From positions 64,001 to 128,000 of IMG/VR virus record IMGVR_UViG_3300042566_002057: a stretch of 64,000 nucleotides of DNA; one strand, 5' to 3'. The stretch's first letter is position 1. Every line of letters begins with the position of its first letter. Origin of the DNA: a virus. The notes below the pieces were generated by a model. That model saw only the letters and a program-made list of their open reading frames with translations. It did not search any database and was not told the DNA's origin. Of this stretch, positions 1 through 64,000 are shown one piece after another. The position numbers were made by a program, and so were the translations under genes.

Positions 1-650
1 TTGAATCATTCAGTGGAATATATGAGATGACTGATGATGACTCATATATTCAAATAAAAGATGATAATATTACTATTGAATATGATAAGTATTTGAGCCT
101 TTCTAATCCATTTTCTTCAATTGATATTGTTAAGTCCTTACTTAGTAAGATTAGAATTAAACAAGAGTTTTTATCATCTGTAGATGATTATGTAAATAGT
201 TTTAATATAAATAAAAATACATTGGGTGTACACATAAGATTGACAGATATGAATAAATATCACACAAATGAGTATGGAAATTTATACTACGATGATTTTC
301 TAATGAAAATAAAAAAGGTATTAAAAGACAACAGTTCTATTGATAACATATTTATATCTTCTGATAATTATGAGTCAATTGAAAAAATAAAAAAAGATTT
401 GGATGATATTAAAATTAGTTATATAGAAAATATAAAAAGGTGTGAGTTGGAGACTTCAGATAATTATCAATTTCAACTTGATAATCTAAAGAGTGATGAG
501 TATATAAAAAGCACATTTACAGAAATGTATCTTTTATCAAAGTGTAGTTATCTAGTACATAGAATTTCTGGATTCGCTTTATTCGCCATACTATATAGTG
601 AAACTTTATCAGAGGATAGAGTTTTTCAAATAAAAAATGAAGAAAAATGA
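1..650 (+). CDS. Fucosyltransferase-like glycosyltransferase (GT11/GT23/NodZ-like), probably 5'-truncated by the window edge
   Basis: GVHIRLTD, IFISSD and LLSKCSYLV..ISGFA motifs; the frame is open upstream of ATG 27 to the window start. Confidence 0.6.
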   Translation, partial: ESFSGIYEMTDDDSYIQIKDDNITIEYDKYLSLSNPFSSIDIVKSLLSKIRIKQEFLSSVDDYVNSFNINKNTLGVHIRLTDMNKYHTNEYGNLYYDDFLMKIKKVLKDNSSIDNIFISSDNYESIEKIKKDLDDIKISYIENIKRCELETSDNYQFQLDNLKSDEYIKSTFTEMYLLSKCSYLVHRISGFALFAILYSETLSEDRVFQIKNEEK

Positions 651-1054
651 AGAAAATTTACTCAAAAATAGAATCTGAAAAACTGATTTGTTCAGTTATT
701 TCTTTAGAAGACATTGGTTCTTATCGAATAGATATTAGTCCGGAGAGTGAATTTTTACAAGTTAGTGCTAGAAGTCTAAATGATAAAGTATTTGTAAAGG
801 CACATAAACATAAACCTATTTTAAGAGAAACTACTATAACACAAGAGGCATGGATTGTACACAGAGGTAAAATAAAAGCAATGATATATGATATTGATAA
901 AACCTTTATAGAAGAAATTATCATAACTGATGGTGGTTGTATAGTTTTATATAATGGAGGTCATAGTCTCACTACACTTGAAGAAAACACCATATTTTAT
1001 GAGATTAAAACCGGTCCATATTTTGGTTATGAAAATGATAAAGAAGATATATGA
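647..1054 (+). CDS. Cupin-fold protein (WbuC-like, sugar-nucleotide pathway)
   Basis: HKH..QE and GGH..EIKTGPY cupin motifs; lies in a glycosylation operon. Confidence 0.6.
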   Translation: MKKIYSKIESEKLICSVISLEDIGSYRIDISPESEFLQVSARSLNDKVFVKAHKHKPILRETTITQEAWIVHRGKIKAMIYDIDKTFIEEIIITDGGCIVLYNGGHSLTTLEENTIFYEIKTGPYFGYENDKEDI

Positions 1055-1809
1055 TAACTGTCAATTTTAATCCATTAACCGATGATAAAAATATAGCACT
1101 TGGTAATCATATGTTTCAATATGCTGTCTGTAGAATAGTTGCTGAAAAAAATTCTTATAGTTTTTATATACCTCACAAAAGTTTTATTTCTCAGTGTTTT
1201 GAGAATATAGACCTAGGAGAAAAAAATGGTGAAATATTACATAATTACATTGAAAGTGCTGACCAAACATACGATCCTAATATTTTTTCTGTTTCAGACT
1301 TTACAAATTTAGTTGGTTATTTTCAAACTGAAAAATATTTTTTAGACTACGAAGACGATGTGAAAATGTGGTTCAAACCAACATTAGATAGTAAAACAAA
1401 AAGTATAATTGATAAATATCCAATATCTAAATATTGTTACATTCACTTAAGAGGAGGAGATTATAGAATTAATGGTTCACTATTACCCAAAGAGTATTTT
1501 GATAGAGCTATTGAAAAAGTCAAAGAGATTAAAAGTGACTTATCTTTTGTTGTTGTGACTGATGATTTAGAACTCTCTAAAAGTTATTTTCCAAACTTTG
1601 ATGCTATATCAAATGAAGTCATAACGGATTTTAAGACACTTTACTTTTCTAATTTTTCAATTATATCAAACTCATCATTCTCTTGGTGGTCAAGTTGGTT
1701 GACTGATAAAGAAATAACTATTGCTCCTAATAATTGGTTATATTATAACAATACAGCAAAAGATATTCATCCAAAAGACATTAAAACTAATAAATTTATA
1801 TTTATATGA
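1051..1809 (+). CDS. Alpha-1,2-fucosyltransferase (GT11)
   Basis: LGNHMFQYA, GYFQTEKYF, HLRGGDY and NSSFSWW signature motifs. Confidence 0.85.
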   Translation: MITVNFNPLTDDKNIALGNHMFQYAVCRIVAEKNSYSFYIPHKSFISQCFENIDLGEKNGEILHNYIESADQTYDPNIFSVSDFTNLVGYFQTEKYFLDYEDDVKMWFKPTLDSKTKSIIDKYPISKYCYIHLRGGDYRINGSLLPKEYFDRAIEKVKEIKSDLSFVVVTDDLELSKSYFPNFDAISNEVITDFKTLYFSNFSIISNSSFSWWSSWLTDKEITIAPNNWLYYNNTAKDIHPKDIKTNKFIFI

Positions 1810-2927
1810 AATTTGATTTTGTAATAGTTGGTTCTGGTTTCTTTGGTGCTATCTGTGCTTATGAACTAAATAAGAGCGGATATAAATGTTTAGTTTTAGA
1901 AAAGAGAAATCACATTGGTGGTAATTGTTATACTGAAAATAAAGACGGTATAAACATACACACTTACGGACCTCATATTTTTCACACATCAAATGAAAAT
2001 GTTTGGTCTTGGATAAACCAATTTGTAAGCTTCAACAACTTCACACTTAGACCGGTTGCAAATTATAAGGATGAGATTTACTCTTTACCATTTAATATGT
2101 GGACATTTTCTAAATTGTGGAATATAACTCATCCTGAACAAGCTAAAAAAATTATTGAAGAGCAATCTAAAGAAATTGAGGAACCTCAAAATCTTGAAGA
2201 ACAAGCAATAAAATTAGTTGGTAAAGATGTTTATTATAAGCTTATAAAAGGATATACTGAAAAACAGTGGAGAAAGTCAGCGACTGAACTTCCAAAAGAA
2301 ATTATTAAAAGACTTCCGGTAAGATTTACTTATGACAACAATTACTTTAATGATAAGTATCAAGGTATTCCAATTGGTGGATATACTCAAATTTTTGAGA
2401 AGTTGTTACAAGACATCGAAGTTAAATTAGAAGTAGATTACCTAAAAGATAAAGAATATTGGAACTCACAATCAAAGAGAGTAATTTATACCGGTCCAAT
2501 TGATGCTTATTTTGATTATCAATTTGGTGAACTAGAATATAAAACTACTGAATTTGACCATAAAAGAATTAAATCTGATAATTTTCAAGGAATTGCTATG
2601 ATGAATTTTACAGATATTGAAGTACCGTATACTAGATGTATTGAACATAAACACTTTGAGAACTCTGTATCAGATTCAACTTGGATTAGTTATGAGTATC
2701 CAGTGGAATATAATAAAACAAAAGAACCTTATTATCCAGTTAATGATAAAGTAAATAATGAAAAGTACACTGAATATAAAAATCTTTCACAGAGTATAGA
2801 AAATATTTATTTTGGTGGAAGATTAGCTGAATATAAATACTATGACATGCATCAAGTTATAGATAGTGCTCTTAAATTTGTAGATAACTTATTAGAATCT
2901 CTGAATGATTCCAGGAATTTCTCCTAA
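1806..2927 (+). CDS. glf: UDP-galactopyranose mutase
   Basis: GSGFFG FAD motif, HIGGNCY, YGPHIFHT, YFNDKYQGIP, GRLAEYKYYDMHQ. Confidence 0.95.
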   Translation: MKFDFVIVGSGFFGAICAYELNKSGYKCLVLEKRNHIGGNCYTENKDGINIHTYGPHIFHTSNENVWSWINQFVSFNNFTLRPVANYKDEIYSLPFNMWTFSKLWNITHPEQAKKIIEEQSKEIEEPQNLEEQAIKLVGKDVYYKLIKGYTEKQWRKSATELPKEIIKRLPVRFTYDNNYFNDKYQGIPIGGYTQIFEKLLQDIEVKLEVDYLKDKEYWNSQSKRVIYTGPIDAYFDYQFGELEYKTTEFDHKRIKSDNFQGIAMMNFTDIEVPYTRCIEHKHFENSVSDSTWISYEYPVEYNKTKEPYYPVNDKVNNEKYTEYKNLSQSIENIYFGGRLAEYKYYDMHQVIDSALKFVDNLLESLNDSRNFS

Positions 2928-3491
2928 TTCTAATACCTTACTCTTATCTAATACAAACTCAATATCGTAGAAATTAAAGTGGAATGTCAGTGTAAAATCT
3001 TGAGCATTTACTTTTTGTTGTGAGTAGTTAAAGTCTTGGTCAGAAAGACCTTTTAGAATTATTTCGTAGAATCTAATTACATAAATGGCATCTCTGTGTA
3101 TATCAACACATGTTATTGTAAACGGATAAATAAAAGAGTTTTCTGTATCTAAATAGTGTTTAGATATTATATCAAACATTAACCAATAATTTAAGTCAGA
3201 GTCTACTGATCTAAAAGTAAGTGTTAAATCGTGAGTAGTTGTTATATCTTGAATGTTTTTAGCTGGTTTGAATTGTCTTTCTTTACCTCTAATTAATATT
3301 TGTTTCGGCATATCAAAACTTATACCTGGAAAATTTACCGATTTGATAGTTGAATTTAAGTAATCAATAATATTTTCATACTGAATCCAATTTTTTTCTA
3401 ATATAGGTTTATAAGTATCCAGAATCTCTGATGGTAGAAAATCTGAGGGCAAATTGAATATAAACTGACTACTCTGACTATTTAATCTCAT
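2892..3491 (-). CDS. Putative tail-tube-fold protein (T4 gp19/gp3-like)
   Basis: SVNFPGIS, LTLTF..D.D..YW and FTLTFHFNFY pattern typical of T4-like tube/terminator proteins; late-type operon. Confidence 0.5.
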   Translation of the reverse strand: MRLNSQSSQFIFNLPSDFLPSEILDTYKPILEKNWIQYENIIDYLNSTIKSVNFPGISFDMPKQILIRGKERQFKPAKNIQDITTTHDLTLTFRSVDSDLNYWLMFDIISKHYLDTENSFIYPFTITCVDIHRDAIYVIRFYEIILKGLSDQDFNYSQQKVNAQDFTLTFHFNFYDIEFVLDKSKVLELGEIPGIIQRF

Positions 3492-5551
3492 TTACCTTTT
3501 AATTTTTTTAGTTTTTCTTGTGCGTCAACTAATCCAGTTGATTTCTTAAATGGTGAATTTTCTTTTGTTATTCCAGTTTCTTTAATAATTTGTTGAGTCT
3601 CACTTTTTATAGTATCATCTAAAATTATCTGTTGATTTAATGTCGCTGGAGGTGTTTTCTTATTTAAGTCTGCTGCTTGTTTATTCAACTCAGCAACGTT
3701 AACTTTATTATCAAATATTTTAAATAAACCGGTATAAATAACTGAAGTATTGGATTTACTAGAACCAATAATATAAAACACATTAATTCCGGAATCAAAA
3801 ATTGCTTTTATGTCCTTAAACTTACTTTGCGGTAATTTAAATACACACTGACCACCTTTTAAGTCAACTACACCAGCTTCTATATAAAGTGGAGCTGATA
3901 CTTCTGTTTTATCGTTCTTAATAACCATTTTAATCTCATCAAACAATGACATATCAAAATACTGTGGTGATGTCGACAAACCAGTAGCAATTGAGAATCT
4001 TACTATATTATCAAATGGATATAAAAGAACTTGAATTTGACCATTTCCAAAAAATGTTTGTGAATTAAACACCGCATTTTCAGACTTAGCAATAACATTA
4101 AACCTATCAACCAATACTGGAAAAGGAACCTGTACTGTTTCAACAACAACATTTGATCCACCTTGAGACATCGGTGTCATTGTGGTTGTTGGTGATGATA
4201 TGTTACTTGTTGCATTTGATATAAGACCATTAGGATCGTTTGGTGACAGTGATGACTGTTGCATAGACTGAGATAGTTGTAATATGTTTGTAGACGTTCC
4301 TAATATAGTAGCGGCTGAGTTTGGTGATATTATTTGTGGAGGTCTCGGTGGTAAATTCTTTAATTTCAACATACCCATTGAGTTTCCAATACCAACCAAC
4401 GAAGGATCTATAGCATTTTTAATGTTATAAATTTTAGGTTTAGATGCTTTATTTAAGTTAATCTTAATTAACCTAAGTGAATATTTAGATACTTCATCCT
4501 GTAACATACCATAAGAAGCTCTTCTTATAATGTATGAATCATCAACAGCATCTATTAATCTCATTTCAACATCTATAATAGCAGTCGTAGTTGAATACTT
4601 TATAATAGGTCTAAATTCAATTGTCTCATTAAAATTCTCAGTAACAACTGTTGTAATAGTTTTTCCTCTAATATTTTGTTCATACATTGTTATGTTGTAT
4701 TGAACATAAAATCTATTTCCTAAGTAATATGAGTCATCAATAAATTGTTTGAATCCCGCGATTGTGCCATTATAAGTACCGTAGATTTCAAAGAAATCAC
4801 CATTTGGACTTTGTTCAATCATTAAACCTAAACTCTCGAACTCTGGAGTTTGAGGAAGAGAAGTAGAAACTTTTGGTGATAACAAGTAAGTAGTTACAGC
4901 ATTAATAGTCTGAACTGAATTGATAAAGTGAAAATCAATGAAAATAGGTGTAGTGGTATTGAAACCGTTTCCATCAGACAATATTGAATTTAGACTATTC
5001 TCTTTTGGTCTGTTATCTACTCTTTGATTAGAAACAGCACCTAATGCTGGAATCTGAATTGTTATGTTCTTACCCCAAAGTTTCTCCTGAAATAAAAGAG
5101 GTGGTGACGTAAAGTTCATCAGATACTGTTGACTGATATCAGTCATATCAAAATAAAAATTACTTAAGTCGTATGTTCTTTGATTTTCTATATCATAAGC
5201 GAAAACTCGCATATAAAATCCAAGATATTCACCAAATGTCCAGTTAATAGGTAAGTGAACTCTTACACTATCATGTTTTGTTGGTGATGATATACCATAG
5301 TTTTTAATTTGTAAAAATGAGTAAAATGATGTATCTATTTTACCAAATCTGTTTGATACATTATCTAACTTGAAAAGTTGATTACCAACTGTATTCCCAG
5401 TAGCAGATGCGTCAGTTGCCATATAAGAGTTCAACTGATTTTTACTGTTTACTAATATATCATAAGACTCTGATAAGATGTTAGAATCGTCGTAGATATA
5501 TTCTATCAAAACATTCTTGTCTACTTTTAGAAATTTACTTACTTTTGACAT
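3488..5551 (-). CDS. Large hypothetical protein, probably virion structural
   Basis: 687 aa, beta-rich with a S/T/P low-complexity linker; late-type promoter; co-transcribed with the tube-like gene. Confidence 0.4.
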   Translation of the reverse strand: MSKVSKFLKVDKNVLIEYIYDDSNILSESYDILVNSKNQLNSYMATDASATGNTVGNQLFKLDNVSNRFGKIDTSFYSFLQIKNYGISSPTKHDSVRVHLPINWTFGEYLGFYMRVFAYDIENQRTYDLSNFYFDMTDISQQYLMNFTSPPLLFQEKLWGKNITIQIPALGAVSNQRVDNRPKENSLNSILSDGNGFNTTTPIFIDFHFINSVQTINAVTTYLLSPKVSTSLPQTPEFESLGLMIEQSPNGDFFEIYGTYNGTIAGFKQFIDDSYYLGNRFYVQYNITMYEQNIRGKTITTVVTENFNETIEFRPIIKYSTTTAIIDVEMRLIDAVDDSYIIRRASYGMLQDEVSKYSLRLIKINLNKASKPKIYNIKNAIDPSLVGIGNSMGMLKLKNLPPRPPQIISPNSAATILGTSTNILQLSQSMQQSSLSPNDPNGLISNATSNISSPTTTMTPMSQGGSNVVVETVQVPFPVLVDRFNVIAKSENAVFNSQTFFGNGQIQVLLYPFDNIVRFSIATGLSTSPQYFDMSLFDEIKMVIKNDKTEVSAPLYIEAGVVDLKGGQCVFKLPQSKFKDIKAIFDSGINVFYIIGSSKSNTSVIYTGLFKIFDNKVNVAELNKQAADLNKKTPPATLNQQIILDDTIKSETQQIIKETGITKENSPFKKSTGLVDAQEKLKKLKGK

Positions 5552-5580
5552 TACTACTGGTTAGAATTTAATGTATATAT

Positions 5581-5616
5581 AAAAAAAGAAAACCTTTCTC
5601 TCAAGAAAGGTTTTCT
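5581..5616 (-). terminator. Intrinsic terminator
   Basis: AGAAAACCTTTCT-CTCA-AGAAAGGTTTTCT hairpin followed by a T-run on the minus strand. Confidence 0.8.
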
Positions 5617-5996
5617 CTAATAAGTCTTTGTTTGACATATTCTATAATGACATTTTCGGGTATATCTCCGTGTTTTATTTTGATAGCTCTCCACAATTCT
5701 TGTTCTTCAAGACCAAGTTTTTCAACTTGTTTATTAAGTGGGTCTACAAGTTTCTGTAGTTTCTGACCTTCAATTTCAAATTCTTGAACCACCTTTGCTA
5801 ACTCACCGACCGCTTCTTCAACAGAATTTCTATCATCAGCAAAATTTTCTTGAATATCTTCTACTTTGTGAATTAGATTATCAATATTTGCGGTAATTTC
5901 TCTAGCTCTTCTTTTATATAAATCTAAATTAGAATTTACTTTAAGATATTCTCTTCTTATTCTAACAGCCGCATTTACAAAATTTTCGTCAATCAT
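5601..5996 (-). CDS. Hypothetical coiled-coil protein
   Basis: 131 aa helical heptad pattern. Confidence 0.5.
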   Translation of the reverse strand: MIDENFVNAAVRIRREYLKVNSNLDLYKRRAREITANIDNLIHKVEDIQENFADDRNSVEEAVGELAKVVQEFEIEGQKLQKLVDPLNKQVEKLGLEEQELWRAIKIKHGDIPENVIIEYVKQRLIRENLS

Positions 5997-6958
5997 TATT
6001 TGGAAGTTTCTTTTTTAGCTCTAGGTTTTCTAGTAGTTTTTGGTTTTGTTGGAGTCTCAATATCTTTTGTTAAAACCGGTTCTTTCTCAAAAGAAAGTGG
6101 TTCATGTTTTTCAACTTGTGTAACTGAATCTGTTATTTGTGGATTAACAGGTGTTGTAGTAGTATCAGCTCCATATACAACTTCTTTAATTTTTTGTCTA
6201 ATCATATCTTCAATCATTTGAGGATTTGACAAAATATTTTGAGTAAACTCTGATGCTAAGAAATCAATAATACTAGTGTTATAAGAATCTTCCATCATTT
6301 CAATAAAGTCAGGTCGAGGAATTCTGTTTTTAATTTCAAGTGAAATTGAAAAATCTTTTATTCTTTTTACGTTCTTAAACATATTTATAATAGGATCCTC
6401 AGTTTGTGTTTGAGTAACTTCTGGTTGATTATAATTAACTTCTTGAGGGGTAGGATCTCTATTTACTTCTACTCTCATCACAGGCTCATCGACTATTGGA
6501 GGTCTTTGTGTTACAACTGGTAATTCATCTTCTGAATCTTCACCTAAAATTTTAGCAAAGGCTTGTTGTTGATTCATTACTTGTGGTGAACTATCAATAG
6601 AAGCTCCATATTTTCTAGCCAGTTCAGCTTTTTCATCTTCTTCAGTAGTCATAACAATAGCACTTTCATTTACTGCCGGTGAAAGTTCTCCACCAAATCT
6701 TGAAGATATTTCTTCAGGATCATCTTGCATCATATTTGTTGGGATATTTTTTATTTTATCTGCTAAAATATTATAAGCACCTTGGTTGTTGAAAAAGTTA
6801 AGAGGGTCTATTTGTTCGGTGAAGTGATTTGTATCAGTTAGAGTCCTAACATCTAGTTTTTGTTTATTTTCGAGAATTGCGATGTTCTCAAAAGAATCAA
6901 TAACTTTGACAACTTCTCCTGTTTTATTATTTCTGAAAGTTTTATTGGCTAAATTCAT
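5996..6958 (-). CDS. Hypothetical protein (true start probably ATG 6958, MNLANK)
   Basis: The ORF-track extension to 7090 runs through a terminator and a promoter motif at 6983-7011. Confidence 0.55.
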   Translation of the reverse strand: MNLANKTFRNNKTGEVVKVIDSFENIAILENKQKLDVRTLTDTNHFTEQIDPLNFFNNQGAYNILADKIKNIPTNMMQDDPEEISSRFGGELSPAVNESAIVMTTEEDEKAELARKYGASIDSSPQVMNQQQAFAKILGEDSEDELPVVTQRPPIVDEPVMRVEVNRDPTPQEVNYNQPEVTQTQTEDPIINMFKNVKRIKDFSISLEIKNRIPRPDFIEMMEDSYNTSIIDFLASEFTQNILSNPQMIEDMIRQKIKEVVYGADTTTTPVNPQITDSVTQVEKHEPLSFEKEPVLTKDIETPTKPKTTRKPRAKKETSK

Positions 6959-7020
6959 CTGGGTAAATTTTATTTTTCTTCTATTTATATAAGAATTAGT
7001 TCTTTTGTTTAAGTATATAA

Positions 7021-7048
7021 AAAAAAATCCCATATTTCTATGGGATTT
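7021..7048 (-). terminator. Intrinsic terminator after the SSB gene
   Basis: AAATCCCATA-TTTC-TATGGGATTT hairpin with T-run. Confidence 0.75.
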
Positions 7049-7067
7049 AATTTTTTCAGAGTTACTA

Positions 7068-8036
7068 TTATAAATCTGAGAAGAAATCATCTTCTTCTTC
7101 AGTTACTGATTTAGTGTTTGAAGACGAAGTTGAACTGAAATTATCATCAAAATCGAAATCATCAGAAGATGGTTTTGACTCTTGTTTCGCTGCGTTGAAC
7201 GAACCAGATGATTTTCCAGTCAAGAAATTTGTGATTTCTGTAATTTTTGACTGTTGTTCTTCAGTAAGAGATTTTGGTGAAAACTCTTCTAAGTGATGCT
7301 CACGGTCTAATAAGAAATCTTTGATTTTACCTTGAACAGATGCTTCAATTTTACCTTCGTTAAGAGGAGCATTCTTGAATGCTTGTTTCTCTTTAAAGTA
7401 GATAGGAAGAGAAGAAGTCTCAGGCTTAAACATACTCATTTTGTAATCAGGGTATGTTTCATCACCAGTTTGGATTTCTTTTACTACAAGTACGAAATCT
7501 TTACCAGCTGCCAAGTCAAAGACATTACAAGGAACACCAGAGATTTCTCCGTTTTTCTCAGCTTGAATTTTATCTTTGATTGTTTTACCATATTGGAAGA
7601 TTAAAATCTTACCAACTAATTCTGGTTGTTGCTCATCTTCAATAACTAAAACATAAGAGTAGTATTTCTTAGAATACTTTAACATCTTAGATTTTTCGAT
7701 TAAGATTGCGTTTTTAGAATTTTGCATTGTGTAGTACAAATCTGTCAAAGGACACTTCTCGTTGAAGTTCTTTGGAGAGTCAAACCATCCGCTTAATTCT
7801 TTTTGATTTTTGATATCAACATAGTGAGTAATTTTCTCAATTGCTGATTGACCAACTTTACCTTCTTGTGTTAAGTTAGGAAGAAATCTTACTACAGATC
7901 TCCATCCTCTTTTTTTGTCCTTACATTTAGAAAGGTCAACTCGATAAATACCGTCGTTGTTTGTTGCTTTTTGTTCATTAAGGAAGTCCATTTTGGTGTC
8001 CAAACTGCCGTTAAATAAGTCATCTAATTCTGCCAT
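7068..8036 (-). CDS. Single-stranded DNA-binding protein, T4 gp32-like
   Basis: VRFLP, VLVIEDEQQPELVGKILIFQYGKTI, FDLAAGKDFVL, YPDY..S.F; acidic tail ending DDFFSDL. Confidence 0.85.
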   Translation of the reverse strand: MAELDDLFNGSLDTKMDFLNEQKATNNDGIYRVDLSKCKDKKRGWRSVVRFLPNLTQEGKVGQSAIEKITHYVDIKNQKELSGWFDSPKNFNEKCPLTDLYYTMQNSKNAILIEKSKMLKYSKKYYSYVLVIEDEQQPELVGKILIFQYGKTIKDKIQAEKNGEISGVPCNVFDLAAGKDFVLVVKEIQTGDETYPDYKMSMFKPETSSLPIYFKEKQAFKNAPLNEGKIEASVQGKIKDFLLDREHHLEEFSPKSLTEEQQSKITEITNFLTGKSSGSFNAAKQESKPSSDDFDFDDNFSSTSSSNTKSVTEEEDDFFSDL

Positions 8037-8080
8037 AATTGCTTTTTATTTTTTGTTATTCAGGAATTTATCCTGATAAT

Positions 8081-8110
8081 ATTTATATCAATGTTAATTG
8101 AAAAAGTTTA
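8081..8110 (-). promoter_or_regulatory. Class B (putative middle) promoter TAAACTT-N16-TATAAAT upstream of SSB
   Basis: Same bipartite motif at 6983-7011(-), 19089-19116, 25197-25226(-), 26855-26884, 31315-31344, 31382-31409, 39151-39180(-), 44099-44128(-), 44514-44543(-), 62275-62302. Confidence 0.7.
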
Positions 8111-8205
8111 GTTATTTTTTAATTAGTTTTTTGTTTTTTACACAGATATATTATTATATTTTACTATAAAAATATGTTTTATTTTGAGATTGTAATTTTG
8201 TAAGA

Positions 8206-9198
8206 TTACAGACCGAATCTTGATTTAGTTAAATTCCAAATAGATTCAATTTCTGAGTTACCTAAAGCTTTGTCATAGATATCAACTGTGGCTAATCTGC
8301 CACCCCAATAATCAGATAAATCCCATCTTTCCATTAATCGTATACCAGCACCTGATGATGTTGGTGTTCCTGTATAATTAGTACTATCAACTAATGTATT
8401 ATTAACGTATAATTTAATAGTTGAACCATCATAAGTTCCAACAATATAATACCAATTATTTGGAGTTAATGAATAACCATCAGTAATTCTCCAACTACCA
8501 TTAAAGAATCCCACACTAAATGGTGCAAGATTTTTACCAAGTGAATAATTTATACCTCCACCAATAAAGGTTTCAGTTACGATACAAGGAGCAGCACCTG
8601 TCTCTGTTCCTGTATAATAATGCCAAACAGCAACTGACCAAGTACCTAAGCTTGGTAAACTTGTTGAACATCTTACAGATTGTGATAACGAGGTATTAAA
8701 GTTAAAATAACCTCCATTACTTGCAGACCAAGTGGGTGAGTTGTATAATACAAATGATTTTGATCCAATAGAATCTATCCAATCACCACTTGTATAATCA
8801 GCAGCATCTAAAGATAAGACAGGTATTGCAATATCACTATAACTTGTCCAGTATCCATTACTTTCTAACCAAGTTTTTGCGTCTATAGCAGAGGTTGCTT
8901 GGTAACCTGATACAACTTTTACTAAATCAATAAACTCATTATCATCAAAATTATCCGTTCTAAAAAAACCAACACTACCTGTATTACCATCATTTGGTGT
9001 TGGTTGGTCTTCTGTTGCAACTGTTGTTGCAATAATATATCCTAAATCCTCATCAGCTCCACTCCACCATTTAACTCCAGAGTAATTTGAATTGTAAGGA
9101 TTAGACGCATCAACTCCAACTAAAAGATCGCCATATCTTTCAGTTCCGCTAGGTGTTCCACCACCTGTATATCTAGCAAAAAGTCTTGTTGTAGCCAT
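8206..9198 (-). CDS. LamG/concanavalin-like domain protein, probably virion-associated
   Basis: NNWYYIVGTYDGSTIKLYVN and IYDKAL..EI..WN LamG motifs; late-type promoter. Confidence 0.75.
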   Translation of the reverse strand: MATTRLFARYTGGGTPSGTERYGDLLVGVDASNPYNSNYSGVKWWSGADEDLGYIIATTVATEDQPTPNDGNTGSVGFFRTDNFDDNEFIDLVKVVSGYQATSAIDAKTWLESNGYWTSYSDIAIPVLSLDAADYTSGDWIDSIGSKSFVLYNSPTWSASNGGYFNFNTSLSQSVRCSTSLPSLGTWSVAVWHYYTGTETGAAPCIVTETFIGGGINYSLGKNLAPFSVGFFNGSWRITDGYSLTPNNWYYIVGTYDGSTIKLYVNNTLVDSTNYTGTPTSSGAGIRLMERWDLSDYWGGRLATVDIYDKALGNSEIESIWNLTKSRFGL

Positions 9199-9201
9199 AA
9201 A

Positions 9202-9212
9202 CTATATATTAA
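9202..9212 (-). promoter_or_regulatory. Class C (putative late) promoter TTAATATATAG
   Basis: W-W-ATATATA motif repeated just upstream of starts at 5573, 11837, 14927, 16632, 19081, 21311, 26848, 31061, 34737, 37196, 46086, 49787, 59647, 60640 (all -) and 28585, 29965, 34790, 54327 (+); reminiscent of the T4 late promoter TATAAATA. Confidence 0.7.
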
Positions 9213-9944
9213 TTATAAAAAGTGATGCGTGATGACTTTACTTAGATCGGTTGAAACCATACTAGATTTAAGAACACTATATGATTCATCACTACATTTG
9301 ATAAACTCTACTTCACCTCTTGCCAAAGTAACTACATCACCGTTTTCCTCATCAACATAATCTTCTAACCAAAATCCTAAAAGTGGTCTAAACTCAGTTG
9401 CCTGATAAACTCGTTTTAGAACATCAACAATTTCTGGTAAATCTTTTTTATCAAAATCACCAATTGAAAACATCATTATTGGATAAGCTTTGATTTTACC
9501 ATTTTCAATATTTTCAATAAATAATTCATCTTTTGTTTTATTAGTTAATCCAGATTGTCTTATCTTAGATACTGAATTTTTAACATCATCTAAAAAGATA
9601 TATTCTTTTCTATTATCAAGTATTTTTTTGTTAAGAGGGGTATCTGGATTGCCAAATGTAAGTGATTCAGGATTTAAAAAAAGTTCTTCCCATGTTTGGC
9701 CAAGTAATTCATCTGGTTTTCTAAATTCCCAATTTTCTGGATAACTTGTCATATCATAATATAAGTCAGATTGAATTTGTCTAGTCCACATATAAGGAAA
9801 ATAAAGATATCCTGAGTCAATAAATTCACATTTAGAAATAATATTATCATCTAATAATTCAATTAAAATATCTTTTATATCTTCTGGATTAGCGAATATT
9901 TGGGTATTAGACTCAAATAATTTATATGACTTAAGAAATTTCAT
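9213..9944 (-). CDS. Hypothetical protein with N-terminal capsid-targeting-like tag
   Basis: Starts MKFLKSYKLFES. Confidence 0.6.
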   Translation of the reverse strand: MKFLKSYKLFESNTQIFANPEDIKDILIELLDDNIISKCEFIDSGYLYFPYMWTRQIQSDLYYDMTSYPENWEFRKPDELLGQTWEELFLNPESLTFGNPDTPLNKKILDNRKEYIFLDDVKNSVSKIRQSGLTNKTKDELFIENIENGKIKAYPIMMFSIGDFDKKDLPEIVDVLKRVYQATEFRPLLGFWLEDYVDEENGDVVTLARGEVEFIKCSDESYSVLKSSMVSTDLSKVITHHFL

Positions 9945-10922
9945 TTATAAATTGAGTAATATTTTAACAGTGTAGTCATATACTTCATAGTTTTCAGTAT
10001 CAAATCCTCTATTACCTCTTGAAACATCAAATATTACTTCTTCATAATCTAAAGTTGGTAAAATTGTTGGAAGAACTTCATCTAAGTCAGACTCTAGTTT
10101 TAATAAATTCATTTTACCTGTTGTGTGTGAATCGTGATAACCACCTATATTTATAGTGACACACGGTTTATACATTTCTAAAATTTTAGGTATAGAGTAT
10201 TCTTTTAATTCTTTAATATCTCTTTCTGTGATAGTTACACTACGTTTCTCATCACCCTTAAAAGTAGCACCAGCATAAATACCCATTTCTTTGTAATCAT
10301 CTATATTAAAGTTTTGACACTGCCATTTCTTATCAGTAACATAATAACTTTCATCACTTTGTCTTAAAAAGTAGGATGGATAAGAACCAATATTAAGTGT
10401 TGGAAAAACTATATCTTTTATGATACTTATAATAATTCTCATTTTAGTTTTATCATCTGTTTCTTTTACAGAAAGTAAACCGTTATATTTATATTGAGAT
10501 GATTTTTCATAATTCTCTACATCACCATAAGCTATACAACACATTGTATACTTTTGTTTTTCTGAAGGTAGTAAATCATAAACATCATACATTCTATCAT
10601 TAATATATTCAACATCGACTTTATCAATCGAATCAAACATTTTATCAACTAATGTCTCAATCTTATCATACCAACCTTCTCCGATAAAATGGTCAGACCA
10701 TTTTTTTACAGACTGAAAAGTAACTGGTTGTGAACCACCTCTACTCCATTCCCAAGACTTAAGATCTTCGATCCAATCGTGAATTCCATATGAGTTATTT
10801 GACTCAAATATTTGATATTTTTTTAAGTATCTCATTCTATCTCTAATTAGTATCTGGATAACTTCTTCTTTAGTTAAAGTTTTAGAATTCAAACTTTCAT
10901 TTATTCTCTTTAGGTATTTCAT
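9945..10922 (-). CDS. Hypothetical protein with two tandem N-terminal tags
   Basis: MKYLKRINES at aa 1 and MRYLKKYQIFES at aa 30. Confidence 0.6.
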   Translation of the reverse strand: MKYLKRINESLNSKTLTKEEVIQILIRDRMRYLKKYQIFESNNSYGIHDWIEDLKSWEWSRGGSQPVTFQSVKKWSDHFIGEGWYDKIETLVDKMFDSIDKVDVEYINDRMYDVYDLLPSEKQKYTMCCIAYGDVENYEKSSQYKYNGLLSVKETDDKTKMRIIISIIKDIVFPTLNIGSYPSYFLRQSDESYYVTDKKWQCQNFNIDDYKEMGIYAGATFKGDEKRSVTITERDIKELKEYSIPKILEMYKPCVTINIGGYHDSHTTGKMNLLKLESDLDEVLPTILPTLDYEEVIFDVSRGNRGFDTENYEVYDYTVKILLNL

Positions 10923-11461
10923 CAGATACTAAATTTAGTTTTTGTACCATCTGGTTTAGAATAAACTATATTAGTCACATTTTTTACTTGATATTTATAA
11001 TCTGATTTAACATATTTTTTACCTGTTCCTTTATTAACATAAGCAATCGTGATGTGTGGCTTATAATCAGGAAACTCATTTGAGTTAGGAAACTCAGATA
11101 ATTTATTGTGTAACTCTAAAAGAGTACCATCTGGTCTTACATTGAATTTAACAACATCATACTTTTCATTCTCAAAGATATCAATACCATCAACTTCAAT
11201 ATTAATATCACTATTGAAATTATCGAATACTGATTTTACCATTTCATCTGTTACTTCTTCATGTAGACCGTAAAGTATAGTAACATGTGGATTTTTTTGT
11301 ATACTGTGAGTAGAGTCACCTTCTTCTTGATAAACATCTTCAGTATCAATTGATGATGTTATTTCATCCCAATTGCTTATTGGAATTTCAACCATTACAC
11401 AACCATACTTATAGCCGTTTATTGATTCATTGATAAACTGTATGTAACTTTTAATTTTCAT
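10922..11461 (-). CDS. 2H phosphoesterase (T4 gp57B/Acb1-like) with N-terminal tag
   Basis: Two HxT motifs, PHVTILYG and YKPHITIAY; starts MKIKSYIQFINES. Confidence 0.8.
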   Translation of the reverse strand: MKIKSYIQFINESINGYKYGCVMVEIPISNWDEITSSIDTEDVYQEEGDSTHSIQKNPHVTILYGLHEEVTDEMVKSVFDNFNSDINIEVDGIDIFENEKYDVVKFNVRPDGTLLELHNKLSEFPNSNEFPDYKPHITIAYVNKGTGKKYVKSDYKYQVKNVTNIVYSKPDGTKTKFSI

Positions 11462-11832
11462 TAGAATGGATAATCTTCTTTTTTCTCTTCAGTTGCAAAT
11501 ATTTGTATATTAATAGAAGAAACAAATATTTCTGTTGATAATTTATATTCTGGGTACCTTTCAGACAGTCTATTTAAAGCAACTTCTACTTCTTGTAGTA
11601 AATTACTATTATACTTTGTGTAATTTATAAAGTTAAGTAACTCAGAATTTTTAATCTTAGTGGTTCTTCTTAGAACTCTATCATCAGGTTTTGATTTAAC
11701 TTTTACATTTATAGTAACGTATGTTTGATAGTCACTTATTTCAACTACACCGTTATCTATAAGTTCAGCAAAACAATCGTAAATAAAATCATAGTCTGTT
11801 TTACTTTCATTAATTCTTTTCAGATATTTCAT
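11461..11832 (-). CDS. Hypothetical protein with N-terminal tag
   Basis: Starts MKYLKRINES. Confidence 0.6.
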   Translation of the reverse strand: MKYLKRINESKTDYDFIYDCFAELIDNGVVEISDYQTYVTINVKVKSKPDDRVLRRTTKIKNSELLNFINYTKYNSNLLQEVEVALNRLSERYPEYKLSTEIFVSSINIQIFATEEKKEDYPF

Positions 11833-11850
11833 AAAGGTATATATTAAACA

Positions 11851-11880
11851 TTGTCAATTAAAAAAGAGTTTGTATCTTTG
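11851..11880 (+). promoter_or_regulatory. Class A Bacteroidota housekeeping-sigma promoter TTG-N19-TATCTTTG
   Basis: TAnnTTTG -7 element also at 18251, 21346, 25614, 27312, 37218, 53195, 57791, 58189, 60678 (+) and 46963-46970 (-); several have TTG 17-21 nt upstream. Confidence 0.8.
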
Positions 11881-11897
11881 TAGAAATAAAAAAGAAT

Positions 11898-12089
11898 ATG
11901 GCATCAGAAAAAGAACTTATTAAATTAGAGAAAGAAATACGTAGCAAAATGATTCAGATTAAAAATGGTAAAATCACACCAGCTGAGTCTGGTATTGGTA
12001 AACTTATTAACCTAATGAAAAATTTTGATGAGCCTCTTTTTAGTAAACTAATAGCAGAATATAAAGAGATATTATCACAGTCTAAGTGA
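11898..12089 (+). CDS. Small hypothetical early protein
   Basis: 63 aa ORF directly downstream of a class A promoter. Confidence 0.6.
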   Translation: MASEKELIKLEKEIRSKMIQIKNGKITPAESGIGKLINLMKNFDEPLFSKLIAEYKEILSQSK

Positions 12090-12151
12090 TTAAACTTTTT
12101 TCTCAGTAAATGCTAAATAAAGTTTATTAGAAGTACCTACTGATTCTTGTC

Positions 12152-13408
12152 CTAAATATTTTCATTATATTGAATATTGAAGCCTAAAACATCATAAAAA
12201 TCAATAAAAATAGGAATTTCGATATCTGGTAGTGTATATAATGGTTGTGGATCATATATATTGTTTAACTCAACAACCACACTTCCATTTGATACGTAAG
12301 TAGATACTACACCTACTTCTACATCAGCTTGTACCTGTGCTTTTGTAAAATTATATCTAGCATCCGCATCATTGCTAAAATTGAATATTACTTTAGCATT
12401 TTCAGTATTACCTTGTTCTATTGTGTAATTAACAAATTCAGTTGCTTGAGGTAGAGCATCAGGTGTATAATCATTTCCATCAAAATCATGAATTACAATT
12501 GTACCATCACCTTGTACTGGTGAGTGATCTATATCATTTATAACTTTAACAAAATGTAATTTATCAAATCTATCATAAAGAAGTTGTATATTGTGATTAT
12601 CATAGAAAGGTATTTCTTTTGTTCTACTTGTTGGAATATGAGAAACATAAGAAATATCAGTTACAATACAATTAATATCAAAGTCTGTGCTTTCTTCAAG
12701 TAATTGTTGACCACTTATTCTGATTGGTTCGTCAATGTGATATCTAGTAGTTCCATCTTTTCTAAGAAATTCTTCAAACATGTCTATTCCCTTATCACCA
12801 TCAGCTAGTATAGTAAGTATAGAAGGTTCAACACTTTTAAGAGCGTATGATGTAAATGTAGTGACACCACCTATATTATTTACACTCTGTACCTTTATAA
12901 GAAATGTATTTGGATCTTCCGTATTTCCCTGACCAATATTAAAATCAATCAAATCATTTATGACATAACCACTACCAGAATTTATAACATTTGCAATATC
13001 AACCGCCAAACCTGAACGATTGAGTAATAATATAGCTTTGAATCCTATTCCTGACCCAGAAGTTGTTGTTGAATATGTAGTATCAAACTTATAACCTGCA
13101 CGACTAAACCTCTCTATACTCCAAGTAGTTACGGCACCTAAAGTTCCACCGCTTTGCTCAGTGTCAACCCCTACTAAATTCACATAAAATGTTGCATTAT
13201 CACCAGTTCCTTTTGATATACCTAGTACCTCGTGTCTTACTTCTGGTAATGTTGTATCAATTCCACCATTAACAATTTCTCTAAATAAAGTACCCTCTGG
13301 CACAGATGCTGTTAGTGCGGTAACCCAGCCACCATAAATATCACCCTCAAGTACTTGAGCAAATCTTGATGTTTCTTTAATATTTCTATAATCTTTTGCC
13401 ATATTCAA
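12152..13408 (-). CDS. Putative virion fibre/decoration protein, paralog of 13431-14897
   Basis: Shared YGG..LT(V/A)TAS.P, LYDRFD..IND, P..LP..TEF and F.D.LG..IQ blocks; INSGSGY-type repeat. Confidence 0.5.
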   Translation of the reverse strand: MNMAKDYRNIKETSRFAQVLEGDIYGGWVTALTASVPEGTLFREIVNGGIDTTLPEVRHEVLGISKGTGDNATFYVNLVGVDTEQSGGTLGAVTTWSIERFSRAGYKFDTTYSTTTSGSGIGFKAILLLNRSGLAVDIANVINSGSGYVINDLIDFNIGQGNTEDPNTFLIKVQSVNNIGGVTTFTSYALKSVEPSILTILADGDKGIDMFEEFLRKDGTTRYHIDEPIRISGQQLLEESTDFDINCIVTDISYVSHIPTSRTKEIPFYDNHNIQLLYDRFDKLHFVKVINDIDHSPVQGDGTIVIHDFDGNDYTPDALPQATEFVNYTIEQGNTENAKVIFNFSNDADARYNFTKAQVQADVEVGVVSTYVSNGSVVVELNNIYDPQPLYTLPDIEIPIFIDFYDVLGFNIQYNENI

Positions 13409-13430
13409 ATAATTTTAAGTATTTTCTTTT

Positions 13431-14897
13431 CTAATTTGGTTCTCTTAATGTTGTAAATGCTATGGATGCTTTCTCACCGACTACACCTTCAGAACCCTGC
13501 CATTCAGTAGTAGCACTAAATCCTAAAACTTCTTCAGAACCATCCATTAATTTTGTTATATAACCACCGTTGTAACCTCCATTTGTTGCTCCATCACCAC
13601 TCATCCAATAAATTACGACTATATTGTCTTCTCCGGTCCATTGGTAATTCTCAATCTGAAAGAAAACATATCTCTCACCATTTACGATTTCAACAATACC
13701 AGATCTTCTTTGTGAATTAATATCAAGTATTGATGTATTGAATTGTTCATTTACAATTAAATTATTCTGAATCCAAGTATTTGATATAGTTTCGACATTT
13801 GATGTTATTATAGTGGCTGCTACAACAAAACCTCCATTAAGAACTTCTTGTGTAACATTACCAGCACCTCCTGATGTTAAGTGGAATGGTAGACCAATAC
13901 GAGATATAATCTTGCCTGGTGTAACTCCAAATGATTCGACTTCAGTTTTCTTATAAAGAGCAACATGATAAGATTCATTTAAGAAATAAGGTGAACCAGT
14001 CCATTCTATATAATTTGGATAAGACCAGTTATCACCTGTTCCTCCTGGATTTGGAATTGTTACTTCAACACTATCTTGTATTAAGACTCCGAGTATATCT
14101 GTAAACTCTAAGTTAAACGTATAAGTCACATCATACTCAATTTGGTCAAGTGTAATAACTCTAAGTGATGTTTGATATACTGAACTACTATCAATTCTTA
14201 ATGTAGAATTTTCTGAAAAAGTGGCACTCACAGAAACTATAACACCTGGTGCGTTGTTATAAGTAAATAATAATTCTGTTGAACTTACTCTTTCAAAGTC
14301 AATAAATTCAGTTGGTTCAGGTAATTCAGTTGGTATATAAGCAACTCCATTAAAGTCAACATTTTCTATTGTACCATCATCATTAATTATTCTAGTATAA
14401 ACTTTTCTATCAAATCTATCATATAAAATTTGATGATTGAATGATGAACCATAGTTTCTATCTGGATAAATTGAAGTAACTGTAGCTTGTATATCTTTAC
14501 CCGCATTTTCTTGACTAAATCCTGACATATCAATTATTAAATTCTCACCAATATTATAGTTGTAGTAATTAGTATAAATAAGTTGTGGATTAGATAATTG
14601 TAAATAAGGACTAGCTGATATAAATCTCCAATCTGTATAAAAAACCGAATCATTCACCACATACGAATCATCAGCATTAAACTCTAGGGTAAGAACAGCT
14701 CCTTCTCCATTACCATCACTACTTGAAGCCTGTACTTCTACATATGTAGGATTTTCAGAAATTGTTCCTAAATCATATACAATTTCTTTTGATGGTGCTG
14801 AAGCAGTAACTGTTAATATCTGTCCTCCGTAGGTATAAGCACTTTTAAGAAGTACTGTTCTACTACCTATATTTACTTCTTTGTAATTCTTTGGCAT
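13431..14897 (-). CDS. Putative virion fibre/decoration protein, paralog of 12152-13408
   Basis: Same conserved blocks plus an extra C-terminal domain; late-type promoter. Confidence 0.5.
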   Translation of the reverse strand: MPKNYKEVNIGSRTVLLKSAYTYGGQILTVTASAPSKEIVYDLGTISENPTYVEVQASSSDGNGEGAVLTLEFNADDSYVVNDSVFYTDWRFISASPYLQLSNPQLIYTNYYNYNIGENLIIDMSGFSQENAGKDIQATVTSIYPDRNYGSSFNHQILYDRFDRKVYTRIINDDGTIENVDFNGVAYIPTELPEPTEFIDFERVSSTELLFTYNNAPGVIVSVSATFSENSTLRIDSSSVYQTSLRVITLDQIEYDVTYTFNLEFTDILGVLIQDSVEVTIPNPGGTGDNWSYPNYIEWTGSPYFLNESYHVALYKKTEVESFGVTPGKIISRIGLPFHLTSGGAGNVTQEVLNGGFVVAATIITSNVETISNTWIQNNLIVNEQFNTSILDINSQRRSGIVEIVNGERYVFFQIENYQWTGEDNIVVIYWMSGDGATNGGYNGGYITKLMDGSEEVLGFSATTEWQGSEGVVGEKASIAFTTLREPN

Positions 14898-14933
14898 ATT
14901 CTTATATTGTTTTTTAATTCTATAATCTATATA

Positions 14934-15419
14934 TTATTTTACTAATTCATATTTTTCTACTAACTCTGAGTGAATTAGCTGTGGAATCCTTTTCCACTCT
15001 TTGTACCAAATGTTACATACATAAACATCTTGTCCATTATCTTTAATTATTTCAACAACATCATACTCAGCTGATGGAAAAGGACCAATTGGTTTAGTAG
15101 TAACTTTACCAATTATTGGCATCTTAGTCACATCATCACCACTATAAGAGAGTGATTCAACATATTTAATATCAAAATTTTCATCTGAAATTTCTTCTTC
15201 ATCTTCAATATCAAAGTCAAACCCCATACTAACTAAAGAACTCATAGTTGCGTCAATCATATCTAATTTAGCACCTCTTTCTTTCATATAATTCTCAAAA
15301 AATTCAGGGGTTATTATTTGACCATCAGCTCTCATCCTTTTGAGTTGCGGTAATAAATCATTAGCAATGTCATCTGCCAAGTCAAAATAAGTTTCATTAA
15401 ATTTTCTTAAGTATTTCAT
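14934..15419 (-). CDS. Hypothetical protein with N-terminal tag
   Basis: Starts MKYLRKFNET. Confidence 0.6.
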   Translation of the reverse strand: MKYLRKFNETYFDLADDIANDLLPQLKRMRADGQIITPEFFENYMKERGAKLDMIDATMSSLVSMGFDFDIEDEEEISDENFDIKYVESLSYSGDDVTKMPIIGKVTTKPIGPFPSAEYDVVEIIKDNGQDVYVCNIWYKEWKRIPQLIHSELVEKYELVK

Positions 15420-15421
15420 AA

Positions 15422-15832
15422 TTATCTAAAAATTTTTGAATTAAATATCTTATCTGATAATAAATAATGAAAAGATTGACTTACTTCTTCTTTACTTAAA
15501 TCAGAATACTCTGTATCTAAAAGAGATTTAATCTTAACATAAAGACCAGATTGTCTATCATTAAGTTTATAACCATTTTCTAAATACTCTTCTTCTGATA
15601 TTATTTCTTCTATTATTTTTTCTAAGAAGTTATTAGGATCAGATATACGACCACTATCAATAACTTGTTGAAGTTCGTCAGATGTAAAGGTTAATTCATT
15701 ACATAAGTCACCTAATTCAGAAAGAATATCTTCATTAGAAAGTTTATCAAGATTGATAATTTTATCAGCCATTTTAATGAATTCTTCAATTCTATCAAAT
15801 GATGCTTCGTTAAATCGTTTTAAGTGTTTCAT
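15422..15832 (-). CDS. Hypothetical protein with N-terminal tag
   Basis: Starts MKHLKRFNEA. Confidence 0.6.
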   Translation of the reverse strand: MKHLKRFNEASFDRIEEFIKMADKIINLDKLSNEDILSELGDLCNELTFTSDELQQVIDSGRISDPNNFLEKIIEEIISEEEYLENGYKLNDRQSGLYVKIKSLLDTEYSDLSKEEVSQSFHYLLSDKIFNSKIFR

Positions 15833-15850
15833 TTCTTTTTCTTTGATTTT
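15818..15850. repeat. 33-bp perfect direct repeat, copy 1
   Basis: TTTTAAGTGTTTCATTTCTTTTTCTTTGATTTT, identical at 16093-16125. Confidence 0.9.
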
Positions 15851-15852
15851 TA

Positions 15853-16107
15853 TTAAAGTTTTCTCAACATATTCAATATTAATGTATTATCATAAACATC
15901 AGTATCTTGAGAATCACCTCCTGACCACCAAGTTACATCACTTTTATAATCAGATACTTTGTTAATTGTCATAGTTCCATATTCATAAGGTACTTCAAAT
16001 CCAAATTCATCACCTTTAAATCCGTCAATCTCTTTAGAAAAATTACATAGGTCATCAAATGATAATTTTTCATCAACGGATTCGTTATATGTTTTTAAGT
16101 GTTTCAT
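15853..16107 (-). CDS. Hypothetical protein with N-terminal tag, flanked by the 33-bp repeats
   Basis: Starts MKHLKTYNES. Confidence 0.6.
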   Translation of the reverse strand: MKHLKTYNESVDEKLSFDDLCNFSKEIDGFKGDEFGFEVPYEYGTMTINKVSDYKSDVTWWSGGDSQDTDVYDNTLILNMLRKL

Positions 16108-16125
16108 TTCTTTTTCTTTGATTTT
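16093..16125. repeat. 33-bp perfect direct repeat, copy 2
   Basis: Identical to 15818-15850; spans the upstream leader and the codons for MKHLK. Confidence 0.9.
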
Positions 16126-16628
16126 CCTTCACCCGAAAATGGTGATAATAAATGTTTTAAGTTCCAACTGGGTATGAATTTTTTGTTGTGTTTCTCAAAG
16201 TCTTCATAAGACTCAATTCCGGTATCTACTGGATTCTGAATATATTGTATATTAGCACCTTGTTTATTCATATCAGAGACTCTATCACCAATATCAACTC
16301 CCTTTGTCATTTTTCTTAACTTATTCCACTGTTGAACAGTTCTTTCTCTTGGAAGTGATTCTTTTAATCCAACAACAACATTGATTGTTCCATCTGAATT
16401 GAATTTAGCAAAGTAAGTATCTTCTACAATTGGTAAAGTTTTATCAACAAGATCTTGGTTGATGTTATCTACTCCAAACTCTTTAACAGTTTTTACACCA
16501 TTATCATCAATAACAAAATGAAAATTGTCTTCTGGATTTTTATCTATAAGTGATTTAATTTTAGAAGCTACAGAAATAAACTCTGAACTTCCTCCATACG
16601 GCTTTAATCTTGCTCTTAAAATTTTCAT
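16104..16628 (-). CDS. Hypothetical late protein
   Basis: 174 aa ORF with class C promoter at 16632-16642. Confidence 0.55.
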   Translation of the reverse strand: MKILRARLKPYGGSSEFISVASKIKSLIDKNPEDNFHFVIDDNGVKTVKEFGVDNINQDLVDKTLPIVEDTYFAKFNSDGTINVVVGLKESLPRERTVQQWNKLRKMTKGVDIGDRVSDMNKQGANIQYIQNPVDTGIESYEDFEKHNKKFIPSWNLKHLLSPFSGEGKSKKKK

Positions 16629-16640
16629 AAATTATATATA

Positions 16641-16670
16641 AAAAATAAAAAACCCACTTTAGTGTGGGTT
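16641..16670 (-). terminator. Intrinsic terminator
   Basis: AACCCAC-N6-GTGGGTT hairpin with T-run on the minus strand. Confidence 0.65.
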
Positions 16671-16678
16671 CTTACTTT

Positions 16679-17209
16679 TTATACTTTTCTAAATGCTGCT
16701 AAGGTATTTTCTGAATCTTTAAAAGAGTTTTCATCCTTTATTAATTCTAATTCCGATAAGTTTAATATACTATGATATTTTGGTCTATTCCAAAAATCGT
16801 GTATCAGTAACACACCACCCTTTTTAAGTGAAGGTATTGATGCTATAGTGGACCTAACTCTGTCTCTACCATCAATAAGTACAATATCAAACTGTTCTTT
16901 ACTTAAATTACTAATATAATTAATATAATTATCAAATTGACCTGGTTTCGCCGGGTCAAATGGATGAGACTGTGGAAAACTTGGTTCAACAACATTTATT
17001 TTCCAATCACACTTAGAATAAATTTTCATCAGTGACGTTATCTTATCAGCCCACTCCTTATTATGTTCAAGCGTAACCAGTTTTTTAACTAATCTTGAAA
17101 AAAATAATGTGCTATTACCACCACCTATTTCTAACATTTCACAGTCTCTGTGTATATATGTAATGAGATCTGAAATCTCTTTAGAATTCATGTAAGGTAA
17201 TATCTTCAT
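16679..17209 (-). CDS. Class I SAM-dependent methyltransferase
   Basis: LEIGGGNST, FDIVLIDGRDR, GGVLLIHD. Confidence 0.8.
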   Translation of the reverse strand: MKILPYMNSKEISDLITYIHRDCEMLEIGGGNSTLFFSRLVKKLVTLEHNKEWADKITSLMKIYSKCDWKINVVEPSFPQSHPFDPAKPGQFDNYINYISNLSKEQFDIVLIDGRDRVRSTIASIPSLKKGGVLLIHDFWNRPKYHSILNLSELELIKDENSFKDSENTLAAFRKV

Positions 17210-17219
17210 ATTTGATTAA

Positions 17220-18179
17220 TTAAAAATCATCATCTAAGTTGTCAAAGTCAATAGCTTTGTCAGATGCTTTTTGATATTCAGATACTCTTTTCTCGAAAAA
17301 GTTAGATTTATTTTGTAAAGAAATCATATCCATAAAGTCAAAAGGATTCTCAACATTATAAACTTTAGAACAACCTAACTCTACTAACCAATAATCAGCA
17401 ACGAATTCAATGTATTGTTGCATCAACTTAGCATTCATTCCAATTAAAGAAACTGGTAAAGACTCAGTTACAAATTCTTTCTCAATCTCAACAGCTTCAC
17501 AAATGATTTGTTGAATTCTTTCTGAACTTACTTTGTTTTGAATGTGTTTATTATGTAATAAACAAGCAAACATACAATGTAAACCTTCATCTCTTGAAAT
17601 CAACTCGTTAGAGAATGTTAATCCTGGCATCAATCCTCTTTTCTTTAACCAGAAAATAGAACAGAAAGATCCAGAGAAGAATATACCTTCAACAGCAGCA
17701 AAAGCAATTAATCTTTCAGCAAATGATTCAGAATCAATCCATTTAAGAGCCCATTCAGCTTTTTTCTTAACTGAAGGAACTGTTTCGATTGCATTGAATA
17801 AATGGTCTCTTTCTTTGGAATCTTTGATATAAGTATCAATTAATAAAGAGTAAGTTTCAGAGTGCACATTTTCCATTGCGATTTGGAAACCATAAAAACA
17901 TTTAGCTTCTGGATATTGAACTTCTTTAAGGAAGTTTTCGGCTAAGTTTTCATTTACGATACCATCAGATGCCGCAAAGAAAGCCAATACGTTTTTAACA
18001 TAATGTTTTTCATCTGCATTTAATTTTTCGTTCCAATCGGTTAAATCTTGTGCTAAATCAATCTCTTCTGCAGTCCAGAATGAGTGTTCAGCTGTTTTGT
18101 ACATTTCCCAAATATCATTGTATTTGAGTGGAAAAAGTACAAATCTGTTAGGATTTTCTGTTAATATATGTTCTGTCAT
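17220..18179 (-). CDS. nrdB: Ribonucleotide reductase class Ia beta subunit
   Basis: [55 protein letters not shown]. Confidence 0.95.
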
Positions 18180-18262
18180 TTTAGGTAAATATTTTGTTCT
18201 TTATATATCTTTTAATTCAAATTATGTTTTGTCCAAATCTAAAAAAGATGTAAATTTGTATT

Positions 18263-18649
18263 ATGAAGTTTTATTATAATAATGAAGGATTTTCATGTAA
18301 ATGGAAGAATCAAATAAAAGATGATACCTGGTGGAGTATGGAACCAGTCAAGTTGGTTTTAAGACTACCACTGTCTACATATAATAAAATACTTTCAGAT
18401 ATAAAATTAAGAAATGAAGAACTACTAGAATTTAAAATACACAAACAAAAAGATGAAGTGGTAAATTGGAATGTGTACTCTTCAGATGAATCTGAGTTGT
18501 GGGAATTTACTACATTAATAGATAGAATATCTTACACATCAAAATTTAATGATGGAACGGTTACGGCTCATTTTGACTTTATGGTGCAGAATCACAGTAT
18601 ATGTGATAAATCTGAATTAAGAGAATTACTTTTAAGTGAATTAGTATGA
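18263..18649 (+). CDS. Hypothetical early protein with variant C-terminal tag
   Basis: Class A promoter; ends LRELLLSELV. Confidence 0.55.
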   Translation: MKFYYNNEGFSCKWKNQIKDDTWWSMEPVKLVLRLPLSTYNKILSDIKLRNEELLEFKIHKQKDEVVNWNVYSSDESELWEFTTLIDRISYTSKFNDGTVTAHFDFMVQNHSICDKSELRELLLSELV

Positions 18650-18987
18650 GTACATTTGGAAAAAAAGCTTTAATTTGGTGGGACTATCATAAACGTGATA
18701 GAGTTGACCAGATGCGTTTTAATTCCACACCTAAAGATTTACAATTAAAGATATTAGAGAAATGGTATCCAGTAGGTATGATGGTTGGTTTAGGTGATGG
18801 TAAATATCAATATGTGATTGTAGAATATGTAGAGCACTCAACTTACTGGAGTGTTAGAGTTATTTGGAGATTAGAGAATAGTCTAATGAATAATATGAAG
18901 TCAAATAGAAATCCACTTTCATTGTTTCCTTCACCTGATTGGGAAAAACAAATTAAACGTCAACATAAACTGGATAGAATTGTTTAA
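18646..18987 (+). CDS. Hypothetical protein with C-terminal tag
   Basis: Ends KRQHKLDRIV. Confidence 0.6.
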   Translation: MSTFGKKALIWWDYHKRDRVDQMRFNSTPKDLQLKILEKWYPVGMMVGLGDGKYQYVIVEYVEHSTYWSVRVIWRLENSLMNNMKSNRNPLSLFPSPDWEKQIKRQHKLDRIV

Positions 18988-19075
18988 AAGCGAAAACACC
19001 GAGGAGCGAATTCGGTGTTTTCAATAGTTACCCGTCGAGGATATAACTACTCCGGTCCTAAGTCGGATTAAATTT
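18986..19075 (-). ncRNA. Candidate three-hairpin small RNA with its own late-type promoter
   Basis: Stems 19051-54/19064-67, 19025-30/19044-49 and 18992-19002/19012-22; TTAATATATAA at 19081-91(-) with no ORF downstream; GC-rich relative to flanks. Confidence 0.5.
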
Positions 19076-19148
19076 ATAAATTATATATTAAACTTTACCC
19101 CTCATACTACATAAAAACAATGTAAATAATTTAACGAAATCAATTAAA

Positions 19149-19457
19149 ATGATTAAACACGAAATCAAAGTAGAACTGAATCAAACAGAATCACTTAAAT
19201 CAATTATCGAAAAGGCTTATTTTGACGAAGGTCAAATGGGTAAAATACTTGGTAAAAATCATTTCATCAAAATTGATGAATCAGATGATGTAAATTGGGC
19301 TATTTTTAATGGTCTTCATAATGTAACTGTAAAAGTAACAAATGAAGAAGTTATTGATGGTGCAATGAGATTTGTTATTGATGAGTCTGAAAATGAGTTA
19401 AGACTTTATCCTATTTCTATTTATTGCATCAAAGAAGAAAAATACATCTTCTACTAA
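19149..19457 (+). CDS. Hypothetical protein
   Basis: 102 aa ORF after a class B promoter. Confidence 0.55.
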   Translation: MIKHEIKVELNQTESLKSIIEKAYFDEGQMGKILGKNHFIKIDESDDVNWAIFNGLHNVTVKVTNEEVIDGAMRFVIDESENELRLYPISIYCIKEEKYIFY

Positions 19458-19473
19458 AAAATAATACAAATTT

Positions 19474-20490
19474 ATGAAATTTGACTGGAATGATATCTCA
19501 ATAGTGCCTGCGGTTTTGAGTAGTATTTCGTCTAGAAGTGAAATTAATCCACTTTATGATGGTAAACTACCTTTATTTACAGCTCCTATGGACAAAGTTG
19601 TTGATGAAACTAATATTAATCAATTTGTTGATAATAATATAAACGTTTGTTTACCAAGACACGTAAAATGGGAGACTATAAAAAATCCAGACTATTTCTA
19701 TTCTTATAGTTTAGATGAAATAATTGAGATTATTGATAATCACGGTGAGCTACCTAGGAGAATTCTTATAGATGTTGCTAATGGTCATATGGAGAAGTTG
19801 TTTAATACAGCTGCTTTAATCAAACAGTTTTTTGGTGATAAGATAGAATTAATGGTTGGTAATATTGCTAATCCAGAAACTTATAAAAGATACTGTCAAA
19901 TTGGAGTGGATTATGTAAGAGTTGGAATTGGTGGTGGATCGGCTTGTACAACATCAGCAAATGTTTCAATTCATTATCCAATGGCTTCTTTAATCAATGA
20001 GTGTGCTGATTGGAAACACGTTTATGACAAACCAACTAAAATTGTGGCTGATGGTGGATTTAGAAACTTCTCTGATATCATAAAAGCACTGGCACTTGGT
20101 GCAGACTATGTAATGTTAGGTGGTGTGTTTAATAAATGTTTAGAAAGTTGCGGAGATAACTTCTTCAAAGACTCAAATGGCATTTATCATGTTATTGACT
20201 CTGATAGAGCCAAAACTCATTTCGACGAAGATATTGATGTTTATAAATATTACAGAGGAATGTCTACAAAAGAAGTTCAGAAATCTTGGAATAAATCTCA
20301 ACTTAAAACCGGAGAAGGTATTACAAAGTACAATAAAGTAGAATATACATTAGAAGGTTGGTGTGAGAATTTTACAGATTATCTTAAATCAGCAATGTCT
20401 TATACTAACTGTAGAACTTTAGAAGAGTTTATTAACAATGTTCAGTTTGAGAAAATTACACCGATGGCTTTCAATAGGTTTAATAAGTAA
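19474..20490 (+). CDS. GMP reductase / IMP dehydrogenase family protein (no CBS domains)
   Basis: APMD, IDVANGH, GIGGGSACTT, IVADGG, YRGMST, SAMSY. Confidence 0.9.
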   Translation: MKFDWNDISIVPAVLSSISSRSEINPLYDGKLPLFTAPMDKVVDETNINQFVDNNINVCLPRHVKWETIKNPDYFYSYSLDEIIEIIDNHGELPRRILIDVANGHMEKLFNTAALIKQFFGDKIELMVGNIANPETYKRYCQIGVDYVRVGIGGGSACTTSANVSIHYPMASLINECADWKHVYDKPTKIVADGGFRNFSDIIKALALGADYVMLGGVFNKCLESCGDNFFKDSNGIYHVIDSDRAKTHFDEDIDVYKYYRGMSTKEVQKSWNKSQLKTGEGITKYNKVEYTLEGWCENFTDYLKSAMSYTNCRTLEEFINNVQFEKITPMAFNRFNK

Positions 20491-21291
20491 TTATTTCTTC
20501 ACCATAAAGAACCAACCAGAGGATGATTGACCTTTTACTTCTTCTTCTACTTGTTGAATTTCCTCTTTTCCCTGAGTCACTAAATCAGCTGCCTGTATTT
20601 TAACACCACCTGGTAGTGTAAAGTCATATCTTCCCACTAAGTTTCCTAACTGCATTTTAGAGTAACCAACTACATACTTAAAGAAAAGATCATCTCTGAA
20701 TAAGTTTTCAGCTGGTATGTTAGCATAAGCTTCCATTATAACATCATACTTAACGTTTGTAAGTATATGTAGTCTGTGATTTAGTTGATTGAATTGATAC
20801 TTAAGAGTATATTTATTTAACTGATTCAACATATCTGACATCGAATCTAATATGGTTTTGTAGACACCTAATTCACCAATCGTAGTAACATAAGATGATA
20901 AGTAAGGTTGGTTGGTAACACCTAAGTTCACTGATAAATTTGGTGTGTTGATACCTAATTGGAAAAGACTATCACCTCTTACTTCATATAAATAAATAAC
21001 TGATTGAATTTCACAAGGCACATTAACAAAATTATATTTGGTAAATTCCTCAGCAAAGAAAGCTTCTTTTCTAATTAAAAAATACATCTTCTGGACAGCG
21101 AATTGATATTGACGATAAAACCAAGGTAAAGCTCTGGTCTCAATAATTTGTCTGACACTTGCATCAGGTAAAGTCTTTGGAAGTGCACATTGAATTGTGA
21201 GCTCATTCTGTACGAAATCTATAAACTCTTCAATCGTGTAACCACCTTGATATGGTACATATTCATCACCGTAACCATTTATTGATGCCAT
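20491..21291 (-). CDS. Putative neck/head-completion protein (T4 gp13-like)
   Basis: Y.FN...RLHI and FFKYVVGYSKMQLG..VGRY...LPGGV.I C-terminal pattern; late-type promoter. Confidence 0.6.
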   Translation of the reverse strand: MASINGYGDEYVPYQGGYTIEEFIDFVQNELTIQCALPKTLPDASVRQIIETRALPWFYRQYQFAVQKMYFLIRKEAFFAEEFTKYNFVNVPCEIQSVIYLYEVRGDSLFQLGINTPNLSVNLGVTNQPYLSSYVTTIGELGVYKTILDSMSDMLNQLNKYTLKYQFNQLNHRLHILTNVKYDVIMEAYANIPAENLFRDDLFFKYVVGYSKMQLGNLVGRYDFTLPGGVKIQAADLVTQGKEEIQQVEEEVKGQSSSGWFFMVKK

Positions 21292-21357
21292 AAAATATTT
21301 TTAATTTTGTTTATATATTAATTTGGTGAATCTACTTATTATGACTATATTTGTAAT

Positions 21358-21537
21358 ATGAAAACAGGGATATTAAATATTGGAAAATTTACTAAAGAAG
21401 ATTCATTAAAAGCTTCTCGAAAAGCTTCTAGAGAAATGTCTCTTGAGAATTCCACTGGATGGATATCTACTCATAAAGCACATAAATCTATTAAAGATTA
21501 CACTAGAAAATCTAAACACAAAGTTTCTTACATCTAA
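21358..21537 (+). CDS. Small basic protein missed by the ORF track (59 aa), possibly ArfA-like/ribosome-binding
   Basis: [59 protein letters not shown]; class A promoter at 21346-53. Confidence 0.6.
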   Translation: MKTGILNIGKFTKEDSLKASRKASREMSLENSTGWISTHKAHKSIKDYTRKSKHKVSYI

Positions 21538-22283
21538 GATTGATAAGACTTTCTTATAAAGTATGACAGTGGAGTTTTTGTTAAAATTTCTTCTTCAGAT
21601 AGTTTTTCAGCTTCTCTATAAATTAAACTAGTAACCATTACAAAAGGTTGAAAGTCTTTAGTCAAATTTTTATAATTCTCATAAGGCTTTTCAATAAATT
21701 CTTTATATGATTCACCCCAAGATATTGGATATACTGTTTCTTTAGCATTCAGTATTAAATACTCAGATAAGTATCCAGAATGTTGAAACCTTATTTTCTG
21801 AAGAATATGCTCACCAATTTCGGTCCATTTAATTTTAGACTTACTTTCTAATAAAATTTCCATTTTATTTTTCCATTCTAACATCAGTCTTGTTGATGGT
21901 CTACTTGCAAAAACACCATTTATTAATATTGATGTTTTTTTTCTTGGTTCGTCAATTAAAAATCCTTCTTTTGTTTTTAATATATTAAATACTTCTGATA
22001 AATCTGACATAACAATAGTATCACTATCTAACCAAAGACCACCCCATTTACAAATTACCTGAACTCTTAACCAATCTGCTTGATGTGTTAAAGATAGTTT
22101 CCAAAAATAATCAGGAATACGATTAACATAATCCTTTATATTTTCGTGATTTATAAAATGAACGGTGTAATTTTTTCCACCAGCGGAATGATGGTAGATA
22201 AGAGCTCTTAAAAACTTTATTACTTTATATTCCTTACCTACCCAAAAAATAAAAACATTATTATCATTTGGATTCACCATCAC
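21534..22283 (-). CDS. DXD glycosyltransferase (capsular polysaccharide synthesis/GT32-like)
   Basis: [19 protein letters not shown]. Confidence 0.8.
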
Positions 22284-23347
22284 AATTGAAAGTTCTTAGA
22301 TTCTTTAAGTTTTGTTAAAACTTCTTTTTCTTCACTATCTATTTTCTTAGGAATTCTAACAGATAGTTTTATAAAGAGGTCTCCGGTCCCATAAGTAATA
22401 TCTGGAACACCTTTACCAGTAACTCTTACTACTTGACCTGACTCAGTTCCAGGATCCACTGTTATTAAAATATCACCGTGTGGTGTTTTAACAGAAACTT
22501 GATTACCTAATATTGCATCTAAAACTGATATATCTTTTTCAACTACTAAATTAGCTCCTTCTCTTTTAAAGTAGAATTCTTTGATTTCCTCAATAACTAT
22601 ATGTAAGTCACCTGGACTACCATCTTTTATGTTATTACCATATCCATGCATTGTTAGATGCATATTATCTGAAACACCTTTTGGAACTTCAACCTCAACA
22701 ACTTGGTCTTTTAAAACTGTTCCATTTCCGTGACAAACTCCACAGATATTTTGTACTCTTTTACCAGCACCCTGACAATCAGGACAAGTGGTATTAGTTC
22801 TTATCTGTCCAAATGGTGTATTTTGTACTACTTGTCTTTGACCAGTTCCATTACAAGGTAAACAATCTTTTACTCCTGTACCACCAGCTCCGTTACAACT
22901 ATGACAACTATCTTGTCTTCTGTATCTAATTTTTTTAGTAGTTCCTTTTAGAATATCTTCAATGGTAACAGAAATTTTAAGTCTTAAATCCGAACCTTTT
23001 CTTCTTTGTTGTTGTCTTCTTCCACCACCGAATCCACTACCAAAAATATCACCAAATTGACTAAATATATCATCCATATTAAATCCGTGACCAAACTGTT
23101 CACCGAATGGATTACCACCACCGAATGGATTACCAGAACTTCCAAACCTATCGTAGTTTTGGCGTTTCTCACTATTAGATAGTGTATCATAAGCTTCAGC
23201 CGCTTCTTTAAATTTAGTCTCAGCTTCTGGATTGTCAGGGTTTTTATCTGGATGGTATTTCATAGCAGCTTTTCTGTAAGCTTTTTTGATATCATCTTCT
23301 GATGCTCCTTTGTCTACTCCAAGTACCTGATAATAATCTTTACTCAT
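22280..23347 (-). CDS. dnaJ: Chaperone DnaJ
   Basis: J domain with HPD, G/F region, four CxxCxGxG repeats. Confidence 0.97.
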
Positions 23348-23362
23348 AAGTTAATTTTATTT

Positions 23363-23677
23363 TTATGATAATAATTGTCTAATTTTTGATTCTCTATATA
23401 TCTGTGTAGGTGTTTCCGTCAATCGGATAACAACATATCTATTATAATCTATAATAAACTCATTGTTGTAGACTCTTGATTTTAAAATAGGTAACTCTTC
23501 TATTATTTCCTTAAAGATGTTGTTGGCATCCTCAAGTTTCCAATCTTTCATCTCAGTAAGTCTATTACAAAAATAATCCATACAAGGACTTGCGGTGTCG
23601 ATTACTTTTGATAAAAACAAATCTGACTTAAATGATTCAGGTGATGAATCTGATATTTCAACATACCAATCAATCAT
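23363..23677 (-). CDS. Hypothetical protein with C-terminal tag
   Basis: Ends YRESKIRQLLS. Confidence 0.6.
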   Translation of the reverse strand: MIDWYVEISDSSPESFKSDLFLSKVIDTASPCMDYFCNRLTEMKDWKLEDANNIFKEIIEELPILKSRVYNNEFIIDYNRYVVIRLTETPTQIYRESKIRQLLS

Positions 23678-24251
23678 TTATCAATTTTTTAATTTTTTTA
23701 TCTCTCTGAAATTTCTCAATGTCCTTATTTATATCACTAGCATCAAGTACTGATTTAACAATCTTAGCGATATAATTATCTACTATCAACTCTAAGGTTT
23801 GAGATGTTCTATCTAAGTACTCAAAAATATCTAAACAAGATTTGGATATTTTTATCATCTTTATGAAATAATCTATAAACTCATCAATATCAAAAGAAAG
23901 TTGATAAAGTTCAAGTCTAAGTGGATTATCTAAAAATAACGGTGGTGGTTGTACATATATTTTATTGAAGACTCTTCTAATTGATGGTAATATTAAATCA
24001 GATATATTATCTTCACCTTCATATAATTCACCAAGTAGTCCATCAACATTGAATAGTTGTGACTTTTTTACTATTACATAATCAAGTAATTCTAAAAATT
24101 CCATTTGATGTCTAGTCTCAATTCCTTTACTTAAAACCGTGAACAATTCTCTTTTGTAAAGTTCATCTTGAGCTATATCAAAAAATGAAATACTTTTAGA
24201 TTTACGCATTTCTACCCAATATAATTTTTGGATATCTGAAAGGTTTTCCAT
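23670..24251 (-). CDS. Hypothetical protein with C-terminal tag and a capsid-like LPSIRRVF segment
   Basis: Ends QRDKKIKKLIND; internal DLILPSIRRVFNKIYVQP. Confidence 0.55.
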   Translation of the reverse strand: MENLSDIQKLYWVEMRKSKSISFFDIAQDELYKRELFTVLSKGIETRHQMEFLELLDYVIVKKSQLFNVDGLLGELYEGEDNISDLILPSIRRVFNKIYVQPPPLFLDNPLRLELYQLSFDIDEFIDYFIKMIKISKSCLDIFEYLDRTSQTLELIVDNYIAKIVKSVLDASDINKDIEKFQRDKKIKKLIND

Positions 24252-24690
24252 TTAGAGTATATCCTTTAGAAACAATATCAACTACTCTTTCTACTTCTGA
24301 TGGCATGATACTGATAACTTCGTGTAAATCCTCATCATATACTTCAGTTTGAATTTCTTCAATACCCTGTGACTTTAGAAAACTTTCTAATTTAGTTGAA
24401 ATTAGTTTTAGACCTTCACTAGCTTCTGGATTTTTTATAGACTTGATAGCAAAACAAAGGTCGTTATCCATATCTAAAATAGATGTTAACATCTTGACTT
24501 TAGTTGATACCATCAAATCTTCTTTATCTTTCTGAGTTCTTTTTTTATAATTATCAAACTCAGCATAAAGTCTTACATACTTTTCTTCTGATTCAGATAA
24601 CAATTTAGATAATTCTTCTAATCTATCAGAGTTATCAGAAACTTGATTTTCTTCTACCACGTTTTGTTCTTCTGTTTTGTTTTCTTTCAT
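24202..24690 (-). CDS. grpE: Nucleotide exchange factor GrpE
   Basis: RLYAEFDNYKKR, D..LHE.I, KGYTLNGK..R. Confidence 0.9.
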   Translation of the reverse strand: MKENKTEEQNVVEENQVSDNSDRLEELSKLLSESEEKYVRLYAEFDNYKKRTQKDKEDLMVSTKVKMLTSILDMDNDLCFAIKSIKNPEASEGLKLISTKLESFLKSQGIEEIQTEVYDEDLHEVISIMPSEVERVVDIVSKGYTLNGKPFRYPKIILGRNA

Positions 24691-24694
24691 AATA

Positions 24695-25180
24695 TTAATA
24701 ATTGAATTTTAATAATTTTTTAATTGTATTAGAGTTATAAAATTCATAAGTAACATTTTTATCTACAATCTTATGAATTTCTAATTTATCAACCTCAACT
24801 CGAATATCTTCAATATATTGAACGAGGTCTTTGAGAGCTTTTGTATAAGAAGTATTTGGTTCCCAATAGTCAGGAAATTTATCCAAAAATTTCTCAACAG
24901 CAGTATCAAAAGTCTTTTTTCTAACTAGTAATAGTTCTTTTTCTTTTGCTGATTTATTTGTAAGTAGTTCAACTAAATAGGTATTGAACTTGAAAATAAG
25001 ATTATCTGTTTCAATTACTTTTAGAAGTCCAATAACTAAAGCGTCTCTTTCTGTGAGTTCAACTTGACTGTTTTCTTTTAGAAGTTTCTCTGCTTCTTTG
25101 TCAGAACCTATAATGTAATAAACATAGTGATCCCACACACATCTACGTACTAAGTCTTCTGGTGTTAATAGAATTTGCAT
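24695..25180 (-). CDS. Hypothetical protein
   Basis: 161 aa ORF heading the grpE-dnaJ operon; class B promoter. Confidence 0.55.
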   Translation of the reverse strand: MQILLTPEDLVRRCVWDHYVYYIIGSDKEAEKLLKENSQVELTERDALVIGLLKVIETDNLIFKFNTYLVELLTNKSAKEKELLLVRKKTFDTAVEKFLDKFPDYWEPNTSYTKALKDLVQYIEDIRVEVDKLEIHKIVDKNVTYEFYNSNTIKKLLKFNY

Positions 25181-25365
25181 TTGTTAAGTTTTTCTTTTTT
25201 ATATGTCTAAACTCATTCAAAGTTTAGGTAAATAATTTTGTGAATTGATATCACAAAAAAAATTTATGAAAAAATATCTAAAAGTTGTAATTTTTTGTAA
25301 AAATCTCAATATATATGATACTTTTATTTTATTGAAATAAGAGATATAAAATTAATATTAATGAA

Positions 25366-25581
25366 TTGAAAAACATCATTAACTCTGAAGTGGACACACC
25401 TGACGGAAAGGCCACAATCAAAGAACTTTACATTACCGAATTGGGTTATCTTATGGTAAAGCTTCACTATAAAAACCGCAGTGTTTATAAAAACTTTAAG
25501 ATAGGTAATATTGAAGATTTACTTAAAAACGAAAGTATATTATTGAAAGAGTGTTGGTCAGAAAAAATTGAGTTAGTTTAA
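25366..25581 (+). CDS. Small hypothetical protein
   Basis: 71 aa ORF (TTG start) followed by a hairpin and T-run at 25570-25595. Confidence 0.5.
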   Translation: MKNIINSEVDTPDGKATIKELYITELGYLMVKLHYKNRSVYKNFKIGNIEDLLKNESILLKECWSEKIELV

Positions 25582-25640
25582 TCTAACTCTTTTTTGTTTT
25601 AAATATTTTATTATATATTTGTAAAATCTAATTAAGTGAC

Positions 25641-25826
25641 ATGGAACTAAACGAAAAAATTGAGTTAAACAAACAAATAAGACAATATAAAGGAGATAAT
25701 TCTTTTGTTCTTTCTTTACAAAAACAACTTAAAACGAATAAGTTTTTAGAAAAAGTAGAAGTCGGAGGTCGTCAAGTAAAAATTTTAAGTGAGAAACAAT
25801 ATCAAGCGGCTAAGACTGCTTTCTAA
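25641..25826 (+). CDS. Small hypothetical early protein
   Basis: Class A promoter at 25614-21; F..SL..Q...LSEKQ pattern. Confidence 0.55.
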   Translation: MELNEKIELNKQIRQYKGDNSFVLSLQKQLKTNKFLEKVEVGGRQVKILSEKQYQAAKTAF

Positions 25827-25844
25827 ATACTATTGATACTTGTT

Positions 25845-26255
25845 TTAATTCAATATCACCGGGTCAAATATGAAAGCTACACCTTCTATCTTATTATTAT
25901 TGATAAACTCTTCATTATCTACATAGTTGATGAATTTATCATAACCACCTAAGCTCATAAATTCTTTAATTTTACTACTATATGGTCCATAAAAATGGAC
26001 ATGAATATTTGTTATCTCCCAATTATTTGAGCAAATGTAATCTTTTGCTCTTTCAAAATATTCCCTAACATCTGACCATTGGAATAAATTATCATTTGAT
26101 ACTTCTACACAAAACATATCAACTCCTTGTGGTCTCATATCAATATCAACTTGATAACCAGAATCTTCAAGTTCAAGAAACATATCTTTAACATCTAATT
26201 CTAAATCATGATTGTATACGTTCTCAAATAAAATATACGGTTTTAAATGTTTCAT
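25845..26255 (-). CDS. Hypothetical protein with N-terminal tag
   Basis: Starts MKHLKPYILFEN. Confidence 0.6.
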   Translation of the reverse strand: MKHLKPYILFENVYNHDLELDVKDMFLELEDSGYQVDIDMRPQGVDMFCVEVSNDNLFQWSDVREYFERAKDYICSNNWEITNIHVHFYGPYSSKIKEFMSLGGYDKFINYVDNEEFINNNKIEGVAFIFDPVILN

Positions 26256-26842
26256 ATTTCATCAAATCTTTTTATCCTGAATATAGAACTTATGTTGTCA
26301 AGTTTAGCTTGTATATCACCTATTAATAATCGATGAATTCTATTAAACTGTCTGTTCTTCTGTATTTCTGTTAATATCTCAGATGTTTCTTGAAAATACT
26401 TATTTCTAAATCTTTCAGTAGCCGTAAAAGCATCAGATATATTTTGTAATCTATCTGCTAATTTTATGATAAGAGCATCATCTGACATATGAATCATTTT
26501 ATCGGTTAGATATTCTGTTTTACTACCATCATAACTATCATCAATTTCATCGCCATCTGATGTTAGTTCCCAAACTAAATTACCTACTCTTGTTCCAAAA
26601 AGTTCTTTCAGTTCAACTAATCCAACTTCTGGATCCTCATAACAATCTTCTAAAGTATCGTGTAGTAAAGCCGCGCAAAGTAAGTCTTCGTCAGTTGTGT
26701 ATTGTTTTACAATACCATTTACTTTAACAACATGTGCACCAAAGTAAGGTTTGTTTATGAATTTCCTTACCTGACCTTTATGTGCTTGTTTTGCGAAGTT
26801 CCAAGCTAGTTTTTCTTTTTCTGTAATTGGTCTATTTGCCAT
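26252..26842 (-). CDS. HD-domain small alarmone hydrolase (SpoT/Mesh1-like)
   Basis: AH.GQ.RK...PY..H, AALLHDTLED, IKLADRLQN. Confidence 0.85.
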   Translation of the reverse strand: MANRPITEKEKLAWNFAKQAHKGQVRKFINKPYFGAHVVKVNGIVKQYTTDEDLLCAALLHDTLEDCYEDPEVGLVELKELFGTRVGNLVWELTSDGDEIDDSYDGSKTEYLTDKMIHMSDDALIIKLADRLQNISDAFTATERFRNKYFQETSEILTEIQKNRQFNRIHRLLIGDIQAKLDNISSIFRIKRFDEI

Positions 26843-26902
26843 ATCAACTATATATAAACTTTCATAAATATAAACAATATAAATAAAAAATAAAATTAAT
26901 AT

Positions 26903-27100
26903 ATGTCAAGAATTGATTATGATGTTGAAGAGGTAATGTCTGAAAGACCAAGTTACCGTTATGAGAACAAAGAATATCTTTTAGAAGTATTTATGAACCA
27001 ATTAGGAATCACTGAGCAGGATTTAGAAAATGATCCTTCTTGGATGAGAGCTAAAGTTAGAGAAATGAATATCGATAAAGTATTGGATACTCAAAACTAA
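26903..27100 (+). CDS. Small hypothetical protein with C-terminal tag
   Basis: Ends VREMNIDKVLDTQN; class B promoter. Confidence 0.6.
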   Translation: MSRIDYDVEEVMSERPSYRYENKEYLLEVFMNQLGITEQDLENDPSWMRAKVREMNIDKVLDTQN

Positions 27101-27104
27101 TTAA

Positions 27105-27238
27105 TTAGTGTAGTGTAAATAGTCCTAGGTGACTGACCGGTATACAAATAGCACGTACTATTAGCCCTGGCAATAGAGGATACATCAAGCTTGTATCAGA
27201 TAGTAGGTTGAGGTAATAACCGTTAATCCTCACACAAA
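27105..27238 (+). ncRNA. Candidate tRNA-like RNA with expanded D, anticodon and T loops
   Basis: GTG/CAC acceptor core, TA, D stem GTGT/GCAC, anticodon stem TACTAT/ATAGTA, GGT, T stem TGAGG/CCTCA, all with canonical junction spacing. Confidence 0.5.
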
Positions 27239-27242
27239 AGTC

Positions 27243-27268
27243 AAACCTCACTTCGGTGAGGTTTTTTT
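27243..27268 (+). terminator. Intrinsic terminator with UUCG loop
   Basis: AAACCTCAC-TTCG-GTGAGGTTT followed by a T-run. Confidence 0.9.
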
Positions 27269-27323
27269 ATAAATAAATCTACAATCTAGTTGAAATTTAA
27301 GGTTTTTTTCTTATATTTGTATT

Positions 27324-27740
27324 ATGATAAACGAGACAAAAATTAAGCAGGTACAGGATAAAATCAAAGCAGCAATTGCTCAGATTGAAAAAGATGAAAA
27401 TGTTAAAATTGATTTTGGTTCAATTAGTTATACAAAAGCTTTTTATGGAGCTAAAATGACTGTTAAGACACTTGAAAAAACCGAAGCAGTTGTAGGTGTT
27501 TACGAAACAATTTGTAGACGACTTGGTTTCACACAAAATATCATTGGAATGCAATTTTATGGAACAAATGGTGTCTATGAAATTGTTGATATTAAAACAA
27601 AAAATAGAACTTATCCAGTTATTGCTAAATCAGTATCTTCTGGAAAACAATATAAATTTGCGGTAGAGCAAATCAAAAGATTAATCGGTGGTGATAAAAT
27701 TATCAATCGAACCGCAAATCTCGACAAATTAATCAAATAG
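27324..27740 (+). CDS. Hypothetical early protein with C-terminal tag
   Basis: Class A promoter; ends NRTANLDKLIK. Confidence 0.6.
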   Translation: MINETKIKQVQDKIKAAIAQIEKDENVKIDFGSISYTKAFYGAKMTVKTLEKTEAVVGVYETICRRLGFTQNIIGMQFYGTNGVYEIVDIKTKNRTYPVIAKSVSSGKQYKFAVEQIKRLIGGDKIINRTANLDKLIK

Positions 27741-28136
27741 ATGAACTTACATATAGACGATAAAGAATTTAACTTTTATGAATTTCCTGAAAAGATATCT
27801 CAATTAAAAAAGAAAAATAAAATTGATTTTGATATCTCAGTCTATATTTATGATAATCAAGTAAGACCAGTCAAAGATTTAGAATTTCTTAAAAATTTGA
27901 CTGAACTTCCTGATATAATACATGTTTCTAAATCTAAATATTATTATTGGGTTTTTACTGGATGTAAATTATTGGACATATCAGTAAATCAAGATAAAGG
28001 TTTTAGAGATTATAAAGACAGAGATATAGAAAAATTTGATGCCATAATTTCAATGTCTTATGTAGATGTTTATGGTTCTAATAATAAAAATTTAGTTGAT
28101 AGAGAAATTAAACTAAATCAACTTTTCGGAAATTAA
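27741..28136 (+). CDS. Hypothetical protein with C-terminal tag
   Basis: Ends DREIKLNQLFGN. Confidence 0.6.
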   Translation: MNLHIDDKEFNFYEFPEKISQLKKKNKIDFDISVYIYDNQVRPVKDLEFLKNLTELPDIIHVSKSKYYYWVFTGCKLLDISVNQDKGFRDYKDRDIEKFDAIISMSYVDVYGSNNKNLVDREIKLNQLFGN

Positions 28137-28158
28137 AATAATAAAAATAAAATGAAAT

Positions 28159-28578
28159 ATGAAGAAGGTAGGTTTTACTTGTTCTTGTTTTGACCTTTTT
28201 CACGCTGGTCATATAATGATGTTAAAAGAAGCTAAGTCAATTTGTGATTATCTTATTGTTGGATTACAAACAGATCCTACAATTGATAGACCAGAAAAAA
28301 ATAAACCTATACAAAGTGTATTTGAGAGATTTGTTCAATTAGAATCTTGTAAATATGTTGATGAAGTAGTTGTTTATGCAACTGAAAAAGATTTACTTGA
28401 TATTCTACACTCTTATCCAATTAATGTTAGAGTTGTTGGTGATGAATACAAAGACAAAGATTTTACCGGTAAACATTTAGAACATATCGAAATTTATTAC
28501 AATTCAAGAAAACACTCTTTCTCAACAACAGAACTCAGAAAAAGAGTTATCGATAGATACAACAAAGATAATCAATAG
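28159..28578 (+). CDS. Cytidylyltransferase (TagD/glycerol-3-phosphate cytidylyltransferase-like)
   Basis: FDLFHAGH (HxGH), DYLIVGLQTD, RKHSFSTT. Confidence 0.85.
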   Translation: MKKVGFTCSCFDLFHAGHIMMLKEAKSICDYLIVGLQTDPTIDRPEKNKPIQSVFERFVQLESCKYVDEVVVYATEKDLLDILHSYPINVRVVGDEYKDKDFTGKHLEHIEIYYNSRKHSFSTTELRKRVIDRYNKDNQ

Positions 28579-28619
28579 TCTTCTTTTATATATAAGTAAA
28601 TTTCCTTAAATTTGCTTTT

Positions 28620-29942
28620 ATGAAAATATTCAACTACATAGAATTCCTAAACGAAAGTGTTTCACTTAATAAAATTCCTACTTATGAGGAATCAGTTGAA
28701 ATGTGCTCTGGAGAAGATGCTACATTTTATGAGTCAAAATATGAAGTTGAAGGATTCCCAGTTTCTGTTTTTAACTATCGTTTAGCTCAATACAAAGACT
28801 TTGATATGCCTGTTCCATCAAAACCAGAATTAAAAGGTTTTGAGATGCGAGGTCTTACTTTTGTATTCAATAAAGATGGTTCTCTTTATAACAGATATGT
28901 ACTACTTGAAAAGTTCTTTAACTTGAATCAAGTTCCTAACTCTATGTATTCTGTTGTTAAAGATTACAAAATCAGATATGTAAATAATAAAGAAGATGGT
29001 TCAATTGCTACTTTTGTGAAATTACCAAACGGTAAAGTAGTTGGTAAATCTAAAATGGGGTTTGATAACGATCAAGCGAATGGTATTAATAAGATATACA
29101 AAACTAATCCAGATGTTAAGTCATTTGTTGATTGGTCACTAAATAATAATATTGTTCCTATATTTGAGTATGTTGCTCCACATAATAGAATCGTTCTTAG
29201 GTATTTAGAAGAAGAGCTTATTCTTTTAAGACTTAGAGATAATAAGACTGGTAGACATATTGATATAAAAGAACATTTAGATAAGATTGGTTCTATCAAA
29301 ATTTCTCCGTTTGAGGATGATAATACTTTAGATGATTTGATTGAAAAGTCAAAATCAGAAGTAGATAAAGAAGGATGGATTGTTCAGTTTGATAATGACC
29401 ATATGGTTAAAATTAAAACTGATTGGTATTTCCAAAGACACGGTTTACTTACAAATGATATTTACAGAGAACATGTTATCATTGGTTATATCTTAGATGA
29501 TTTGATAGATGATGTTATTGCTCAAGTTCCAGAAGATGAAAAAGAAGCACACGAAAGAATTAATAAAATAATCTCAATCGTTAAAAAGGATTTAAGAGAT
29601 AAGGTTGATGAAATTAATAAAGCTTATAAAGAATTTGTTAATTCTGGTATGAGTAAAAGAGATTATGCTATAAATCATAGAGTTGGTAATCCTAACTTTG
29701 CTTTTGTTATGAATATGGACAAAGCAGAACAATTAAAGAAAATGTCTAAAGAAGAGATATTGGATATCTATGATGATATGGAATCCTATGAGTCCTCATT
29801 AAAAAGATGTGAACCATTTGAGATGGCTAAAGAATTTATTAGAAACCAAACTAAGAGATTAGAAATTGCTAGAGAATGGTTAGAATCAAAAGATTCTACT
29901 CTATTTTTTAGAGACCCTGAAGAATCTGAAGATGATAATTAA
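28620..29942 (+). CDS. RNA ligase, T4 Rnl1-like, with N-terminal tag
   Basis: EMRGLTF, KFFNLNQ, KEDGS (motif I), FEY..P.NRIV, EGWIV, KIKT.WY; starts MKIFNYIEFLNES; class C promoter. Confidence 0.85.
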   Translation: MKIFNYIEFLNESVSLNKIPTYEESVEMCSGEDATFYESKYEVEGFPVSVFNYRLAQYKDFDMPVPSKPELKGFEMRGLTFVFNKDGSLYNRYVLLEKFFNLNQVPNSMYSVVKDYKIRYVNNKEDGSIATFVKLPNGKVVGKSKMGFDNDQANGINKIYKTNPDVKSFVDWSLNNNIVPIFEYVAPHNRIVLRYLEEELILLRLRDNKTGRHIDIKEHLDKIGSIKISPFEDDNTLDDLIEKSKSEVDKEGWIVQFDNDHMVKIKTDWYFQRHGLLTNDIYREHVIIGYILDDLIDDVIAQVPEDEKEAHERINKIISIVKKDLRDKVDEINKAYKEFVNSGMSKRDYAINHRVGNPNFAFVMNMDKAEQLKKMSKEEILDIYDDMESYESSLKRCEPFEMAKEFIRNQTKRLEIAREWLESKDSTLFFRDPEESEDDN

Positions 29943-29967
29943 AGAGAGTTTTTAACTCTCTTTTTTT
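29941..29967 (+). terminator. Intrinsic terminator
   Basis: AAAGAGAGTT-TTT-AACTCTCTTT followed by a T-run. Confidence 0.75.
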
Positions 29968-29978
29968 ATATATAGTAA

Positions 29979-30776
29979 GTGAAATATCTAAAGTCTTATA
30001 AAATATTTGAGAGTTACAATACATTCGGAACTAAATCTATAACTGAAAAAGAGTTTGATCAGATTAGAAAAGAGAATTGTAAAAACTGGACTAAAGCTGA
30101 AACTGAAATATTCAGAGGTATGCCAAATTTAGGTGATTATTTGTTAGTAGATCCACTAAAGGGTGACTTTAGAAGTTCAATTGAAGATACTAACATTCAT
30201 TTAGACCTATTATCAAATCTACCAAGTTGGAAAGATTATCCTAAATATGAAAGATGTATTATAGGTGGAACTCGTGGATCAGCGACTGGTACTTATGGAG
30301 AAGCTGTCTATGAAATGATACCTTTTGATAATACAAAAATTGCGGTTTGTCCAGAATCAACTATTTGGGAATCATTTGGTAATGATTATGACAGATGGGG
30401 AGGTGACATCTATTTAGTTGAACATTTTTTAGACTCAATTGACTTAGATACAAGTTGGAATCAGATTGGTGGTGGAACTATTGAGACTAAATTAAAATCT
30501 TTAGGTAATAGTTTTCACGGAAGTAAAATTTCAGAAATACCTAATAAAGATCAAGAATCAGTAGATAATTTTTTAATGAGACATGCTGAATTTAGTTGGA
30601 AAAGACCAAATGAAATTACTGGTGAAGATTGTTTTAATTTTATAAACAACAGTCTTTTTAATCCAAAAGTTAGAGGTTTTCAATTATTAAACTATGACCA
30701 AAACTTCAGTACAGAAAAAGGTAAACAAGTGTGGACAGAAGGTCCGGTATTACTTATCAAATCACATTTAGTTTAG
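29979..30776 (+). CDS. Hypothetical protein with N-terminal tag
   Basis: Starts MKYLKSYKIFES (GTG start); class C promoter. Confidence 0.6.
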   Translation: MKYLKSYKIFESYNTFGTKSITEKEFDQIRKENCKNWTKAETEIFRGMPNLGDYLLVDPLKGDFRSSIEDTNIHLDLLSNLPSWKDYPKYERCIIGGTRGSATGTYGEAVYEMIPFDNTKIAVCPESTIWESFGNDYDRWGGDIYLVEHFLDSIDLDTSWNQIGGGTIETKLKSLGNSFHGSKISEIPNKDQESVDNFLMRHAEFSWKRPNEITGEDCFNFINNSLFNPKVRGFQLLNYDQNFSTEKGKQVWTEGPVLLIKSHLV

Positions 30777-31057
30777 AAACTCTTGAAATCTTTTACACCA
30801 CCGATGTTTTGTAAAATTGGTGCTGTGTTTTTTATACCAGTAACTGGTCTTACTGTCTGAACTTTATCTACATTTATAACTGAATTCATTTCATCGGGAT
30901 ATTCTGTAAAGTAATCAATAAGAAATTGCTCATTTTCCTCTTCTGATTTTTCATCATCCCACATACTACGAAGTTGAGTTTTATTTAACTCAACATAATC
31001 TCTCACCTTTTTATTTAAATCAGGATTCCATTCAGACCATTCTTTTATGAACTTCAT
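30773..31057 (-). CDS. Small late hypothetical protein (weak N-terminal tag)
   Basis: Starts MKFIKEWSEW; class C promoter. Confidence 0.5.
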   Translation of the reverse strand: MKFIKEWSEWNPDLNKKVRDYVELNKTQLRSMWDDEKSEEENEQFLIDYFTEYPDEMNSVINVDKVQTVRPVTGIKNTAPILQNIGGVKDFKSF

Positions 31058-31067
31058 TAATTATATA

Positions 31068-31298
31068 TTAATTACCTAATATCGATTTAATCTTTGAGTC
31101 TCTTATCTCTTGAACTACTAATTCTTTTAGAAATCTATATGAAGACCTTTTACCCGACTTATGATTGTAGTAAATTTTTATATGATTTCTATCATCTATA
31201 TAACCACCGTATTCGCAATATAATGGAACAAAACCTTTTGTTCTCATATTATTAAAATACCAACAAATACTTTCATCATTAATCATACTATTATACAA
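31068..31298 (-). CDS. Small hypothetical protein with C-terminal tag
   Basis: Ends IRDSKIKSILGN. Confidence 0.6.
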   Translation of the reverse strand: MYNSMINDESICWYFNNMRTKGFVPLYCEYGGYIDDRNHIKIYYNHKSGKRSSYRFLKELVVQEIRDSKIKSILGN

Positions 31299-31352
31299 TA
31301 TTATTTTATTTTGTTAAACTTTTTTGGCATAAGAAAATATAAAATTAAGAAA

Positions 31353-31376
31353 GTCAGAAAAACTGACAATTTGTCA
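31353..31376. promoter_or_regulatory. Overlapping inverted repeats upstream of dnaK (candidate operator)
   Basis: GTCAG-N5-CTGAC overlapping TGACA-ATT-TGTCA, between two class B promoters. Confidence 0.4.
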
Positions 31377-31432
31377 TAAAATAAACTTTGGCAAATAAAT
31401 TGATATAATCATTACTAAAAAATTAAAAATTT

Positions 31433-33319
31433 ATGAGTAAAAAAGATGTAATAATCGGAATTGACTTAGGAACAACAAACTCCTGTGTCGCAGTCGTAGA
31501 GGGCGGTGAGCCAATCGTAATCACAAATGCTGAAGGTAAAAGAACAACACCATCTGTTGTAGGTTTTACCGACAAAGATCGAAAAATCGGAGATCCTGCT
31601 AAGCGTCAAGCAGTTACTAATCCAAAGAAAACAGTTTATTCAATTAAACGATTCATTGGTAAAGATTTTTCAGTATGTAAAGATGAGGTAGGTAGAGTAC
31701 CTTATGAAGTTACAAACGCTGGTGGTAATGTACCAGGTGTGAAAATTGACGATCGTGTTTATACACCTCAAGAAGTTTCAGCAATGATTTTGCAAAAAAT
31801 GAAAAAGACAGCAGAAGATTATCTTGGTCACGAAGTGAATAGAGCAGTAATCACAGTACCAGCTTACTTCGGTGATGCTGAAAGAACTGCAACTATTGAA
31901 GCTGGTGAAATCGCTGGTCTTAAAGTTGAAAGAATTATCAATGAACCTACAGCAGCCGCTTTAGCTTATGGTCTTGATAAGAAAAATACAGATGCTAAAA
32001 TCTTAGTATTTGACTGTGGTGGTGGTACTCATGACGTATCTGTACTCGAAATCGGTGACGGTGTATTTGAAGTAAAATCTACTGATGGTGATACTCACTT
32101 AGGTGGTGACGACTTTGATAACGCAATCATCAACTGGATGGTTGAAGAATTTAAGAGTGAGCACAATATGGATTTATCAAAAGATCCTATGGCTTTACAA
32201 CGTCTTAAAGAGGCGGCTGAAAAAGCTAAAATTGAACTTTCTTCAACATCACAAAGTGAAATTAATCTTCCGTATATCACAGCTCAGGATGGAATGCCAC
32301 TTCACTTTGTTAAACAATTGACTCGTTCTAAATTCGACCAAATGACAGCCAAATTGGTTGAAAGAACTATCGGTTGTGCTAAAAGTGCTCTTAAGTCAGC
32401 TGGACTTAAACCGTCTGAGATTGACGAAGTAATTCTTGTTGGTGGCTCAACTCGTATTCCAGCAGTTCAAGAAGCACTTGAATCTTACATTGGAAAGAAA
32501 CCAAACAAATCTGTTAATCCAGATGAAGTGGTTGCTTTAGGAGCGGCTATTCAAGGAGCTGTTCTTACTGGAGGAATCACTGATGTTCTTCTTTTAGATG
32601 TAACTCCACTTTCATTGGGTATTGAAACTATGGGAAGTGTAATGACAAAATTGATTGAAGCTAACACAACAATTCCGACCCGTAAGTCTGAAACGTTCTC
32701 TACAGCGGCTGACAATCAATCATCTGTAGAAATTCATGTTCTACAAGGTGAGCGTCCTATGGCAAAAGATAACCGTTCTTTGGGTCGTTTCCACTTAGAT
32801 GGAATCATGCCAGCACCGAGAGGAATTCCTCAAATCGAAGTAACATTTGATATTGATGCAAATGGAATTCTTTCTGTATCTGCAAAAGATAAGGCTTCTG
32901 GTAAAGAGAATACAATTCGTATTGAAGGTGGTTCTCAATTGACTAAAGAAGAAATCGAAAGAATGAAAGCAGAAGCTGAGGCAAATGCTGAAGCTGACAA
33001 ACTTGAAAAAGAAAAAGTTGACAAACTGAATATGGCTGATAGTTTGATTTTCCAAACGGAAAAACAAATGAAAGAATTCGGTGAGAAGTTAACTGAAGAA
33101 GATAAGTCAGCAATTAATGTGGACTTAGACGCACTCAAAAAAGCTCACTCTGATAAAGATGTTGAATCTATTGAGGAAACTTCTAAAAAGTTGAATGAGA
33201 CTTGGTCTACAATCTCAACCAGATTGTATCAAGAGTCTTCTCAACCAGAACCAACAAATGAGGATAACTCTAATCCGAATGATGAGGTTCAAGACGCAGA
33301 CTTTGAAGAAGTAAAGTAA
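31433..33319 (+). CDS. dnaK: Chaperone DnaK (Hsp70)
   Basis: [38 protein letters not shown]-terminal DADFEEVK. Confidence 0.98.
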
Positions 33320-33331
33320 TATCTACTTTTA

Positions 33332-33417
33332 GGTCGTAAGTCAGGAGAAGGAACGGAGCAGAAACCTCTTAGAAATAAGGTAAGGAAACGAAAGCAAAAG
33401 AGCCTGATGTTTTGACC
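33332..33417 (+). ncRNA. Candidate structured RNA in the dnaK 3' region
   Basis: Closing stems GGTC/GACC and TCAGG/CCTGA enclose a purine-rich core with a CTTA-GAAA-TAAG tetraloop hairpin. Confidence 0.4.
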
Positions 33418-33445
33418 CCGTTCAAGTTAAAGATATGAAAAACTA

Positions 33446-33475
33446 AAAAACCCAGTCAATATTGACTGGGTTTTT
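33446..33475. terminator. Bidirectional terminator
   Basis: Perfect palindrome AAAAACCCAGTCAAT-ATTGACTGGGTTTTT between convergent genes. Confidence 0.85.
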
Positions 33476-33478
33476 CTT

Positions 33479-34714
33479 TTATAGTGAGTCGTAGTCTCCG
33501 CATGTACTTCTACATTCTCTGTCTAATCCAGAGTAATCAGAATCGTTTGTAATAACATTTTCATCTAAATTTAAGTAACTCATAGTATCCATATAAGGAT
33601 AGTAATCCCAATCAACATCATCAGCGTGTACAACAATTCGACCTAATTTTCTATTTGTTCCATCTGTAATCTGTTCCCATTGTTCCATAGATTGAGAAGT
33701 TTTATACCACCATCCATTTTTCTCAGCAAATTGCTTAAACAGTTCTACATCAGAATCGTGTGTGGTGTAGATTCTATCCATAAATTTAATAGGACTTCCC
33801 TCAAACTCAGCATCCCATAGAATTGCTCTACCTCTAATTTTGTCTGAAACATATTTATCACCAGTGATTGTGCCATTTTCTGAATAAAGAATGACCATAG
33901 ATACTTGTTTATTGTTACAATAAATGTCAAAGTAAGATGAATTGACACTTGCCATACAAGAATTATTAAGAGTACCACCACCACTTTGATAATTATCTTC
34001 ATCATACCAATTTGAAATATCATCACCTTTAACAACATCAAATTGTTTAAGAGCATCTTTAGCAAAATCGTAAGTTGCTTTATATTGATTAGTAAAATCT
34101 TCGATATCTTTGTCAGTGAATGCCACATTAGCACTTCTAAGTAAAGCTCTCACAAGTCTACCAATTTTCATATTGTTTCTTGAAGTTGACCAAACAGCTT
34201 TTATTTCTGGATCATTTACTTCTAAACAACTTTTATTTAATACAGTTAGTCTTGGATTTTCAACATCATACTCTTGAAATAGTACAAAAGTTTTTCCAGA
34301 AACTGAACTTATTGTTTCAGATAAAATAGTACCAAATATTCCAATATCAGGTGCCCAATTTGGTCTACCTTCTTTATTATAACCAAGTGCTTCAAATATT
34401 TTATTATTTTTATCACTATGAGTTAGATACTTACCTGATTCAACAACCATCCAAGTTTCTGGTTTACCAGCGTAAAGCTCTTGAGCTTTTCTATCTGGTG
34501 TAAAACTAACAGCATCTTTCTCATCCGTTATGTCAATAAAGTTATATTGTACTGGATAATCCTTTGAGTTTATTTTAATTAGTTCTGATGAAATCTTGTT
34601 ACTATTAAACTTATTAATTAAGTTTATAAACTTTGATGAGAATACTACTTTAGATTCAAGTAGTAAATCATATATTTGGTTTTCTAATAAAAATTCGTTA
34701 TATCTATTAATCAT
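33479..34714 (-). CDS. Hypothetical phage protein with N-terminal tag
   Basis: Starts MINRYNEFLLEN; contains NSCM, GRAILW, FMDRIY and YPYMDT motifs; class C promoter. Confidence 0.55.
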   Translation of the reverse strand: MINRYNEFLLENQIYDLLLESKVVFSSKFINLINKFNSNKISSELIKINSKDYPVQYNFIDITDEKDAVSFTPDRKAQELYAGKPETWMVVESGKYLTHSDKNNKIFEALGYNKEGRPNWAPDIGIFGTILSETISSVSGKTFVLFQEYDVENPRLTVLNKSCLEVNDPEIKAVWSTSRNNMKIGRLVRALLRSANVAFTDKDIEDFTNQYKATYDFAKDALKQFDVVKGDDISNWYDEDNYQSGGGTLNNSCMASVNSSYFDIYCNNKQVSMVILYSENGTITGDKYVSDKIRGRAILWDAEFEGSPIKFMDRIYTTHDSDVELFKQFAEKNGWWYKTSQSMEQWEQITDGTNRKLGRIVVHADDVDWDYYPYMDTMSYLNLDENVITNDSDYSGLDRECRSTCGDYDSL

Positions 34715-34804
34715 AAAAAAATTATTTGTCTTAAAACTATATATTAATTAAGAATTTTCAATATTCAATTTTTTAACCAAAAATGTAAAATTATATATAC
34801 CTAT

Positions 34805-35059
34805 GTGGAAGTTATTTTAGGAAAAATAATAAAGAAGAAAACTATCAAAATAATCAAAACTATTGGTATTGATATTTTTGAGATTGTCATTAAAATGCCA
34901 ATAAGTTTTATTGTATTTGACTCTATTGAATATGTAGAATCAACAGGTAAGATAATTCTTCACTATTGGGAAGAAGACTATGATATGAATTGTGATTTTG
35001 ATGATTTAGAAAATGAAGATAAATTAAAAATCTATGAGATACTTTCTAAGTTCTTATAA
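34805..35059 (+). CDS. Small hypothetical protein
   Basis: 84 aa ORF; start uncertain. Confidence 0.4.
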   Translation: MEVILGKIIKKKTIKIIKTIGIDIFEIVIKMPISFIVFDSIEYVESTGKIILHYWEEDYDMNCDFDDLENEDKLKIYEILSKFL

Positions 35060-36085
35060 ACTATTTAACATATCAATCAACTCTTTCTGTGGAAAGATGT
35101 CAAATTTATCTTTTCTAACTTGAGTATGGCTTCTTAGACCACCTAAACTAAACCACTTTTCATCATAGTTAAACCAGTCTTCATTATAAATTCCTTTTTC
35201 AATTTCAATTCCCCAACGGTTCTGTAAATAAGTAATTAGTTTAGATAAAGAGTCTAATTGTTTATCTGTATATTTTTCCCAATATTTATAACCTCTAAAT
35301 GAATTAGAAAGTTCTACAACATCTTTTTCTGAGATTGTTTTATTAACATAGTTTAGAAATCTACCATCTCTACTCATCGTAAGAGGTCCATAGTTACAAA
35401 GTTCAATTGAAATTGATTTTGAGTTTAACTCTTCACTATTTTTGTGATTTACTCCTAAATGATAACCCCAGTATCTATCATCTATAGCTCTTAATATTCT
35501 ACCATCCCATAAAACTTCATTTGTTGAAGAAGATTTTCTTCCAATTACATAATGAGTACCTACTCTTAATGGTTTAGGAACACCATTGGAATCTAAAACC
35601 GAATTTCCGTTAGAATCTTTTACATAATCTTTTTCCCAACCACCTATTGTCCAATCTGGTCTTGAACCACCAGCTGTATGATGTAACCAAATTGTATTTT
35701 TCTTTGTTTGTTTTTTAATGAACTCTTCTTCTTTTAATAAACAATCGTTAATAACTAAACCATTGTCTCCGATATATGACACATCAAATGGAATATCTTT
35801 TACCGTAATAGGAACTTTATTCAATGATTCCATTTTAGAATTTTCAAGTTGAAGAGGTGTTGGATTTGGATTGTGATGTAAAATATGACTCCAAGTTTGT
35901 GGACCAACAACTCCATCAGGTCTTAAATCAACTCTTCTCTGAAAATTAGTAACTGCTAAAAGTGTATTTTGTCCAAAATATCCGTCAATTCTATCTTTAA
36001 ATAAACCAAAATCTTTTAATTTGTTTTGTACAAATCTAACGTCATCTCCTGACATTCTTAACATTATAATTCTCTGCAGTTTCAT
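35054..36085 (-). CDS. N-acetylmuramoyl-L-alanine amidase with N-terminal peptidoglycan-binding domain (endolysin-like)
   Basis: PG_binding DGYFGQNT..AV..FQ...DGVVGPQTW; amidase_2 LHHTAG, SIELCN, HT.VRKDKFD. Confidence 0.85.
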   Translation of the reverse strand: MKLQRIIMLRMSGDDVRFVQNKLKDFGLFKDRIDGYFGQNTLLAVTNFQRRVDLRPDGVVGPQTWSHILHHNPNPTPLQLENSKMESLNKVPITVKDIPFDVSYIGDNGLVINDCLLKEEEFIKKQTKKNTIWLHHTAGGSRPDWTIGGWEKDYVKDSNGNSVLDSNGVPKPLRVGTHYVIGRKSSSTNEVLWDGRILRAIDDRYWGYHLGVNHKNSEELNSKSISIELCNYGPLTMSRDGRFLNYVNKTISEKDVVELSNSFRGYKYWEKYTDKQLDSLSKLITYLQNRWGIEIEKGIYNEDWFNYDEKWFSLGGLRSHTQVRKDKFDIFPQKELIDMLNSL

Positions 36086-36600
36086 TATGAAAAATTATTT
36101 TTATATCTTTCTTTTTGTTTCTTTTCTAAGTATGCTTTAACATCAGCATATGTCACACTACCTGGATTGGTAAACACTTTTTCCGGATCTCCTTCTGAGA
36201 CAGGCTCTAGTTTTCTAAGTTCTTCATTTTTCACTTTTTCTTCATACTTTAAATCAACATCTTTAAGTAAGAATCCAATATAGTGGTCAATTCCTTTTTC
36301 TTTTGTTAATTTTTTATCAAATGTGTAAAGAAATTCCTCAAAAGTATCTCCTGTATAAAGCGCAAATGTATCGTCTTTAATTAAGTGATCTACATAAAAC
36401 TTTACGTCACCGACATTACCCTGAGCATAAATTGTAGTTTTATATTGATTCTGATAAAAGAATGCAAACTCATCCTTTCTATTCATATCTCTTCTACCAC
36501 TTTTATCTACGGTAATAACAAGACCTAAATTTTGTCTAAAATATTTTGAAGTTTTAAAAACTTGTGCTACTTGATAAGAAGTAATTATATTGATTGCCAT
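36085..36600 (-). CDS. Hypothetical protein
   Basis: 171 aa ORF; TAATAAATA upstream. Confidence 0.5.
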   Translation of the reverse strand: MAINIITSYQVAQVFKTSKYFRQNLGLVITVDKSGRRDMNRKDEFAFFYQNQYKTTIYAQGNVGDVKFYVDHLIKDDTFALYTGDTFEEFLYTFDKKLTKEKGIDHYIGFLLKDVDLKYEEKVKNEELRKLEPVSEGDPEKVFTNPGSVTYADVKAYLEKKQKERYKNNFS

Positions 36601-36628
36601 ACATTATTTATTAAAAAAATGTACCTTC

Positions 36629-37192
36629 CTATTCAGTTTCTATCTTGAATTCTTCATCATTATCATCAAATGTTTCATCTAACTCTAACTTTAAGTCAAT
36701 AATTAAATCTTCAGAAATTTTCTTAATCTCTGTGTTTTTAGATATTTGACCCATTATCTCAAAGTTAGCAGCGATATCATACTTTTTAAATTTGATATAA
36801 CAATTTTTTATATCGTCTATTGTGAAATCTTTGTTTGGATCTTTTGGTAAAGCTTCTTTTAAGTCAATCATTATAATCATAGTGTACATAAAATCAGCAT
36901 CTTGAAATGTTACACTTAACGAATCATATAACTTAGAGTATTTAGAAATTTCAGAGTTTTCTAATCTTAAACCTAAGTCTTTAAAAGACATCTTTGACTT
37001 ATCTTTAGCGTCTTCTTTAGCTTTCTTTATTGATTTTGTTGTTTCTTCTTCTGGCTCTCTATCCGATCCTTCATACTCAAACATCTTATCAATCTTTCTT
37101 TTAAGTTGACTTAGTAAAGTAGAGATATAAGTTTCTGGAGTATCATTCAATAATTCCTCTTTGATAAACTCTGTAAATTTAATAACTTTCAT
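36629..37192 (-). CDS. Hypothetical protein with N-terminal tag
   Basis: Starts MKVIKFTEFIKEE; class C promoter. Confidence 0.6.
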   Translation of the reverse strand: MKVIKFTEFIKEELLNDTPETYISTLLSQLKRKIDKMFEYEGSDREPEEETTKSIKKAKEDAKDKSKMSFKDLGLRLENSEISKYSKLYDSLSVTFQDADFMYTMIIMIDLKEALPKDPNKDFTIDDIKNCYIKFKKYDIAANFEIMGQISKNTEIKKISEDLIIDLKLELDETFDDNDEEFKIETE

Positions 37193-37230
37193 ATTGTATA
37201 TATTAAATATTTATCCTTATATTTGTAACT

Positions 37231-38157
37231 ATGATGAAAAATATAGGGTATTGTTGCATTCCAATGGGTTGTAATGTCGGTCTTAAAAAGAAAGAACAAA
37301 TTACAGTAAACAGAGGAATGGTTCGTAAAACATTTGATGCTAAAGGATTACCTTATGTGTCTGAGTTAGTTATTGAGAATCTTAAAGATACTCTCAAAGT
37401 ATTAGACTATAATCTTAAAAATCATATCTACATCTATCGTTTGAGTTCAGACTCTTTTCCTTGGATGTCTGAGTATGAGTTTTCTGACTTACCAAACTTT
37501 AATGTAATACAAAATCTTATGACTAAAATTGGTGATAAGATTAAATCAAATGGTATTCGTTGCTCGTATCACCCAGGTCCTTTCAATGTTTTGGCAAGTG
37601 AGAACCCATCTGTTGTAGAAAAAACAATCAAAGAATTAAATAAACATGCTGAACTTATGGATATGATGGGTTTAGACCAAACTACATTCTATCCAATCAA
37701 TATTCATATCAATACTACTCAACCAACGAGAGAAGAAGCGGCTCAACGATTTGTTGATAGGTTTCCACTTCTTTCTGAGTCTTGTAAGAAAAGACTTACT
37801 CTTGAGAATGATGATTCACCAAATCAATACTCTGTAAAGATTTTACATGATTTAGTTCATACTAAGATTGGTATTCCAATTGTGTTTGACCAACATCACT
37901 TTAATTATGGTCCACAAGACCAATCAATGGAAGAGGCTTTGAAATTGGCTCACTCTACTTGGTCTACAAGAGTAATGACACATATGAGTTCGCCAAAAAC
38001 ATTAGAAGATAATTCTGGTAAACAAACCGCACATGCTGACTACATCTATGAAGAAATTAAAACATTTGGTCTTGACTTTGATACAGAGATTGAAGCGAAA
38101 GCAAAAGACCTCGCAGTTATCAGATACAGACAACAATTTAAAGTTCTCAAAGGGTGA
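37231..38157 (+). CDS. uvsE: UV-damage endonuclease (UVDE)
   Basis: GYCC, YRLSS, HPGPFNVLAS, LENDD, VFDQHH, HADY, EAKAKD. Confidence 0.92.
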   Translation: MMKNIGYCCIPMGCNVGLKKKEQITVNRGMVRKTFDAKGLPYVSELVIENLKDTLKVLDYNLKNHIYIYRLSSDSFPWMSEYEFSDLPNFNVIQNLMTKIGDKIKSNGIRCSYHPGPFNVLASENPSVVEKTIKELNKHAELMDMMGLDQTTFYPINIHINTTQPTREEAAQRFVDRFPLLSESCKKRLTLENDDSPNQYSVKILHDLVHTKIGIPIVFDQHHFNYGPQDQSMEEALKLAHSTWSTRVMTHMSSPKTLEDNSGKQTAHADYIYEEIKTFGLDFDTEIEAKAKDLAVIRYRQQFKVLKG

Positions 38158-38359
38158 TTTTGTTAGAATATTTACTGAACCTGATGGTATCTGGTCGGTT
38201 TCATTTACTGGTAAAATAATCGACTACGAATCTGGGTTAAAAGAACCTGTTTACATAGTTGAGACTTATTCATCTAATCTTAGGTTTCCGGAATCGGCGT
38301 TAAAACATAACAATCCAGATGATGAAAGAGATTGGAAACTTAAACAATTATTAAAATGA
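38033..38359 (+). CDS. Hypothetical KOW/SH3-like protein with C-terminal tag (start uncertain, overlaps uvsE)
   Basis: FSKGDFVRI; ends ERDWKLKQLLK. Confidence 0.5.
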   Translation: MLTTSMKKLKHLVLTLIQRLKRKQKTSQLSDTDNNLKFSKGDFVRIFTEPDGIWSVSFTGKIIDYESGLKEPVYIVETYSSNLRFPESALKHNNPDDERDWKLKQLLK

Positions 38360-38673
38360 TAAAAAGACTATTATCTATATTCAAGAAAAATAAAGTAGAA
38401 AATAACTATGGTTATATCAAATTTGATAAAGGTGACGAAGTTAAAGTAACTATCTACTCAGAGATACCAGAATTTTGGTATGTTGGTGAAGTATTAGATA
38501 TTAATGCTAGATATGTTATACCTTCAATTGAATCAAGTTGGCAAGTAGAATATTATGTTGTTTTTATTAATAGTATGAATGACAAAGTGACCGAATGGTT
38601 CTCAGAATCACAGTTGATGAAATACTCTTTACAAGAAGAACGTAACTCACGAATAGAACAGATATTAAACTAA
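38356..38673 (+). CDS. Hypothetical KOW/SH3-like protein with C-terminal tag
   Basis: FDKGDEVKV, WFSESQL; ends ERNSRIEQILN. Confidence 0.6.
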   Translation: MIKRLLSIFKKNKVENNYGYIKFDKGDEVKVTIYSEIPEFWYVGEVLDINARYVIPSIESSWQVEYYVVFINSMNDKVTEWFSESQLMKYSLQEERNSRIEQILN

Positions 38674-38700
38674 AAAAGAGAGTCATTGACTCTCTTTTTT
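38672..38700. terminator. Bidirectional terminator
   Basis: AAAAAAGAGAGTCA-T-TGACTCTCTTTTTT between convergent genes. Confidence 0.85.
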
Positions 38701-39147
38701 TTACACGTTTTCCTTTTCTAATTCTTCTGGGTGTAGTAGACCTCTTCGATATTTTTTGAATCTTTCTTCATATCGAGTTTTAACTCTATCTGATATTGGA
38801 ATAGGAAGACCCTCTTCATCTAACTTAACAAAAACCATTTTTGTTGAGCAAACTAGATTTTGCCTTCCGGTGTGGACATTGTGTTTTCTAGCCTCTAGAT
38901 TAATCGTAATTGAAGTTTTACCAAACTTATCAACAGATGCGTATATCTTTAATAGGTTTCCTACTTTAACTGGGCTTTGGAAAACCACCTCTTCTATCTT
39001 TTTAGTTACCATTTTTGCTGAATCACAGATCTGACAAGCGTAAGCAGCGGCAGCCTCATCTAAAAAAGACATCATATTTCCACCAAACAGATTTCCGTGT
39101 ACTCCTAAGTCTAATGCCATACAAATTTTTGTTGTAACAAGTTCCAT
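38701..39147 (-). CDS. Acyl-CoA thioesterase (hotdog fold, YciA-like)
   Basis: HGNLFGG.MMSFLDEAA, F.SPVKVG, GKTSI, FVKLDEEG.P. Confidence 0.85.
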   Translation of the reverse strand: MELVTTKICMALDLGVHGNLFGGNMMSFLDEAAAAYACQICDSAKMVTKKIEEVVFQSPVKVGNLLKIYASVDKFGKTSITINLEARKHNVHTGRQNLVCSTKMVFVKLDEEGLPIPISDRVKTRYEERFKKYRRGLLHPEELEKENV

Positions 39148-39177
39148 ATTAATTATATAGATTATTGGAAATTAAGT

Positions 39178-39906
39178 TTAGAATGGAGTCGCTACCCCTC
39201 TTTTAGAAACAACAATTGCAGACATTTTATTTGCAAAAATTATTGATTCTTCAATATTCTGAGTTTGATAGAATTTTAGAATAAATGAAGATGTAAAAGT
39301 ATCACCAGCTCCACTAACATCTATAGTTTCCTGTGGATTGTCACTTGAGTATATTTTAGAATTAAACATAGAACCTTTACTTCCTAAAGTCACTATGATA
39401 TTATCAGATGATATATCTTGATTAGAATTATATTCAGACTCATTTAACTTAACAAATGTAAAGTCAGAAGTAACATTTGATTTTAGTTTTCTTTTAGAAT
39501 CTAATATAGATAATTTAGATTTTTTAGATATTGTAATTAAATCATCATCACTTAAGAATCCTTTGTTATAATCACTAACAATGATAATATCAAAAGTATC
39601 AAACTCAATTATGTCTTCAAATTTAGATATAAATTGATCACCCTCATCTAATCTTATGAACATATGATTAGACTTTTTTTCAATAAACCTGGACTTATTT
39701 ATTATTTCTCTTTGATGTATATGAGTTATATTTATTTCAGAACTAATTGATTTGAGATTTCTCACGACGTTTCCTGACATACCTTCATTCTCAATTATTT
39801 CAATTGGTCTTAGAATAGGGACTGGTGCCTCCGGGCAAAATCTTGGGACTTCGCAGTAAACAAATTTATCACTGCATGTTTCACCTATCACTAAAATTTT
39901 TATCAT
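39178..39906 (-). CDS. PfkB-family sugar kinase (HldE/RfaE kinase-like)
   Basis: PEAPVP, SDYNKG, DVSGAGDTF. Confidence 0.85.
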   Translation of the reverse strand: MIKILVIGETCSDKFVYCEVPRFCPEAPVPILRPIEIIENEGMSGNVVRNLKSISSEINITHIHQREIINKSRFIEKKSNHMFIRLDEGDQFISKFEDIIEFDTFDIIIVSDYNKGFLSDDDLITISKKSKLSILDSKRKLKSNVTSDFTFVKLNESEYNSNQDISSDNIIVTLGSKGSMFNSKIYSSDNPQETIDVSGAGDTFTSSFILKFYQTQNIEESIIFANKMSAIVVSKRGVATPF

Positions 39907-40604
39907 TATTTTATTTTATAATATTTGAATGGTAAAGTTGATTCTTCCCAGGTTGGTTCAAGTTCTACAATATCATCAGGAGTCAACTGGTTATCAGCAA
40001 TTGAAACTAAATGTGTTCCAGGTTTTAACTGACTAACGATATATTCAACATCAGATTCATCAAAAAGTAAATCATTTACAAATACAAATGTTGCATCAGA
40101 AAAATCTATGTTTCTAATATCATCATTAATAAATTGTATATTATCATTACTATTAACTTGATTTTGTATAAACTTTGAGTATAAATATCTGACTTTGTCT
40201 ATTTCAACACCGACATATTTTCCAAAATTAGATATAAGTGATAAGTGTAAAACTATTTTACCATTACCTGATCCAATATCATAGAAAACCGATTTCTCAT
40301 TTATATCAATTTTTGTTTTTATAAAATTGTAAAGAGAATCAACACCTACCTTTTTCAATTCACCATAAGTAGTTTTAAGGTCTTTTAGTTGTGAAATATA
40401 ATCCCAAGCTTTTTCTGTCTCTAAATATTTTAGAGTTTCCTCTCTTTTTCTACCTTTAACTCTATTGTATTCATCAATTTCTTCTTGTGTCAGATATTGC
40501 CAGTAATCATAGTTATTTGCAATATCATCTATCTCAAATAAATTAAATGAGTAAAGACTTTTTATTAAGTCAAAATTCTGTATTCTTTTTATAAAATCAT
40601 CCAT
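39906..40604 (-). CDS. DOT1-like SAM-dependent methyltransferase
   Basis: TYGEL, FYDIGSGNGKIV, GVEI, ATFVFVN. Confidence 0.7.
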   Translation of the reverse strand: MDDFIKRIQNFDLIKSLYSFNLFEIDDIANNYDYWQYLTQEEIDEYNRVKGRKREETLKYLETEKAWDYISQLKDLKTTYGELKKVGVDSLYNFIKTKIDINEKSVFYDIGSGNGKIVLHLSLISNFGKYVGVEIDKVRYLYSKFIQNQVNSNDNIQFINDDIRNIDFSDATFVFVNDLLFDESDVEYIVSQLKPGTHLVSIADNQLTPDDIVELEPTWEESTLPFKYYKIK

Positions 40605-41010
40605 ATTGAATTACTTCTAATCCCGCACTTTCAAGAAAATCAATTCCTGATGTGTCTTTATATTTTTCTATATAAACTAATCTTTTTATTCCAGATTGTA
40701 GAATCAATTTAGAACAATCTTTACAAGGTGAATGTGTTTGATATAAAGTACCACCTTCACAAGAATGCCCGTGTTTAGCACATTTCAGAATAGCATTAGC
40801 CTCTCCATGAATAACATACCAGTTAGTATCACCATCTAAATTCTCACAACAATTATCAAAACCAGTTGGTGTCCCATTATATCCATCAGATATAATCATA
40901 CCATTTTTAACTATTAAGGCACCTACTTGTTTTCTTGTACAATGTGAAAGTTTAGACCACTCTGTAGCCATACTCAAATAAGTTCTATCATATCTTTCCT
41001 GTTTAGTCAT
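40597..41010 (-). CDS. dCMP deaminase (ComEB-like)
   Basis: VGALIV, GYNGTP, HGEANA, SPCKDC. Confidence 0.92.
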   Translation of the reverse strand: MTKQERYDRTYLSMATEWSKLSHCTRKQVGALIVKNGMIISDGYNGTPTGFDNCCENLDGDTNWYVIHGEANAILKCAKHGHSCEGGTLYQTHSPCKDCSKLILQSGIKRLVYIEKYKDTSGIDFLESAGLEVIQYG

Positions 41011-41203
41011 TGAATATTTTTTTAATTTTTCTTTGTCTTAAAAGAGGTTTACTCAGTCTCTGTAGATCCTTAATCAATTCTCTATCAATACTTTTAGCCA
41101 ATTCTTCAGATAGAATTTTAGTAAGTTCTGACTCTATGTCTGTTCCGTATGGACTAATACTATTGTCCTGTACTTCAATACCTTTAACTTTATACTTTTT
41201 CAC
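41003..41203 (-). CDS. Mini-protein resembling a major-capsid (gp23) helix, with C-terminal tag
   Basis: GTDIESELTKILSEELAKSIDRELIKDL; ends LRQRKIKKIFND. Confidence 0.6.
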   Translation of the reverse strand: MKKYKVKGIEVQDNSISPYGTDIESELTKILSEELAKSIDRELIKDLQRLSKPLLRQRKIKKIFND

Positions 41204-41378
41204 CGAATAATCTATTAACTTTTTCTTTTCTAAAATTGACCTTTTGTTTATTATAAACTTCCTGTATCATATCACCAACTGATGGTGATGTAACTACATA
41301 ATTTGCACTTCCTCTTAAAGATGATTTATGAATAGTTTCTGATACTTTTAATAATTTATCAATTAAGTCTTTACTCAT
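41190..41378 (-). CDS. Mini-protein resembling a second major-capsid (gp23) segment, with C-terminal tag
   Basis: SETIHKSSLRGSANYVVTSPSV; ends FRKEKVNRLFGEKV. Confidence 0.6.
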   Translation of the reverse strand: MSKDLIDKLLKVSETIHKSSLRGSANYVVTSPSVGDMIQEVYNKQKVNFRKEKVNRLFGEKV

Positions 41379-42142
41379 ATTATATTTTTAACATTCCAAT
41401 TTTCCGGTAAATACTTAGCCTTAGTATTTTCAATAAAATGAAGTCTCCACATCTCAATAAATTGTTGAATATTTTCTAAATTTTCTACTACAATCTGACC
41501 GTGACTTTTATTAATTTTCTTAGACCTCATAGTTGATATTCTTTCAAGTCTGGATTTAGTAAGATGTTTGTAATTGAAATATTCTCTTAATGTCTTTTTC
41601 ATCATAACTACTCTTTCTTTAGGTATTTTTGATAAATCCTTATTGAGAAGAGTTGTTGAGATTTTAGCCAATTTAATCAACTCACTATTGTATTCGTACT
41701 CTCCAGTTATTGGAGCATAATAATCAATCGAAAGTTTTTGTTTAAGTTCATCAGCTTTTCTTTCATAAGTGTCGTGACAATCAACACACATAAGAAGTAC
41801 ATCATGAAAATTATGAGACTTTAGTTTTAGTGGAAACCACTTTCTATAACAAGTAGGTATTACGTGGTGTCTAGTAAGATAATTTTCAGTATTACAAACA
41901 ACACAATGATTTTTCATCTGTGAAAGTCCAAAGTTTCTTTCGTGATTACCTAAACCATTAGGTCTGAAATTTAGTCTTATTGTGTTTTCATCAATATAGT
42001 TGGCTAAGTTTCTTTTAATATACCAGTTGATGCGTTTTTCATCACATCGAAACATCAATATACCATCAGGTGATTCAACTTGATAGTTACCATACACCCT
42101 TCTGTTTTGACCAACACCGAATGATTTTACCAGTCTACTCAA
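41375..42142 (-). CDS. HNH-like Zn-binding protein resembling the EXD2 C-terminal domain
   Basis: SPDG..MFRCD.KR..WY, CVVC, RHHVIP.CYRK.FP, SHNFHDVLLMCVDCH. Confidence 0.65.
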   Translation of the reverse strand: MSRLVKSFGVGQNRRVYGNYQVESPDGILMFRCDEKRINWYIKRNLANYIDENTIRLNFRPNGLGNHERNFGLSQMKNHCVVCNTENYLTRHHVIPTCYRKWFPLKLKSHNFHDVLLMCVDCHDTYERKADELKQKLSIDYYAPITGEYEYNSELIKLAKISTTLLNKDLSKIPKERVVMMKKTLREYFNYKHLTKSRLERISTMRSKKINKSHGQIVVENLENIQQFIEMWRLHFIENTKAKYLPENWNVKNII

Positions 42143-42151
42143 TGTAAATGA

Positions 42152-42700
42152 TTACATTTTGTCAATTTGCATCATATCCAATTCTACAGGAGTTTTACGT
42201 CCAAAAATTGATACTGAAACTTTAACTTTTTGACCACTGATAGATTCAATTGTTCCTACCATAGAAGAGAAAGGTCCATCCATAATTTTAACTTCCTCGT
42301 TAACAACAAAAGGATTTTCTAATTCAACTTCTTCTGCCTCTGCTTGTTGTCCAATCATTTTATTAACTTCGTTTAGTGATAAAGGTTTAATCTCACCTGA
42401 TTTGTTTGTAAGAAATCCGGTAGCGCCGTTACATCCTTTAAGGAAGTATTTTAATTCACCGATTGCTGATGTCTCAACAAATATGTATCCTGGGTAAAGA
42501 ACTTTTTCTCTTTTTACTTTTTTTCCACCTTTCACATAGAAAGATTTCTCCATCGGTACAAGAACTTGAGAAACTTTTCCGATAAGTTCACCTTTTTCTA
42601 CTTCTTTAAGAATTTTTTCGGTTACACTTCTTTCGCGGTTAGATTGAGTTCTTACTACGTACCAATTTGTTTTTGTTGATTTTTCTAAAATTTGTTCCAT
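42152..42700 (-). CDS. nusG: Transcription termination/antitermination factor NusG
   Basis: WYVVRT, LYPGYIFV, KOW motif DGPFSSMVG, VSIFGRKTPVEL. Confidence 0.93.
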   Translation of the reverse strand: MEQILEKSTKTNWYVVRTQSNRERSVTEKILKEVEKGELIGKVSQVLVPMEKSFYVKGGKKVKREKVLYPGYIFVETSAIGELKYFLKGCNGATGFLTNKSGEIKPLSLNEVNKMIGQQAEAEEVELENPFVVNEEVKIMDGPFSSMVGTIESISGQKVKVSVSIFGRKTPVELDMMQIDKM

Positions 42701-42730
42701 TTAAATTTATAGTTTTGTTTATTTTTATAT

Positions 42731-43120
42731 TTATTGTTTATCAAGTTGTTTATAATACTTTAGCTCTTCTTTTATAAAATCAGGAAAATTATTTACTAAG
42801 TAAGTAATATCCGAGTCTTTTAATTTAAGTCTTAGCATTAAAAGTTTGAAATCCTTTTCAGGTATTTCTGGTTTATCAGTAGGTGACTTTGACCAAAACC
42901 ACTGAGGATAAGGTTTGCCTTTCATAAAATAAAACCACAAATCCATTCCATCTGATTTATTTGTGGTCTTCATATTAAGTAAATGACTTTTCTCTGGATA
43001 TTTTTTACTAAAATATCGATTGAATATAAAAAACAACTTTTCTTTATCATCATCAGTAATTTTTTCCCAATCACTTCTATTTCTAAACATCGCATTTGCG
43101 ACATCAATTAATTCCGCCAT
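42731..43120 (-). CDS. Possible clamp-loader small subunit (T4 gp62-like)
   Basis: FIFNRYFS..YP....LN pattern and size; adjacent to the RNase H gene. Confidence 0.4.
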   Translation of the reverse strand: MAELIDVANAMFRNRSDWEKITDDDKEKLFFIFNRYFSKKYPEKSHLLNMKTTNKSDGMDLWFYFMKGKPYPQWFWSKSPTDKPEIPEKDFKLLMLRLKLKDSDITYLVNNFPDFIKEELKYYKQLDKQ

Positions 43121-44078
43121 AAACTGTTTTCATTTTACTAACAATATCTTCAGGAAGATTGTCAATTCTTAAGTCAATTAACTTAACATTGTCTTGTATA
43201 TTCTCAACTATAGATTCTATTTGTGTTTTACTTAACTTTTTCTTTTCACAAATTAAATCAGCAATGTTTTCATAAAGATCTGGATCAAGTAAATTAACTT
43301 CACCAAATTCAGAAAGATAATTGTCATAGATTGACTTAGCTCCTTTAGCTCCTATACCTCTTTTCTTACCATTCTTTACTTGAGACCAAACTGAAGATAT
43401 GTTATCACTCTGATCACCTGATATGATTTTAATTACTAAAGATTCCATAGAATCAATTTCATTTACATCATACTTAGTTAAAAATCTATTTAGAAGTAAA
43501 AGAAATTCACTATTATCATTTAGATTAAAGATATCATCATTTGGTAAAGTAGATACTTTGTCCACAAATATTTGATAGTTCTTTGGTAAGAATAGTTTCT
43601 CTTTATTATACATTTCATTAGTCATTATGTTAATGAATAATGGTTCTAATCCATAAGATACAATCTGTTTGATATCGTAATCATTTGATACGATAATTGC
43701 AGAACGACCTTCTTCATTTGATTTATCACAAAGAAAAGATATCCAGTCATCTCCTTCGATAGTTGGAGCTTCAAGGACTTTTATTGTAGATTTCATTGAT
43801 TGCTTAAACTCATCGTAAGCAGTGTAAACAAAAGACCAATCAATATCGTTATCTTTCTTTCTGTTACTTTTATAAGTTTTTGTTAATTGTTTTCTCCAAG
43901 ACTTTTCTTTAGAGTCTGATACTAAATATACATTTGCAAAAGGATACCATTTTCTATAATTTGATACCGTATTTTCTAATGATTTATGTAGAGCACCGTA
44001 GAGTAAATTATTTTTATGAAGTGTAAAAACTAATCTACTCAAAATATAGTTTCCGTCGATTATTAAATCACATAACAT
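43104..44078 (-). CDS. RNase H / 5'-3' flap exonuclease (T4 rnh-like)
   Basis: IIDGN, SWRK...YK.NRK, EGDD, SNDYD..Q, GD.SDNI, GIG. Confidence 0.85.
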   Translation of the reverse strand: MLCDLIIDGNYILSRLVFTLHKNNLLYGALHKSLENTVSNYRKWYPFANVYLVSDSKEKSWRKQLTKTYKSNRKKDNDIDWSFVYTAYDEFKQSMKSTIKVLEAPTIEGDDWISFLCDKSNEEGRSAIIVSNDYDIKQIVSYGLEPLFINIMTNEMYNKEKLFLPKNYQIFVDKVSTLPNDDIFNLNDNSEFLLLLNRFLTKYDVNEIDSMESLVIKIISGDQSDNISSVWSQVKNGKKRGIGAKGAKSIYDNYLSEFGEVNLLDPDLYENIADLICEKKKLSKTQIESIVENIQDNVKLIDLRIDNLPEDIVSKMKTVYGGIN

Positions 44079-44131
44079 TAATATTTTGATTATTTTTTAT
44101 TTATAGTGATTTATAAAATGTAAGTTTATGT

Positions 44132-44509
44132 TTAATCTGGTAATAATGATTCTAATTTCTCATCTCTGTCATATATCTTAAGCCTCTTCTCAATAAAATT
44201 TTCTAAATCATCATCAAATTTTATATTCTGTTTTTTTAGTTCTTCCCAGAAAGGTCTTTTCAATACATTGAGAGTTGCTATTACAATTGATAAGTTAGGA
44301 TCTGTATAAGTACTTTTGACTTCATAGTCTTCTCCTAAAATGTGATATGTTGATTTGTATGTTGATATACTAAAGGCACCTGTTCCGGCAGAATAAACTA
44401 AGTTATTACCAGTTGTCGTAATTGTTGTGTTAGAGTTAGTTCCTAGAATGATACAACCTGAACTACTAGAAGATGTTCCACTACTGTGTATATTTATAGA
44501 ACCTATCAT
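44132..44509 (-). CDS. Hypothetical protein with S/T/G-rich N-terminus and C-terminal tag
   Basis: Ends DRDEKLESLLPD; class B promoter. Confidence 0.55.
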   Translation of the reverse strand: MIGSINIHSSGTSSSSSGCIILGTNSNTTITTTGNNLVYSAGTGAFSISTYKSTYHILGEDYEVKSTYTDPNLSIVIATLNVLKRPFWEELKKQNIKFDDDLENFIEKRLKIYDRDEKLESLLPD

Positions 44510-44540
44510 ATCGATTTATATAAAATCGAATTAAAAAAGT

Positions 44541-46082
44541 TTACTTAACTACTAAGTGTGGAGATGACCAAAGTGATTCTGACTTTGCAAATTTTACAAT
44601 TGTAGAAACAAATCTATTTCTGGTGATTGAACTTTGTGTGAGCAACCAATCTAAAACTAAGTAAGATTGTAATCTTGAGTTTATTTCTTGAGTTTTAGTT
44701 TCCGATTCTAAATCAACACTAACACACTGAGCTATCTCTGGTGAAGTAAAATTGTGTGTAGACAAAATCTCTCTGATTTTTTCCATATCTTTTTCTCTTC
44801 TGACTTTCTCAATCAAATTGTACCATTGATTAGGAACTATTGTTGAAAGTAACGAACCAGCTTTTCCAGACATATGTTGTGCTTTTTTAGAACCTTTCAC
44901 CTCAACTGAAATAGCAGATACTGGACTAGTATCAAATGTTCTAAGTTGTAACTCACCGTCTCTATAAAACTTAGAGTTCTTAGAGAACTTATATCCGAAT
45001 TTTATAACAACAGTTTTTATTTTATTATTTGATTTATAACCTAAAAACTGGTGTTGAACATCATCTTCTTTCATATTAACAGTTCTCACTCTGTTTTCAC
45101 CAGTTTGTTGTTGTTTTAAAGATACACCAACTATACCATTTCTTTTTTCAATACATGCATAAAGGTAATTGTTCAATTCGTCTAAATCATTAATATTGGT
45201 ATCATACCACTTAGTATTGTAAATTGGTTCTTTACCATCTTTAAATGCTATCCAAATATCACTTGGATTCCATTTAGATATATTTACAGTATCAGGAAAC
45301 TCATAAATAGATTTTTCTTTGTCATAAGGATCTAAATTTCTATACATTTCTATCTCTTCATCTAAGTAACTTTTAGCCATTTGAGCAATTAAAAGGTTAG
45401 TTGAATTTTTATAAATTGCTTCTACATTAAATATATTCTTATCGATGAATGTTATTAATTCCTTAGACTGACGAATCATTGAGTTATACAAACCTTTATT
45501 TGCTATAAACTCCTCAAATCTTCTTCTAAAATCACCTCTCTCATTGTCTGAAATTATAGCAAATCTTTTTTCACTATCTTCTTCGCTGTATAAATAATCC
45601 ATTTCAATTTTTCCTCTATTAGAGTAAATATCGACTTTGTGACCAGTTAATTCCCATATTGTTGATGCAAAAATAATAATGAATGCTGTTTCTCTAAAAT
45701 GCTCAGCTCTTTTTGTAACACCTTGTCTACCTTTTTGTCTTAGTATAGTAGTTCTAATTCCTTTCTTTACTATAGCGAATGGGTATTTTCTTGATGTTGT
45801 TTCATAAACCATAATTTTACTAAAAGCAGATTCATTATCAAAGTCTAATAACTTCTTTAAGTCTTTAAATTCAAGTGATTTCACCGAAGATGGTCTTATG
45901 TGTAGAATTTCAACATCATCATTTGGTAAATAATCTATAGGAACAAAGGTCAAGTTTTGACTTATTTCAAATCTTTTAGCATATGTTTGACCGTCTCTGG
46001 AGAACTCATATTCAATACCAGATTTACTATCATCGATAGTAGCTTCATTAATAGAAATGTAATTATTGAATTTATTTATCAC
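44541..46082 (-). CDS. Putative PD-(D/E)xK-like nuclease with N-terminal tag
   Basis: KWNPSDIW...IVGVSLK; starts MINKFNNYISINEA; class C promoter. Confidence 0.45.
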   Translation of the reverse strand: MINKFNNYISINEATIDDSKSGIEYEFSRDGQTYAKRFEISQNLTFVPIDYLPNDDVEILHIRPSSVKSLEFKDLKKLLDFDNESAFSKIMVYETTSRKYPFAIVKKGIRTTILRQKGRQGVTKRAEHFRETAFIIIFASTIWELTGHKVDIYSNRGKIEMDYLYSEEDSEKRFAIISDNERGDFRRRFEEFIANKGLYNSMIRQSKELITFIDKNIFNVEAIYKNSTNLLIAQMAKSYLDEEIEMYRNLDPYDKEKSIYEFPDTVNISKWNPSDIWIAFKDGKEPIYNTKWYDTNINDLDELNNYLYACIEKRNGIVGVSLKQQQTGENRVRTVNMKEDDVQHQFLGYKSNNKIKTVVIKFGYKFSKNSKFYRDGELQLRTFDTSPVSAISVEVKGSKKAQHMSGKAGSLLSTIVPNQWYNLIEKVRREKDMEKIREILSTHNFTSPEIAQCVSVDLESETKTQEINSRLQSYLVLDWLLTQSSITRNRFVSTIVKFAKSESLWSSPHLVVK

Positions 46083-46111
46083 ATACTATATATAAAATTT
46101 GTGTTATTAAA

Positions 46112-46639
46112 TTACAAAATTTTGCTGATTATTATTTCTCTGTATAAAGTTCTGAACTCTTCTCTTATTTCCTCGTTGTATCTATATGTTGATTTATTCG
46201 AATAGTAATCATAGTCTTGATGATTTACTTTCTTTAACATATACTCATAATTCTCCTTAACCAAATTAAAACAGTTTTCTTTTTCAGTCCATTTGATTAG
46301 ATTATAAATCAAATCAAAATTTATTTTTCTAAATCCATTAAAGAACTCTTTTTTAGAATAAGAGTGTAGATAATGAAGTACAGTAGTATCATTTAAATTT
46401 TCAACTCCTTCTGGATTTGAAAATTCAGGTATTGTAAAATAGAACTCAACGCCTTTATCAACTAATAAAGAAGTTAATTTAAGAACTTGTTTATAGATTC
46501 TAACGTCTAAAAAAACATAAACGATATTATCATTGGATATAAAGCAGGTCGGTATGTTCTGAATCTTCTTAAACATTAAGAAGTCATTCTTAACAGACCA
46601 ATTAGATGAATTGTCTGGTATTAAATCACTTAATTCCAT
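46112..46639 (-). CDS. Hypothetical protein with C-terminal tag
   Basis: Ends YREIIISKIL. Confidence 0.55.
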   Translation of the reverse strand: MELSDLIPDNSSNWSVKNDFLMFKKIQNIPTCFISNDNIVYVFLDVRIYKQVLKLTSLLVDKGVEFYFTIPEFSNPEGVENLNDTTVLHYLHSYSKKEFFNGFRKINFDLIYNLIKWTEKENCFNLVKENYEYMLKKVNHQDYDYYSNKSTYRYNEEIREEFRTLYREIIISKIL

Positions 46640-46958
46640 TATCTCTTAGTATTTTAAGAAATTCTAATTTTGATTCTTCTCTTGTGTTTGTACCACCTTT
46701 ATATCTATAAGGATGTTTACATTTGTTTGGAGAATATTTTGTCTTATACCTAGTGTCGTATCTTTTTGTAGTATGTGTCTTAAAGGTAAAATAATCTGTA
46801 GAACCTATGTAATCAGATAAAAATGGATGGTGATGTTTAATTCCATTGGCATCTTCAAATCCTCTCCAATACCATCTTGCAGTGCACATTTTATTGTTTA
46901 GTCTACGAATGACTATCCTTTCTTCTGTATATCTTCTCCAAGCGCGGTCTCTGCACAT
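46626..46958 (-). CDS. Basic Arg/Lys-rich early protein
   Basis: Class A promoter at 46963-70. Confidence 0.55.
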   Translation of the reverse strand: MCRDRAWRRYTEERIVIRRLNNKMCTARWYWRGFEDANGIKHHHPFLSDYIGSTDYFTFKTHTTKRYDTRYKTKYSPNKCKHPYRYKGGTNTREESKLEFLKILRDNGIK

Positions 46959-46974
46959 GGTACAAAGATACGAA

Positions 46975-47217
46975 TTAATTTATAATTTGTGAAATTTTAT
47001 CATCTCTATCTAATTGTAAAGTATCAATTTCAAACAATGGAAATCCATCAATTCTTGAAGGATTTAAGTATTTAACCCAAACTAATTTTCCTTCATATTT
47101 ATCATAGTTAAATACCATACCAAACTCTACGCTATCAATAACTCTCATTTTAGAAAAGTCTAATATAATTATCTGATTATTATGTTCTAACTCCTCTGAT
47201 TTTATTGTAAATTTCAT
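46975..47217 (-). CDS. Small hypothetical protein with C-terminal tag
   Basis: Ends DRDDKISQIIN. Confidence 0.6.
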   Translation of the reverse strand: MKFTIKSEELEHNNQIIILDFSKMRVIDSVEFGMVFNYDKYEGKLVWVKYLNPSRIDGFPLFEIDTLQLDRDDKISQIIN

Positions 47218-49058
47218 TTTAATAATTCCGTTTTTCTCAAATCAGAACTCTTACCAAACCAAATATCTAATGACTTATCAGAAACATCATCTTTTGTAAT
47301 TAAGGTAAGTTTTGGACTATTGATAATATCTTGGTACTCATCATCAACAAGTGCTGCTAAACCTTTTTTGTATTTAATATCCCATTGTTTTAAGTCTGTC
47401 TTGGATTCCCATTGATTATACTCATCCTGTGAGTAAAAAAGAACCTTCTTCTTAGTTTTAGATTTGGGAATAGCAACAACAATTGGTGTTTCTACTTTGT
47501 AAATCATTCTTCTATCAAACATATCTGGCCAGTACTTATGAAAAAAGTTTATTAAAAGACCAGCGATTGAATTACCGTCAACATCAGCATCGACATAAAA
47601 AAGAATACGACCATATCTTAAGTCTTTAAGATCAATCTTTTGACCTAATTTTAATCCAATTGAAGCCATAAGATTTACTACTTCTGAGTTTTGAACTAAT
47701 TTCTGATTAGTCATTTCAGATACATTAACAAATTTACCTTTAAGAGCAAAGGCTCCCATTACTTGAGGATCTCTATACTTTCTAAAGGCTGAAATAGCTG
47801 AGTCACCCTCGAACAAACCAATTGAATACTTCCATCTTTCCTTACCCTTTGCGTCAATTAATTTTTCAACTTTAATCTTATCAAGTTTTTTATTTAATTC
47901 TCTTTGTAGTTTAGAATCTTCTGCTGATTTCTTTTGTTGAATCCAATCAAGAATTGAATTAACAATTTCAGACTTAAGTATTTGTTGTATCAGTTTCTGA
48001 GATACCTCAAATGTAGAACCAAAGTCTTTAATCTCTGTAATTAACTTTTCTTTAGTTTGAGATGAGAAAGATGGATTAATTACAGTAGAGTCTAAGAATA
48101 AAAACATATGTTGTTTTAATTCAGAAGGTTTGACATCTACTTTATGTTTCTTAGTAAAGAACTCTCTTAATTGTGATATGATTTGATTCATAACATAATC
48201 AACGTGAGTACCACCATCGTAAGTATCTGTCGAGTTGGCAAAACTCACTTGTTGAAATCCATTCTCAGAGAGAGCAACTCCAATAGACCAAGTTTTATCT
48301 TTCTTTGATTCGTAGAAATAATTTGTATTATAAAGTTTGATATAATCCTCAAATGATTTGAAGTTAATTAGTTTACCATTGAAGTAGATTTTAAGACCAG
48401 TGTTACATGCCGCTATATCATACACTCTCTTTTCAATCATACGATAGTGTTCATTATCGATACCGGTAAGACCAAATTTATCAAAGTCTACTAAGTAGTT
48501 AATTTCAGTATGATTCTTCGTGGACTTTTTAACTTTAGGTGCCGTTCTTTTTCTCATATTATCAGAGAAAGTTTGAGTGAAGTGATTTTTACCATCACAA
48601 GTAGTAACGGTAAACTTTTTAGAATAGATATTAGTCAATGTTGATCCAACACCATTTGTACCAGCCCATGATCTTGATTCAGTGTCATCAAAGTTAGAAC
48701 CAGCTTTTAAGTTAGAAAAAATCATTTCTGGAATCCACTCTTTGTGTTGTGTGTGTTTAACAACAGGAATTCCACCATTGTCCCAGATATTAATGTATCC
48801 AGTAGATTGGTCAATAGTTACTTTGATTGTATTTAGTTTAGAACCTTCTCTTTTACTTTCGTCTACTGAGTTAGTAACAATCTCATCAAATATTTTGAGA
48901 AAACCTGGATTATAAGTAATCTCTGATTGAGACATTTTGTTTTCATTGAGTAACCATTTATTTGATTTGTGTGGTTTGATTGAACCAATATACATTCCCG
49001 GTCTGAGAATAACGTGGTCTATATCATCTAATTTCTTGAATTTCTTATCAACTGACAT
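47214..49058 (-). CDS. Type II DNA topoisomerase large (ATPase/TOPRIM) subunit, T4 gp39+60-like
   Basis: RPGMYIGS, EIVTNSVD, GTNGVG, FSSQTKE, EGDSA, DADVDG, KKGL. Confidence 0.93.
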   Translation of the reverse strand: MSVDKKFKKLDDIDHVILRPGMYIGSIKPHKSNKWLLNENKMSQSEITYNPGFLKIFDEIVTNSVDESKREGSKLNTIKVTIDQSTGYINIWDNGGIPVVKHTQHKEWIPEMIFSNLKAGSNFDDTESRSWAGTNGVGSTLTNIYSKKFTVTTCDGKNHFTQTFSDNMRKRTAPKVKKSTKNHTEINYLVDFDKFGLTGIDNEHYRMIEKRVYDIAACNTGLKIYFNGKLINFKSFEDYIKLYNTNYFYESKKDKTWSIGVALSENGFQQVSFANSTDTYDGGTHVDYVMNQIISQLREFFTKKHKVDVKPSELKQHMFLFLDSTVINPSFSSQTKEKLITEIKDFGSTFEVSQKLIQQILKSEIVNSILDWIQQKKSAEDSKLQRELNKKLDKIKVEKLIDAKGKERWKYSIGLFEGDSAISAFRKYRDPQVMGAFALKGKFVNVSEMTNQKLVQNSEVVNLMASIGLKLGQKIDLKDLRYGRILFYVDADVDGNSIAGLLINFFHKYWPDMFDRRMIYKVETPIVVAIPKSKTKKKVLFYSQDEYNQWESKTDLKQWDIKYKKGLAALVDDEYQDIINSPKLTLITKDDVSDKSLDIWFGKSSDLRKTELLK

Positions 49059-49117
49059 TTAATCTAAAAATAAATTTTAGTTATATATCGTCAATCTTAT
49101 AGTTTGTTTATAACTTA

Positions 49118-49783
49118 TTACTTTAAGGGAATTTCCGGATCAATCGAAAACCTATCATTTAAGTAAGCTTTAAGTTCATTTTCAATATAATTATCGGGAA
49201 CTTCTTGGTCTAAGTTTTCAAGAGCCATTTTTTCAGAAAGATATAGTGAAAATTGTTGTAACACTTCTGGTTTGATTGCTTCAACAATCCTATCAGATAC
49301 AACAAATGCTCTAGTGAATCTATCTTTTTCATGTGTAAAATCACCTTCAGCAACTGACATAGTTGCGTCAATTACCTTCTTTAAGAAGGCTGGATAATCA
49401 TTACCTGGATCAGCTAATATTGGAGCAATCACTTTATTAAATGCTCTTGATGAGCCAAGAATATAACCTATAATTGCTACAATCGGAAAGAAAGGAGCTA
49501 AAGCCATTGGTATAATTCTATGAACCGCTTTTATGATTCCGGTTTTAATATCGGTTCTTCTTTTAGCATCTCTAGCATCATGAAAAAGAGCATTTAACAT
49601 TCCAAATGTAAATCTTCTACCAGTATCTTGTAAGTATTTAGCTAAACTACCACGGTGAGCATGATAAAGATGTCTATTGATTTCATCTTCATCAGTAACT
49701 CCCAATCTTAACAACTCAGCTCTAATGTTATCGTCAAATTTTTCTAAAATCATAAATTCTTGATAACTCTTTACACGTTCCAT
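49118..49783 (-). CDS. Hypothetical membrane-hairpin protein with N-terminal tag
   Basis: Starts MERVKSYQEFMILEK; hydrophobic IIPMALAPFFPIVAIIGYILG. Confidence 0.55.
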   Translation of the reverse strand: MERVKSYQEFMILEKFDDNIRAELLRLGVTDEDEINRHLYHAHRGSLAKYLQDTGRRFTFGMLNALFHDARDAKRRTDIKTGIIKAVHRIIPMALAPFFPIVAIIGYILGSSRAFNKVIAPILADPGNDYPAFLKKVIDATMSVAEGDFTHEKDRFTRAFVVSDRIVEAIKPEVLQQFSLYLSEKMALENLDQEVPDNYIENELKAYLNDRFSIDPEIPLK

Positions 49784-49889
49784 AGTGTATATATTAATTT
49801 ACAAACATTTAATATTAAGTTAATATCCCCACTATAAAAAACCAGACAATTCTTATCAATTTTATTTAATAAAAAAATAAATAGATAAG

Positions 49890-50621
49890 ATGAAAATAAA
49901 AACATTATTCATTTCCGATGTTCACTTAGGCACATCAAAATGTCAAGCTGACAAACTTCTTCAGGTACTTAAAGACTATGAATATGAGAAGTTAATAATC
50001 GTAGGAGACTTTATAGATTTAACATCACTTAAAAGAAAGTTTTTCTGGAAACCAGATCATTCTACAGTAATACAAAAAATTCTAAGGTCTTCTAGAAAAG
50101 GTACAGAAGTTGTTTATATTTTAGGTAATCACGATTTTTATTTAAGAGGTCTTATAGATGATGGTGATATAAATATTGGTGATATTTTACTTTGTGATGA
50201 ATACTACCACACAACAGTTTCTGGTGAAAGAATTTATATATGTCACGGTGACCAATTTGACGGATTCATAAGATTACATCCATTTTTGTATGTATTGGGT
50301 GATTGGGCGTATGAAATGAGTTTTAAGATAAATAAATGGTATAATGTGATGAGGAGATTTTTTGGTTTACAATACTGGTCTCTTTCTCAATATCTTAAAC
50401 ATAAAGTTAAAAATGCTATTGCTTTTATCAATGACTTTAAGATATTATCTATGAGAAAATTAGATGAAGTGAAATGTGACTCTATAATGATAGGACACAT
50501 ACACACACCTGCTGTTGAAAAGATTGGAGATAAACATTACTACAACACTGGAGACTTTTGTGAAAGTTGTTCATTCTTATATGAAGATATCAATGGTGAA
50601 ATAAAACTGGTAGTATTGTGA
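49890..50621 (+). CDS. Calcineurin-like metallophosphoesterase (LpxH-like)
   Basis: SDVHLG, GDFID, GNHD, HGDQFD, GHIH, NTGD. Confidence 0.85.
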   Translation: MKIKTLFISDVHLGTSKCQADKLLQVLKDYEYEKLIIVGDFIDLTSLKRKFFWKPDHSTVIQKILRSSRKGTEVVYILGNHDFYLRGLIDDGDINIGDILLCDEYYHTTVSGERIYICHGDQFDGFIRLHPFLYVLGDWAYEMSFKINKWYNVMRRFFGLQYWSLSQYLKHKVKNAIAFINDFKILSMRKLDEVKCDSIMIGHIHTPAVEKIGDKHYYNTGDFCESCSFLYEDINGEIKLVVL

Positions 50622-50660
50622 TAAAAACAAAAAAAGATTTTTCTCATATATATCATTATT

Positions 50661-52001
50661 ATGAGAGAAACTTCAATTACTAACTTTCTAGCAAAAGAAT
50701 ATAAAGAGTTTGCAATGTACTCGATTGAGGGTAGAGCTATACCTTCTATTGTTGATGGTTTTAAACCTACCCAAAGAAAAATTATTCACGTTTCAAGTCA
50801 GATTTGGAAGACCGGAAATGAAAAAACTCTTAAAGTATTTCAGTTAGGTGGTAAAGTTGCATCTGATGCTTTTTATCATCACGGAAACGCTTCATTAGAA
50901 AATGCCATTATTACGATGGCTCAGAGATTCAAGAATAACGCACCTCTATTAGAAGAAGAAGGACAGTTTGGTTCATTAAGATCCCCACAAGCTGGTGCTC
51001 CTCGTTATATCGGAACTAAACTCACAGAGAACTATAGATTACTTTACAAAGACTTTGAGTTATTAGAATATAAACAAGAAGAAGGTGAATCAATTGAACC
51101 AAAATTCTTTTTACCTATTATTCCAACTGTACTTATTAACGGTTCATCTGGAATTGCCGTAGGATTCGCATCAAACATTCTAAACAGAGATGTTAAAAGT
51201 ATAATCGAATGTTGTCAAAAGATTTTAACAGATAAAAAAATATCTGAAGTTAAACCATCTTTAACAGGATTCACTGGTGAGTTCATACAGGATAAAGAAA
51301 ATCCAAAAAGATGGATTATTAGAGGTAAGTTTGTAAGAGCAAACACTTCAACTGTTAAAATATCAGAACTCCCACCATCAATGACTTATGAAAAATACGA
51401 AGAGATTTTAGACAAACTTGTTGATGACAAATTAATTGTTTCTTATGATGACAACTGTAAGGATAACATAGATTATACAATAAAGTTTACACGTTCTGAT
51501 TTAGAGAAATTAGATGACGAGAAACTAATTAAGTTATTGAAATTAGAAGAATCATCTACCGAAATATTCTCAACACTAGATGAGACTGGTAAATTAATGA
51601 TATTTGAGTCGACATCAGATATGATCACTTACTTTGTTAATTTCAGATTGACATATTATCATAAGAGAAAACAATTCTTATTAGATAAATTAAACAGAGA
51701 ACTAAAAATACTTTCTAATCGTGGTCGATTTATTAAAGCAATAATTGATGGTAAATTAAAAGTTAACAATGTTGCTAAGTCTCAAATCATCGAAGGAATT
51801 GAAGCGATGGGTTTAGATAAGATAGATGACTCATACGATTATCTTTTAAGAATGCCTATCTACTCCTTAACAAAAGAGATGTATGAAAAGTTAAAAGAAG
51901 ACTTTAAATTGAAAAAAGAAGAGATTACAAAATTAGAAGCAACCGATCCAAAAGATATGTATATAGATGATCTTAATGAGTTAAAAAAGAAATTTAAATA
52001 A
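50661..52001 (+). CDS. Type II DNA topoisomerase DNA-cleavage subunit, T4 gp52-like
   Basis: RAIPSIVDGFKPTQRK, YHHG, APRY catalytic Tyr, GIAVGF. Confidence 0.93.
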   Translation: MRETSITNFLAKEYKEFAMYSIEGRAIPSIVDGFKPTQRKIIHVSSQIWKTGNEKTLKVFQLGGKVASDAFYHHGNASLENAIITMAQRFKNNAPLLEEEGQFGSLRSPQAGAPRYIGTKLTENYRLLYKDFELLEYKQEEGESIEPKFFLPIIPTVLINGSSGIAVGFASNILNRDVKSIIECCQKILTDKKISEVKPSLTGFTGEFIQDKENPKRWIIRGKFVRANTSTVKISELPPSMTYEKYEEILDKLVDDKLIVSYDDNCKDNIDYTIKFTRSDLEKLDDEKLIKLLKLEESSTEIFSTLDETGKLMIFESTSDMITYFVNFRLTYYHKRKQFLLDKLNRELKILSNRGRFIKAIIDGKLKVNNVAKSQIIEGIEAMGLDKIDDSYDYLLRMPIYSLTKEMYEKLKEDFKLKKEEITKLEATDPKDMYIDDLNELKKKFK

Positions 52002-52303
52002 TGGAAAGAATGAAAAGATATGAGGATTTCAAGAATGAAAGTAATGATACTGACTACCTCACTAAAGAAGAACTTGAAAAAGTAAAGTGGACTAGATATA
52101 AAATTATAGTTCCGACTCAAGAAGATAAAGAAGAATTAGAGAAAGCGTTTGAGCACATTCACTATTCTGATATTGATACAGATAATATTGCTGTTAATCA
52201 ATTAGCACATGAATATCTAACTGAAGAAGTAACAGGTGATACTCAAACCAAAAATAATATTATAGTTGACGAAGAACTATATAATAAATTAAATAAAAAC
52301 TAA
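52001..52303 (+). CDS. Hypothetical protein with N-terminal tag
   Basis: Starts MERMKRYEDFKNES. Confidence 0.55.
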   Translation: MERMKRYEDFKNESNDTDYLTKEELEKVKWTRYKIIVPTQEDKEELEKAFEHIHYSDIDTDNIAVNQLAHEYLTEEVTGDTQTKNNIIVDEELYNKLNKN

Positions 52304-53181
52304 TGAAAAGTTTAGTAACAGGAGGTCTTGGATTTGTTGGATCAAATTTGGTTGATATGTTAGTATCAATGGGTGATGAAGTTTGGGTTATTGACGACCT
52401 CTCATCAGAGTCTTCATCATTAGATTATAAGAATTCAGAAGCTAACTATGTAATTGATAAAGTTGAAAATATTAGATCACACTCTAATGAAAGATTTGAT
52501 AGAATTTTTCACTTAGCAGCAAAGGCTAGAATACAACCATCATTTGATAATCCTACTGAATATTTTAATTCCAATGCTTATGGTACATCAGAGTTGATGG
52601 AATTTGCGAGAACATCAAATTCTGGAATTGTTGTCTATGCCACTACATCATCTAAAAATCATGGTTCGCCTTATATCACACCATACACATACTATAAAGT
52701 TGTTGGTGAAGGTATTCTCAAAACTTACGCGAATTGTTTTAATCAAAAATGTGCAATGGCTACTTTCTACAACGTATATGGTCCGAGAGAACCAAAAGTG
52801 GGTGAGTGGGCAACTGTCGTTGCAAAGTTTGGTAGACAATGGCAAGATGGTGAACAACTTACTATCGTTGGTACTGGTGAACAAACCAGAGATTTTACAC
52901 ACGTTGATGATATTTGTAAAGGACTTATTCGTATAAGTGAAGATAATTGGTATGGTGAAAACTTTGATTTAGGAAGAGGTGTACCAGTTTCTATTTTAGA
53001 ACTATCTAAACTTTGGTGTGATAATGAGAGTAGAATATCTTTTGTTCCTTTAAGAAAAAATGAAGGTCTTCATACAGAATCTGATTATGAAAAAACCTAT
53101 GGGATGATAGGTTGGAGAGCTCAAGTAAATCTAAAAGATTATATTATTAAGGTAAAAAATAAAACTGAGGTTTTGTCATAA
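52303..53181 (+). CDS. NAD-dependent nucleotide-sugar epimerase/dehydratase
   Basis: TGGLGFVGS, FHLAA, YTYYK (YxxxK), NVYGP, RDFTHVDD. Confidence 0.88.
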   Translation: MKSLVTGGLGFVGSNLVDMLVSMGDEVWVIDDLSSESSSLDYKNSEANYVIDKVENIRSHSNERFDRIFHLAAKARIQPSFDNPTEYFNSNAYGTSELMEFARTSNSGIVVYATTSSKNHGSPYITPYTYYKVVGEGILKTYANCFNQKCAMATFYNVYGPREPKVGEWATVVAKFGRQWQDGEQLTIVGTGEQTRDFTHVDDICKGLIRISEDNWYGENFDLGRGVPVSILELSKLWCDNESRISFVPLRKNEGLHTESDYEKTYGMIGWRAQVNLKDYIIKVKNKTEVLS

Positions 53182-53208
53182 TTAATTTAATTACTATATT
53201 TGTCAGTA

Positions 53209-54330
53209 ATGAAACAAGAACTATTTAACCTTATTGAACAAAAATCACCAGGAGCAAGACCTTTATATCTTGTTATTCGTGGTTCACATGCTTACGGAAC
53301 TAATATTGAAAGTTCTGATACTGACTATGCTGGTGTATTTATTCAATCAATGGATGACATCTTTGGATTTAATTACAAAGAGCAAATTAATGATGATAAG
53401 AATGATACTGTGATTTATGAAGTTCGTAGATTTCTTCAACTTCTTGCTAGTAATAATCCAACTGTATTAGAATTACTTAACACTCCACAAGATTGTGTTA
53501 TCTATAAAGACCCTATCTTCGACTTGATTCTAAATGACCGTGATAAGTTTATCACTAAAGTTTGTGCTAAGTCTTTTGGTGGTTATGCTAAACAACAAAT
53601 TTCTAAAGCAAAAGGACAAGATAAAAAACAAAACTGGGAGAAAGACAAAGTAACTCGTAAAACTCCTTTAGATTTCTGTTATATTCATCGTGGTGAAAAA
53701 TCAATTTCACTTGTGAATTTTATGGAAGAAAAAGGCATGGACCAAAGATTTTGTGGTTTATCTAATATTCCACATAGTAGAGATACTTACGCACTTTTCT
53801 ATGACTTTAAGGAAGAAGAAACCAATGGTGAAATTAAAAATTTAGGATTTAAGGGTATTGCTTTTGAGGATTCTAATCAAGTTAGACTATCATCTATTCC
53901 GGTAGATGTTCCTAAAAACTATTTTATTGGACACATTTCTTACAATAAAGATGGATACTCACAACATTGTAAAGATTATCTTTCTTATCAAGAATGGTTA
54001 GAAAAAAGAAATGAATCACGTTGGGTAGATGTTCAATCACACGGTCAAAAAATTGACGGTAAGAACATGATGCACTGCATGAGACTTATTCAAATGTCGA
54101 GAGAGATTGCTGAAGGTAAAGGTATTATTGTAAAAAGACCAAACGCTTCTGAGTTAATTTCTATTCGTAAAGGTGAAGTGGATTTACAGACTTTAATTGA
54201 TAATGTTGAAAATGAAATCTTAGAGATTGATAATCTTTTTGATAATTCTAATTTACCTAACTCAGTAGACTCGGATTTTGTTCACAATCTTTTAGTCAAA
54301 ATTAGAAATCAAGTATATAATATAAATTAA
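53209..54330 (+). CDS. Predicted nucleotidyltransferase (YcgL/T4 NrdC.11-like)
   Basis: GSHAYG...SDTD..GVF, NPTVLELL, K.MMHC.RL, L.IRKG; ATG 53209 follows a class A promoter. Confidence 0.8.
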   Translation: MKQELFNLIEQKSPGARPLYLVIRGSHAYGTNIESSDTDYAGVFIQSMDDIFGFNYKEQINDDKNDTVIYEVRRFLQLLASNNPTVLELLNTPQDCVIYKDPIFDLILNDRDKFITKVCAKSFGGYAKQQISKAKGQDKKQNWEKDKVTRKTPLDFCYIHRGEKSISLVNFMEEKGMDQRFCGLSNIPHSRDTYALFYDFKEEETNGEIKNLGFKGIAFEDSNQVRLSSIPVDVPKNYFIGHISYNKDGYSQHCKDYLSYQEWLEKRNESRWVDVQSHGQKIDGKNMMHCMRLIQMSREIAEGKGIIVKRPNASELISIRKGEVDLQTLIDNVENEILEIDNLFDNSNLPNSVDSDFVHNLLVKIRNQVYNIN

Positions 54331-54340
54331 TATATAGTTT

Positions 54341-54952
54341 ATGACGTTTTTTATTTCACTTATGATAATTATGATGGTGTTTGCTTTGGGTATGAAAGCT
54401 CAAAATACCATTTATAAATACAGTTCAGACACTGAGCAAAAGAAGAAAATTTCAGAAAAGAATCAAGAGTTTTCTGAAATTTTACAAAATATTCATAGTT
54501 GTATATTTAGAAGTAGAGTAAATACAACTGTTTACATACAAACTAAATCATCAAAACACGGTGATGTTGATATTATTTACTTGATGGACAAACCGGATAT
54601 TGCAATATTCAAAGGTGATTCCTGTATTTACACATCTGATTCGGTTGACGAAGAAATTATTACTAAAATTATTGAGTCAATAAATATTAAGTTTAGAAGT
54701 AAAATTAATGATGTTGTAGAAGTATTAGGTTTTACTTTTTACAGAGAAGATTTTGAGAAAACCTTTGGTGGTAAATTCAAGAATATGAATTTTGACTCAC
54801 TAATCCAAGAAGACGAACTTGGTTCTATAATTAAAGAAAACTCAAAGAAATTTGACTTAGATGAAATATTAGATAAAATTTCTGAGTTTGGTGTTAACTC
54901 TCTAACATTAGAGGAAAGATTGTTCCTCGATAAGTATGGAAAGAAAGATTAA
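54341..54952 (+). CDS. Membrane-anchored protein with C-terminal LDEILDKIS..G..SLT.EE..FL domain (DUF6576-like)
   Basis: N-terminal hydrophobic helix; C-terminal motif shared with 62320-62910. Confidence 0.55.
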   Translation: MTFFISLMIIMMVFALGMKAQNTIYKYSSDTEQKKKISEKNQEFSEILQNIHSCIFRSRVNTTVYIQTKSSKHGDVDIIYLMDKPDIAIFKGDSCIYTSDSVDEEIITKIIESINIKFRSKINDVVEVLGFTFYREDFEKTFGGKFKNMNFDSLIQEDELGSIIKENSKKFDLDEILDKISEFGVNSLTLEERLFLDKYGKKD

Positions 54953-55310
54953 TTTAGAAAATATAATTTCTTCTATTGAGTTCTATGATTATACATCATT
55001 GAATAAAATGGTCAATTTAATTATTGAATCAAATAATACTTATTATTTTATTGAGGATGAATTAGAAAAAGTTATAGATGTGACTCAAATGCCATCCTAT
55101 ATTCAATTAGATTGGTTTAAGTATAACAAAAAAGAATTAACTTTATCTATAGTTAACAAACATATCAAGTATTTAAAAGACTCAATAGAAGATTTATATA
55201 CAAAAAATATGTCAATTCAAAAAAATATTGAAGTTGAACAACAAATACAACAAGTACTTGAAAAAGTATTTTTAATTAGACGAGACCTTATTATTAACGG
55301 AATACTATAA
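54936..55310 (+). CDS. Hypothetical protein with C-terminal tag
   Basis: Ends RRDLIINGIL. Confidence 0.55.
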   Translation: MERKINLENIISSIEFYDYTSLNKMVNLIIESNNTYYFIEDELEKVIDVTQMPSYIQLDWFKYNKKELTLSIVNKHIKYLKDSIEDLYTKNMSIQKNIEVEQQIQQVLEKVFLIRRDLIINGIL

Positions 55311-55312
55311 AA

Positions 55313-55480
55313 ATGAAAAAACAGATTGCTAAAAAAACAGACACATTTGCTCATTATGCTCCAGTAGGCAAAGCCTTTTGTGAAAGTAAATGTGATAGAA
55401 AAGTTATTATGACTAAAGACGGACCTGTCATTGTTTGCAACGGTTGTATGAGAATTGTTATGGACAACAGAGAAAACTAA
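55313..55480 (+). CDS. Small Zn-ribbon-like protein missed by the ORF track (55 aa)
   Basis: MKKQIAKKTDTFAHYAPVGKAFCESKCDRKVIMTKDGPVIVCNGCMRIVMDNREN, with CxxxC and CxxC. Confidence 0.55.
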   Translation: MKKQIAKKTDTFAHYAPVGKAFCESKCDRKVIMTKDGPVIVCNGCMRIVMDNREN

Positions 55481-55543
55481 TAGTAATTTTTATCGTATAA
55501 CTAATTAATAAAATTATATTTTACAAAACAATATATAAAAATT

Positions 55544-57766
55544 ATGAAGAAAGCTTTACTAACACTAATCAGTACAATAGCCTTAGTCAATACACTATTC
55601 TCTCAGTATTGTCCATTTCTAGGCCCAGATCAATTTTTACCGTGTGGTGTGACATCAACAACACTCACTGCTGACTTAAGTCAATGTGGACCAGGTGGTG
55701 CAAATCCAAACCAAACAACTAACTATGGTGTTACTCAAATTCCTTATGTTTCTCAAACAAATACAGGTACTTTAGTCAATTTGTCGGATGACTCACAATC
55801 AGGTCCTTTCAATATTGGATTTACTTTTTGTTACTTTGGTCAAACCTACACACAATTTTATATTGGATCAAATGGTTGGATATCATTTAGTGCTGGTCAA
55901 TCAACCACATTTACCTCAACTCCAATTCCAAACGTTGCTGCTACAACTCCCAAAAACTGTATTATGGGACCGTGGCAAGATTGGAATCCTGGAATAGGTG
56001 GTCAAATAAGATACCAAGTTCAAGGAACAGCACCGTGTCGTAAATTAGTCGTGAGTTGGGTAAATGTGCCAATGTTTTCTTGTACGAATTTATTGGGAAC
56101 TTTTCATATTGTAATTTATGAATCAACTAACGTAATCGAAAATCACATACAGAATAAACCAAATTGTCTACAATGGGCTGGTGGAACAGCAGTACAAGGT
56201 ATTCATAACTTACCAGGTACTACAGCAATATCTGTTCCTGGTAGAAATTCATCACAATGGACCACACAAAATGATGCAAGAAGATGGACACCATCTGGAC
56301 CAGTTGTTACTCCAACACTAACTTGGTTTCAAGTTGGAAATCCAAATCCAATAGGAACAGGACCTACTATTACAGTAACCCCACCACCAGCTGGTGCTAA
56401 CTACACTTGTCAATTTGTTTATCCAATTTGTAATACTGGGTGGTCTAATTGTAATTTAGCAGGTGGTGGATTAGGACCAGACACAGTTTTTGTTCAACCA
56501 GGTCCACCTCAATTACCTAACCCAACTGTAGTTTTTCAAGATCCTTTATGTAATGGTGATTGTAACGGAACAATTGATGTCACACCCAATGGTGGTACCG
56601 GAGTTATTACAATTTCTTGGACAACACCAAATAATGGATTTAATCTAACTAGCTTATGTGCTGGAAACTACAACTATAACTTAATAGATGCTGCTGGATG
56701 TACTTACAATGGTTCAGTGACTCTCAATAATCCACCGGTAGTCATAGTGAGTACTATAACAGGATCTGATACTGTATGTATTAGTTCTAATAATGAATTA
56801 TATTCGGTAGTTAATCAACCTGGTTATACTTACATTTGGCAGACAATTGGTAATATAACCTCTGGTCAAAATACAAATACAATTACAGTTGACTGGAGTT
56901 CACAACCTTCTGGATTTATCCCTGGTTCAGTTCAAGTTACAGCTTATAACCAAAACAATTGTCCAAGTCTTCCTTCCGTATTCGATTTAACAGTTTTCTC
57001 GGTAAGTCCTTTAATAACTCAAATTGGTCCTTTCTGTACTTATGATGAATGTGAATTATTGACAGCTCAACCAATAGGTGGATTATTTACTATAAATGGT
57101 AACAACAACACACAGTTTTGCCCTCAATCAAATTCATCTTTTGATACGGTTGTCTACACTTATGTACAAAGTGGTTGTATCTTTTATGATACAGCATCTT
57201 TTGTAGTAAATCCACAACCTAATATTCTAAGCATCTCACCGGATAACTCTTTTCTAGAGCTCTGTGAAGGTGATTCAGTACAAATAGATTTTAGTATTCA
57301 ATCTACATTAAATGGAATTGTTAGTTGGAATATCAATAATCAACAAATTAATAGTATTAGCTCTATTTCAACTACTTGGAATTCATTTGGAACCTTTATA
57401 ATAGATGCTTTTGTAACAACACCTGAAGGTTGTGTCTCACCTGAAATATCAACATCATTAACTATTCAAGAGTGTCCAAATACTTTAATTTATATACCAA
57501 ACTCTTTTACACCTGATGGTGATGAGCATAACAACAAATGGTTACCAGTCTTCACAAGTGGGTTCGATCCTTTTGACGTAGATATATTTGTTTTTAATAG
57601 ATGGGGTGAACTTGTATGGGAATCTCATAATGTTAGTTTTGGTTGGGATGGTACTTACCAGGGTACGATGTGTCCAGTTGGGGTTTATGTTTACAAAATC
57701 ACTTATGGTAATGTTAAAAATGATTCCAGAAGTATTATTATTGGTCACTTAACTTTATTGAAATAA
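55544..57766 (+). CDS. Secreted adhesin-like protein with T9SS type-B (gliding-motility-associated) C-terminal domain
   Basis: Signal peptide ending LFSQ; SprB/PKD-like repeats; IPNSFTPDGD..N, IFVFNRWGELV, GWDGTY.G...PVGVYVY. Confidence 0.85.
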   Translation: MKKALLTLISTIALVNTLFSQYCPFLGPDQFLPCGVTSTTLTADLSQCGPGGANPNQTTNYGVTQIPYVSQTNTGTLVNLSDDSQSGPFNIGFTFCYFGQTYTQFYIGSNGWISFSAGQSTTFTSTPIPNVAATTPKNCIMGPWQDWNPGIGGQIRYQVQGTAPCRKLVVSWVNVPMFSCTNLLGTFHIVIYESTNVIENHIQNKPNCLQWAGGTAVQGIHNLPGTTAISVPGRNSSQWTTQNDARRWTPSGPVVTPTLTWFQVGNPNPIGTGPTITVTPPPAGANYTCQFVYPICNTGWSNCNLAGGGLGPDTVFVQPGPPQLPNPTVVFQDPLCNGDCNGTIDVTPNGGTGVITISWTTPNNGFNLTSLCAGNYNYNLIDAAGCTYNGSVTLNNPPVVIVSTITGSDTVCISSNNELYSVVNQPGYTYIWQTIGNITSGQNTNTITVDWSSQPSGFIPGSVQVTAYNQNNCPSLPSVFDLTVFSVSPLITQIGPFCTYDECELLTAQPIGGLFTINGNNNTQFCPQSNSSFDTVVYTYVQSGCIFYDTASFVVNPQPNILSISPDNSFLELCEGDSVQIDFSIQSTLNGIVSWNINNQQINSISSISTTWNSFGTFIIDAFVTTPEGCVSPEISTSLTIQECPNTLIYIPNSFTPDGDEHNNKWLPVFTSGFDPFDVDIFVFNRWGELVWESHNVSFGWDGTYQGTMCPVGVYVYKITYGNVKNDSRSIIIGHLTLLK

Positions 57767-57803
57767 TTATTTCTTATCATATTTTTTTATTATATTTGTA
57801 ATT

Positions 57804-58178
57804 ATGAAAAAAGAAGGAATTGAAAGTATGGTAGATAAAGTAGTTTTAGAATCTCTAAATGAGGGTTATTCTATTAAGAATACTCAATTAAAACTACAAG
57901 AGAGAATAATTAAATTCAGAAACATACTTATCAGAGATAATGTTGATTTAGAACAAACTGTACTTACTGCAAATGAAGATTGGCAAAAAATAACCAATAC
58001 TCGACATAGATTTGCCGCATATTATATTTGTTTTTGTTGTAAACGTATAGTAGACTTAGAATGGTTCTCAAATAAGAAACTTACCTTCTATAATTTATCA
58101 AATAGTAAAATGTTAAGTTTACTAAAGTTTAGAGATAAGTTATCAAAAGAAAACGCTGTAGAAAATTCACCTTTTTGA
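57804..58178 (+). CDS. Hypothetical early protein
   Basis: Class A -7 element at 57791-98. Confidence 0.5.
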   Translation: MKKEGIESMVDKVVLESLNEGYSIKNTQLKLQERIIKFRNILIRDNVDLEQTVLTANEDWQKITNTRHRFAAYYICFCCKRIVDLEWFSNKKLTFYNLSNSKMLSLLKFRDKLSKENAVENSPF

Positions 58179-58201
58179 TTATTTTTTGTATCTTTGTATT
58201 A

Positions 58202-58435
58202 ATGAAATTAAGTAATCAAACAAAATTTATTCTCTGGTTAATATTAGACAAATATGATGGTCATAGAGACTATCTACCGTTTTGTGATTCATTATCTAGA
58301 ATAATTCAAGAAAGGCCAAAAGGATGTGATTTATTAATTGTTTACAATCATTTAAGAAAAATAGACAGGTCTGATAAAATAGGAATTGATTATTCTATTG
58401 GTCCACATATTGAGTATAATTTGTTTGCAATCTAA
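58202..58435 (+). CDS. Small hypothetical early protein (start probably ATG 58202)
   Basis: TATCTTTG at 58189-96 immediately upstream. Confidence 0.5.
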   Translation: MKLSNQTKFILWLILDKYDGHRDYLPFCDSLSRIIQERPKGCDLLIVYNHLRKIDRSDKIGIDYSIGPHIEYNLFAI

Positions 58436-58510
58436 ATTTTCATGCAACATCATGATCCATATCTAATATAAATTCGTCGGTTTTTTACAGTATTTAACAC
58501 TGTGGATTTT

Positions 58511-58894
58511 TTACTGAAACGATGATGGTAAAGTATATTTCTCAGCCTTAAGAAATTTTATCAAAAGAAATATAATACTGGCTCCTGGTATTAATGTGAG
58601 TACAGTAAGACTAATTGTCTTAAATATATCTTTTAATTGGTCATAAATCTTTTTTCTTTGTTCTTTATTTAATTCTATTTCATCTTTACTAGCTCTTACG
58701 ACTAGATTAAAAGCTTCTTTTGTTTCTTTACTTTCATTTTTAATGCTATCAATAAATTTAAAAAAATTCTTTTTCATTTCTTTATAAAAGTCAGAATAAA
58801 TATCACCCATCTTAGCGATTGGATCAACCGGCATAAACATCATATCCATTGTCTCATTGATGTTAAAATTCTCAAATGTTTTAAGGTGTTTCAT
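58511..58894 (-). CDS. LETM1-like membrane-hairpin protein with N-terminal tag
   Basis: Starts MKHLKTFENFNINET; QLKDIFKT..LTVL.LIPG...LPSSF. Confidence 0.55.
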   Translation of the reverse strand: MKHLKTFENFNINETMDMMFMPVDPIAKMGDIYSDFYKEMKKNFFKFIDSIKNESKETKEAFNLVVRASKDEIELNKEQRKKIYDQLKDIFKTISLTVLTLIPGASIIFLLIKFLKAEKYTLPSSFQ

Positions 58895-58896
58895 AT

Positions 58897-59643
58897 TTAT
58901 TTTATGTTTTTAATCCAGTTTGTGAATTTGACAATTGATTCCTGTAATGTTTCTACGAAATTAAATTCTTTAAGAAACTCACCGAATTCAGCAACATATC
59001 CTTCTTTAGATTCATCATTAGCATTTTTTAAGAATTGCCAGTTAAATGAAAGTTGACTCGGTGTCTTAAACCCAAAGAAACCTAAAACTTCTTTTTCTAA
59101 TTTAACAGATTCTTCTCCATTCCAGTTATGACCAACTGATACAACTCCTACTTCTTTATCTTTTAGTAAGTTTGACTCACCTAAAGTTGTATGTCTGTTT
59201 TCTAACCAAGTAAGTCTTTCTATAAGTGATGTGTAGATTGCGTTCATTTTACCCCAACGAATTGAACCAAAGAATATTACAATATCAGCGTCAAAGATAG
59301 CGTTTGCTACTTTATACATTTCATCTGATTTGTTATTTAGAGAAGCCCAACATCTGATATGACCGGTTGGATTTTTTTCTTTATCATTTAACTTAGCGTC
59401 TTTAAGACCACAAGTATTTCCTCTTTTGGTAGAAACATTACCTTCACAAGGAAAAATTTTAAGTTTAGCAACATTTATTATTTGACATCTATCACCACCT
59501 AACTTTTTCATTAGTTCCTCAGCTATAATTGAAGATTTAGGAAGTTCTTTATCACCACTCCACCTATTAGAAGTCGTAAGGAAAAGAATTTTTTTCTTTT
59601 GATTCTTTTTAAGATAATTATATAATCTCTTCAATTTGTCCAT
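58897..59643 (-). CDS. Flavodoxin-like NAD(P)H-dependent FMN reductase family protein
   Basis: ILFLTTSNR, IFPCEG, RCW, D.M......ADIVIF, LIERL. Confidence 0.7.
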   Translation of the reverse strand: MDKLKRLYNYLKKNQKKKILFLTTSNRWSGDKELPKSSIIAEELMKKLGGDRCQIINVAKLKIFPCEGNVSTKRGNTCGLKDAKLNDKEKNPTGHIRCWASLNNKSDEMYKVANAIFDADIVIFFGSIRWGKMNAIYTSLIERLTWLENRHTTLGESNLLKDKEVGVVSVGHNWNGEESVKLEKEVLGFFGFKTPSQLSFNWQFLKNANDESKEGYVAEFGEFLKEFNFVETLQESIVKFTNWIKNIK

Positions 59644-59693
59644 AAAGTATATATTAATTATTATGACTTGAATATTGATTATAGTTTAAAAAT

Positions 59694-59723
59694 AAAAAAG
59701 TGAGAATTAATTCTCACTTTTTT
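59694..59723. terminator. Palindromic terminator
   Basis: AAAAAAGTGAGAATT-AATTCTCACTTTTTT. Confidence 0.8.
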
Positions 59724-59724
59724 T

Positions 59725-60618
59725 TTATTCTTCAATTGCTGAAGGAGGTTTTGTCATCCTTTGTAACTTCCAGTGTAAATTCTCCCAGTCAGATATTTCT
59801 TGACTTAACTTTCTATTATCTTCTTCAATAATCTTAAACTCTTCAAGTCTTATTTCAAAGTCTCTGATTTTATCATTAATATCAGATTCCCTTTTCTCTA
59901 AATCAGATTCTCTTTTACTAATATCTTTTGATTTTACTTCTAAATCTTTTTCTTTCTGAGTTACTAACTCTAAATCAGAATCAATTTTTTTCTGTAGGTC
60001 AGCGTACTTAGTATCCAATTCAGCAGCGGATTGTAAAACACTTCTATCAAAATTTCTTTCTTTTTCATTTAAGTCTTGTGTTTTGTCCTCTAAATCTATT
60101 TGTTTTTCTGTTAGAATCTTATTTCTTTCTCTTAACTCGTCTTCTTTTTTATCTAATAACTTTAAATCTTCTTTATAAGATTCTTCTCTTTTCTCAACTC
60201 TACTGATTCTGATTTCAATTTCTTCTTCTTTGTCTTTGATTCTGAGTTCTCTGTTATTGAGATCCTTTTCTTTTCTTTCTAACTCTTTAATCTGGTATTC
60301 ATCAACTACTTGACCTTGTGGTTGTGATTGAGAGATTGAAGAAAGAATCATTTCTTCAATGAATGGAATAATTTTTTTACCAAGTTGAGCTGGTTGTGGA
60401 AGTTTTTCCGATCTCATATAAGATAAGAGTTCTGCTTTCCAATCAATTACCTCGAAAAATTCTGGATTATTATCAATGATGTCTTTATCGATTGGTATAA
60501 TATCAGTTTTGACTCTATAATTATATTCTTCTAAAATAGTTCCTATTTTTAGGATAAATATCTTCTTATCAGGACTCAAATACTGAAACTCTTTAATTAC
60601 TTTATGTTTTATTTTCAT
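59725..60618 (-). CDS. Long coiled-coil late protein
   Basis: E/K/R-rich heptads (KEKDL, REE, RESDL); class C promoter. Confidence 0.6.
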   Translation of the reverse strand: MKIKHKVIKEFQYLSPDKKIFILKIGTILEEYNYRVKTDIIPIDKDIIDNNPEFFEVIDWKAELLSYMRSEKLPQPAQLGKKIIPFIEEMILSSISQSQPQGQVVDEYQIKELERKEKDLNNRELRIKDKEEEIEIRISRVEKREESYKEDLKLLDKKEDELRERNKILTEKQIDLEDKTQDLNEKERNFDRSVLQSAAELDTKYADLQKKIDSDLELVTQKEKDLEVKSKDISKRESDLEKRESDINDKIRDFEIRLEEFKIIEEDNRKLSQEISDWENLHWKLQRMTKPPSAIEE

Positions 60619-60692
60619 AAGAAAAAGATATATTTTAAGTTATATATAAAAAACCTTTGTTTTTGTTTTATTTTTCGTATATTTGCCTAACT

Positions 60693-61163
60693 ATGTCTCA
60701 GATCGATGTAAATCTAAATAAAATAATGAATCTTATTAGATTCAATGCCAATCTATCAAGATATGTTGATGTAGGTGAATTAGTTCGACAATCACCTGAT
60801 TACATATTAGAAAAATATAACCATTGGATTTCATTCAATCCAGTTATTGATGAACCAATTTACACACCTGACGATTGTGAGCAACTTATTCATCAATACT
60901 CCAAAATCTGGGGTAGATTTCCAACACAGAAAGTAACAAGACATCTTTTTTATTTACAACAAACTAATAGTATGAAACTATTAAATATGGTGGAAAAGTT
61001 TGAGGTGTATTTCGGACCTATTGAGTTGATTAGTAGTGAAGAAAAAAATGGACTACACTTTATTTTAGAAAGAGATTTTGTTAGTAAAGTTGTAGAATAT
61101 AACGAAGAGGCACTCACAATCATTCTAAGAGATTTGAAATTAAAAAAATTAGTAAACAATTAA
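60693..61163 (+). CDS. Hypothetical early protein with C-terminal tag (start probably ATG 60693)
   Basis: TATATTTG at 60678-85; ends LRDLKLKKLVNN. Confidence 0.6.
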   Translation: MSQIDVNLNKIMNLIRFNANLSRYVDVGELVRQSPDYILEKYNHWISFNPVIDEPIYTPDDCEQLIHQYSKIWGRFPTQKVTRHLFYLQQTNSMKLLNMVEKFEVYFGPIELISSEEKNGLHFILERDFVSKVVEYNEEALTIILRDLKLKKLVNN

Positions 61164-61176
61164 AAACAAAATAAAG

Positions 61177-61647
61177 ATGAAAACAATTAAATTTTTTATG
61201 TTGGCTCTTGTAGCAACAATGTTCTTAACTTCGTGTAGTGAGAACTATTCTAATGGTGAAAGAATTGGTATGATTACCAAATTCTCTCAAAAAGGACTTA
61301 TTTGGAACTCTTGGGAAGGTTCGTTGAACACGACACAAACTGGTATGAATAGTGCGACTCCGTTTGAGTTCTCTGTTGATAATGATGTCAATGACCCTAA
61401 AGTAATTGCTACTTTGGATAGTGCGGCTACTGAAGGTTGGAAAGTTAAGATTAAATACCACGAAACATTTGGTAAGAACTGGTTCTCTAATAGAGGTGAG
61501 ACCAATTACTTTGTTAAAGAAGTTGAAGTTTTAGATAGAGATCCAATGGGAAGTGTATTTGGAAATAAAAGTGATAATAACACTGGTGGTAGAGTAGTTG
61601 ATACAGTATATGTAGTTATTGTACCAAAAGAAAAAGTAATTAAATAA
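61177..61647 (+). CDS. Lipoprotein
   Basis: Signal peptide with lipobox LTSC; YSNGERIG...KFSQKG..W.SWEG. Confidence 0.7.
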   Translation: MKTIKFFMLALVATMFLTSCSENYSNGERIGMITKFSQKGLIWNSWEGSLNTTQTGMNSATPFEFSVDNDVNDPKVIATLDSAATEGWKVKIKYHETFGKNWFSNRGETNYFVKEVEVLDRDPMGSVFGNKSDNNTGGRVVDTVYVVIVPKEKVIK

Positions 61648-61651
61648 AACT

Positions 61652-61867
61652 ATGAAAAAGGAAGACATTCTTATTTGTCAAGAAACAATTAAAAATACAT
61701 TTGGGTGGATTCTATTTGAATCTGGTAAAGAGTATAAAGTGTTAAATATTGATGATGAAGAAGTCTTCCTTAACCACACTCTTTATGCGAATGAGTATAA
61801 TTCATTTCCTATCAATTGGGTATTAGAAAAATTTAAACTTAAAGATAATGTTAAAAGAAAAGATTGA
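61652..61867 (+). CDS. Small hypothetical protein
   Basis: 71 aa ORF in operon. Confidence 0.5.
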   Translation: MKKEDILICQETIKNTFGWILFESGKEYKVLNIDDEEVFLNHTLYANEYNSFPINWVLEKFKLKDNVKRKD

Positions 61868-62282
61868 ACTTATTATTGACACACTTGTTAAAACCACCGA
61901 GTCAGGAAATCTAATCTGGGAAGAAGATTCATCTTCATATGATAGAAGGTATAAAAGAAAAATGCAATCTGTTGGTGAAGATTCATCAATATATGAATTA
62001 GAGATTGAATATAAGTTAGTTAATGAAAAATTCATATTAGACAATCAACCATCTTTATGGATTAGAAATCCTAAACTACCAAATGGTATGTTTTACATCT
62101 ATGGTGGGAAATATGATATTATAAAACTAAGAGACCTTATTTTGAGTAAATTCTTATCAAACTTTACCCCATCACTTGGTGACTTAGAAGATACATTAGA
62201 TGAAATAGCAAAAGGAGTTAATGTGTCTGAATTTAGAGAAGGAAAAATTAATAAGATTCTAGGCTTTCTTAAAATAAACTAA
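61848..62282 (+). CDS. Hypothetical protein with C-terminal tag
   Basis: Ends FREGKINKILGFLKIN. Confidence 0.6.
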   Translation: MLKEKIELIIDTLVKTTESGNLIWEEDSSSYDRRYKRKMQSVGEDSSIYELEIEYKLVNEKFILDNQPSLWIRNPKLPNGMFYIYGGKYDIIKLRDLILSKFLSNFTPSLGDLEDTLDEIAKGVNVSEFREGKINKILGFLKIN

Positions 62283-62319
62283 AATTTATATTTTACATAA
62301 AATAAAAAAAACTACTGAT

Positions 62320-62910
62320 ATGTATATAATTGACGCTGATATTGAAGATGTTTACAAAGAATTTCCATTCATCAATGATTGGATTTCCACAATTTGTAAC
62401 AGTATACTGAATAAATCTTCTGACGAATGTAAAGTTCACATGTTTTATCACTATGGATTCTTTAATCCAAAAGTTACTGACAAAGAAGAATACTACTTGA
62501 GACAATATGAGAAGTGTAGTAAGATGAAGTATGATGAAAGACTTGATTATGAAATTTCAAGAACCAGAGTCAACGTGACTGTAAAGATTGATAACTTTAT
62601 GATGACTAATAGATTAGAAAAGGGTTTGGTACCATCAACAATTGAAAGCATTGTTAAAGAAATTACAAAATATAAAATGTTAATTGAGTCTGATTATCAT
62701 AATGACAAAGATATAAAAGATTCAATTCCACCTATTGATAGTACAATAGTATCAGTTGATTTAATAAAAAGTTTAGTTTCTGGAACAGATGAAGTAGATG
62801 AAACGGAATTTGATTTAGATGAAATTTTAGAAAAGATATCCACAGATGGAATTGAATCACTTACTGATAAAGAAAAAGAATTCTTAGATAAGAAAAGTAA
62901 AGAAATGTAA
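62320..62910 (+). CDS. Hypothetical protein with C-terminal DUF6576-like domain
   Basis: FDLDEILEKISTDGIESLTDKEKEFLDK. Confidence 0.55.
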   Translation: MYIIDADIEDVYKEFPFINDWISTICNSILNKSSDECKVHMFYHYGFFNPKVTDKEEYYLRQYEKCSKMKYDERLDYEISRTRVNVTVKIDNFMMTNRLEKGLVPSTIESIVKEITKYKMLIESDYHNDKDIKDSIPPIDSTIVSVDLIKSLVSGTDEVDETEFDLDEILEKISTDGIESLTDKEKEFLDKKSKEM

Positions 62911-63713
62911 TGGATATTAATCAGATATATCAAGGTGACTCATTAGAGTTACTTAAAAAATTACCAGACAACTCGGTTGACTTGGTGATAACATCACCAC
63001 CATATGCCGACTTAAAGGTTTATATTGATAATCCTGGTGTACTTGCTGGTAAATATGTTGAGTGGCTTTTACCTATCTGTAACGAAATTTGTCGTGTTAT
63101 AAAACCAACTGGATCTTTCATTCTAAACATAAATGATAAAGTAGAGGATGGATTTAGACATCCTTATGTTTATGACTTAATATCAGAGATTCATAAAAGA
63201 ACTGATTTAAAGATGTTTGAGAGATTGTTTTGGAATAAACTTAAAAGTTTACCCAATCGTTCTAGATTTGGTGACCGTGTTGAATATCTCTTTTGGTTCG
63301 CCAAAGAAAGGGGATTTCAGTTTTACATTGATGAAATGAGAACTGAATATTCAGAGAAGTCAATTAAAAGAATGACTAAACCTCTAAAGAAAAGATTCGC
63401 TAGAACTGAAGGTGATGATGATATAGAGTATAAAGATTGGGCTCCGAATCCAAAAGGTGCTCTTCCAACGACTCTGATAAATATATCATCCGAGTCTAAA
63501 AGAATTGCTGATACTCACGTTGCTGTTTACCCGGTTGAACTTGTGAAATACTTTATCAAAGGCTCTACGAAAGAAGGTGATGTTGTTTTAGATCCGTTTA
63601 TGGGAACTGGAACCACTGGAGTTGCTTGTAAACAATTAGGAAGAAATTATATTGGATTTGACTTACAACAAGACTATATTGACGTTGCTAATAAAAGAAT
63701 TGAAGAATGTTAA
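62910..63713 (+). CDS. DNA methyltransferase, N4-C/N6-A beta class
   Basis: TSPPY motif IV before DPFMGTGTT motif I. Confidence 0.92.
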   Translation: MDINQIYQGDSLELLKKLPDNSVDLVITSPPYADLKVYIDNPGVLAGKYVEWLLPICNEICRVIKPTGSFILNINDKVEDGFRHPYVYDLISEIHKRTDLKMFERLFWNKLKSLPNRSRFGDRVEYLFWFAKERGFQFYIDEMRTEYSEKSIKRMTKPLKKRFARTEGDDDIEYKDWAPNPKGALPTTLINISSESKRIADTHVAVYPVELVKYFIKGSTKEGDVVLDPFMGTGTTGVACKQLGRNYIGFDLQQDYIDVANKRIEEC

Positions 63714-64000
63714 GAATATCTAAAGATACCAATAAAATAGTTTCTATAAAATGGTTTACTAAGGAAGAAGTAGAAACTGGATACAATGGAAACGACATAG
63801 ATAGTATTGCTATTATACCAGGTGTAACACAATACCAACACATCTATACTAAAGGTAATTGGATAGTTTTTGATAGTCGTACAAGTTATGTTGGTGTCGA
63901 ATTTAATTCAGAATCTGATTTAGAAAGATTCTTCGTTCAGTTAATGAGAGATATAAAACTTAATCAAATCACAAATGTGACTGTTGATACAAAAACTAAT
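63707..64000 (+). CDS. Hypothetical protein (3'-truncated) with C-terminal-type tag
   Basis: MLRISKDTNK...LMRDIKLNQITNV; open to the window end. Confidence 0.55.
   Translation, partial: MLRISKDTNKIVSIKWFTKEEVETGYNGNDIDSIAIIPGVTQYQHIYTKGNWIVFDSRTSYVGVEFNSESDLERFFVQLMRDIKLNQITNVTVDTKTN

Follow-up and report, generated by a model that had tools for sequence, protein, structure and literature searches.

Two short conserved peptides recur at the ends of proteins encoded in this phage DNA, one at the N-terminus (N-tag) and one at the C-terminus (C-tag), and each is coupled to one class of promoter. This coupling of tags to promoter class is the new finding. The window, i.e. the whole 64-kb stretch of DNA analysed, is part of a huge Bacteroidota phage from a clade of 634-642 kb "Mahaphage" genomes. 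In the fragment and its relatives about one quarter of all genes carry either tag, and when two cultured jumbo phages of Bacteroidota, PTm1 and MA9V-1, were screened, neither tag was found. Each tag is a signal at the protein level, confined to its own terminus and present far above chance. Taken together, the data tip somewhat in favour of two terminal peptides that sort the accessory proteome, each tied to one temporal gene class, the N-tag being T4-CTS-like and the C-tag a common handle.

The tags were scored in bits with HMMs trained on the ORFs of the contig, and the data sets comprised the 64-kb window, the whole 152-kb contig, the complete relative LR745206.1 (W01; 634 kb, 889 ORFs) and 73 IMG/VR loci from about 60 further viral contigs, with the bait genes taken out before counting. 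Promoter class was set per transcription unit, inherited along the operon and compared as late versus non-late by Fisher test. Late and non-late genes distribute as 14:2 for the N-tag and 0:15 for the C-tag in the window (p = 5e-7), as 28:2 and 1:26 in the contig (p = 8e-13), and as 111:3 and 5:24 in the IMG/VR loci (p = 2.8e-19). For W01 the ratios are 109:2 and 10:50 (p = 1.7e-30), to be read with the imprecision of operon-inherited assignment, by which 10 of the 60 assigned C-tagged genes landed in "late" units; with each unit counted once, 75:2 for the N-tag compares with 5:30 for the C-tag (p = 9e-20). The genome-wide association, on which an earlier note on this DNA had staked its proposal beforehand, thus persists in the contig, W01 and the IMG/VR loci.

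No double-tagged protein occurs in the window or in the 152-kb contig, and LR745206.1 holds one dubious case among its 889 ORFs; numbers seen and expected in three data sets were 0 vs 4.2, 1 vs 14.8 (LR745206.1) and 0 vs 9.9. The claim of the earlier note that the tags are mutually exclusive and split by promoter class therefore extends from the window to the contig, W01 and the further viral contigs. Mutual exclusion would follow from the lack of overlap between the two gene classes. In G002, a sister lineage, the N-tag is joined in 15 of 49 proteins by another C-terminal tail (..K-[LM]-G-L-L), so exclusivity is no general rule for C-terminal tails.

All promoter coordinates given earlier are present in the sequence to within 1-2 nt. 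The late motif WWATATATA (TTAATATATA) is located at 11838, 16633, 26849, 28586, 29966, 31062, 34738, 37197, 46087, 49788 and 59648, the TAnnTTTG box at 18251, 27312, 37218, 46963 and 60678, and AAACTT-N-TATAAA-type motifs at 25200, 26856, 44100, 44517 and 62276. In the 80 nt before start codons of the contig, compared with random positions, motif L was counted 37 vs 1.4 times, the host-type box H 23 vs 3.2 times and motif M 14 vs 0.8 times. TAnnTTTG corresponds to the -7 box of Bacteroidota sigma-A, positioned at -12 to -5 (PMC9723704). The assignment of the WWATATATA class as late is supported by the genes that share the motif: in W01 it stands before the genes for the portal, the maturation protease and the gp23-type capsid protein, and in the window before a head-tail adaptor, a virion structural protein and the operon with the endolysin. 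The motif is found before non-structural genes as well. Judged from these motifs, from which the expression timing of both gene classes is deduced, the C-tagged operons lie behind sigma-A-type or AAACTT-N-TATAAA promoters and would thus be made early or mid-infection.

The contig-built HMM recovers the N-tag in 16 ORFs of the window plus one weak GTG-start case. Four of them form a late unit on the minus strand headed at 11838: 11461..11832 comes first (123 aa, 19.4 bits; late motif TAATATATA at 11838-11846, 5 nt from the ATG), followed by 10922..11461 (15.6 bits), a 2H phosphoesterase (LigT/Acb1-like; Pfam 2_5_RNA_ligase2 E 3e-11, Acb1 E 4.5e-7), 9945..10922 (325 aa, 20.4 bits) and, as fourth gene, 9213..9944 (243 aa, 14.5 bits). 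Three more follow 16104-16628, which has the late motif 4 nt from its ATG (16633-16641), again on the minus strand: 15853..16107 (84 aa, 23.2 bits), 15422..15832 (136 aa, 24.5 bits) and 14934..15419 (161 aa, 16.7 bits). Second genes behind a late motif are 25845..26255 (minus, 136 aa, 18.2 bits; motif 26849-26857) and 58511..58894 (minus, 127 aa, 22.0 bits; motif 59648-59656). On the plus strand, 28620..29942 encodes a T4-type RNA ligase 1 (9.0 bits; Pfam RNA_lig_T4_1 E 4e-17) with both a late motif (28586-28594, 25 nt away) and a TAnnTTTG box (28607-28614) upstream, and the GTG-start ORF 29979..30776 (16.4 bits) is preceded by a terminator hairpin and then the late motif at 29966-29974, 4 nt from the start. 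The remaining minus-strand carriers are 30773..31057 (94 aa; a weak tag of 7.3 bits kept out of model training; motif 31062-31070, 4 nt from the ATG), 33479..34714 (411 aa, 12.1 bits; motif 34738-34746), whose short tag form is the closest to the T4 CTS, 36629..37192 (11.3 bits; motif 37197-37205), first of the unit with the endolysin 35054-36085 identified by PHROGs match, and 49118..49783 (221 aa, 14.8 bits; motif 49788-49796, 4 nt from the ATG). Two earlier assignments hold in part. The motif given as 46086 (46087-46095, 4 nt from the start) stands, and the tag-like N-terminus of the GTG-start ORF 44541..46082 (minus, 513 aa) falls below threshold at 5.6 bits. The plus-strand ORF 52001..52303 (100 aa), listed as an exception with no clear late motif, does carry the N-tag (12.0 bits); its start overlaps the stop of 50661-52001, which is itself preceded by an ATATATA core (50646-50652) without the W-W prefix.

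The N-tag consensus, M-K-[YH]-[LI]-K-x-[FY]..E, is found at the protein start only and spans 9-12 residues, as M-K-[YH]-[LI]-K-x-[FY] followed by N-E or x-x-F-x-E, with hydrophobic-x-Glu (h-x-E) at its end. At a threshold of >=8 bits it is present on 124 of 889 true N-termini of W01 (~14% of genes), compared to 9 of 3497 internal Met 20-mers and 19 of 5415 shuffled N-termini. The h-x-E element lies within residues 5-20 in 91% of N-tags vs 33% of untagged proteins, a count that is partly inherent in the HMM. The T4 CTS, MKTYQEFIAE (PMC8442874), reaches 12.2 bits on the N-tag model, a score of 12 bits being reached by 1 of 3497 control peptides. Within the CTS of T4, targeting depends on residues 4 and 7, and cleavage, at L/I-x-E, is directed by residues 8 and 10 (PMC9026906). 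The N-tag shares the aromatic-x-x-aromatic spacing of the T4 CTS, and its predicted propeptides measure 9 or 11-12 residues with Ser, Asn, Glu, Ala or Gly after the cut.

The T4 CTS score and the h-x-E frequency together make capsid loading the best reading of the N-tag, and delivery from the virion, as put forward earlier, is plausible on these sequence features. T4-type head genes exist in the clade. The N-tag would bind the scaffolding core of the prohead and then be cut off by the gp21-family maturation protease, and the N-tagged enzymes, among them an RNA ligase, a 2H/Acb1-like phosphodiesterase, a CCA-adding enzyme, NUDIX enzymes and cell-wall hydrolases, would be carried inside the capsid and reach the next cell along with the DNA. 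Such cargo would have to be made while proheads assemble, which would place N-tagged genes behind TTAATATATA, the promoter of the portal, protease and capsid genes. Other features count against this reading. More than half of the N-tags have Phe or Tyr three residues before the predicted cut, where T4 has Leu or Ile; N-tagged proteins tend to be acidic, with a mean net charge of -4.9 per 100 residues, whereas the internal proteins of T4 are basic; and capsid cargo would make up 14% of the W01 genes, far above T4. Some N-tagged enzymes, e.g. an endolysin-like GH108 or an RNA ligase, might be no more than late proteins of the cytoplasm.

The C-tag was detected in 15 ORFs of the window. Behind TAnnTTTG boxes, all on the plus strand, are 18646..18987 (113 aa, 14.0 bits), second gene behind 18251-18258; 27324..27740 (138 aa, 9.9 bits), with TATATTTG at 27312-27319, 4 nt from the ATG, and 27741..28136 (131 aa, 14.2 bits) in the same unit; 38033..38359 (16.2 bits) and 38356..38673 (105 aa, 14.7 bits), in the unit headed by TATATTTG at 37218-37225; and 60693..61163 (156 aa, 13.8 bits), with TATATTTG at 60678-60685, 7 nt from the ATG, joined in its unit by 61848..62282 (144 aa, 17.7 bits). 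ORF 38033..38359 shares about 125 nt with the 3' part of 37231-38157, and 38356..38673 closes its unit, with no co-directional gene after it. Behind AAACTT-type motifs lie the minus-strand ORFs 23363..23677 (104 aa, 16.7 bits) and 23670..24251 (193 aa, 12.8 bits; no Pfam family matched) of the GrpE-DnaJ operon (AAACTT..CATATA, 25200-25225) and 44132..44509 (minus, 125 aa, 13.2 bits; AAACTT..TATATA, 44517-44542), as well as, on the plus strand, 26903..27100 (65 aa, 10.3 bits; AAACTT-N-TATAAA, 26856-26883) and 63707..64000 (98 aa, 17.7 bits), which runs 3 nt beyond the window and belongs to a unit behind AAACTA..CATAAA (62276-62301). The minus-strand ORF 31068..31286 (72 aa, 17.9 bits) is without unit assignment, no promoter motif being recognised upstream, and the minus-strand mini-ORF 41190..41378 (62 aa, 8.4 bits) contains a fragment of the gp23 capsid protein, as does another mini-ORF that ends near 41003 (PF07068 matches of E 7.5e-6 and 9e-4). 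Finally, 46975..47217 (minus, 80 aa, 13.6 bits) shares its transcript with 47214-49058, the gene for the large subunit of topoisomerase II. For this ORF the TAnnTTTG box at 46963 had been taken as the promoter, which does not hold, as the box (46963-46970) is downstream of the ORF. Likewise, 54936-55310, previously listed as a C-tagged exception, was ruled out since at 3.6 bits it has no real C-tag.

The C-tag is an undescribed amphipathic terminal helix on small proteins, mostly without known family (median 108 aa, range 56 to 731 aa). Its consensus, h-x-x-h-R-[DE]-x-K-[IL]-x-x-[IL]-[LI], is followed by 0-2 residues and the C-terminus, with an invariant Arg, an adjacent acidic residue and a Lys conserved to 90% at fixed spacing. 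In W01 it is present on 104 of 889 true C-termini vs 15 of 6751 internal windows. The earlier note suggested that C-tagged proteins may act at an intracellular hub. We envisage the C-tag as a probable common handle for one partner, a candidate being the phage ClpC, which lacks the N-domain, together with ClpP; if ClpC with ClpP reads the C-tag, the tag would be a degron. The C-tag could then be purely a timer, by which this ClpC with ClpP, or a host protease, erases some 100 small early proteins during infection with no hub involved, an account that we consider rather unlikely. As in ssrA-type degrons, the tag ends 0-2 residues before the free C-terminus (71 of 106 C-tags). The phage ClpC runs from residue 150 onward, keeps the ClpP-docking VGF loop and scores 794 bits to B. 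subtilis ClpC, W01 encodes two ClpP, and the truncated ClpC is conserved at 85-99% identity in more than 120 protein clusters, from contigs as long as 591 kb. ClpC and C-tags are both present in W01 and all four near-complete relatives, and the sister lineage G002, without this C-tag, has a ClpC of only 47% identity. However, the co-occurrence is clade-wide and therefore does not discriminate; ClpC also belongs to the early/middle class, so that protease and substrates would be made together; and the strictly conserved Arg, Asp/Glu and Lys resemble a specific docking surface more than a pore-threading signal. The same residues bear on another reading, in which the C-tag, as a MinD/FtsA-type amphipathic helix, would target early proteins to the host membrane on its inner side, making the membrane the hub. 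Lipid-binding helices tolerate much variation, and the invariant Arg, the acidic residue and the Lys would be unusual for them; moreover, the hydrophobic face amounts to three residues only. Membrane targeting thus appears very improbable, even though the helix is short and terminal with hydrophobics at i, i+3 and i+4 and basic residues alongside, and some copies end in ..L-F-G-x, as MinD tails do.

Synonymous codons at the conserved positions of the tags match genome-wide usage, e.g. for the C-tag Arg (AGA 72, AGG 11 and CGN 13 vs 74, 10 and 12 expected), which points to selection on the tag amino acids. This speaks against an effect of the conserved ends on RNA or translation, with first codons aiding initiation on leaderless late mRNAs and last codons supplying the following gene of SD-less operons of the Bacteroidota type with an A/U-rich initiation region or a nascent-peptide signal. 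Leaderless transcripts are indeed predicted, as the distance between the ATG and the late or host-type box is most often 4-5 nt, C-tagged genes are mostly inside tightly packed operons, and Lys, Ile and Asn codons are abundant in the tags. Yet 58 of the 124 N-tagged W01 genes are operon-internal and hence not leaderless, many leaderless-type late genes are untagged, the C-tag is also present on the last gene of a unit (38356-38673), and its distance to the stop varies from 0 to 9 codons. A role at the RNA or translation level is accordingly very unlikely, the least credible of the alternatives considered here.

Tag class is unchanged between orthologs of the contig and W01, and homologous tagged pairs comprise 153 N-N, 32 C-C and 0 N-C. 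The expectation that the same domain may bear different tags in different genomes was not borne out, as no family among 2,383 proteins has both N- and C-tagged members. The related idea that a new domain gains a promoter plus a tag fits about half of the N-tagged genes, which have their own late promoter at the start codon in a cassette-like manner, and fails for 95 of 103 C-tagged W01 genes, which have no promoter of their own. Stable tag classes would also follow if the tags were the last conserved remnants of two huge, fast-diverging gene families duplicated together with their promoters, in which case both link and exclusivity reflect common descent. Tandem arrays of tagged genes (9213-11832, 14934-16107 and, just past the window, 82466-85663), detectable paralogy between some neighbouring tagged genes and the small size and missing family match of the majority of tagged proteins are in line with this. 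Nevertheless, common descent is regarded as improbable, given that the 402 N-tagged proteins fall into 301 sequence families and the 172 C-tagged proteins into 148. The N-tag is found on unrelated folds (Rnl1 RNA ligase, 2H phosphoesterase, pol-beta NTase, i.e. nucleotidyltransferase, GATase, i.e. amidotransferase, NUDIX, GH108, M15 peptidase and RNase T), the C-tag on capsid-protein and protease fragments, a 590-aa TacA-like protein and proteins of very different length, and the N-tag resembles the experimentally defined T4 CTS.

The contig that carries the window spans 151,950 bp at about 30% G+C, the window comprising its bases 64001–128000; coordinates below follow the window unless marked as contig or W01. 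The topoisomerase region of the window shares 73–75% DNA identity with the uncultured phage genomes LR745206.1 (634,780 bp) and LR756502.1 (642,428 bp), the largest among the complete genomes reported by Al-Shayeb et al. 2020; both belong to the “Mahaphage” clade, with Bacteroidetes as predicted hosts (PMC7162821). LR745206.1 (889 ORFs, hereafter W01) was taken whole as an independent complete genome for testing. The alignment of ORF ends from the contig gave M-[KR]-[YH]-[LI]-K-x-[YF]-N/x-E/x-F... for the N-terminal tag (N-tag). A loose pattern of the C-terminal tag (C-tag, R-[DE]-x-K-[IL]-x-x-[IL]-[LI]) occurred in the last 25 residues of 24 contig proteins, and elsewhere at only 17 sites across the remaining 46,000 residues. 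N-tags were called with an HMM from 28 contig copies, which separates tagged from untagged N-termini. Both HMMs were trained on the contig alone and then run on W01. At a cut-off of at least 8 bits, 124 of the 889 W01 ORFs carried the N-tag and 104 the C-tag, with control rates of 9/3497 internal Met-initiated peptides and 19/5415 shuffled N-termini for the N-tag, and 15/6751 internal windows for the C-tag. The logo of 106 C-tag copies reads hydrophobic-x-x-hydrophobic-R-[D65/E23/N14]-x-K(90%)-[I/L]-x-x-[I/L/V]-[L/I], and the tag ends 0–2 residues from the C-terminus in 71 of them. C-tagged proteins have a median length of 108 aa, N-tagged proteins one of 172 aa and all ORFs taken together one of 156 aa.

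A conserved stretch at either end of a gene may act as an RNA or translation signal rather than as peptide. Synonymous codons at every conserved tag position follow genome-wide usage, however, as seen for the C-tag Arg (AGA 72, AGG 11, CGN 13; expected 74, 10, 12) and the N-tag Lys (AAA 58, AAG 17; expected 56, 19). Moreover, many N-tagged genes are operon-internal, many late genes of the same promoter geometry lack the N-tag, and C-tags are found on the last genes of units as well. Together, these observations argue against a signal at the RNA or translation level. Nor do the tags seem to mark two paralogous families: when 2,383 proteins from four data sets were clustered with their ends trimmed, the 402 N-tagged proteins fell into 301 families and the 172 C-tagged proteins into 148, which, with their unlike folds, speaks against such an origin.

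The ATATATA core is the top-enriched 7-mer in the 60 nt upstream of start codons (47 of about 185 genes, 3.6 expected). It belongs to the box TTAATATATA, with T-T-A-A-T-A-T-A-T-A as the full motif. Two further motifs are present, the Bacteroidota sigma-A box TAnnTTTG, enriched 4–7 fold before start codons, and the two-part AAACTT-N17-19-TATAAA; each of the three is more frequent there than at random positions or in antisense orientation. In W01, motifs of the ATATATA class stand before the genes for the gp23-type major capsid protein (PF07068), the portal (phrog_213) and the head maturation protease (phrog_207), and in the window before those for a virion structural protein (8206–9198) and a head-tail adaptor (20491–21291) and before an endolysin-containing unit. 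The class is called late from the head and structural genes behind it, and it is not purely structural. The gap between the late motif and the ATG falls sharply into two groups, one of 117 cases at 4–5 nt and another at 18–23 nt. The host box peaks likewise at 4–5 nt from the ATG. This spacing of late and host boxes is seen throughout the window (late motifs at 11838–11846 and 37197–37205, a host box at 27312–27319), in W01 and in G002, an IMG/VR contig of a sister lineage. In Flavobacterium the sigma-A box lies at −12 to −5 from the transcription start, and leaderless mRNAs make up only about 5.5% of the total in a Flavobacterium host (PMC9723704). With a box in this position and a 4-nt spacer, transcription would begin at the A of the ATG, and leaderless first genes are thus predicted in many units. 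Two sigma-like ORFs of W01 are candidate readers of the late or middle motifs. One, of 121 aa, matches sigma-70 region 2 weakly and lies beside the head genes (W01 189151–189516); the other, a 233-aa ORF of the sigma-70 family for which W01 330115–330321 is given, lies away from them.

The arrangement parallels T4, where early sigma-70, middle MotA-box and late TATAAATA promoters (the last read by gp55) are distinguished. As in T4, one of the three classes is the host's own consensus, here of the Bacteroidota −7 type; one is two-part, with AAACTT about 17–19 nt ahead of TATAAA; and one is a single AT-rich element heading structural genes. The motif sequences differ from those of T4, as does the spacing, since the late and host boxes mostly lie 4–5 nt from the ATG and predict leaderless mRNAs.

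Each gene was classed by its own motif or, where it had none, by that of the closest gene upstream in the same direction. At this unit level, the ratio of late to non-late genes in the window was 14:2 for the N-tag and 0:15 for the C-tag (p = 5e-7), and in the whole contig 28:2 and 1:26 (p = 8e-13). In W01 the ratios were 109:2 and 10:50 at unit level (p = 1.7e-30), 75:2 and 5:30 with one count per unit (p = 9e-20), and 62:2 and 0:7 for genes with their own promoter only (p = 2.7e-8). IMG/VR was scanned for the late motif followed by a strict N-tag at 3–6 nt, which gave 73 stretches from about 60 contigs of up to 508 kb; with the bait genes removed, these loci returned 111:3 and 5:24 (p = 2.8e-19). 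The earlier note had proposed, from the window, that the tags follow promoter class, and the link held in the contig, in W01 and in the 73 IMG/VR loci (p = 8e-13 to 1.7e-30). The association is real and strong. The mutual exclusion of the tags was borne out as well, with 0 double-tagged proteins against 4.2 expected, 1 against 14.8 (W01) and 0 against 9.9. The sole case, in W01, depends on an internal Met and is doubtful, and the 73 IMG/VR stretches hold no double-tagged protein.

Of the two “non-late” N-tagged genes in the window, 25845 belongs to the late unit headed at 26849 but was misassigned through a spurious intragenic match; the other, 52001, lies behind an ATATATA core without the W-W prefix. 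The earlier note's promoter coordinates were all correct within 1–2 nt, and GTG starts at 29979 and 46082 lie directly behind late motifs. The TAnnTTTG at 46963, counted there among the promoters of C-tagged ORFs, sits past the stop of the C-tagged ORF 46975–47217, which is therefore assigned to the topoisomerase unit. Likewise, 54936–55310 had been counted as a C-tagged exception; at 3.6 bits it has no C-tag and is no exception. The proposal that a new domain acquires its tag together with a promoter is borne out in part: about half of the N-tagged genes have a late promoter of their own, whereas C-tagged genes almost never have one (95 of 103 C-tagged W01 genes lack an own motif). A swap of tags on one domain, which the earlier note suggested looking for, was not seen, as homologous tagged pairs comprised 153 N–N, 32 C–C and 0 N–C, and contig–W01 orthologs kept their tag class.

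The sister lineage sets a boundary to these rules. G002 (344,634 bp, 25% G+C, 468 ORFs; its ClpC shows 47% identity) carries 54 N-tags and C-tag matches at background level only. A different ending, ..[EQ]-[AGS]-x-K-[LM]-G-L-L, closes 49 of the ORFs (0.08 expected), and 15 of these 49 proteins carry the N-tag too, unlike proteins with the C-tag of the window. Thus, lineages use differing C-terminal tails, and exclusivity with the N-tag belongs to the R-D-x-K-I tail, not to tails generally. Many of the K-[LM]-G-L-L ORFs lie in one array at 300–342 kb and resemble paralogs. Neither tag was present in PTm1 or MA9V-1, two cultured Bacteroidota jumbo phages checked for both, and a literature search found no paper describing the N-tag or the C-tag in this clade. 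What the present analysis adds is a quantitative link between tag and promoter that spans genomes, the codon test for selection on the protein, the finding that homologs keep their tag class, and the ClpC-ClpP candidate discussed below.

For the N-tag, the closest known counterpart is the capsid targeting sequence (CTS) of T4. The internal proteins of T4 have only the 10-residue CTS MKTYQEFIAE in common, which brings them, or whatever protein it is fused to, to the prohead core and is cut by gp21 at L/I-x-E; residues 4 and 7 serve targeting, residues 8 and 10 cleavage (PMC3012670, PMC9026906, PMC8442874). The T4 CTS scored 12.2 bits on the contig-built N-tag HMM, aligned to its last eight positions, and at least 12 bits were reached by 1 of 3497 control peptides. 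A hydrophobic-x-Glu element occurs within residues 5–20 of 91% of N-tagged and 33% of untagged proteins, a difference partly built into the HMM; its hydrophobic residue is F 139, Y 55, L 60 or I 57 times. Leaders 9 or 11–12 residues long are predicted, and the residue that follows the cut would be Ser, Asn, Glu, Ala or Gly. W01 possesses a T4-type head module with the phrog_207 protease (106 bits), the phrog_213 portal (202 bits) and PF07068 Gp23 (88.7 bits); PF03420 on the maturation protease is weak by itself at 20 bits. The contig, a fragment, lacks a head module. Taken together, the likeness to the CTS, the hydrophobic-x-Glu element, the T4-type head module and the shared promoter make capsid loading with subsequent proteolytic release the best-supported reading of the N-tag, a mechanistic assignment that rests on analogy.

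Both the T4 CTS (on IPI, IPII, IPIII and the propeptides of Alt, gp67 and gp68, cut by gp21) and the N-tag are peptides of about ten residues at the extreme N-terminus of unrelated proteins, with the pattern M-K...aromatic-x-x-aromatic...hydrophobic-x-Glu in common. Conversely, very many tagged genes, acidic proteins and the frequent Phe or Tyr where T4 has Leu or Ile speak against capsid loading. The CTS is borne by a handful of T4 genes, the N-tag by about 120–150 genes per genome (14%); the N-tag has three to four more residues in front (M-K-[YH]-L-K), and the third residue ahead of its Glu is often Phe or Tyr. Its predicted cargo is acidic and enzyme-rich as compared to the small, basic cargo of T4. 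Large head-packed sets do exist elsewhere: phiKZ, 201phi2-1 and SPN3US package tens of proteins in the head, and a gp21-related protease removes their propeptides after a Glu-ending motif (PMC9026906). These phages have no common leader of fixed sequence and cut at S/A/G-x-E, whereas the clade described here would use one leader on more than 100 proteins.

Pfam assigned no family to most of the 20 N-tagged and 10 C-tagged contig proteins searched. The N-tagged proteins of the contig include a T4-type RNA ligase 1 (28620–29942), a 2H/LigT/Acb1-like phosphoesterase (10922–11461), a CCA-adding/poly(A) polymerase-type nucleotidyltransferase (contig 149694–150866) and an amidotransferase domain; those of W01 include two NUDIX enzymes, GH108, an M15 peptidase, RNase T, ankyrin repeats and, again, a 2H enzyme. 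Wall hydrolases and enzymes of counter-defence type fit an injected kit. The RNA ligase 1, the 2H phosphoesterase and the nucleotidyltransferase, all N-tagged, may form a late-made tRNA-repair or anti-signalling kit.

Almost all C-tagged proteins lack a Pfam family. A single TacA-like stretch, in a 590-aa protein, was found in the contig set, and among 102 C-tagged W01 proteins only one has a Pfam family, a UVR motif. No Pfam model recurs among these 102 proteins even at E values up to 10, and the SHOCT domain (PF09851), considered as the identity of the C-tag, gave no match in the same search. An ESM Atlas search with the C-tag tail returned generic single-helix matches only. The tag itself forms a short amphipathic helix beside the free C-terminus in which the Arg is invariant and the Lys near-invariant, a conservation that suggests docking on one partner.

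The phage brings proteostasis genes of its own. The window contains DnaK (31433–33319), DnaJ (22280–23347) and a GrpE-like gene, and a 702-aa ClpC lies 17.5 kb ahead of it (contig 46536–48644). This ClpC corresponds to B. subtilis ClpC from residue 150 on and thus lacks the adaptor-binding N-domain; the VGF loop is kept. The truncated form is a conserved core gene of the clade, found in all near-complete relatives. W01 has two ClpP paralogs, the ClpC/ClpP loci being 423224–425326, 123568–124089 and 75197–75721, and ClpC, ClpP, DnaK, DnaJ and GrpE make up a full phage proteostasis set. On this circumstantial evidence, a ClpC-ClpP degron is the leading candidate for the C-tag, though one that we consider rather doubtful. 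The sliding clamp was rejected as reader: PF09116 and PF02916 are absent from W01 and the contig by Pfam, where a very divergent clamp might escape, and the C-tagged proteins are non-replicative. Like the ssrA tag (read by ClpXP/ClpAP), the C-terminus of MuA, the acidic tail of SSB and the clamp tails of T4 gp43, gp33 and gp55, the C-tag is a terminal peptide on unlike proteins. Its sequence matches none of these tails, and the spacing [DENQ]-x-K-[IL]-x-x-[ILV]-[LI] is reminiscent of the PIP-box register. Each of the known degrons and docking tails is read by one partner, as would be the C-tag; the C-tag, however, sits on about 100 small proteins of unassigned function and not on replication or transcription proteins.

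A combined picture, which we regard as unlikely as a whole, would have the accessory proteome sorted genome-wide to two addresses. A T4-type leader would ship more than 100 late proteins per genome in the capsid, as an injected set of enzymes that repair RNA, counter signalling and digest the wall. Some 100 small early proteins would have a C-terminal helix recognised by the phage's N-domain-less ClpC-ClpP, which would clear away the early programme at the due time. When a protein is made would depend on its promoter, and what becomes of it on its tag.

Most genes of the largest known phages lack an assigned function. Should the tags carry the meaning they suggest, sequence alone would sort about a quarter of those genes into two classes, one late and probably virion-carried, the other early, small and with a common C-terminal handle. 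Candidates for injected counter-defence could be picked by the N-tag (the Acb1-like phosphodiesterase, RNA ligase 1, the CCA-adding enzyme and the NUDIX enzymes) and candidates for early host takeover by the C-tag. The N-tag would then extend the capsid-targeting principle of T4 to a scale not described before, and the C-tag poses a concrete, testable question.

Several further ORFs are of interest in their own right. At 41003–41378 (−), two adjacent mini-ORFs contain gp23-type capsid-protein fragments, each followed by a C-tag-like tail; W01 encodes a 243-aa capsid-protein paralog with a C-tag (W01 207176–207907) and, also C-tagged, an 83-aa protein related to the protease-bearing protein (W01 460435). 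Such capsid- and protease-fragment proteins might be decoys or assembly inhibitors. The C-tagged ORF 38033–38359 (+) overlaps the end of 37231–38157 by ~125 nt and has no in-frame start past the stop of that gene; it could represent a frameshifted fusion, a programmed frameshift or a true overlap. The proteins of 54341–54952 and 62320–62910 have a 30-residue ending in common (..F-D-L-D-E-I-L-[DE]-K-I-S...S-L-T..E..F-L-D-K), a DUF6576-like third C-terminal module distinct from the C-tag. Lastly, 55544–57766 (+) encodes a 740-aa protein with a signal-peptide-like start and an end resembling the CHU_C type IX secretion sorting domain; an ATATATA core lies 6 nt before its ATG, and the product is a phage-encoded secreted protein of host type.

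Follow-up and report, generated by a model that had tools for sequence, protein, structure and literature searches.

A short N-terminal tag resembling the T4 capsid-targeting sequence on many predicted late proteins of a large uncultured Bacteroidota phage

Introduction

In phage T4, IPI, IPII and IPIII, internal proteins which are basic, carry a capsid-targeting sequence (CTS), the leader MKTYQEFIAE↓A (the arrow marks the cut), that is removed by the prohead protease gp21; the cargo of T4 comprises these three internal proteins, Alt and a few core proteins. In T4 genetics, targeting by the CTS was found to depend on residues 4 and 7 (Y4 and F7) and its processing on residues 8 and 10 (I8, the hydrophobic residue at P3, and E10, the Glu at P1) (PMC9026906). 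Processed proteins are also reported from the phiKZ-like giant phages, with 19 in 201phi2-1 and 8 of the ~50 head proteins in SPN3US (PMC9026906, PMC5694885). The propeptides of the phiKZ/SPN3US type are mostly 80-160 residues long and have no common short leader (PMC5694885); in the head and ejection proteins of phiKZ, 201phi2-1 and SPN3US, the gp175/gp245 protease cleaves them at (S/A)-x-E. Among cultured phages, the one closest in the head module considered below is the Tenacibaculum phage PTm1 (Shirahamavirus).

Results

Identification of the tag

The window (the whole stretch of DNA analysed, 64,000 nt) is part of a 151,950-bp contig of a large uncultured Bacteroidota phage (68% complete according to CheckV). 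A first-pass annotation had listed 17 start coordinates in it as N-termini sharing one tag. Each of them is the start of a real ORF with the residues quoted, and 16 score 14.6-29.7 bits against a tag profile HMM, for which 10 bits was the mark of membership (Table 1). The exception, MKFIKEWSEW (30773..31057, minus strand), had aptly been labelled weak: it reaches 5.8 bits (<10), lacks the h-x-E↓S end and was rejected as a member. The HMM scan of the window found no members beyond these 16, and 14 more lie elsewhere on the contig. The genome-wide motif scan that the first-pass annotation had proposed gave 30 tagged ORFs among 205 on the contig (about one protein in seven) and ~159 among 980 in LR756502, a complete 642-kb relative that is syntenic with the contig, so that the suggested number of about 17 suits the window but is too low for the lineage.

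The leader consensus is M-K-(Y/H)-L-K-x-(F/Y)-(0-5 aa)-(F/I/L)-(N/F)-E↓S. The tags are uniform (9-16 residues), and the predicted cut Glu is residue 8-13 in most of them; in the logo, P2 is N/F, P1 is E, P1' is S and P3 is I/F/L/Y, the last being forced by the way in which the sites were anchored. As a non-circular test of the contig tags, an HMM built solely from LR756502 was used, and 24 of the 205 N-termini of the contig scored at least 10 bits (controls: 0/627 internal-Met windows and 1/2050 shuffled N-termini). The ~159 positive N-termini of LR756502 were in turn found by the contig-built HMM (controls: 7/3047 internal-Met windows and 10/9800 shuffles; enrichment at N-termini, Fisher p 9e-92). 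The tag occurs far above chance and specifically at N-termini. Tag status is also a stable trait of each protein: among orthologues of tagged proteins, 10 of 16 pass the tag score and 5 others look tag-like, compared to 2 of 90 orthologues of untagged proteins (p 1.5e-8).

Table 1. Tagged genes in the window, with the N-terminus up to the predicted cut (↓) and the residue that follows
Coordinates	Strand	Length (aa)	N-terminus	HMM (bits)	Assignment and remarks
9213..9944	-	243	MKFLKSYKLFE↓S	22.5	No Pfam match; ends a four-gene tagged run whose late box lies upstream of the gene starting at 11832
9945..10922	-	325	MKYLKRINE↓S	26.5	LR756502 orthologue 47% identical, tagged too (MNMKIKTYSLFLES)
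10922..11461	-	179	MKIKSYIQFINE↓S	29.7	2H phosphoesterase (LigT/Acb1-like)
11461..11832	-	123	MKYLKRINE↓S	24.0	Opens the tagged run; late box 5 nt before ATG: TTTAATATATACCTTT-ATG
14934..15419	-	161	MKYLRKFNE↓T	21.0	Contigs from three lake RNA libraries match 14866-15225 with 0-1 differences (weak, DNA carry-over possible)
15422..15832	-	136	MKHLKRFNE↓A	24.1	No Pfam match
15853..16107	-	84	MKHLKTYNE↓S	25.9	
25845..26255	-	136	MKHLKPYILFE↓N	25.1	Syntenic counterpart in LR756502 begins MKYLKEYKIFEN
28620..29942	+	440	MKIFNYIEFLNE↓S	17.8	T4-type RNA ligase 1; late box and host-type TAnnTTTG box upstream
29979..30776	+	265	(GTG)KYLKSYKIFE↓S	28.2	GTG start; late box 4 nt upstream; orthologue tagged
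33479..34714	-	411	MINRYNEFLLE↓N	19.3	No Pfam match, Atlas matches to viral hypothetical clusters only; virus-only family without known domain; paralogous to tagged 645-aa gene at genome 38756-40693
36629..37192	-	187	MKVIKFTEFIKE↓E	18.9	Late box 4 nt upstream; 59% identical orthologue begins MKIRKFTEFINEE
44541..46082	-	513	(GTG)INKFNNYISINE↓A	14.6	GTG start; late box 4 nt upstream; no Pfam match
49118..49783	-	221	MERVKSYQEFMILE↓K	20.0	SYQEF as T4 TYQEF; late box 4 nt upstream
52001..52303	+	100	MERMKRYEDFKNE↓S	24.1	
58511..58894	-	127	MKHLKTFENFNINE↓T	24.9	

Comparison with T4, phiKZ-like phages and PTm1

The resemblance to the T4 CTS that had been noticed is real and goes beyond what was then seen: the T4 leader itself scores 12.4 bits on the tag model (0.8 bits when reversed), and when applied to the T4 genome, the tag models place ipIII, ipII and ipI, each of which is annotated as an internal virion protein, among the top matches of 1580 candidate starts. 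Like the CTS, the tag stands at the extreme N-terminus, is about 10-16 residues long and has a basic start, an aromatic residue, a second aromatic residue at +3, I/L at +4, Glu at +6 and then a small residue; the conserved tag residues fall on the positions of the T4 targeting and processing determinants. As in T4, the proteins behind the tag are otherwise unrelated and fast-evolving, and the relatives have a predicted head module of portal (gp20), gp21-family protease and capsid protein (gp23). The differences from T4 lie in scale (30 tagged proteins on a 152-kb fragment, ~159 in the 642-kb relative), in the favoured motif (h-N-E↓S here, (L/I)-x-E↓A in T4), in the additional presence of a short leader form (MKYLKRFNE↓S), in the acidity of the tagged proteins and, in the relatives, in the fusion of protease and scaffold into one protein of ~700 aa with tandem repeats.

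Like the phiKZ-like giant phages, this phage is large, and it would also share with them many proteins packed into the head and a gp21-related protease cutting after Glu. A propeptide of the long phiKZ/SPN3US type was considered for the tag and rejected, the tags being uniform and of 9-16 residues with a hydrophobic P3 and Asn/Phe at P2. The capsid lineage is different from the phiKZ-like one as well, its nearest relatives being huge Bacteroidota phages and the Lak, PTm1 and PAU group. In PTm1, which has the same GC content (30%), a Bacteroidota host and a homologous head module, none of the 309 ORFs was tagged; it was therefore only in the huge-phage branch that the tag system either arose or persisted.

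Late promoter and selection on the peptide

The first-pass annotation had called the tagged proteins late, which holds by promoter inference: 29 of the 30 tagged genes on the contig, compared to 32% of the untagged ones, lie in units headed by an (A/T)ATATATA box (p 7e-12), as do 144 of 157 tagged genes in LR756502, compared to 27% of the untagged ones (p 2e-54). Tagged ORFs make up ~16% of all ORFs and ~40% of those in late units. In every relative looked at, the same box also stands before the genes for portal, protease-scaffold and capsid. This promoter pattern supports expression of the tagged genes at the late stage, when proheads would be assembling.

Many tagged genes start 4-6 nt past the late box (64 of 82 boxed tagged genes in LR756502), and two in the window (29979 and 46082) start with GTG right after it, so that their transcripts may have little or no leader and may depend on a specific 5' coding sequence. 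We nevertheless consider it very unlikely that the tag reflects such a constraint on mRNA or translation. The N-termini of late genes with the same box-to-ATG spacing are unrelated (42 untagged LR756502 genes with 4-5 nt), synonymous codons in the tags vary as they do in untagged N-termini, operon-internal tagged genes have no box of their own, and PTm1 lacks the tag. What is conserved is an amphipathic residue pattern and an invariant Glu, with variable spacing between the two tag halves. Selection acts on the peptide.

Tagged enzymes and make-up of the tagged set

The tagged proteins had been described as unrelated, which holds for the most part: once the tags are taken off, BLASTP finds no more than three small groups of paralogues in the set of 30. 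The existence of a few tandem paralogue groups (e.g., genome 147278-149663 and the pair 38756/97479) and of islands in which tagged genes cluster might suggest common descent, i.e., one expanded gene family that diverged until only the N-terminal segment was still recognisable. We give this explanation hardly any credence, given the small number of BLASTP groups, the unrelated folds and Pfam families that the tagged proteins span, and RNA ligase 1, in which the tag is an extra piece before a complete T4-like enzyme. In that protein (PF09511, 4e-17; LR756502 orthologue 61% identical and tagged) the tag is an N-terminal extension of ~16 aa, because residue 24 aligns with residue 8 of T4 Rnl1 (2c5u).

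The 2H phosphoesterase (PF13563, 3e-11; PF23474 (Acb1), 4.5e-7) could be aligned with its homologues (68 sequences), in which F9 is invariant, Y6 and E12 are at least 90% conserved and position 10 is I, L or V, so that the tag residues are conserved like the catalytic HxT motifs. In its AF2 model, the fold of which resembles Usb1, LigT and Acb1, residues 1-16 have pLDDT <50, residues 7-13 form a short helix, and the confident domain begins at about residue 19. Judging from the RNA ligase extension and from the low pLDDT beside a confident 2H domain, the tag is a modular, flexible add-on.

Other tagged enzymes are PPK2, NUDIX, lysozyme, SET, GNAT transferases and an HNH nuclease. About 90% of the tagged proteins have no known domain, most of them are fast-evolving, and housekeeping domains are scarce among them (26 Pfam families in 148 proteins, compared to 85 in length-matched controls). 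They are also more acidic than the other proteins (median pI 4.8-5.1 vs. 5.4-5.8). The N-termini of sheath, portal, capsid and a gp25-like baseplate match (weak, E 2.7e-4, below the cut-off) are untagged.

Head module of the relatives and the shared cut motif

No head module, i.e., no protease, scaffold or full capsid gene, was found on the contig (68% complete), and it was therefore read from relatives. A T4-type head module is present in LR756502 (portal PF07230, 1e-57; capsid PF07068, 4e-28; a protease-scaffold of 699 aa) and in 80 IMG/VR relatives, with the gene order of PTm1 (portal, fused 'prohead core scaffolding protein and protease', capsid). The LR756502 protease by itself matches with 20-23 bits, below the Pfam cut-off, and its assignment is bridged through its PTm1 counterpart, a protease that clears PF03420 with 45.7 bits and to which the N-domain of the LR756502 protein is 35% identical (3e-24).

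In 57 distinct protease-scaffold proteins of the relatives, 223 h-N-E-[STAN] sites were counted where 41.7 were expected (observed/expected 5.3), with h-N-E↓S sites at conserved domain borders (e.g., KVLNE↓SL and QLNE↓SS). Tandem Y-x-E-Y-[IL]-A-E repeats are further present in the scaffold, with 9-11 copies and a density of 14 per 1000 aa (0.01 elsewhere). In the capsid propeptide (..EYAEFHSINE↓N..), E43-N44 is shared without exception by 30 sequences that reach down to 32% identity. HMMER pairs this INE↓N with I36-F37-E38↓N39 of T4 gp23, which lies inside the propeptide and is not the final E65↓A66, in an N-terminal alignment that is by itself non-significant. The PTm1 scaffold and capsid propeptide likewise carry x-N-E↓S/N motifs. 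The tag ends and the predicted processing sites in the scaffold and capsid protein of the relatives have one motif in common, h-N-E↓S/N.

A tag that reaches the prohead core and is cut there need not mark injected effectors. Most tagged proteins could instead be dispensable (core, filler or assembly proteins, degraded or expelled at maturation), or they could be internal structural proteins remaining with the DNA, as the tag-like repeats of the scaffold itself, the scaffold-like acidity of the tagged proteins and the ~90% without a known domain might indicate. This seems unlikely to us, since intact enzymes with catalytic motifs still conserved are tagged that would be pointless as filler (the 2H enzyme with its HxT pairs, Rnl1, PPK2, NUDIX, lysozyme, SET and GNAT), and since internal h-N-E-S motifs in tagged proteins are at chance (observed/expected 1.1 in LR756502) and not enriched as in the scaffold.

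Discussion

We think it moderately probable that the tag is a capsid-targeting propeptide of the T4 type, used at a far larger scale than in T4. The tagged genes would be transcribed late, from the (A/T)ATATATA promoter that they have in common with the head genes. Their leader (9-16 flexible residues forming a short amphipathic helix with an aromatic/hydrophobic face, Y/F..F/Y-I/L) would bind the scaffolding core of the assembling prohead, a core that would itself be made of the YxEY(I/L)AE repeats, and the gp21-family prohead protease would then cleave behind the conserved Glu of (F/I/L)-(N/F)-E↓S, a motif that it appears to use also on itself, in the scaffold part, and in the propeptide of the capsid protein. 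Once freed, the proteins would remain in the head and reach the host along with the DNA. We infer core binding, cleavage, head retention and injection of the tagged proteins from the comparisons above. Since the leader is CTS-like and ends in the predicted cut motif of the head protease, loading of cargo into the head is probable, and the phage would probably load dozens to more than 100 different proteins.

Several observations count against capsid targeting. The cargo is acidic, and the internal h-N-E-S motifs of tagged proteins occur at chance and are not depleted. To our knowledge, the kinds of tagged cargo would also far exceed those of any studied phage. The very large number of tagged proteins might rather point to an address for other late machinery, such as the phage's own DnaK/DnaJ/GrpE chaperones, a membrane site or compartment made by the phage, or a protease that acts at a set time. 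The window encodes DnaK (31433-33319) and DnaJ (22280-23347), and the basic-hydrophobic start MKYLKRF presumably resembles a DnaK-binding pattern. Furthermore, a second tag (R-x-x-K-I/L-x-x-I/L) is present at the C-terminus of ~10% of proteins; it is almost absent from late units and co-occurs with the N-terminal tag in only 1 of 980 proteins (16 expected, p 4e-7), an avoidance that looks like a general sorting code. An address of this kind is, in our opinion, improbable, as it leaves unexplained the motif common to the tag end and to the scaffold and capsid-propeptide sites, the match to the T4 CTS determinants and the tie to the head-gene promoter.

If the tag is indeed a capsid-targeting propeptide, the cargo set of this lineage would be far larger than the few internal proteins of T4.

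Genome Context and Relatives

The window (bases 64001-128000) belongs to an IMG/VR virus contig of 151,950 bp (GC 30.7%, CheckV completeness 68%) that carries Bacteroidota-style promoters (TAnnTTTG) plus a second box, (A/T)ATATATA, here called the late box. Among deposited phages, DNA-level relatives were confined to two uncultured huge ones, LR756502 (642 kb) and LR756504 (636 kb). The contig shares gene order with LR756502 across tens of kilobases, with proteins 47-63% identical, and the whole genome of LR756502 was used as an independent test set for the tag. A PHROGs search with ten neighbouring proteins returned nearly nothing except a gp32-like SSB and a single "virion structural protein", and tblastn with a neighbouring 488-aa protein found no match in cultured or deposited phages.

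Between two runs of tagged genes lie two large conserved genes with no assigned family (table); the sole leads for their proteins are weak ones to Ig, fn3 or cadherin-like domains. Lake metatranscriptome contigs from four libraries cover these two untagged genes, which are the best-covered parts of the stretch, and part of one tagged gene. Within window positions 9213-11832 most tagged genes had no RNA-contig cover, and such contigs cannot reveal transcript starts. In the RNA-library contigs, a different short sequence replaces the spacer between the two large genes (a strain variant). DNA of the phage is present in at least 14 lake runs.

Form and Frequency of the N-Terminal Tag

The first-pass annotation had listed 17 proteins with a shared N-terminal tag. 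Each of the 17 coordinates marks the start of an ORF with the residues given, and on a profile of the contig's 30 tags 16 of these N-termini scored 14.6-29.7 bits; only the one it had itself called weak fell away (5.8 bits). In the alignment the tags share the start M-(K/R)-(Y/H)-(L/I)-(K/R)-x-(F/Y), which in a short form is followed directly by N-E-(S/A/T/E) (e.g., MKYLKRFNES) and in a long form (e.g., MKIKSYIQFINES) by 2-5 extra residues ending in (F/I/L)-(N/x)-E-(S/N/A). Among the tags anchored on Glu (P1 of the predicted cut), P2 is N in 44% or F in 33%, and P1' is S in 40%; the hydrophobic P3, most commonly I, F, L or Y, is a consequence of the anchoring rule.

A scan of LR756502 with the contig-tag profile at a threshold of at least 10 bits found 159 of its 980 N-termini, compared with 7 of 3047 internal-Met windows and 10 of 9800 shuffled N-termini. 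Conversely, a profile from LR756502 only, applied to the contig, found 24/205 N-termini, 0/627 internal-Met windows and 1/2050 shuffles. Tagged ORFs numbered 149 of 1765 in 80 capsid-centred IMG/VR contigs of relatives, 0 of 31 in Lak-A2 and 1 of 38 in LR756500 (the last two counts refer to the capsid-gene surroundings, not to whole genomes). The dense islands of tagged genes in LR756502 recall the hypervariable loci for internal proteins in T-even phages.

The proposed resemblance to the T4 capsid-targeting sequence (CTS) was borne out: the T4 leader MKTYQEFIAEA scored 12.4 bits on the tag profile and 0.8 when reversed. The T4 genome was scanned with two tag profiles over all ATG starts that open 40 codons or more (1580 candidates); ipIII, ipII and ipI were among the best matches of both, and gp61.1 (MKTFKEFIKED) and nrdC.4 ranked beside them. 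Gene 61.1 encodes a hypothetical protein of 54 aa that scored like the internal proteins (11.1 and 12.6 bits) and is possibly an unrecognised CTS-bearing protein. According to T4 genetics, CTS residues 4 and 7 serve targeting and residues 8 and 10 processing (PMC9026906); the long form of the tag keeps exactly the same determinants, namely an aromatic residue, an aromatic at +3, I/L at +4 and Glu at +6. A full-text literature search found work on the T4 CTS, on the phiKZ and SPN3US propeptides and surveys of huge phages, none of it joining huge phages to CTS tags.

Late Promoters of the Tagged Genes

In LR756502 and the six relatives inspected, the late box lies about 20-35 nt before the ATG of the genes for portal, protease-scaffold and capsid. 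A gene was assigned to a late unit if it had its own box or followed a boxed gene of the same strand within 40 nt. The view that the tagged proteins are late agrees with this promoter inference: late units contain 29 of the 30 tagged genes on the contig and 144 of the 157 of LR756502 (untagged genes: 32% and 27%, respectively). Host-type TAnnTTTG boxes are rarer before tagged genes (2/157 vs 48/781).

In many genes, tagged and untagged, the late box ends 4-6 nt before the start codon, and their mRNAs may therefore be leaderless or nearly so; unlike them, the portal, protease and capsid genes of relatives have A-rich leaders of 20-35 nt. Two tagged genes have a GTG start directly behind the late box. 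The tagged RNA ligase gene is preceded by a late box and a host-type TAAATTTG box, so the enzyme may be made both early and late.

Coordinates of features in the window and in related or reference genomes
Feature	Sequence	Coordinates	Remark
Late box near start	window	11833-11850	
Late box near start	window	29960-29978	
Late box near start	window	37193-37210	
Late box near start	window	46083-46100	
Late box near start	window	49784-49800	
Region upstream of RNA ligase gene	window	28575-28619	both box types
Two large untagged genes	window	12152-13408, 13431-14897 (minus)	
Variable spacer	window	13406-13441	
C-terminal peptide protein	window	18646-18987	
C-terminal peptide protein	window	23363-24251	
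C-terminal peptide protein	window	27741-28136	
C-terminal peptide protein	window	31068-31298	
C-terminal peptide protein	window	41003-41203	
C-terminal peptide protein	window	44132-44509	
C-terminal peptide protein	window	46975-47217	
C-terminal peptide protein	window	60657-61163	others elsewhere on contig
Tagged-gene islands	LR756502	1-100000	generally
Tagged-gene island	LR756502	20001-40000 (piece L015)	~25 tagged genes in one 20-kb stretch
Protease-scaffold gene	LR756502	225272-227371 (piece L025: 5272-7371)	
Gene 61.1	T4, NC_000866	18966-19130	

Selection on the Peptide

One rival explanation ascribes the tag to an effect of the mRNA. Synonymous codon use is the same in tags as in untagged N-termini, and late genes that share the promoter spacing of the tagged genes have unrelated N-termini. 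PTm1, the Tenacibaculum phage that is the nearest cultured relative of the head module, has no tagged ORF among 309, although its GC and host phylum are the same and its head module is homologous.

Common descent of the tagged proteins would explain the tag as a remnant of shared ancestry. With the tags removed, only three small paralogue groups were left among the 30 tagged proteins of the contig, as expected from the earlier description of them as unrelated. Of 16 tagged contig proteins with an LR756502 orthologue, 10 have orthologues above the mark and 5 more have visibly tag-like ones (the comparable figure for untagged proteins is 2/90, p = 1.5e-8), which indicates that tag status passes down with the protein.

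Across 68 homologues of the tagged 2H phosphoesterase, F9 never varies and Y6 and E12 are kept in 90% or more, a conservation equal to that of the catalytic H-x-T motifs; the tag residues in between vary. AlphaFold2, run on this alignment, predicted a confident domain from about residue 19, pLDDT below 50 for residues 1-16 and a short helix at 7-13; in this model the tag is a conserved but unpacked linear motif. In the tagged RNA ligase, residue 24 corresponds to residue 8 of T4 Rnl1 in the alignment, which makes the tag an extra piece ahead of a complete enzyme. These comparisons indicate that the tag is a peptide signal rather than a by-product.

Tagged Cargo

The 148 tagged LR756502 proteins contained only 26 Pfam families (among them PPK2, phage lysozyme, RNA ligase 1, NUDIX, methyltransferases, SET, HNH, GNAT, DHH, 2H/Acb1-like and Toprim-like), compared with 85 in a length-matched untagged set (including ribonucleotide reductase, tRNA synthetases, thymidylate synthase and DnaJ). 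The sheath, a gp25-like baseplate candidate (weak match), the portal and the capsid proteins have untagged N-termini. Named tagged proteins in the window are the RNA ligase and the 2H phosphoesterase (fold matches to LigT, Usb1 and Acb1). None of the tagged window proteins matched a nucleotidyltransferase family, and a tagged CCA-adding enzyme was not confirmed. The tagged proteins are acidic.

Head Module and a Shared Predicted Cut Motif

No protease gene and no full capsid gene were found on the contig (68% complete). LR756502 encodes a T4-type portal (PF07230, 1e-57) and a gp23-type capsid protein (PF07068, 4e-28). The protein encoded between the two has 699 aa; its first 170 residues match Peptidase_S77 weakly and share 35% identity (3e-24) with the "prohead core scaffolding protein and protease" of PTm1, which is itself above the Pfam cut-off (45.7 bits). 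The predicted prohead protease and the scaffold are fused in proteins of about 700 aa, in LR756502 and in ORFs starting with MKPV in further pieces of relatives (L047-L126), as in the annotation of PTm1. Behind the protease domain follow 9-11 tandem 14-residue repeats of exact period, N-I-S-Y-S-E-Y-I-A-E-N-L-D-K (NISYSEYIAENLDK), each with a T4-CTS-like Y-x-E-Y-I/L-A-E; in some relatives this becomes Y-Q-E-Y-I-A-E, which nearly equals the core of the T4 CTS.

In the relatives, 57 distinct protease-scaffold proteins contain 223 h-N-E-[STAN] sites (h, hydrophobic), whereas shuffling predicted 41.7, and the sites lie at conserved places, for example where the protease domain ends (KVLNE↓SL), where the repeats start and in the C-terminal part (QLNE↓SS). 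In the remaining proteome the motif is at chance level. Cargo that meets the protease might have lost its internal h-N-E-S sites; inside tagged proteins their observed/expected ratio is 1.1 in LR756502, and there is 1 site vs 3.2 expected on the contig. Around residue 43 the capsid protein reads S-E-Y-A-E-(F/Y)-H-S-I-N-E↓N-A-Y, with E43-N44 unchanged across 30 sequences, PTm1 among them, at identities as low as 32%. The tag ends in the same motif as that predicted to be cut in scaffold and capsid.

A profile of the 30 capsid sequences matches T4 gp23 (7e-8), which in its mature PDB form lacks 65 residues of the full-length chain; with phmmer, neither the capsid nor the protease protein of the relative had a match in PDB. 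The capsid I-N-E↓N aligns with T4 I36-F37-E38↓N39, inside the propeptide, in a weak N-terminal alignment without significance; therefore we claim only that the site lies within the propeptide region, and do not equate it with the final E65↓A66 cut of T4.

A C-Terminal Peptide on Non-Late Proteins

A C-terminal peptide, R-x-x-K-(I/L)-x-x-(I/L/F), was found in 16 contig proteins and 98 LR756502 proteins. It occurs together with the N-terminal tag once, compared with 16 expected (p = 4e-7), and 3 of 94 genes carrying it are in late units; the two tags therefore divide the proteome along expression classes. For non-late proteins, the C-terminal peptide may act as a signal for turnover or for binding a partner. 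This division keeps in play a general sorting code; one rival reading takes the N-terminal tag as an address for a different late-phase machinery.

Discussion

The N-terminal tag is probably a T4-type targeting propeptide, which would be cut by the prohead protease with the cargo retained. The sequence evidence comes from several independent directions, and every control came out as such a role predicts. Counting against it are a head module borrowed from relatives, the very large share of tagged genes, the acidic cargo and the internal motifs without depletion. The remaining, smaller part of the probability is spread over four rivals, including a variant in which the proteins are cut but not injected.

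A wider scheme, which we put forward tentatively and think rather unlikely as a whole, is that two mutually exclusive tags sort about a quarter of the proteome: the late CTS-like leader (about 16%) would send more than 100 different proteins, RNA-repair and nucleotide-signal-degrading enzymes among them, into the capsid as a ready-made toolkit to be injected together with the DNA; the non-late C-terminal R-x-x-K-I/L-x-x-I/L (about 10%) would direct proteins to another partner; and the injected proteome of uncultured phages would be readable from sequence.

Should the tag act as it does in T4, sequence only would suffice to list what uncultured huge phages carry in their virions. The injected set would be unusually large and diverse, about 159 kinds per 642-kb genome compared with a handful in T4, and many of the hundreds of genes of unknown function in these phages would encode first-minute take-over or counter-defence factors, not intracellular late proteins. 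The tagged enzymes (RNA ligase 1, 2H/Acb1-like phosphodiesterase, NUDIX, DHH, PPK2, SET and GNAT transferases) suggest that cleaved tRNA is repaired pre-emptively and that defence signals are destroyed. The short leader could double as a portable packaging tag, and the scaffold with its CTS-like repeats suggests a route by which a CTS finds the core.

Follow-up and report, generated by a model that had tools for sequence, protein, structure and literature searches.

A shared C-terminal peptide in the window

The window analysed here (the whole stretch of 64,000 nucleotides, from an uncultured giant phage) raises the question of why many small ORFs, dissimilar along the rest of their sequence, end in almost the same ten residues, and what could read them. 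This C-terminal helix, R-D/E-x-K-I/L-x-x-I/L-L/G, is common to about one seventh of the proteins of the phage and its relatives. The 19 C-terminal peptides listed in a first-pass annotation were all present at the ORFs given for them (Table 1), with two corrections: the ORF assigned to 60693 may begin at a TTG at 60657, and the one at 63707, which had been called truncated, is complete and ends at 64003.

Table 1: ORFs of the window that carry the C-terminal tag.
Coordinates	Strand	Length (aa)	C-terminal end	Remarks
18263..18649	+	128	RELLLSELV	Weak variant, position 4 without Lys
18646..18987	+	113	RQHKLDRIV	G001 orthologue ends RQYKLDRLL
23363..23677	-	104	RESKIRQLLS	G001 orthologue ends RDSKIRQILTYE
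23670..24251	-	193	RDKKIKKLIND	No Pfam/PHROG family
26903..27100	+	65	REMNIDKVLDTQN	
27324..27740	+	138	RTANLDKLIK	Host-type promoter motif 5' of ORF
27741..28136	+	131	REIKLNQLFGN	
31068..31298	-	76	RDSKIKSILGN	
38033..38359	+	<=108	RDWKLKQLLK	Start overlaps UvdE gene end; paralogue of 38356
38356..38673	+	105	RNSRIEQILN	Paralogue of 38033
41003..41203	-	66	RQRKIKKIFND	Mini-ORF; body weakly like helix-rich gp23-type capsid stretch
41190..41378	-	62	RKEKVNRLFGEKV	Mini-ORF; stretch weakly gp23-like
44132..44509	-	125	RDEKLESLLPD	Tag kept in 17/17 orthologues
46112..46639	-	175	REIIISKIL	24 orthologues end RxIQI[NS]xI[IL]
46975..47217	-	80	RDDKISQIIN	Directly after topoisomerase II large subunit gene
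54936..55310	+	124	RDLIINGIL	14 orthologues end Rx[LF][IVLKN]Ixx[IV][IL]
60657..61163	+	168	RDLKLKKLVNN	Shorter if ATG at 60693 used
61848..62282	+	144	REGKINKILGFLKIN	Orthologues end RDNKLKDLGI
63707..64000	+	98	RDIKLNQITNVTVDTKTN	Complete; stop at 64003

The strict motif R..K[ILV]..[ILVF] was found in the last 20 residues of 11 of the 94 ORFs of the window. When these ends were submitted to 2000 composition-preserving shuffles, the mean was 0.27 matches and the maximum 3. Random internal windows of 20 residues gave a mean of 0.16, the first 20 residues of the ORFs gave no match and the reversed motif gave one. In the whole contig of 151,950 bp, 20 matches were C-terminal and 6 internal, a 52-fold C-terminal enrichment, and about 31 carriers were convincing. 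The comparison with internal positions and shuffles, proposed as a check in the first-pass annotation, thus gave a motif far commoner at C-termini. Two matches, the C-terminus of the topoisomerase (..PRKERILNI) and the end of the dCMP deaminase, were discarded as family features; among the enzymes identified in the window, the earlier claim that no housekeeping enzyme is tagged holds. We also considered that the gp23-like mini-ORFs could belong to one gp23 capsid gene split into four tagged ORFs. This was rejected because the ORFs on either side encode a dCMP deaminase and a protein without family and the likeness of the mini-ORFs to gp23 is weak; the contig contained no capsid gene for comparison.

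Selection on the peptide and position of the tag

When the DNA was aligned on the Arg codon, information was present only at codon positions 1 and 2. The arginine was encoded by AGA, CGA or CGT, and Ile/Leu by eight different codons. Selection therefore acts on the tag peptide and not on the DNA, in agreement with the earlier remark that the DNA is not repeated, and the free third codon positions rule out a DNA repeat, a promoter or a recombination linker. Inside orthologue families the tag was more conserved than the body (0.78 versus 0.56 and 0.70 versus 0.50) and the Arg was invariant. These results support a real peptide tag, under protein-level selection, on many small dissimilar proteins.

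The distance from the Arg to the end of the chain peaked at 10 in the relatives G001 (42 of 86 tags) and G003 (49 of 75), with a range to the stop from 8 to 18. From 0 to 9 residues follow position 9, and the last residue of the tag varies (K, N, I, S, D, E). A terminal [IL]-G-[ILV] was present in 41 of 75 tags in G003 and in 19 of 86 in G001, the commoner ending being I-L-K/N, without glycine. There are three hydrophobic positions; 50 of 80 cluster representatives had Asp or Glu at position 2, and positions 6-7 were often acidic. Because of these acidic residues, the membrane as the destination of the tag, one of the options put forward initially, is unlikely; net positive charge and a broad hydrophobic face, as in MinD/FtsA-type membrane helices, are not features of the tag.

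Distribution and diversity of the carriers

Tag-bearing ORFs numbered 22-29 of 213 in this contig, 88-107 of 657 in G001, 75-92 of 500 in G003 and 38-54 of 410 in G004, and three tagless relatives had only 0-2. Three large relatives, of 281-476 kb, had the tag on 9-18% of their ORFs; T4-like relatives at a greater distance lacked it. The tag characterises a clade of giant phages as a whole and is not special to this window.

The carriers are mostly small, soluble and mildly acidic, without an AAA+ domain. That their bodies are unrelated, as first described, was largely borne out by the lack of BLAST similarity among those of the contig, the exceptions being the paralogous pair 38033 and 38356 and a weak likeness to gp23 in both 41003 and 41190. 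A Pfam search with 30 carriers gave no match to SHOCT (PF09851) or other such family, and a PHROG search with 10 carriers gave no family. The model of an Hcp/tail-tube-like carrier showed a beta fold with the tag as an appended helix of low confidence; it was the single model with the tag outside a long structural helix. For the 175-residue carrier (46112) a confident alpha/beta model without PDB match was obtained, with the tag at the end of a long, confident helix, so that according to the model it may be part of the fold and not a free handle.

Considering that many carriers stand in duplication-like tandem arrays, as in G001, where nine ORFs in succession end in G-I, and that some are demonstrable paralogues, all of them could descend from one ancient and hugely diversified family whose best-preserved structural element is the C-terminal helix. 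This seems to us quite unlikely in view of carrier lengths from 42 to 590 residues, of predicted folds as different as an Hcp-like beta barrel, a new alpha/beta fold and gp23-like helical pieces, and of 80 body clusters without detectable similarity among the relatives.

The amphipathic tag helix, often continuous with a longer C-terminal helix, might alternatively bind its own kind, forming dimers, oligomers or mixed complexes with no separate reader, and Arg1 beside Asp/Glu2 could give salt bridges between helices. However, three hydrophobic positions over two turns are too short for a stable coiled coil, the invariant Arg is placed amid the hydrophobic face, and neither the strict end position nor the [IL]-G-[IL] ending is expected for zipper helices. 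Such self-association is therefore improbable.

Promoters, timing and coupling to the next gene

As timing markers we used the enriched motifs AATATATA and TAnnTTTG, the T4 late promoter TATAAATA being too rare for use. In G001, the host-type TAnnTTTG motif preceded 72 of 87 classified carriers and 128 of 417 other ORFs (p=2e-19). Structural genes were preceded by the phage motif, whereas carriers were mostly behind host-type promoters. Late proteins were marked by a separate N-terminal tag, MK[YH]LK.[FY]NE, which resembles the T4 capsid-targeting sequence. The carriers are thus mostly early proteins, and the C-terminal tag is confined to non-late genes.

The topoisomerase, gp23-type capsid protein and clamp loader of the clade are T4-like, and giant phages package many proteins. 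On these grounds the tag could be a signal for loading into the prohead, in the manner of the T4 capsid-targeting sequence; a phage scaffold or compartment was also among the hubs first suggested. We regard this as highly improbable, because carriers are mostly behind host-type promoters, because the N-terminal tag of the late proteins already suits that role, and because 13-16% of all genes are too many for packaged cargo.

The arrangement of the genes bears on another possibility, namely a cis-acting role of the last ten codons. In a host that lacks Shine-Dalgarno pairing they could form the initiation region for the next, overlapping gene, or else the nascent peptide could slow termination and favour re-initiation. 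In G001 the next gene overlapped or was at most 5 nt away for 65% of carriers and 31% of other small ORFs, and within arrays close coupling was seen for 71% of carriers and 33% of the others (p=2e-8). TGA stops, derived from ATGA overlaps, ended 40% of carriers versus 10%, and the invariant Arg about ten residues before the stop would also fit. Nevertheless, with third codon positions free and the Arg encoded by three codons, the RNA sequence is not what is kept; 25 of the 107 G001 carriers had no gene closely 3', and the Arg-to-stop distance is variable. In G003, moreover, coupling was no tighter for carriers (39%) than for other array genes (37%), yet the tag was as frequent and as sharply positioned as in G001. 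A role in translation is thus very improbable.

A putative docking helix and its reader

The reading that we favour, at slightly better than even chances, is that R-[DE]-x-K-[IL]-x-x-[IL]-[LIF or G-I], standing at the extreme end of the chain, works as a portable docking helix for one putative common partner. The phage would attach this helix to about 100 small, soluble, fast-evolving early proteins, and the common partner would read it by protein-protein contact. On a helix, R1, K4, I5, I8 and L9 would share one face, which points to a groove or pocket containing an acidic residue, and the strict end position suggests end-on insertion. With about 100 proteins vying for one site, transient reading, as in disposal or transport, is easier to reconcile than a stable hub.

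A full-text literature search yielded no description of the tag, as the first-pass annotation had supposed, and we compared it with known systems. Ring peptidases are docked by the [LIV]-G-[FL] loops of ClpX/ClpA/ClpC on ClpP, the C-terminal tail of HslU on HslV and HbYX on the 20S proteasome. Like the tag, these docking tails are short hydrophobic elements at or near the chain end, and they fit into a pocket. The ending [IL]-G-[ILV]-COOH is seen in 20-55% of tags, and genes for ClpP and for a ClpC that has the VGF loop are present in the clade. We take the [IL]-G-[IL] ending to resemble the ClpP-docking tripeptides IGF/IGL/VGF. Those motifs, however, are on the hexameric ATPase itself, whereas the tag is on about 100 small unrelated proteins, and its commoner ending has no glycine. 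The ssrA-type degrons and the ClpX-binding tail of SspB are also short portable C-terminal peptides, read by an AAA+ protease system. The tag has no sequence likeness to ssrA-type degrons; it is gene-encoded, whereas ssrA is added by tmRNA, and it is helical, with an invariant Arg eight to ten residues before the end and a variable last residue in place of fixed terminal residues with a free carboxylate (L-A-A or similar).

Like the T4 capsid-targeting sequence of the internal proteins (IPI-III) and Alt, the tag is a single short address peptide that recurs in a T4-like phage on proteins with nothing else in common. The T4 peptide, however, stands at the N-terminus of late packaged proteins, with a prohead-protease site (L/I-x-E) after it, while the tag lies within the last 9-18 residues of carriers that mostly follow TAnnTTTG. 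The MIM1 helices of ESCRT-III are amphipathic, lie at the extreme C-terminus and have Leu/Ile one and four residues after a basic residue, and their reader is the MIT domain, the N-domain of the unfoldase Vps4, an AAA+ ATPase. No MIT-like domain was found, and the upstream half of the motif differs, with Arg in the tag and Leu in MIM1. In poxvirus ankyrin/PRANC proteins and cellular F-box/SOCS-box adaptors, many variable bodies also share one small C-terminal module, which plugs them into a single degradation machine; these modules are folded domains of 40-50 residues that recruit ubiquitin ligases, whereas the tag belongs to a bacterial virus and is a helix of ten residues. Positions 2, 5, 8 and 9 are spaced as a PIP-box would allow, but the tag has no aromatic pair, as in Q-x-x-[LIM]-x-x-[FY]-[FY] or the acidic-aromatic T4-type tail. 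A clamp-binding tail was discarded: the contig has no polymerase or gp45 match, and the replicative polymerase of G001 is untagged, its pieces ending in ...KQLEAEI and ...KKININTTA.

The Clp machine as a candidate reader

The ClpC of the clade is about 60% identical to residues 150-803 of B. subtilis ClpC, with the M-domain and the VGF loop and without a Clp_N domain; its N-terminus is an acidic linker of 45 residues. N-domain-less ClpC was encoded in 8 of the 9 large tag-bearing contigs, a genuine ClpP was located within a carrier array of G001, and a tagged Hcp-like gene was always directly upstream of clpC (12 loci). The neighbourhood of clpP differed between genomes. The structured RNA upstream of clpC was GOLLD RNA with tRNAs, and no tmRNA was found beside clpC, where other phages have one. 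Since the tagless G016, G010 and G011 also encode N-domain-less ClpC and ClpP, the Clp genes do not co-occur specifically with the tag, and a phyletic link was discarded. Prediction of the complex of full-length phage ClpC with a 36-residue tagged tail, made with the alignments A1 and A2, gave a score of 0.00, a value that speaks neither for nor against binding. Core-genome subtraction, which retained genes of G001 shared with G003 and G004 and absent from tagless relatives, left 90 candidates. Ten large ones, searched against Pfam, were enzymes or matched nothing, with no obvious reader among them. The other AAA+ genes were the clamp loader and weak or unclear matches.

Among specific readers of the docking helix the one that we prefer, conceivable though doubtful, is a ring-shaped Clp machine; the helix would contact the N-domain-less phage ClpC with ClpP, or would bind directly in the pockets of ClpP. 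In that case the tag would shorten the life of early proteins, or it would enable carriers to pass bound targets on to the protease. The protease adaptor named among the original options would have a concrete candidate in the phage's own ClpC and ClpP. It is rather unlikely that the tag forms the handle of a targeted-proteolysis system encoded by the virus and based on N-domain-less ClpC-ClpP. In such a system the helix would plug carriers into ClpC-ClpP, possibly by way of an Hcp-like ring whose gene immediately precedes clpC, or straight into the ClpP pockets, and would serve the timed removal of early proteins or make carriers adaptors that deliver host proteins for destruction.

Implications for giant phages

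Giant phages are full of small orphan genes, and a label on 9-18% of the proteome would give a way into them. Finding its reader would place about 100 proteins per genome in a common pathway, and metagenomes could be searched with the tag for early genes of host takeover. If the phage Clp protease proved to be the reader, bacterial viruses would have their first example of a virus-encoded degradation or adaptor code on the scale of a proteome, and engineering in Bacteroidota would gain a compact portable tag. A targeted-proteolysis system, if true, would give bacterial viruses an equivalent of the F-box and PRANC adaptor families known from other viruses.

Sequence and Codon Statistics of the Tag

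All 19 C-terminal ORF ends that the first-pass annotation had listed as sharing a helix were found in the sequence. Of the 94 window ORFs, 11 matched the strict pattern R..K[ILV]..[ILVF] within their last 20 residues. Shuffling each protein 2000 times gave 0.27 matches on average and never more than 3, and random internal windows gave 0.16, which bears out the proposed C-terminal excess. The pattern was absent from the first 20 residues of the 94 ORFs, and the reversed motif was seen once. In the whole contig (151,950 bp, 31% G+C, no N), of which the window covers bases 64001-128000, the motif occurred 20 times at C-termini and 6 times internally, a 52-fold enrichment, and about 31 ORFs were convincing carriers of the tag, several of them beyond the window. 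An unsupervised scan, in which gapped reduced-alphabet triplets were counted at C-termini, returned the tag pattern as the top signal in the contig (p=4e-14) and in G001, a large tag-bearing relative (p=7e-64). It was also possible to see an 82-aa ORF with the tag in an internal position (..SRKRKINKIFDLG..) followed by 33 more residues, perhaps the product of read-through or of two small genes that have fused.

The DNA of 31 carriers was aligned on the Arg codon. Information was confined to codon positions 1 and 2; the Arg was encoded by AGA (25), CGA (3), and CGT (3), the Ile and Leu residues by ATT, ATA, ATC, TTA, TTG, CTT, CTG, CTA, and CTC, and no conservation was found 3′ of the stop codon. 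The DNA is therefore not repeated, as had been stated, and, judging from the codons, selection acts on the amino-acid sequence of the tag. The consensus, for which each of 80 body clusters supplied one sequence, was [hydrophobic]-R-[D/E]-x-K-[I/L]-[N/K/D/E]-[K/E/Q]-[I/L]-[L/I/F/G] and then 0–3 residues, with endings of two forms, ...I-L-(K/N) and ...L-G-I. The Arg most often stood 10 residues from the end, a sharp maximum (42 of 86 tags in G001, 49 of 75 in G003, another tag-bearing relative). Within orthologue families the tag was more conserved than the body (mean column conservation 0.78 versus 0.56 in a 22-member family, 0.70 versus 0.50 in a 13-member one) and its Arg was invariant in both. 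R1, K4, I5, I8, and L9 would lie on one face of a helix, and the tag would serve as a portable helix through which its bearers dock on one common partner. Self-association, in which the tags would bind one another, is considered less likely.

The position at the end could also reflect a translation-linked role, the tag acting in cis on the mRNA. In G001 an overlapping or adjacent next gene follows 65% of the carriers versus 31% of other small ORFs (71% versus 33% inside arrays), and carriers stop with TGA more often (40% versus 10%) because of ATGA overlaps. However, 25 of the 107 carriers of G001 have no such next gene, and in G003, where the tag is equally frequent and even more sharply placed, carriers are coupled no tighter than other array genes (39% versus 37%). 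These observations and the free third codon positions argue against a cis role, which is less probable than the docking helix; the tag's placement at the chain end is a trait of the peptide itself.

Carrier Proteins and Their Promoters

The carriers are small (median 108–127 aa), soluble, and slightly acidic. No Pfam family was above threshold for 30 of them, and no PHROG family of known function was found for ten. Their description as unrelated stands in that no BLAST likeness was detected among bodies within the contig; it fails for 38033 and 38356 (ORFs named by their start in the window), which are paralogues, and for two weakly gp23-like mini-ORFs (see the table). One of these aligns to a helix-rich stretch, residues 339–378, of the G001 capsid protein, and G001 has several further gp23-like mini-ORFs. 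Two carriers modelled with AlphaFold differ in body. The first is beta-rich and similar to Hcp and to tail-tube proteins, its closest match being Hcp1 of Flavobacterium johnsoniae (TM 0.50), with the tag as an appended helix of low confidence (pLDDT about 58); the second, alpha/beta and confident (pLDDT 92), ends its long helix with the tag and had no match in the PDB. Common descent of the carriers, by which the tag would be the best-kept element of a single family, is less likely than the docking helix. The recognisable enzymes of the window (topoisomerase II, UvdE, dCMP deaminase, methyltransferase, PfkB kinase, NusG-like protein, and 5′-3′ exonuclease) are all untagged, as previously noted for housekeeping enzymes.

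Upstream of ORFs, TAnnTTTG, the Bacteroidota −7 promoter element, and a second motif, AATATATA, were enriched. TAnnTTTG, the host-type motif, precedes 72 of 87 classifiable carriers versus 128 of 417 other ORFs in G001 (p=2e-19), and 13 of 25 versus 31 of 129 in the contig (p=0.007); from this promoter type the carriers are presumably early genes. Structural genes, and genes whose products begin with MK[YH]LK.[FY]NE, lie behind the other, AATATATA-type motif. This N-terminal peptide, with which many of the ORFs behind that motif begin, resembles the capsid-targeting sequence of T4 together with its protease site and never occurs on the same protein as the C-terminal tag. Capsid targeting by the tag itself is less likely than docking on a common partner.

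Features of the contig discussed in the text
Feature	Position	Strand	Remarks
clpC	contig 46536-48644	+	702-aa ClpC; outside window
Tagged Hcp-like gene and clpC	contig 46132-48644 (L003: 8132-10644)	+	outside window
GOLLD RNA (Rfam RF02032)	contig 44297-44706 (L003: 6297-6706)	+	full-length match, 299 bits, E=4e-86; outside window
82-aa ORF with internal tag	contig 130862-131110 (window scale 66862-67110)		outside window
Two adjacent carrier mini-ORFs (66 and 62 aa)	window 41003-41378	-	each matches a different part of the model for the gp23 major capsid protein (24.9 and 18.7 bits)
Topoisomerase II large subunit gene	window 47214-49058	-
ORFs beginning MK[YH]LK.[FY]NE	window 9213-9944, 9945-10922, 11461-11832, 14934-15419, 15422-15832, 15853-16107, 25845-26255, 29979-30776, 58511-58894, and others

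Search for a Common Partner

A sliding clamp was considered. No family-B DNA polymerase was found on the contig, nor any match to the single gp45 clamp model tried, which also found nothing in control genomes; the C-terminal end of the G001 polymerase is without the tag. This family-B polymerase is apparently in two separate ORFs (84859-86385 and 87334-89001) with two opposite-strand ORFs between them.

The contig ClpC is about 60% identical to residues 150–803 of B. subtilis ClpC, with AAA, UVR (M-domain), AAA_2, and D2-small domains, a VGF loop, and a lysine-rich C-tail; the Clp_N domain is absent and a 45-residue acidic linker stands instead. Of nine large tag-bearing contigs, eight encode this ClpC; the ninth is rated 35% complete. 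Genuine ClpP is encoded in relatives, in G001 inside a carrier array, and a tagged Hcp-like gene (126 aa, predicted fold of the Hcp/tail-tube type) lies directly upstream of clpC in 12 related loci; the two products may form a ring-on-ring pair. The [IL]-G-[ILV] with which many tags end is reminiscent of the [LIV]-G-[FL] tripeptide through which Clp ATPases dock on ClpP. Against this lead, N-domain-less ClpC is likewise encoded by three relatives that have no tag (G016, G010, and G011), the two searched for ClpP (G016 and G010) have it, and clpP surroundings vary from genome to genome. When ClpC was modelled in complex with a 36-residue tail, the score was 0.00, by the definition of the tool no verdict. 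After core-genome subtraction 90 candidate genes were left, and those of them that were tested included no obvious reader. A MoxR-like match was also obtained, but only a weak one. A Clp machine is the preferred candidate, though taken alone an improbable one.

ClpP, ClpS, ClpA, and ClpX genes are already known in jumbo phages (PMC7824862), as is an adaptor-like phage protein for host ClpC (PMC6873191). In the tag-bearing G001, G002, and G003 (L131, L132, and L246) a ClpP paralogue, about 250 aa long, has a C-terminal extension, ..GF[DE][DE]YY.[KR]E[IV]L.., and the ClpP of G016 and G010 is without it. The GOLLD RNA is flanked by tRNA genes. About 350 nt downstream of it follows a small gene cluster with clpC as its last member; clpC itself starts 1.8 kb downstream of the RNA.

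Distribution among Giant Phages

The closest relatives at the DNA level are uncultured phages of 460–640 kb, and the relatives that a topoisomerase II search of IMG/VR gave lie on contigs as long as 483 kb. The contig is thus likely to be part of the genome of a giant T4-like phage. Across 80 topoisomerase loci, there were 1–12 tagged ORFs per 20 kb in relatives whose topoisomerase was at least 68% identical, and the tag was absent from more distant T4-like phages (53–56%). Regex matches in the latter were discarded as conserved ends of topoisomerase and one other orthologous protein: their topoisomerase II large subunit (loci L038-L086) ends in ..WFG.DS.PRKERILNI, an enzyme-family end that fits the loose pattern. 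In three large relatives analysed over their whole length, tagged ORFs numbered 88–107 of 657 in G001 (476 kb), 75–92 of 500 in G003 (344 kb), and 38–54 of 410 in G004 (281 kb), and carriers made up half of the ORFs at 430–476 kb of G001. Three tagless relatives had 0–2 each and no alternative C-terminal pattern was found in them.

Literature searches gave no description of the tag, in agreement with the annotation's remark that it knew of no described equivalent. The tag is real, is selected as a peptide, and stands at the very end of small, structurally diverse proteins that, by promoter type, are early. A portable docking helix with a single reader is the best explanation, and a moderately probable one. 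The tag characterises an entire giant-phage clade.
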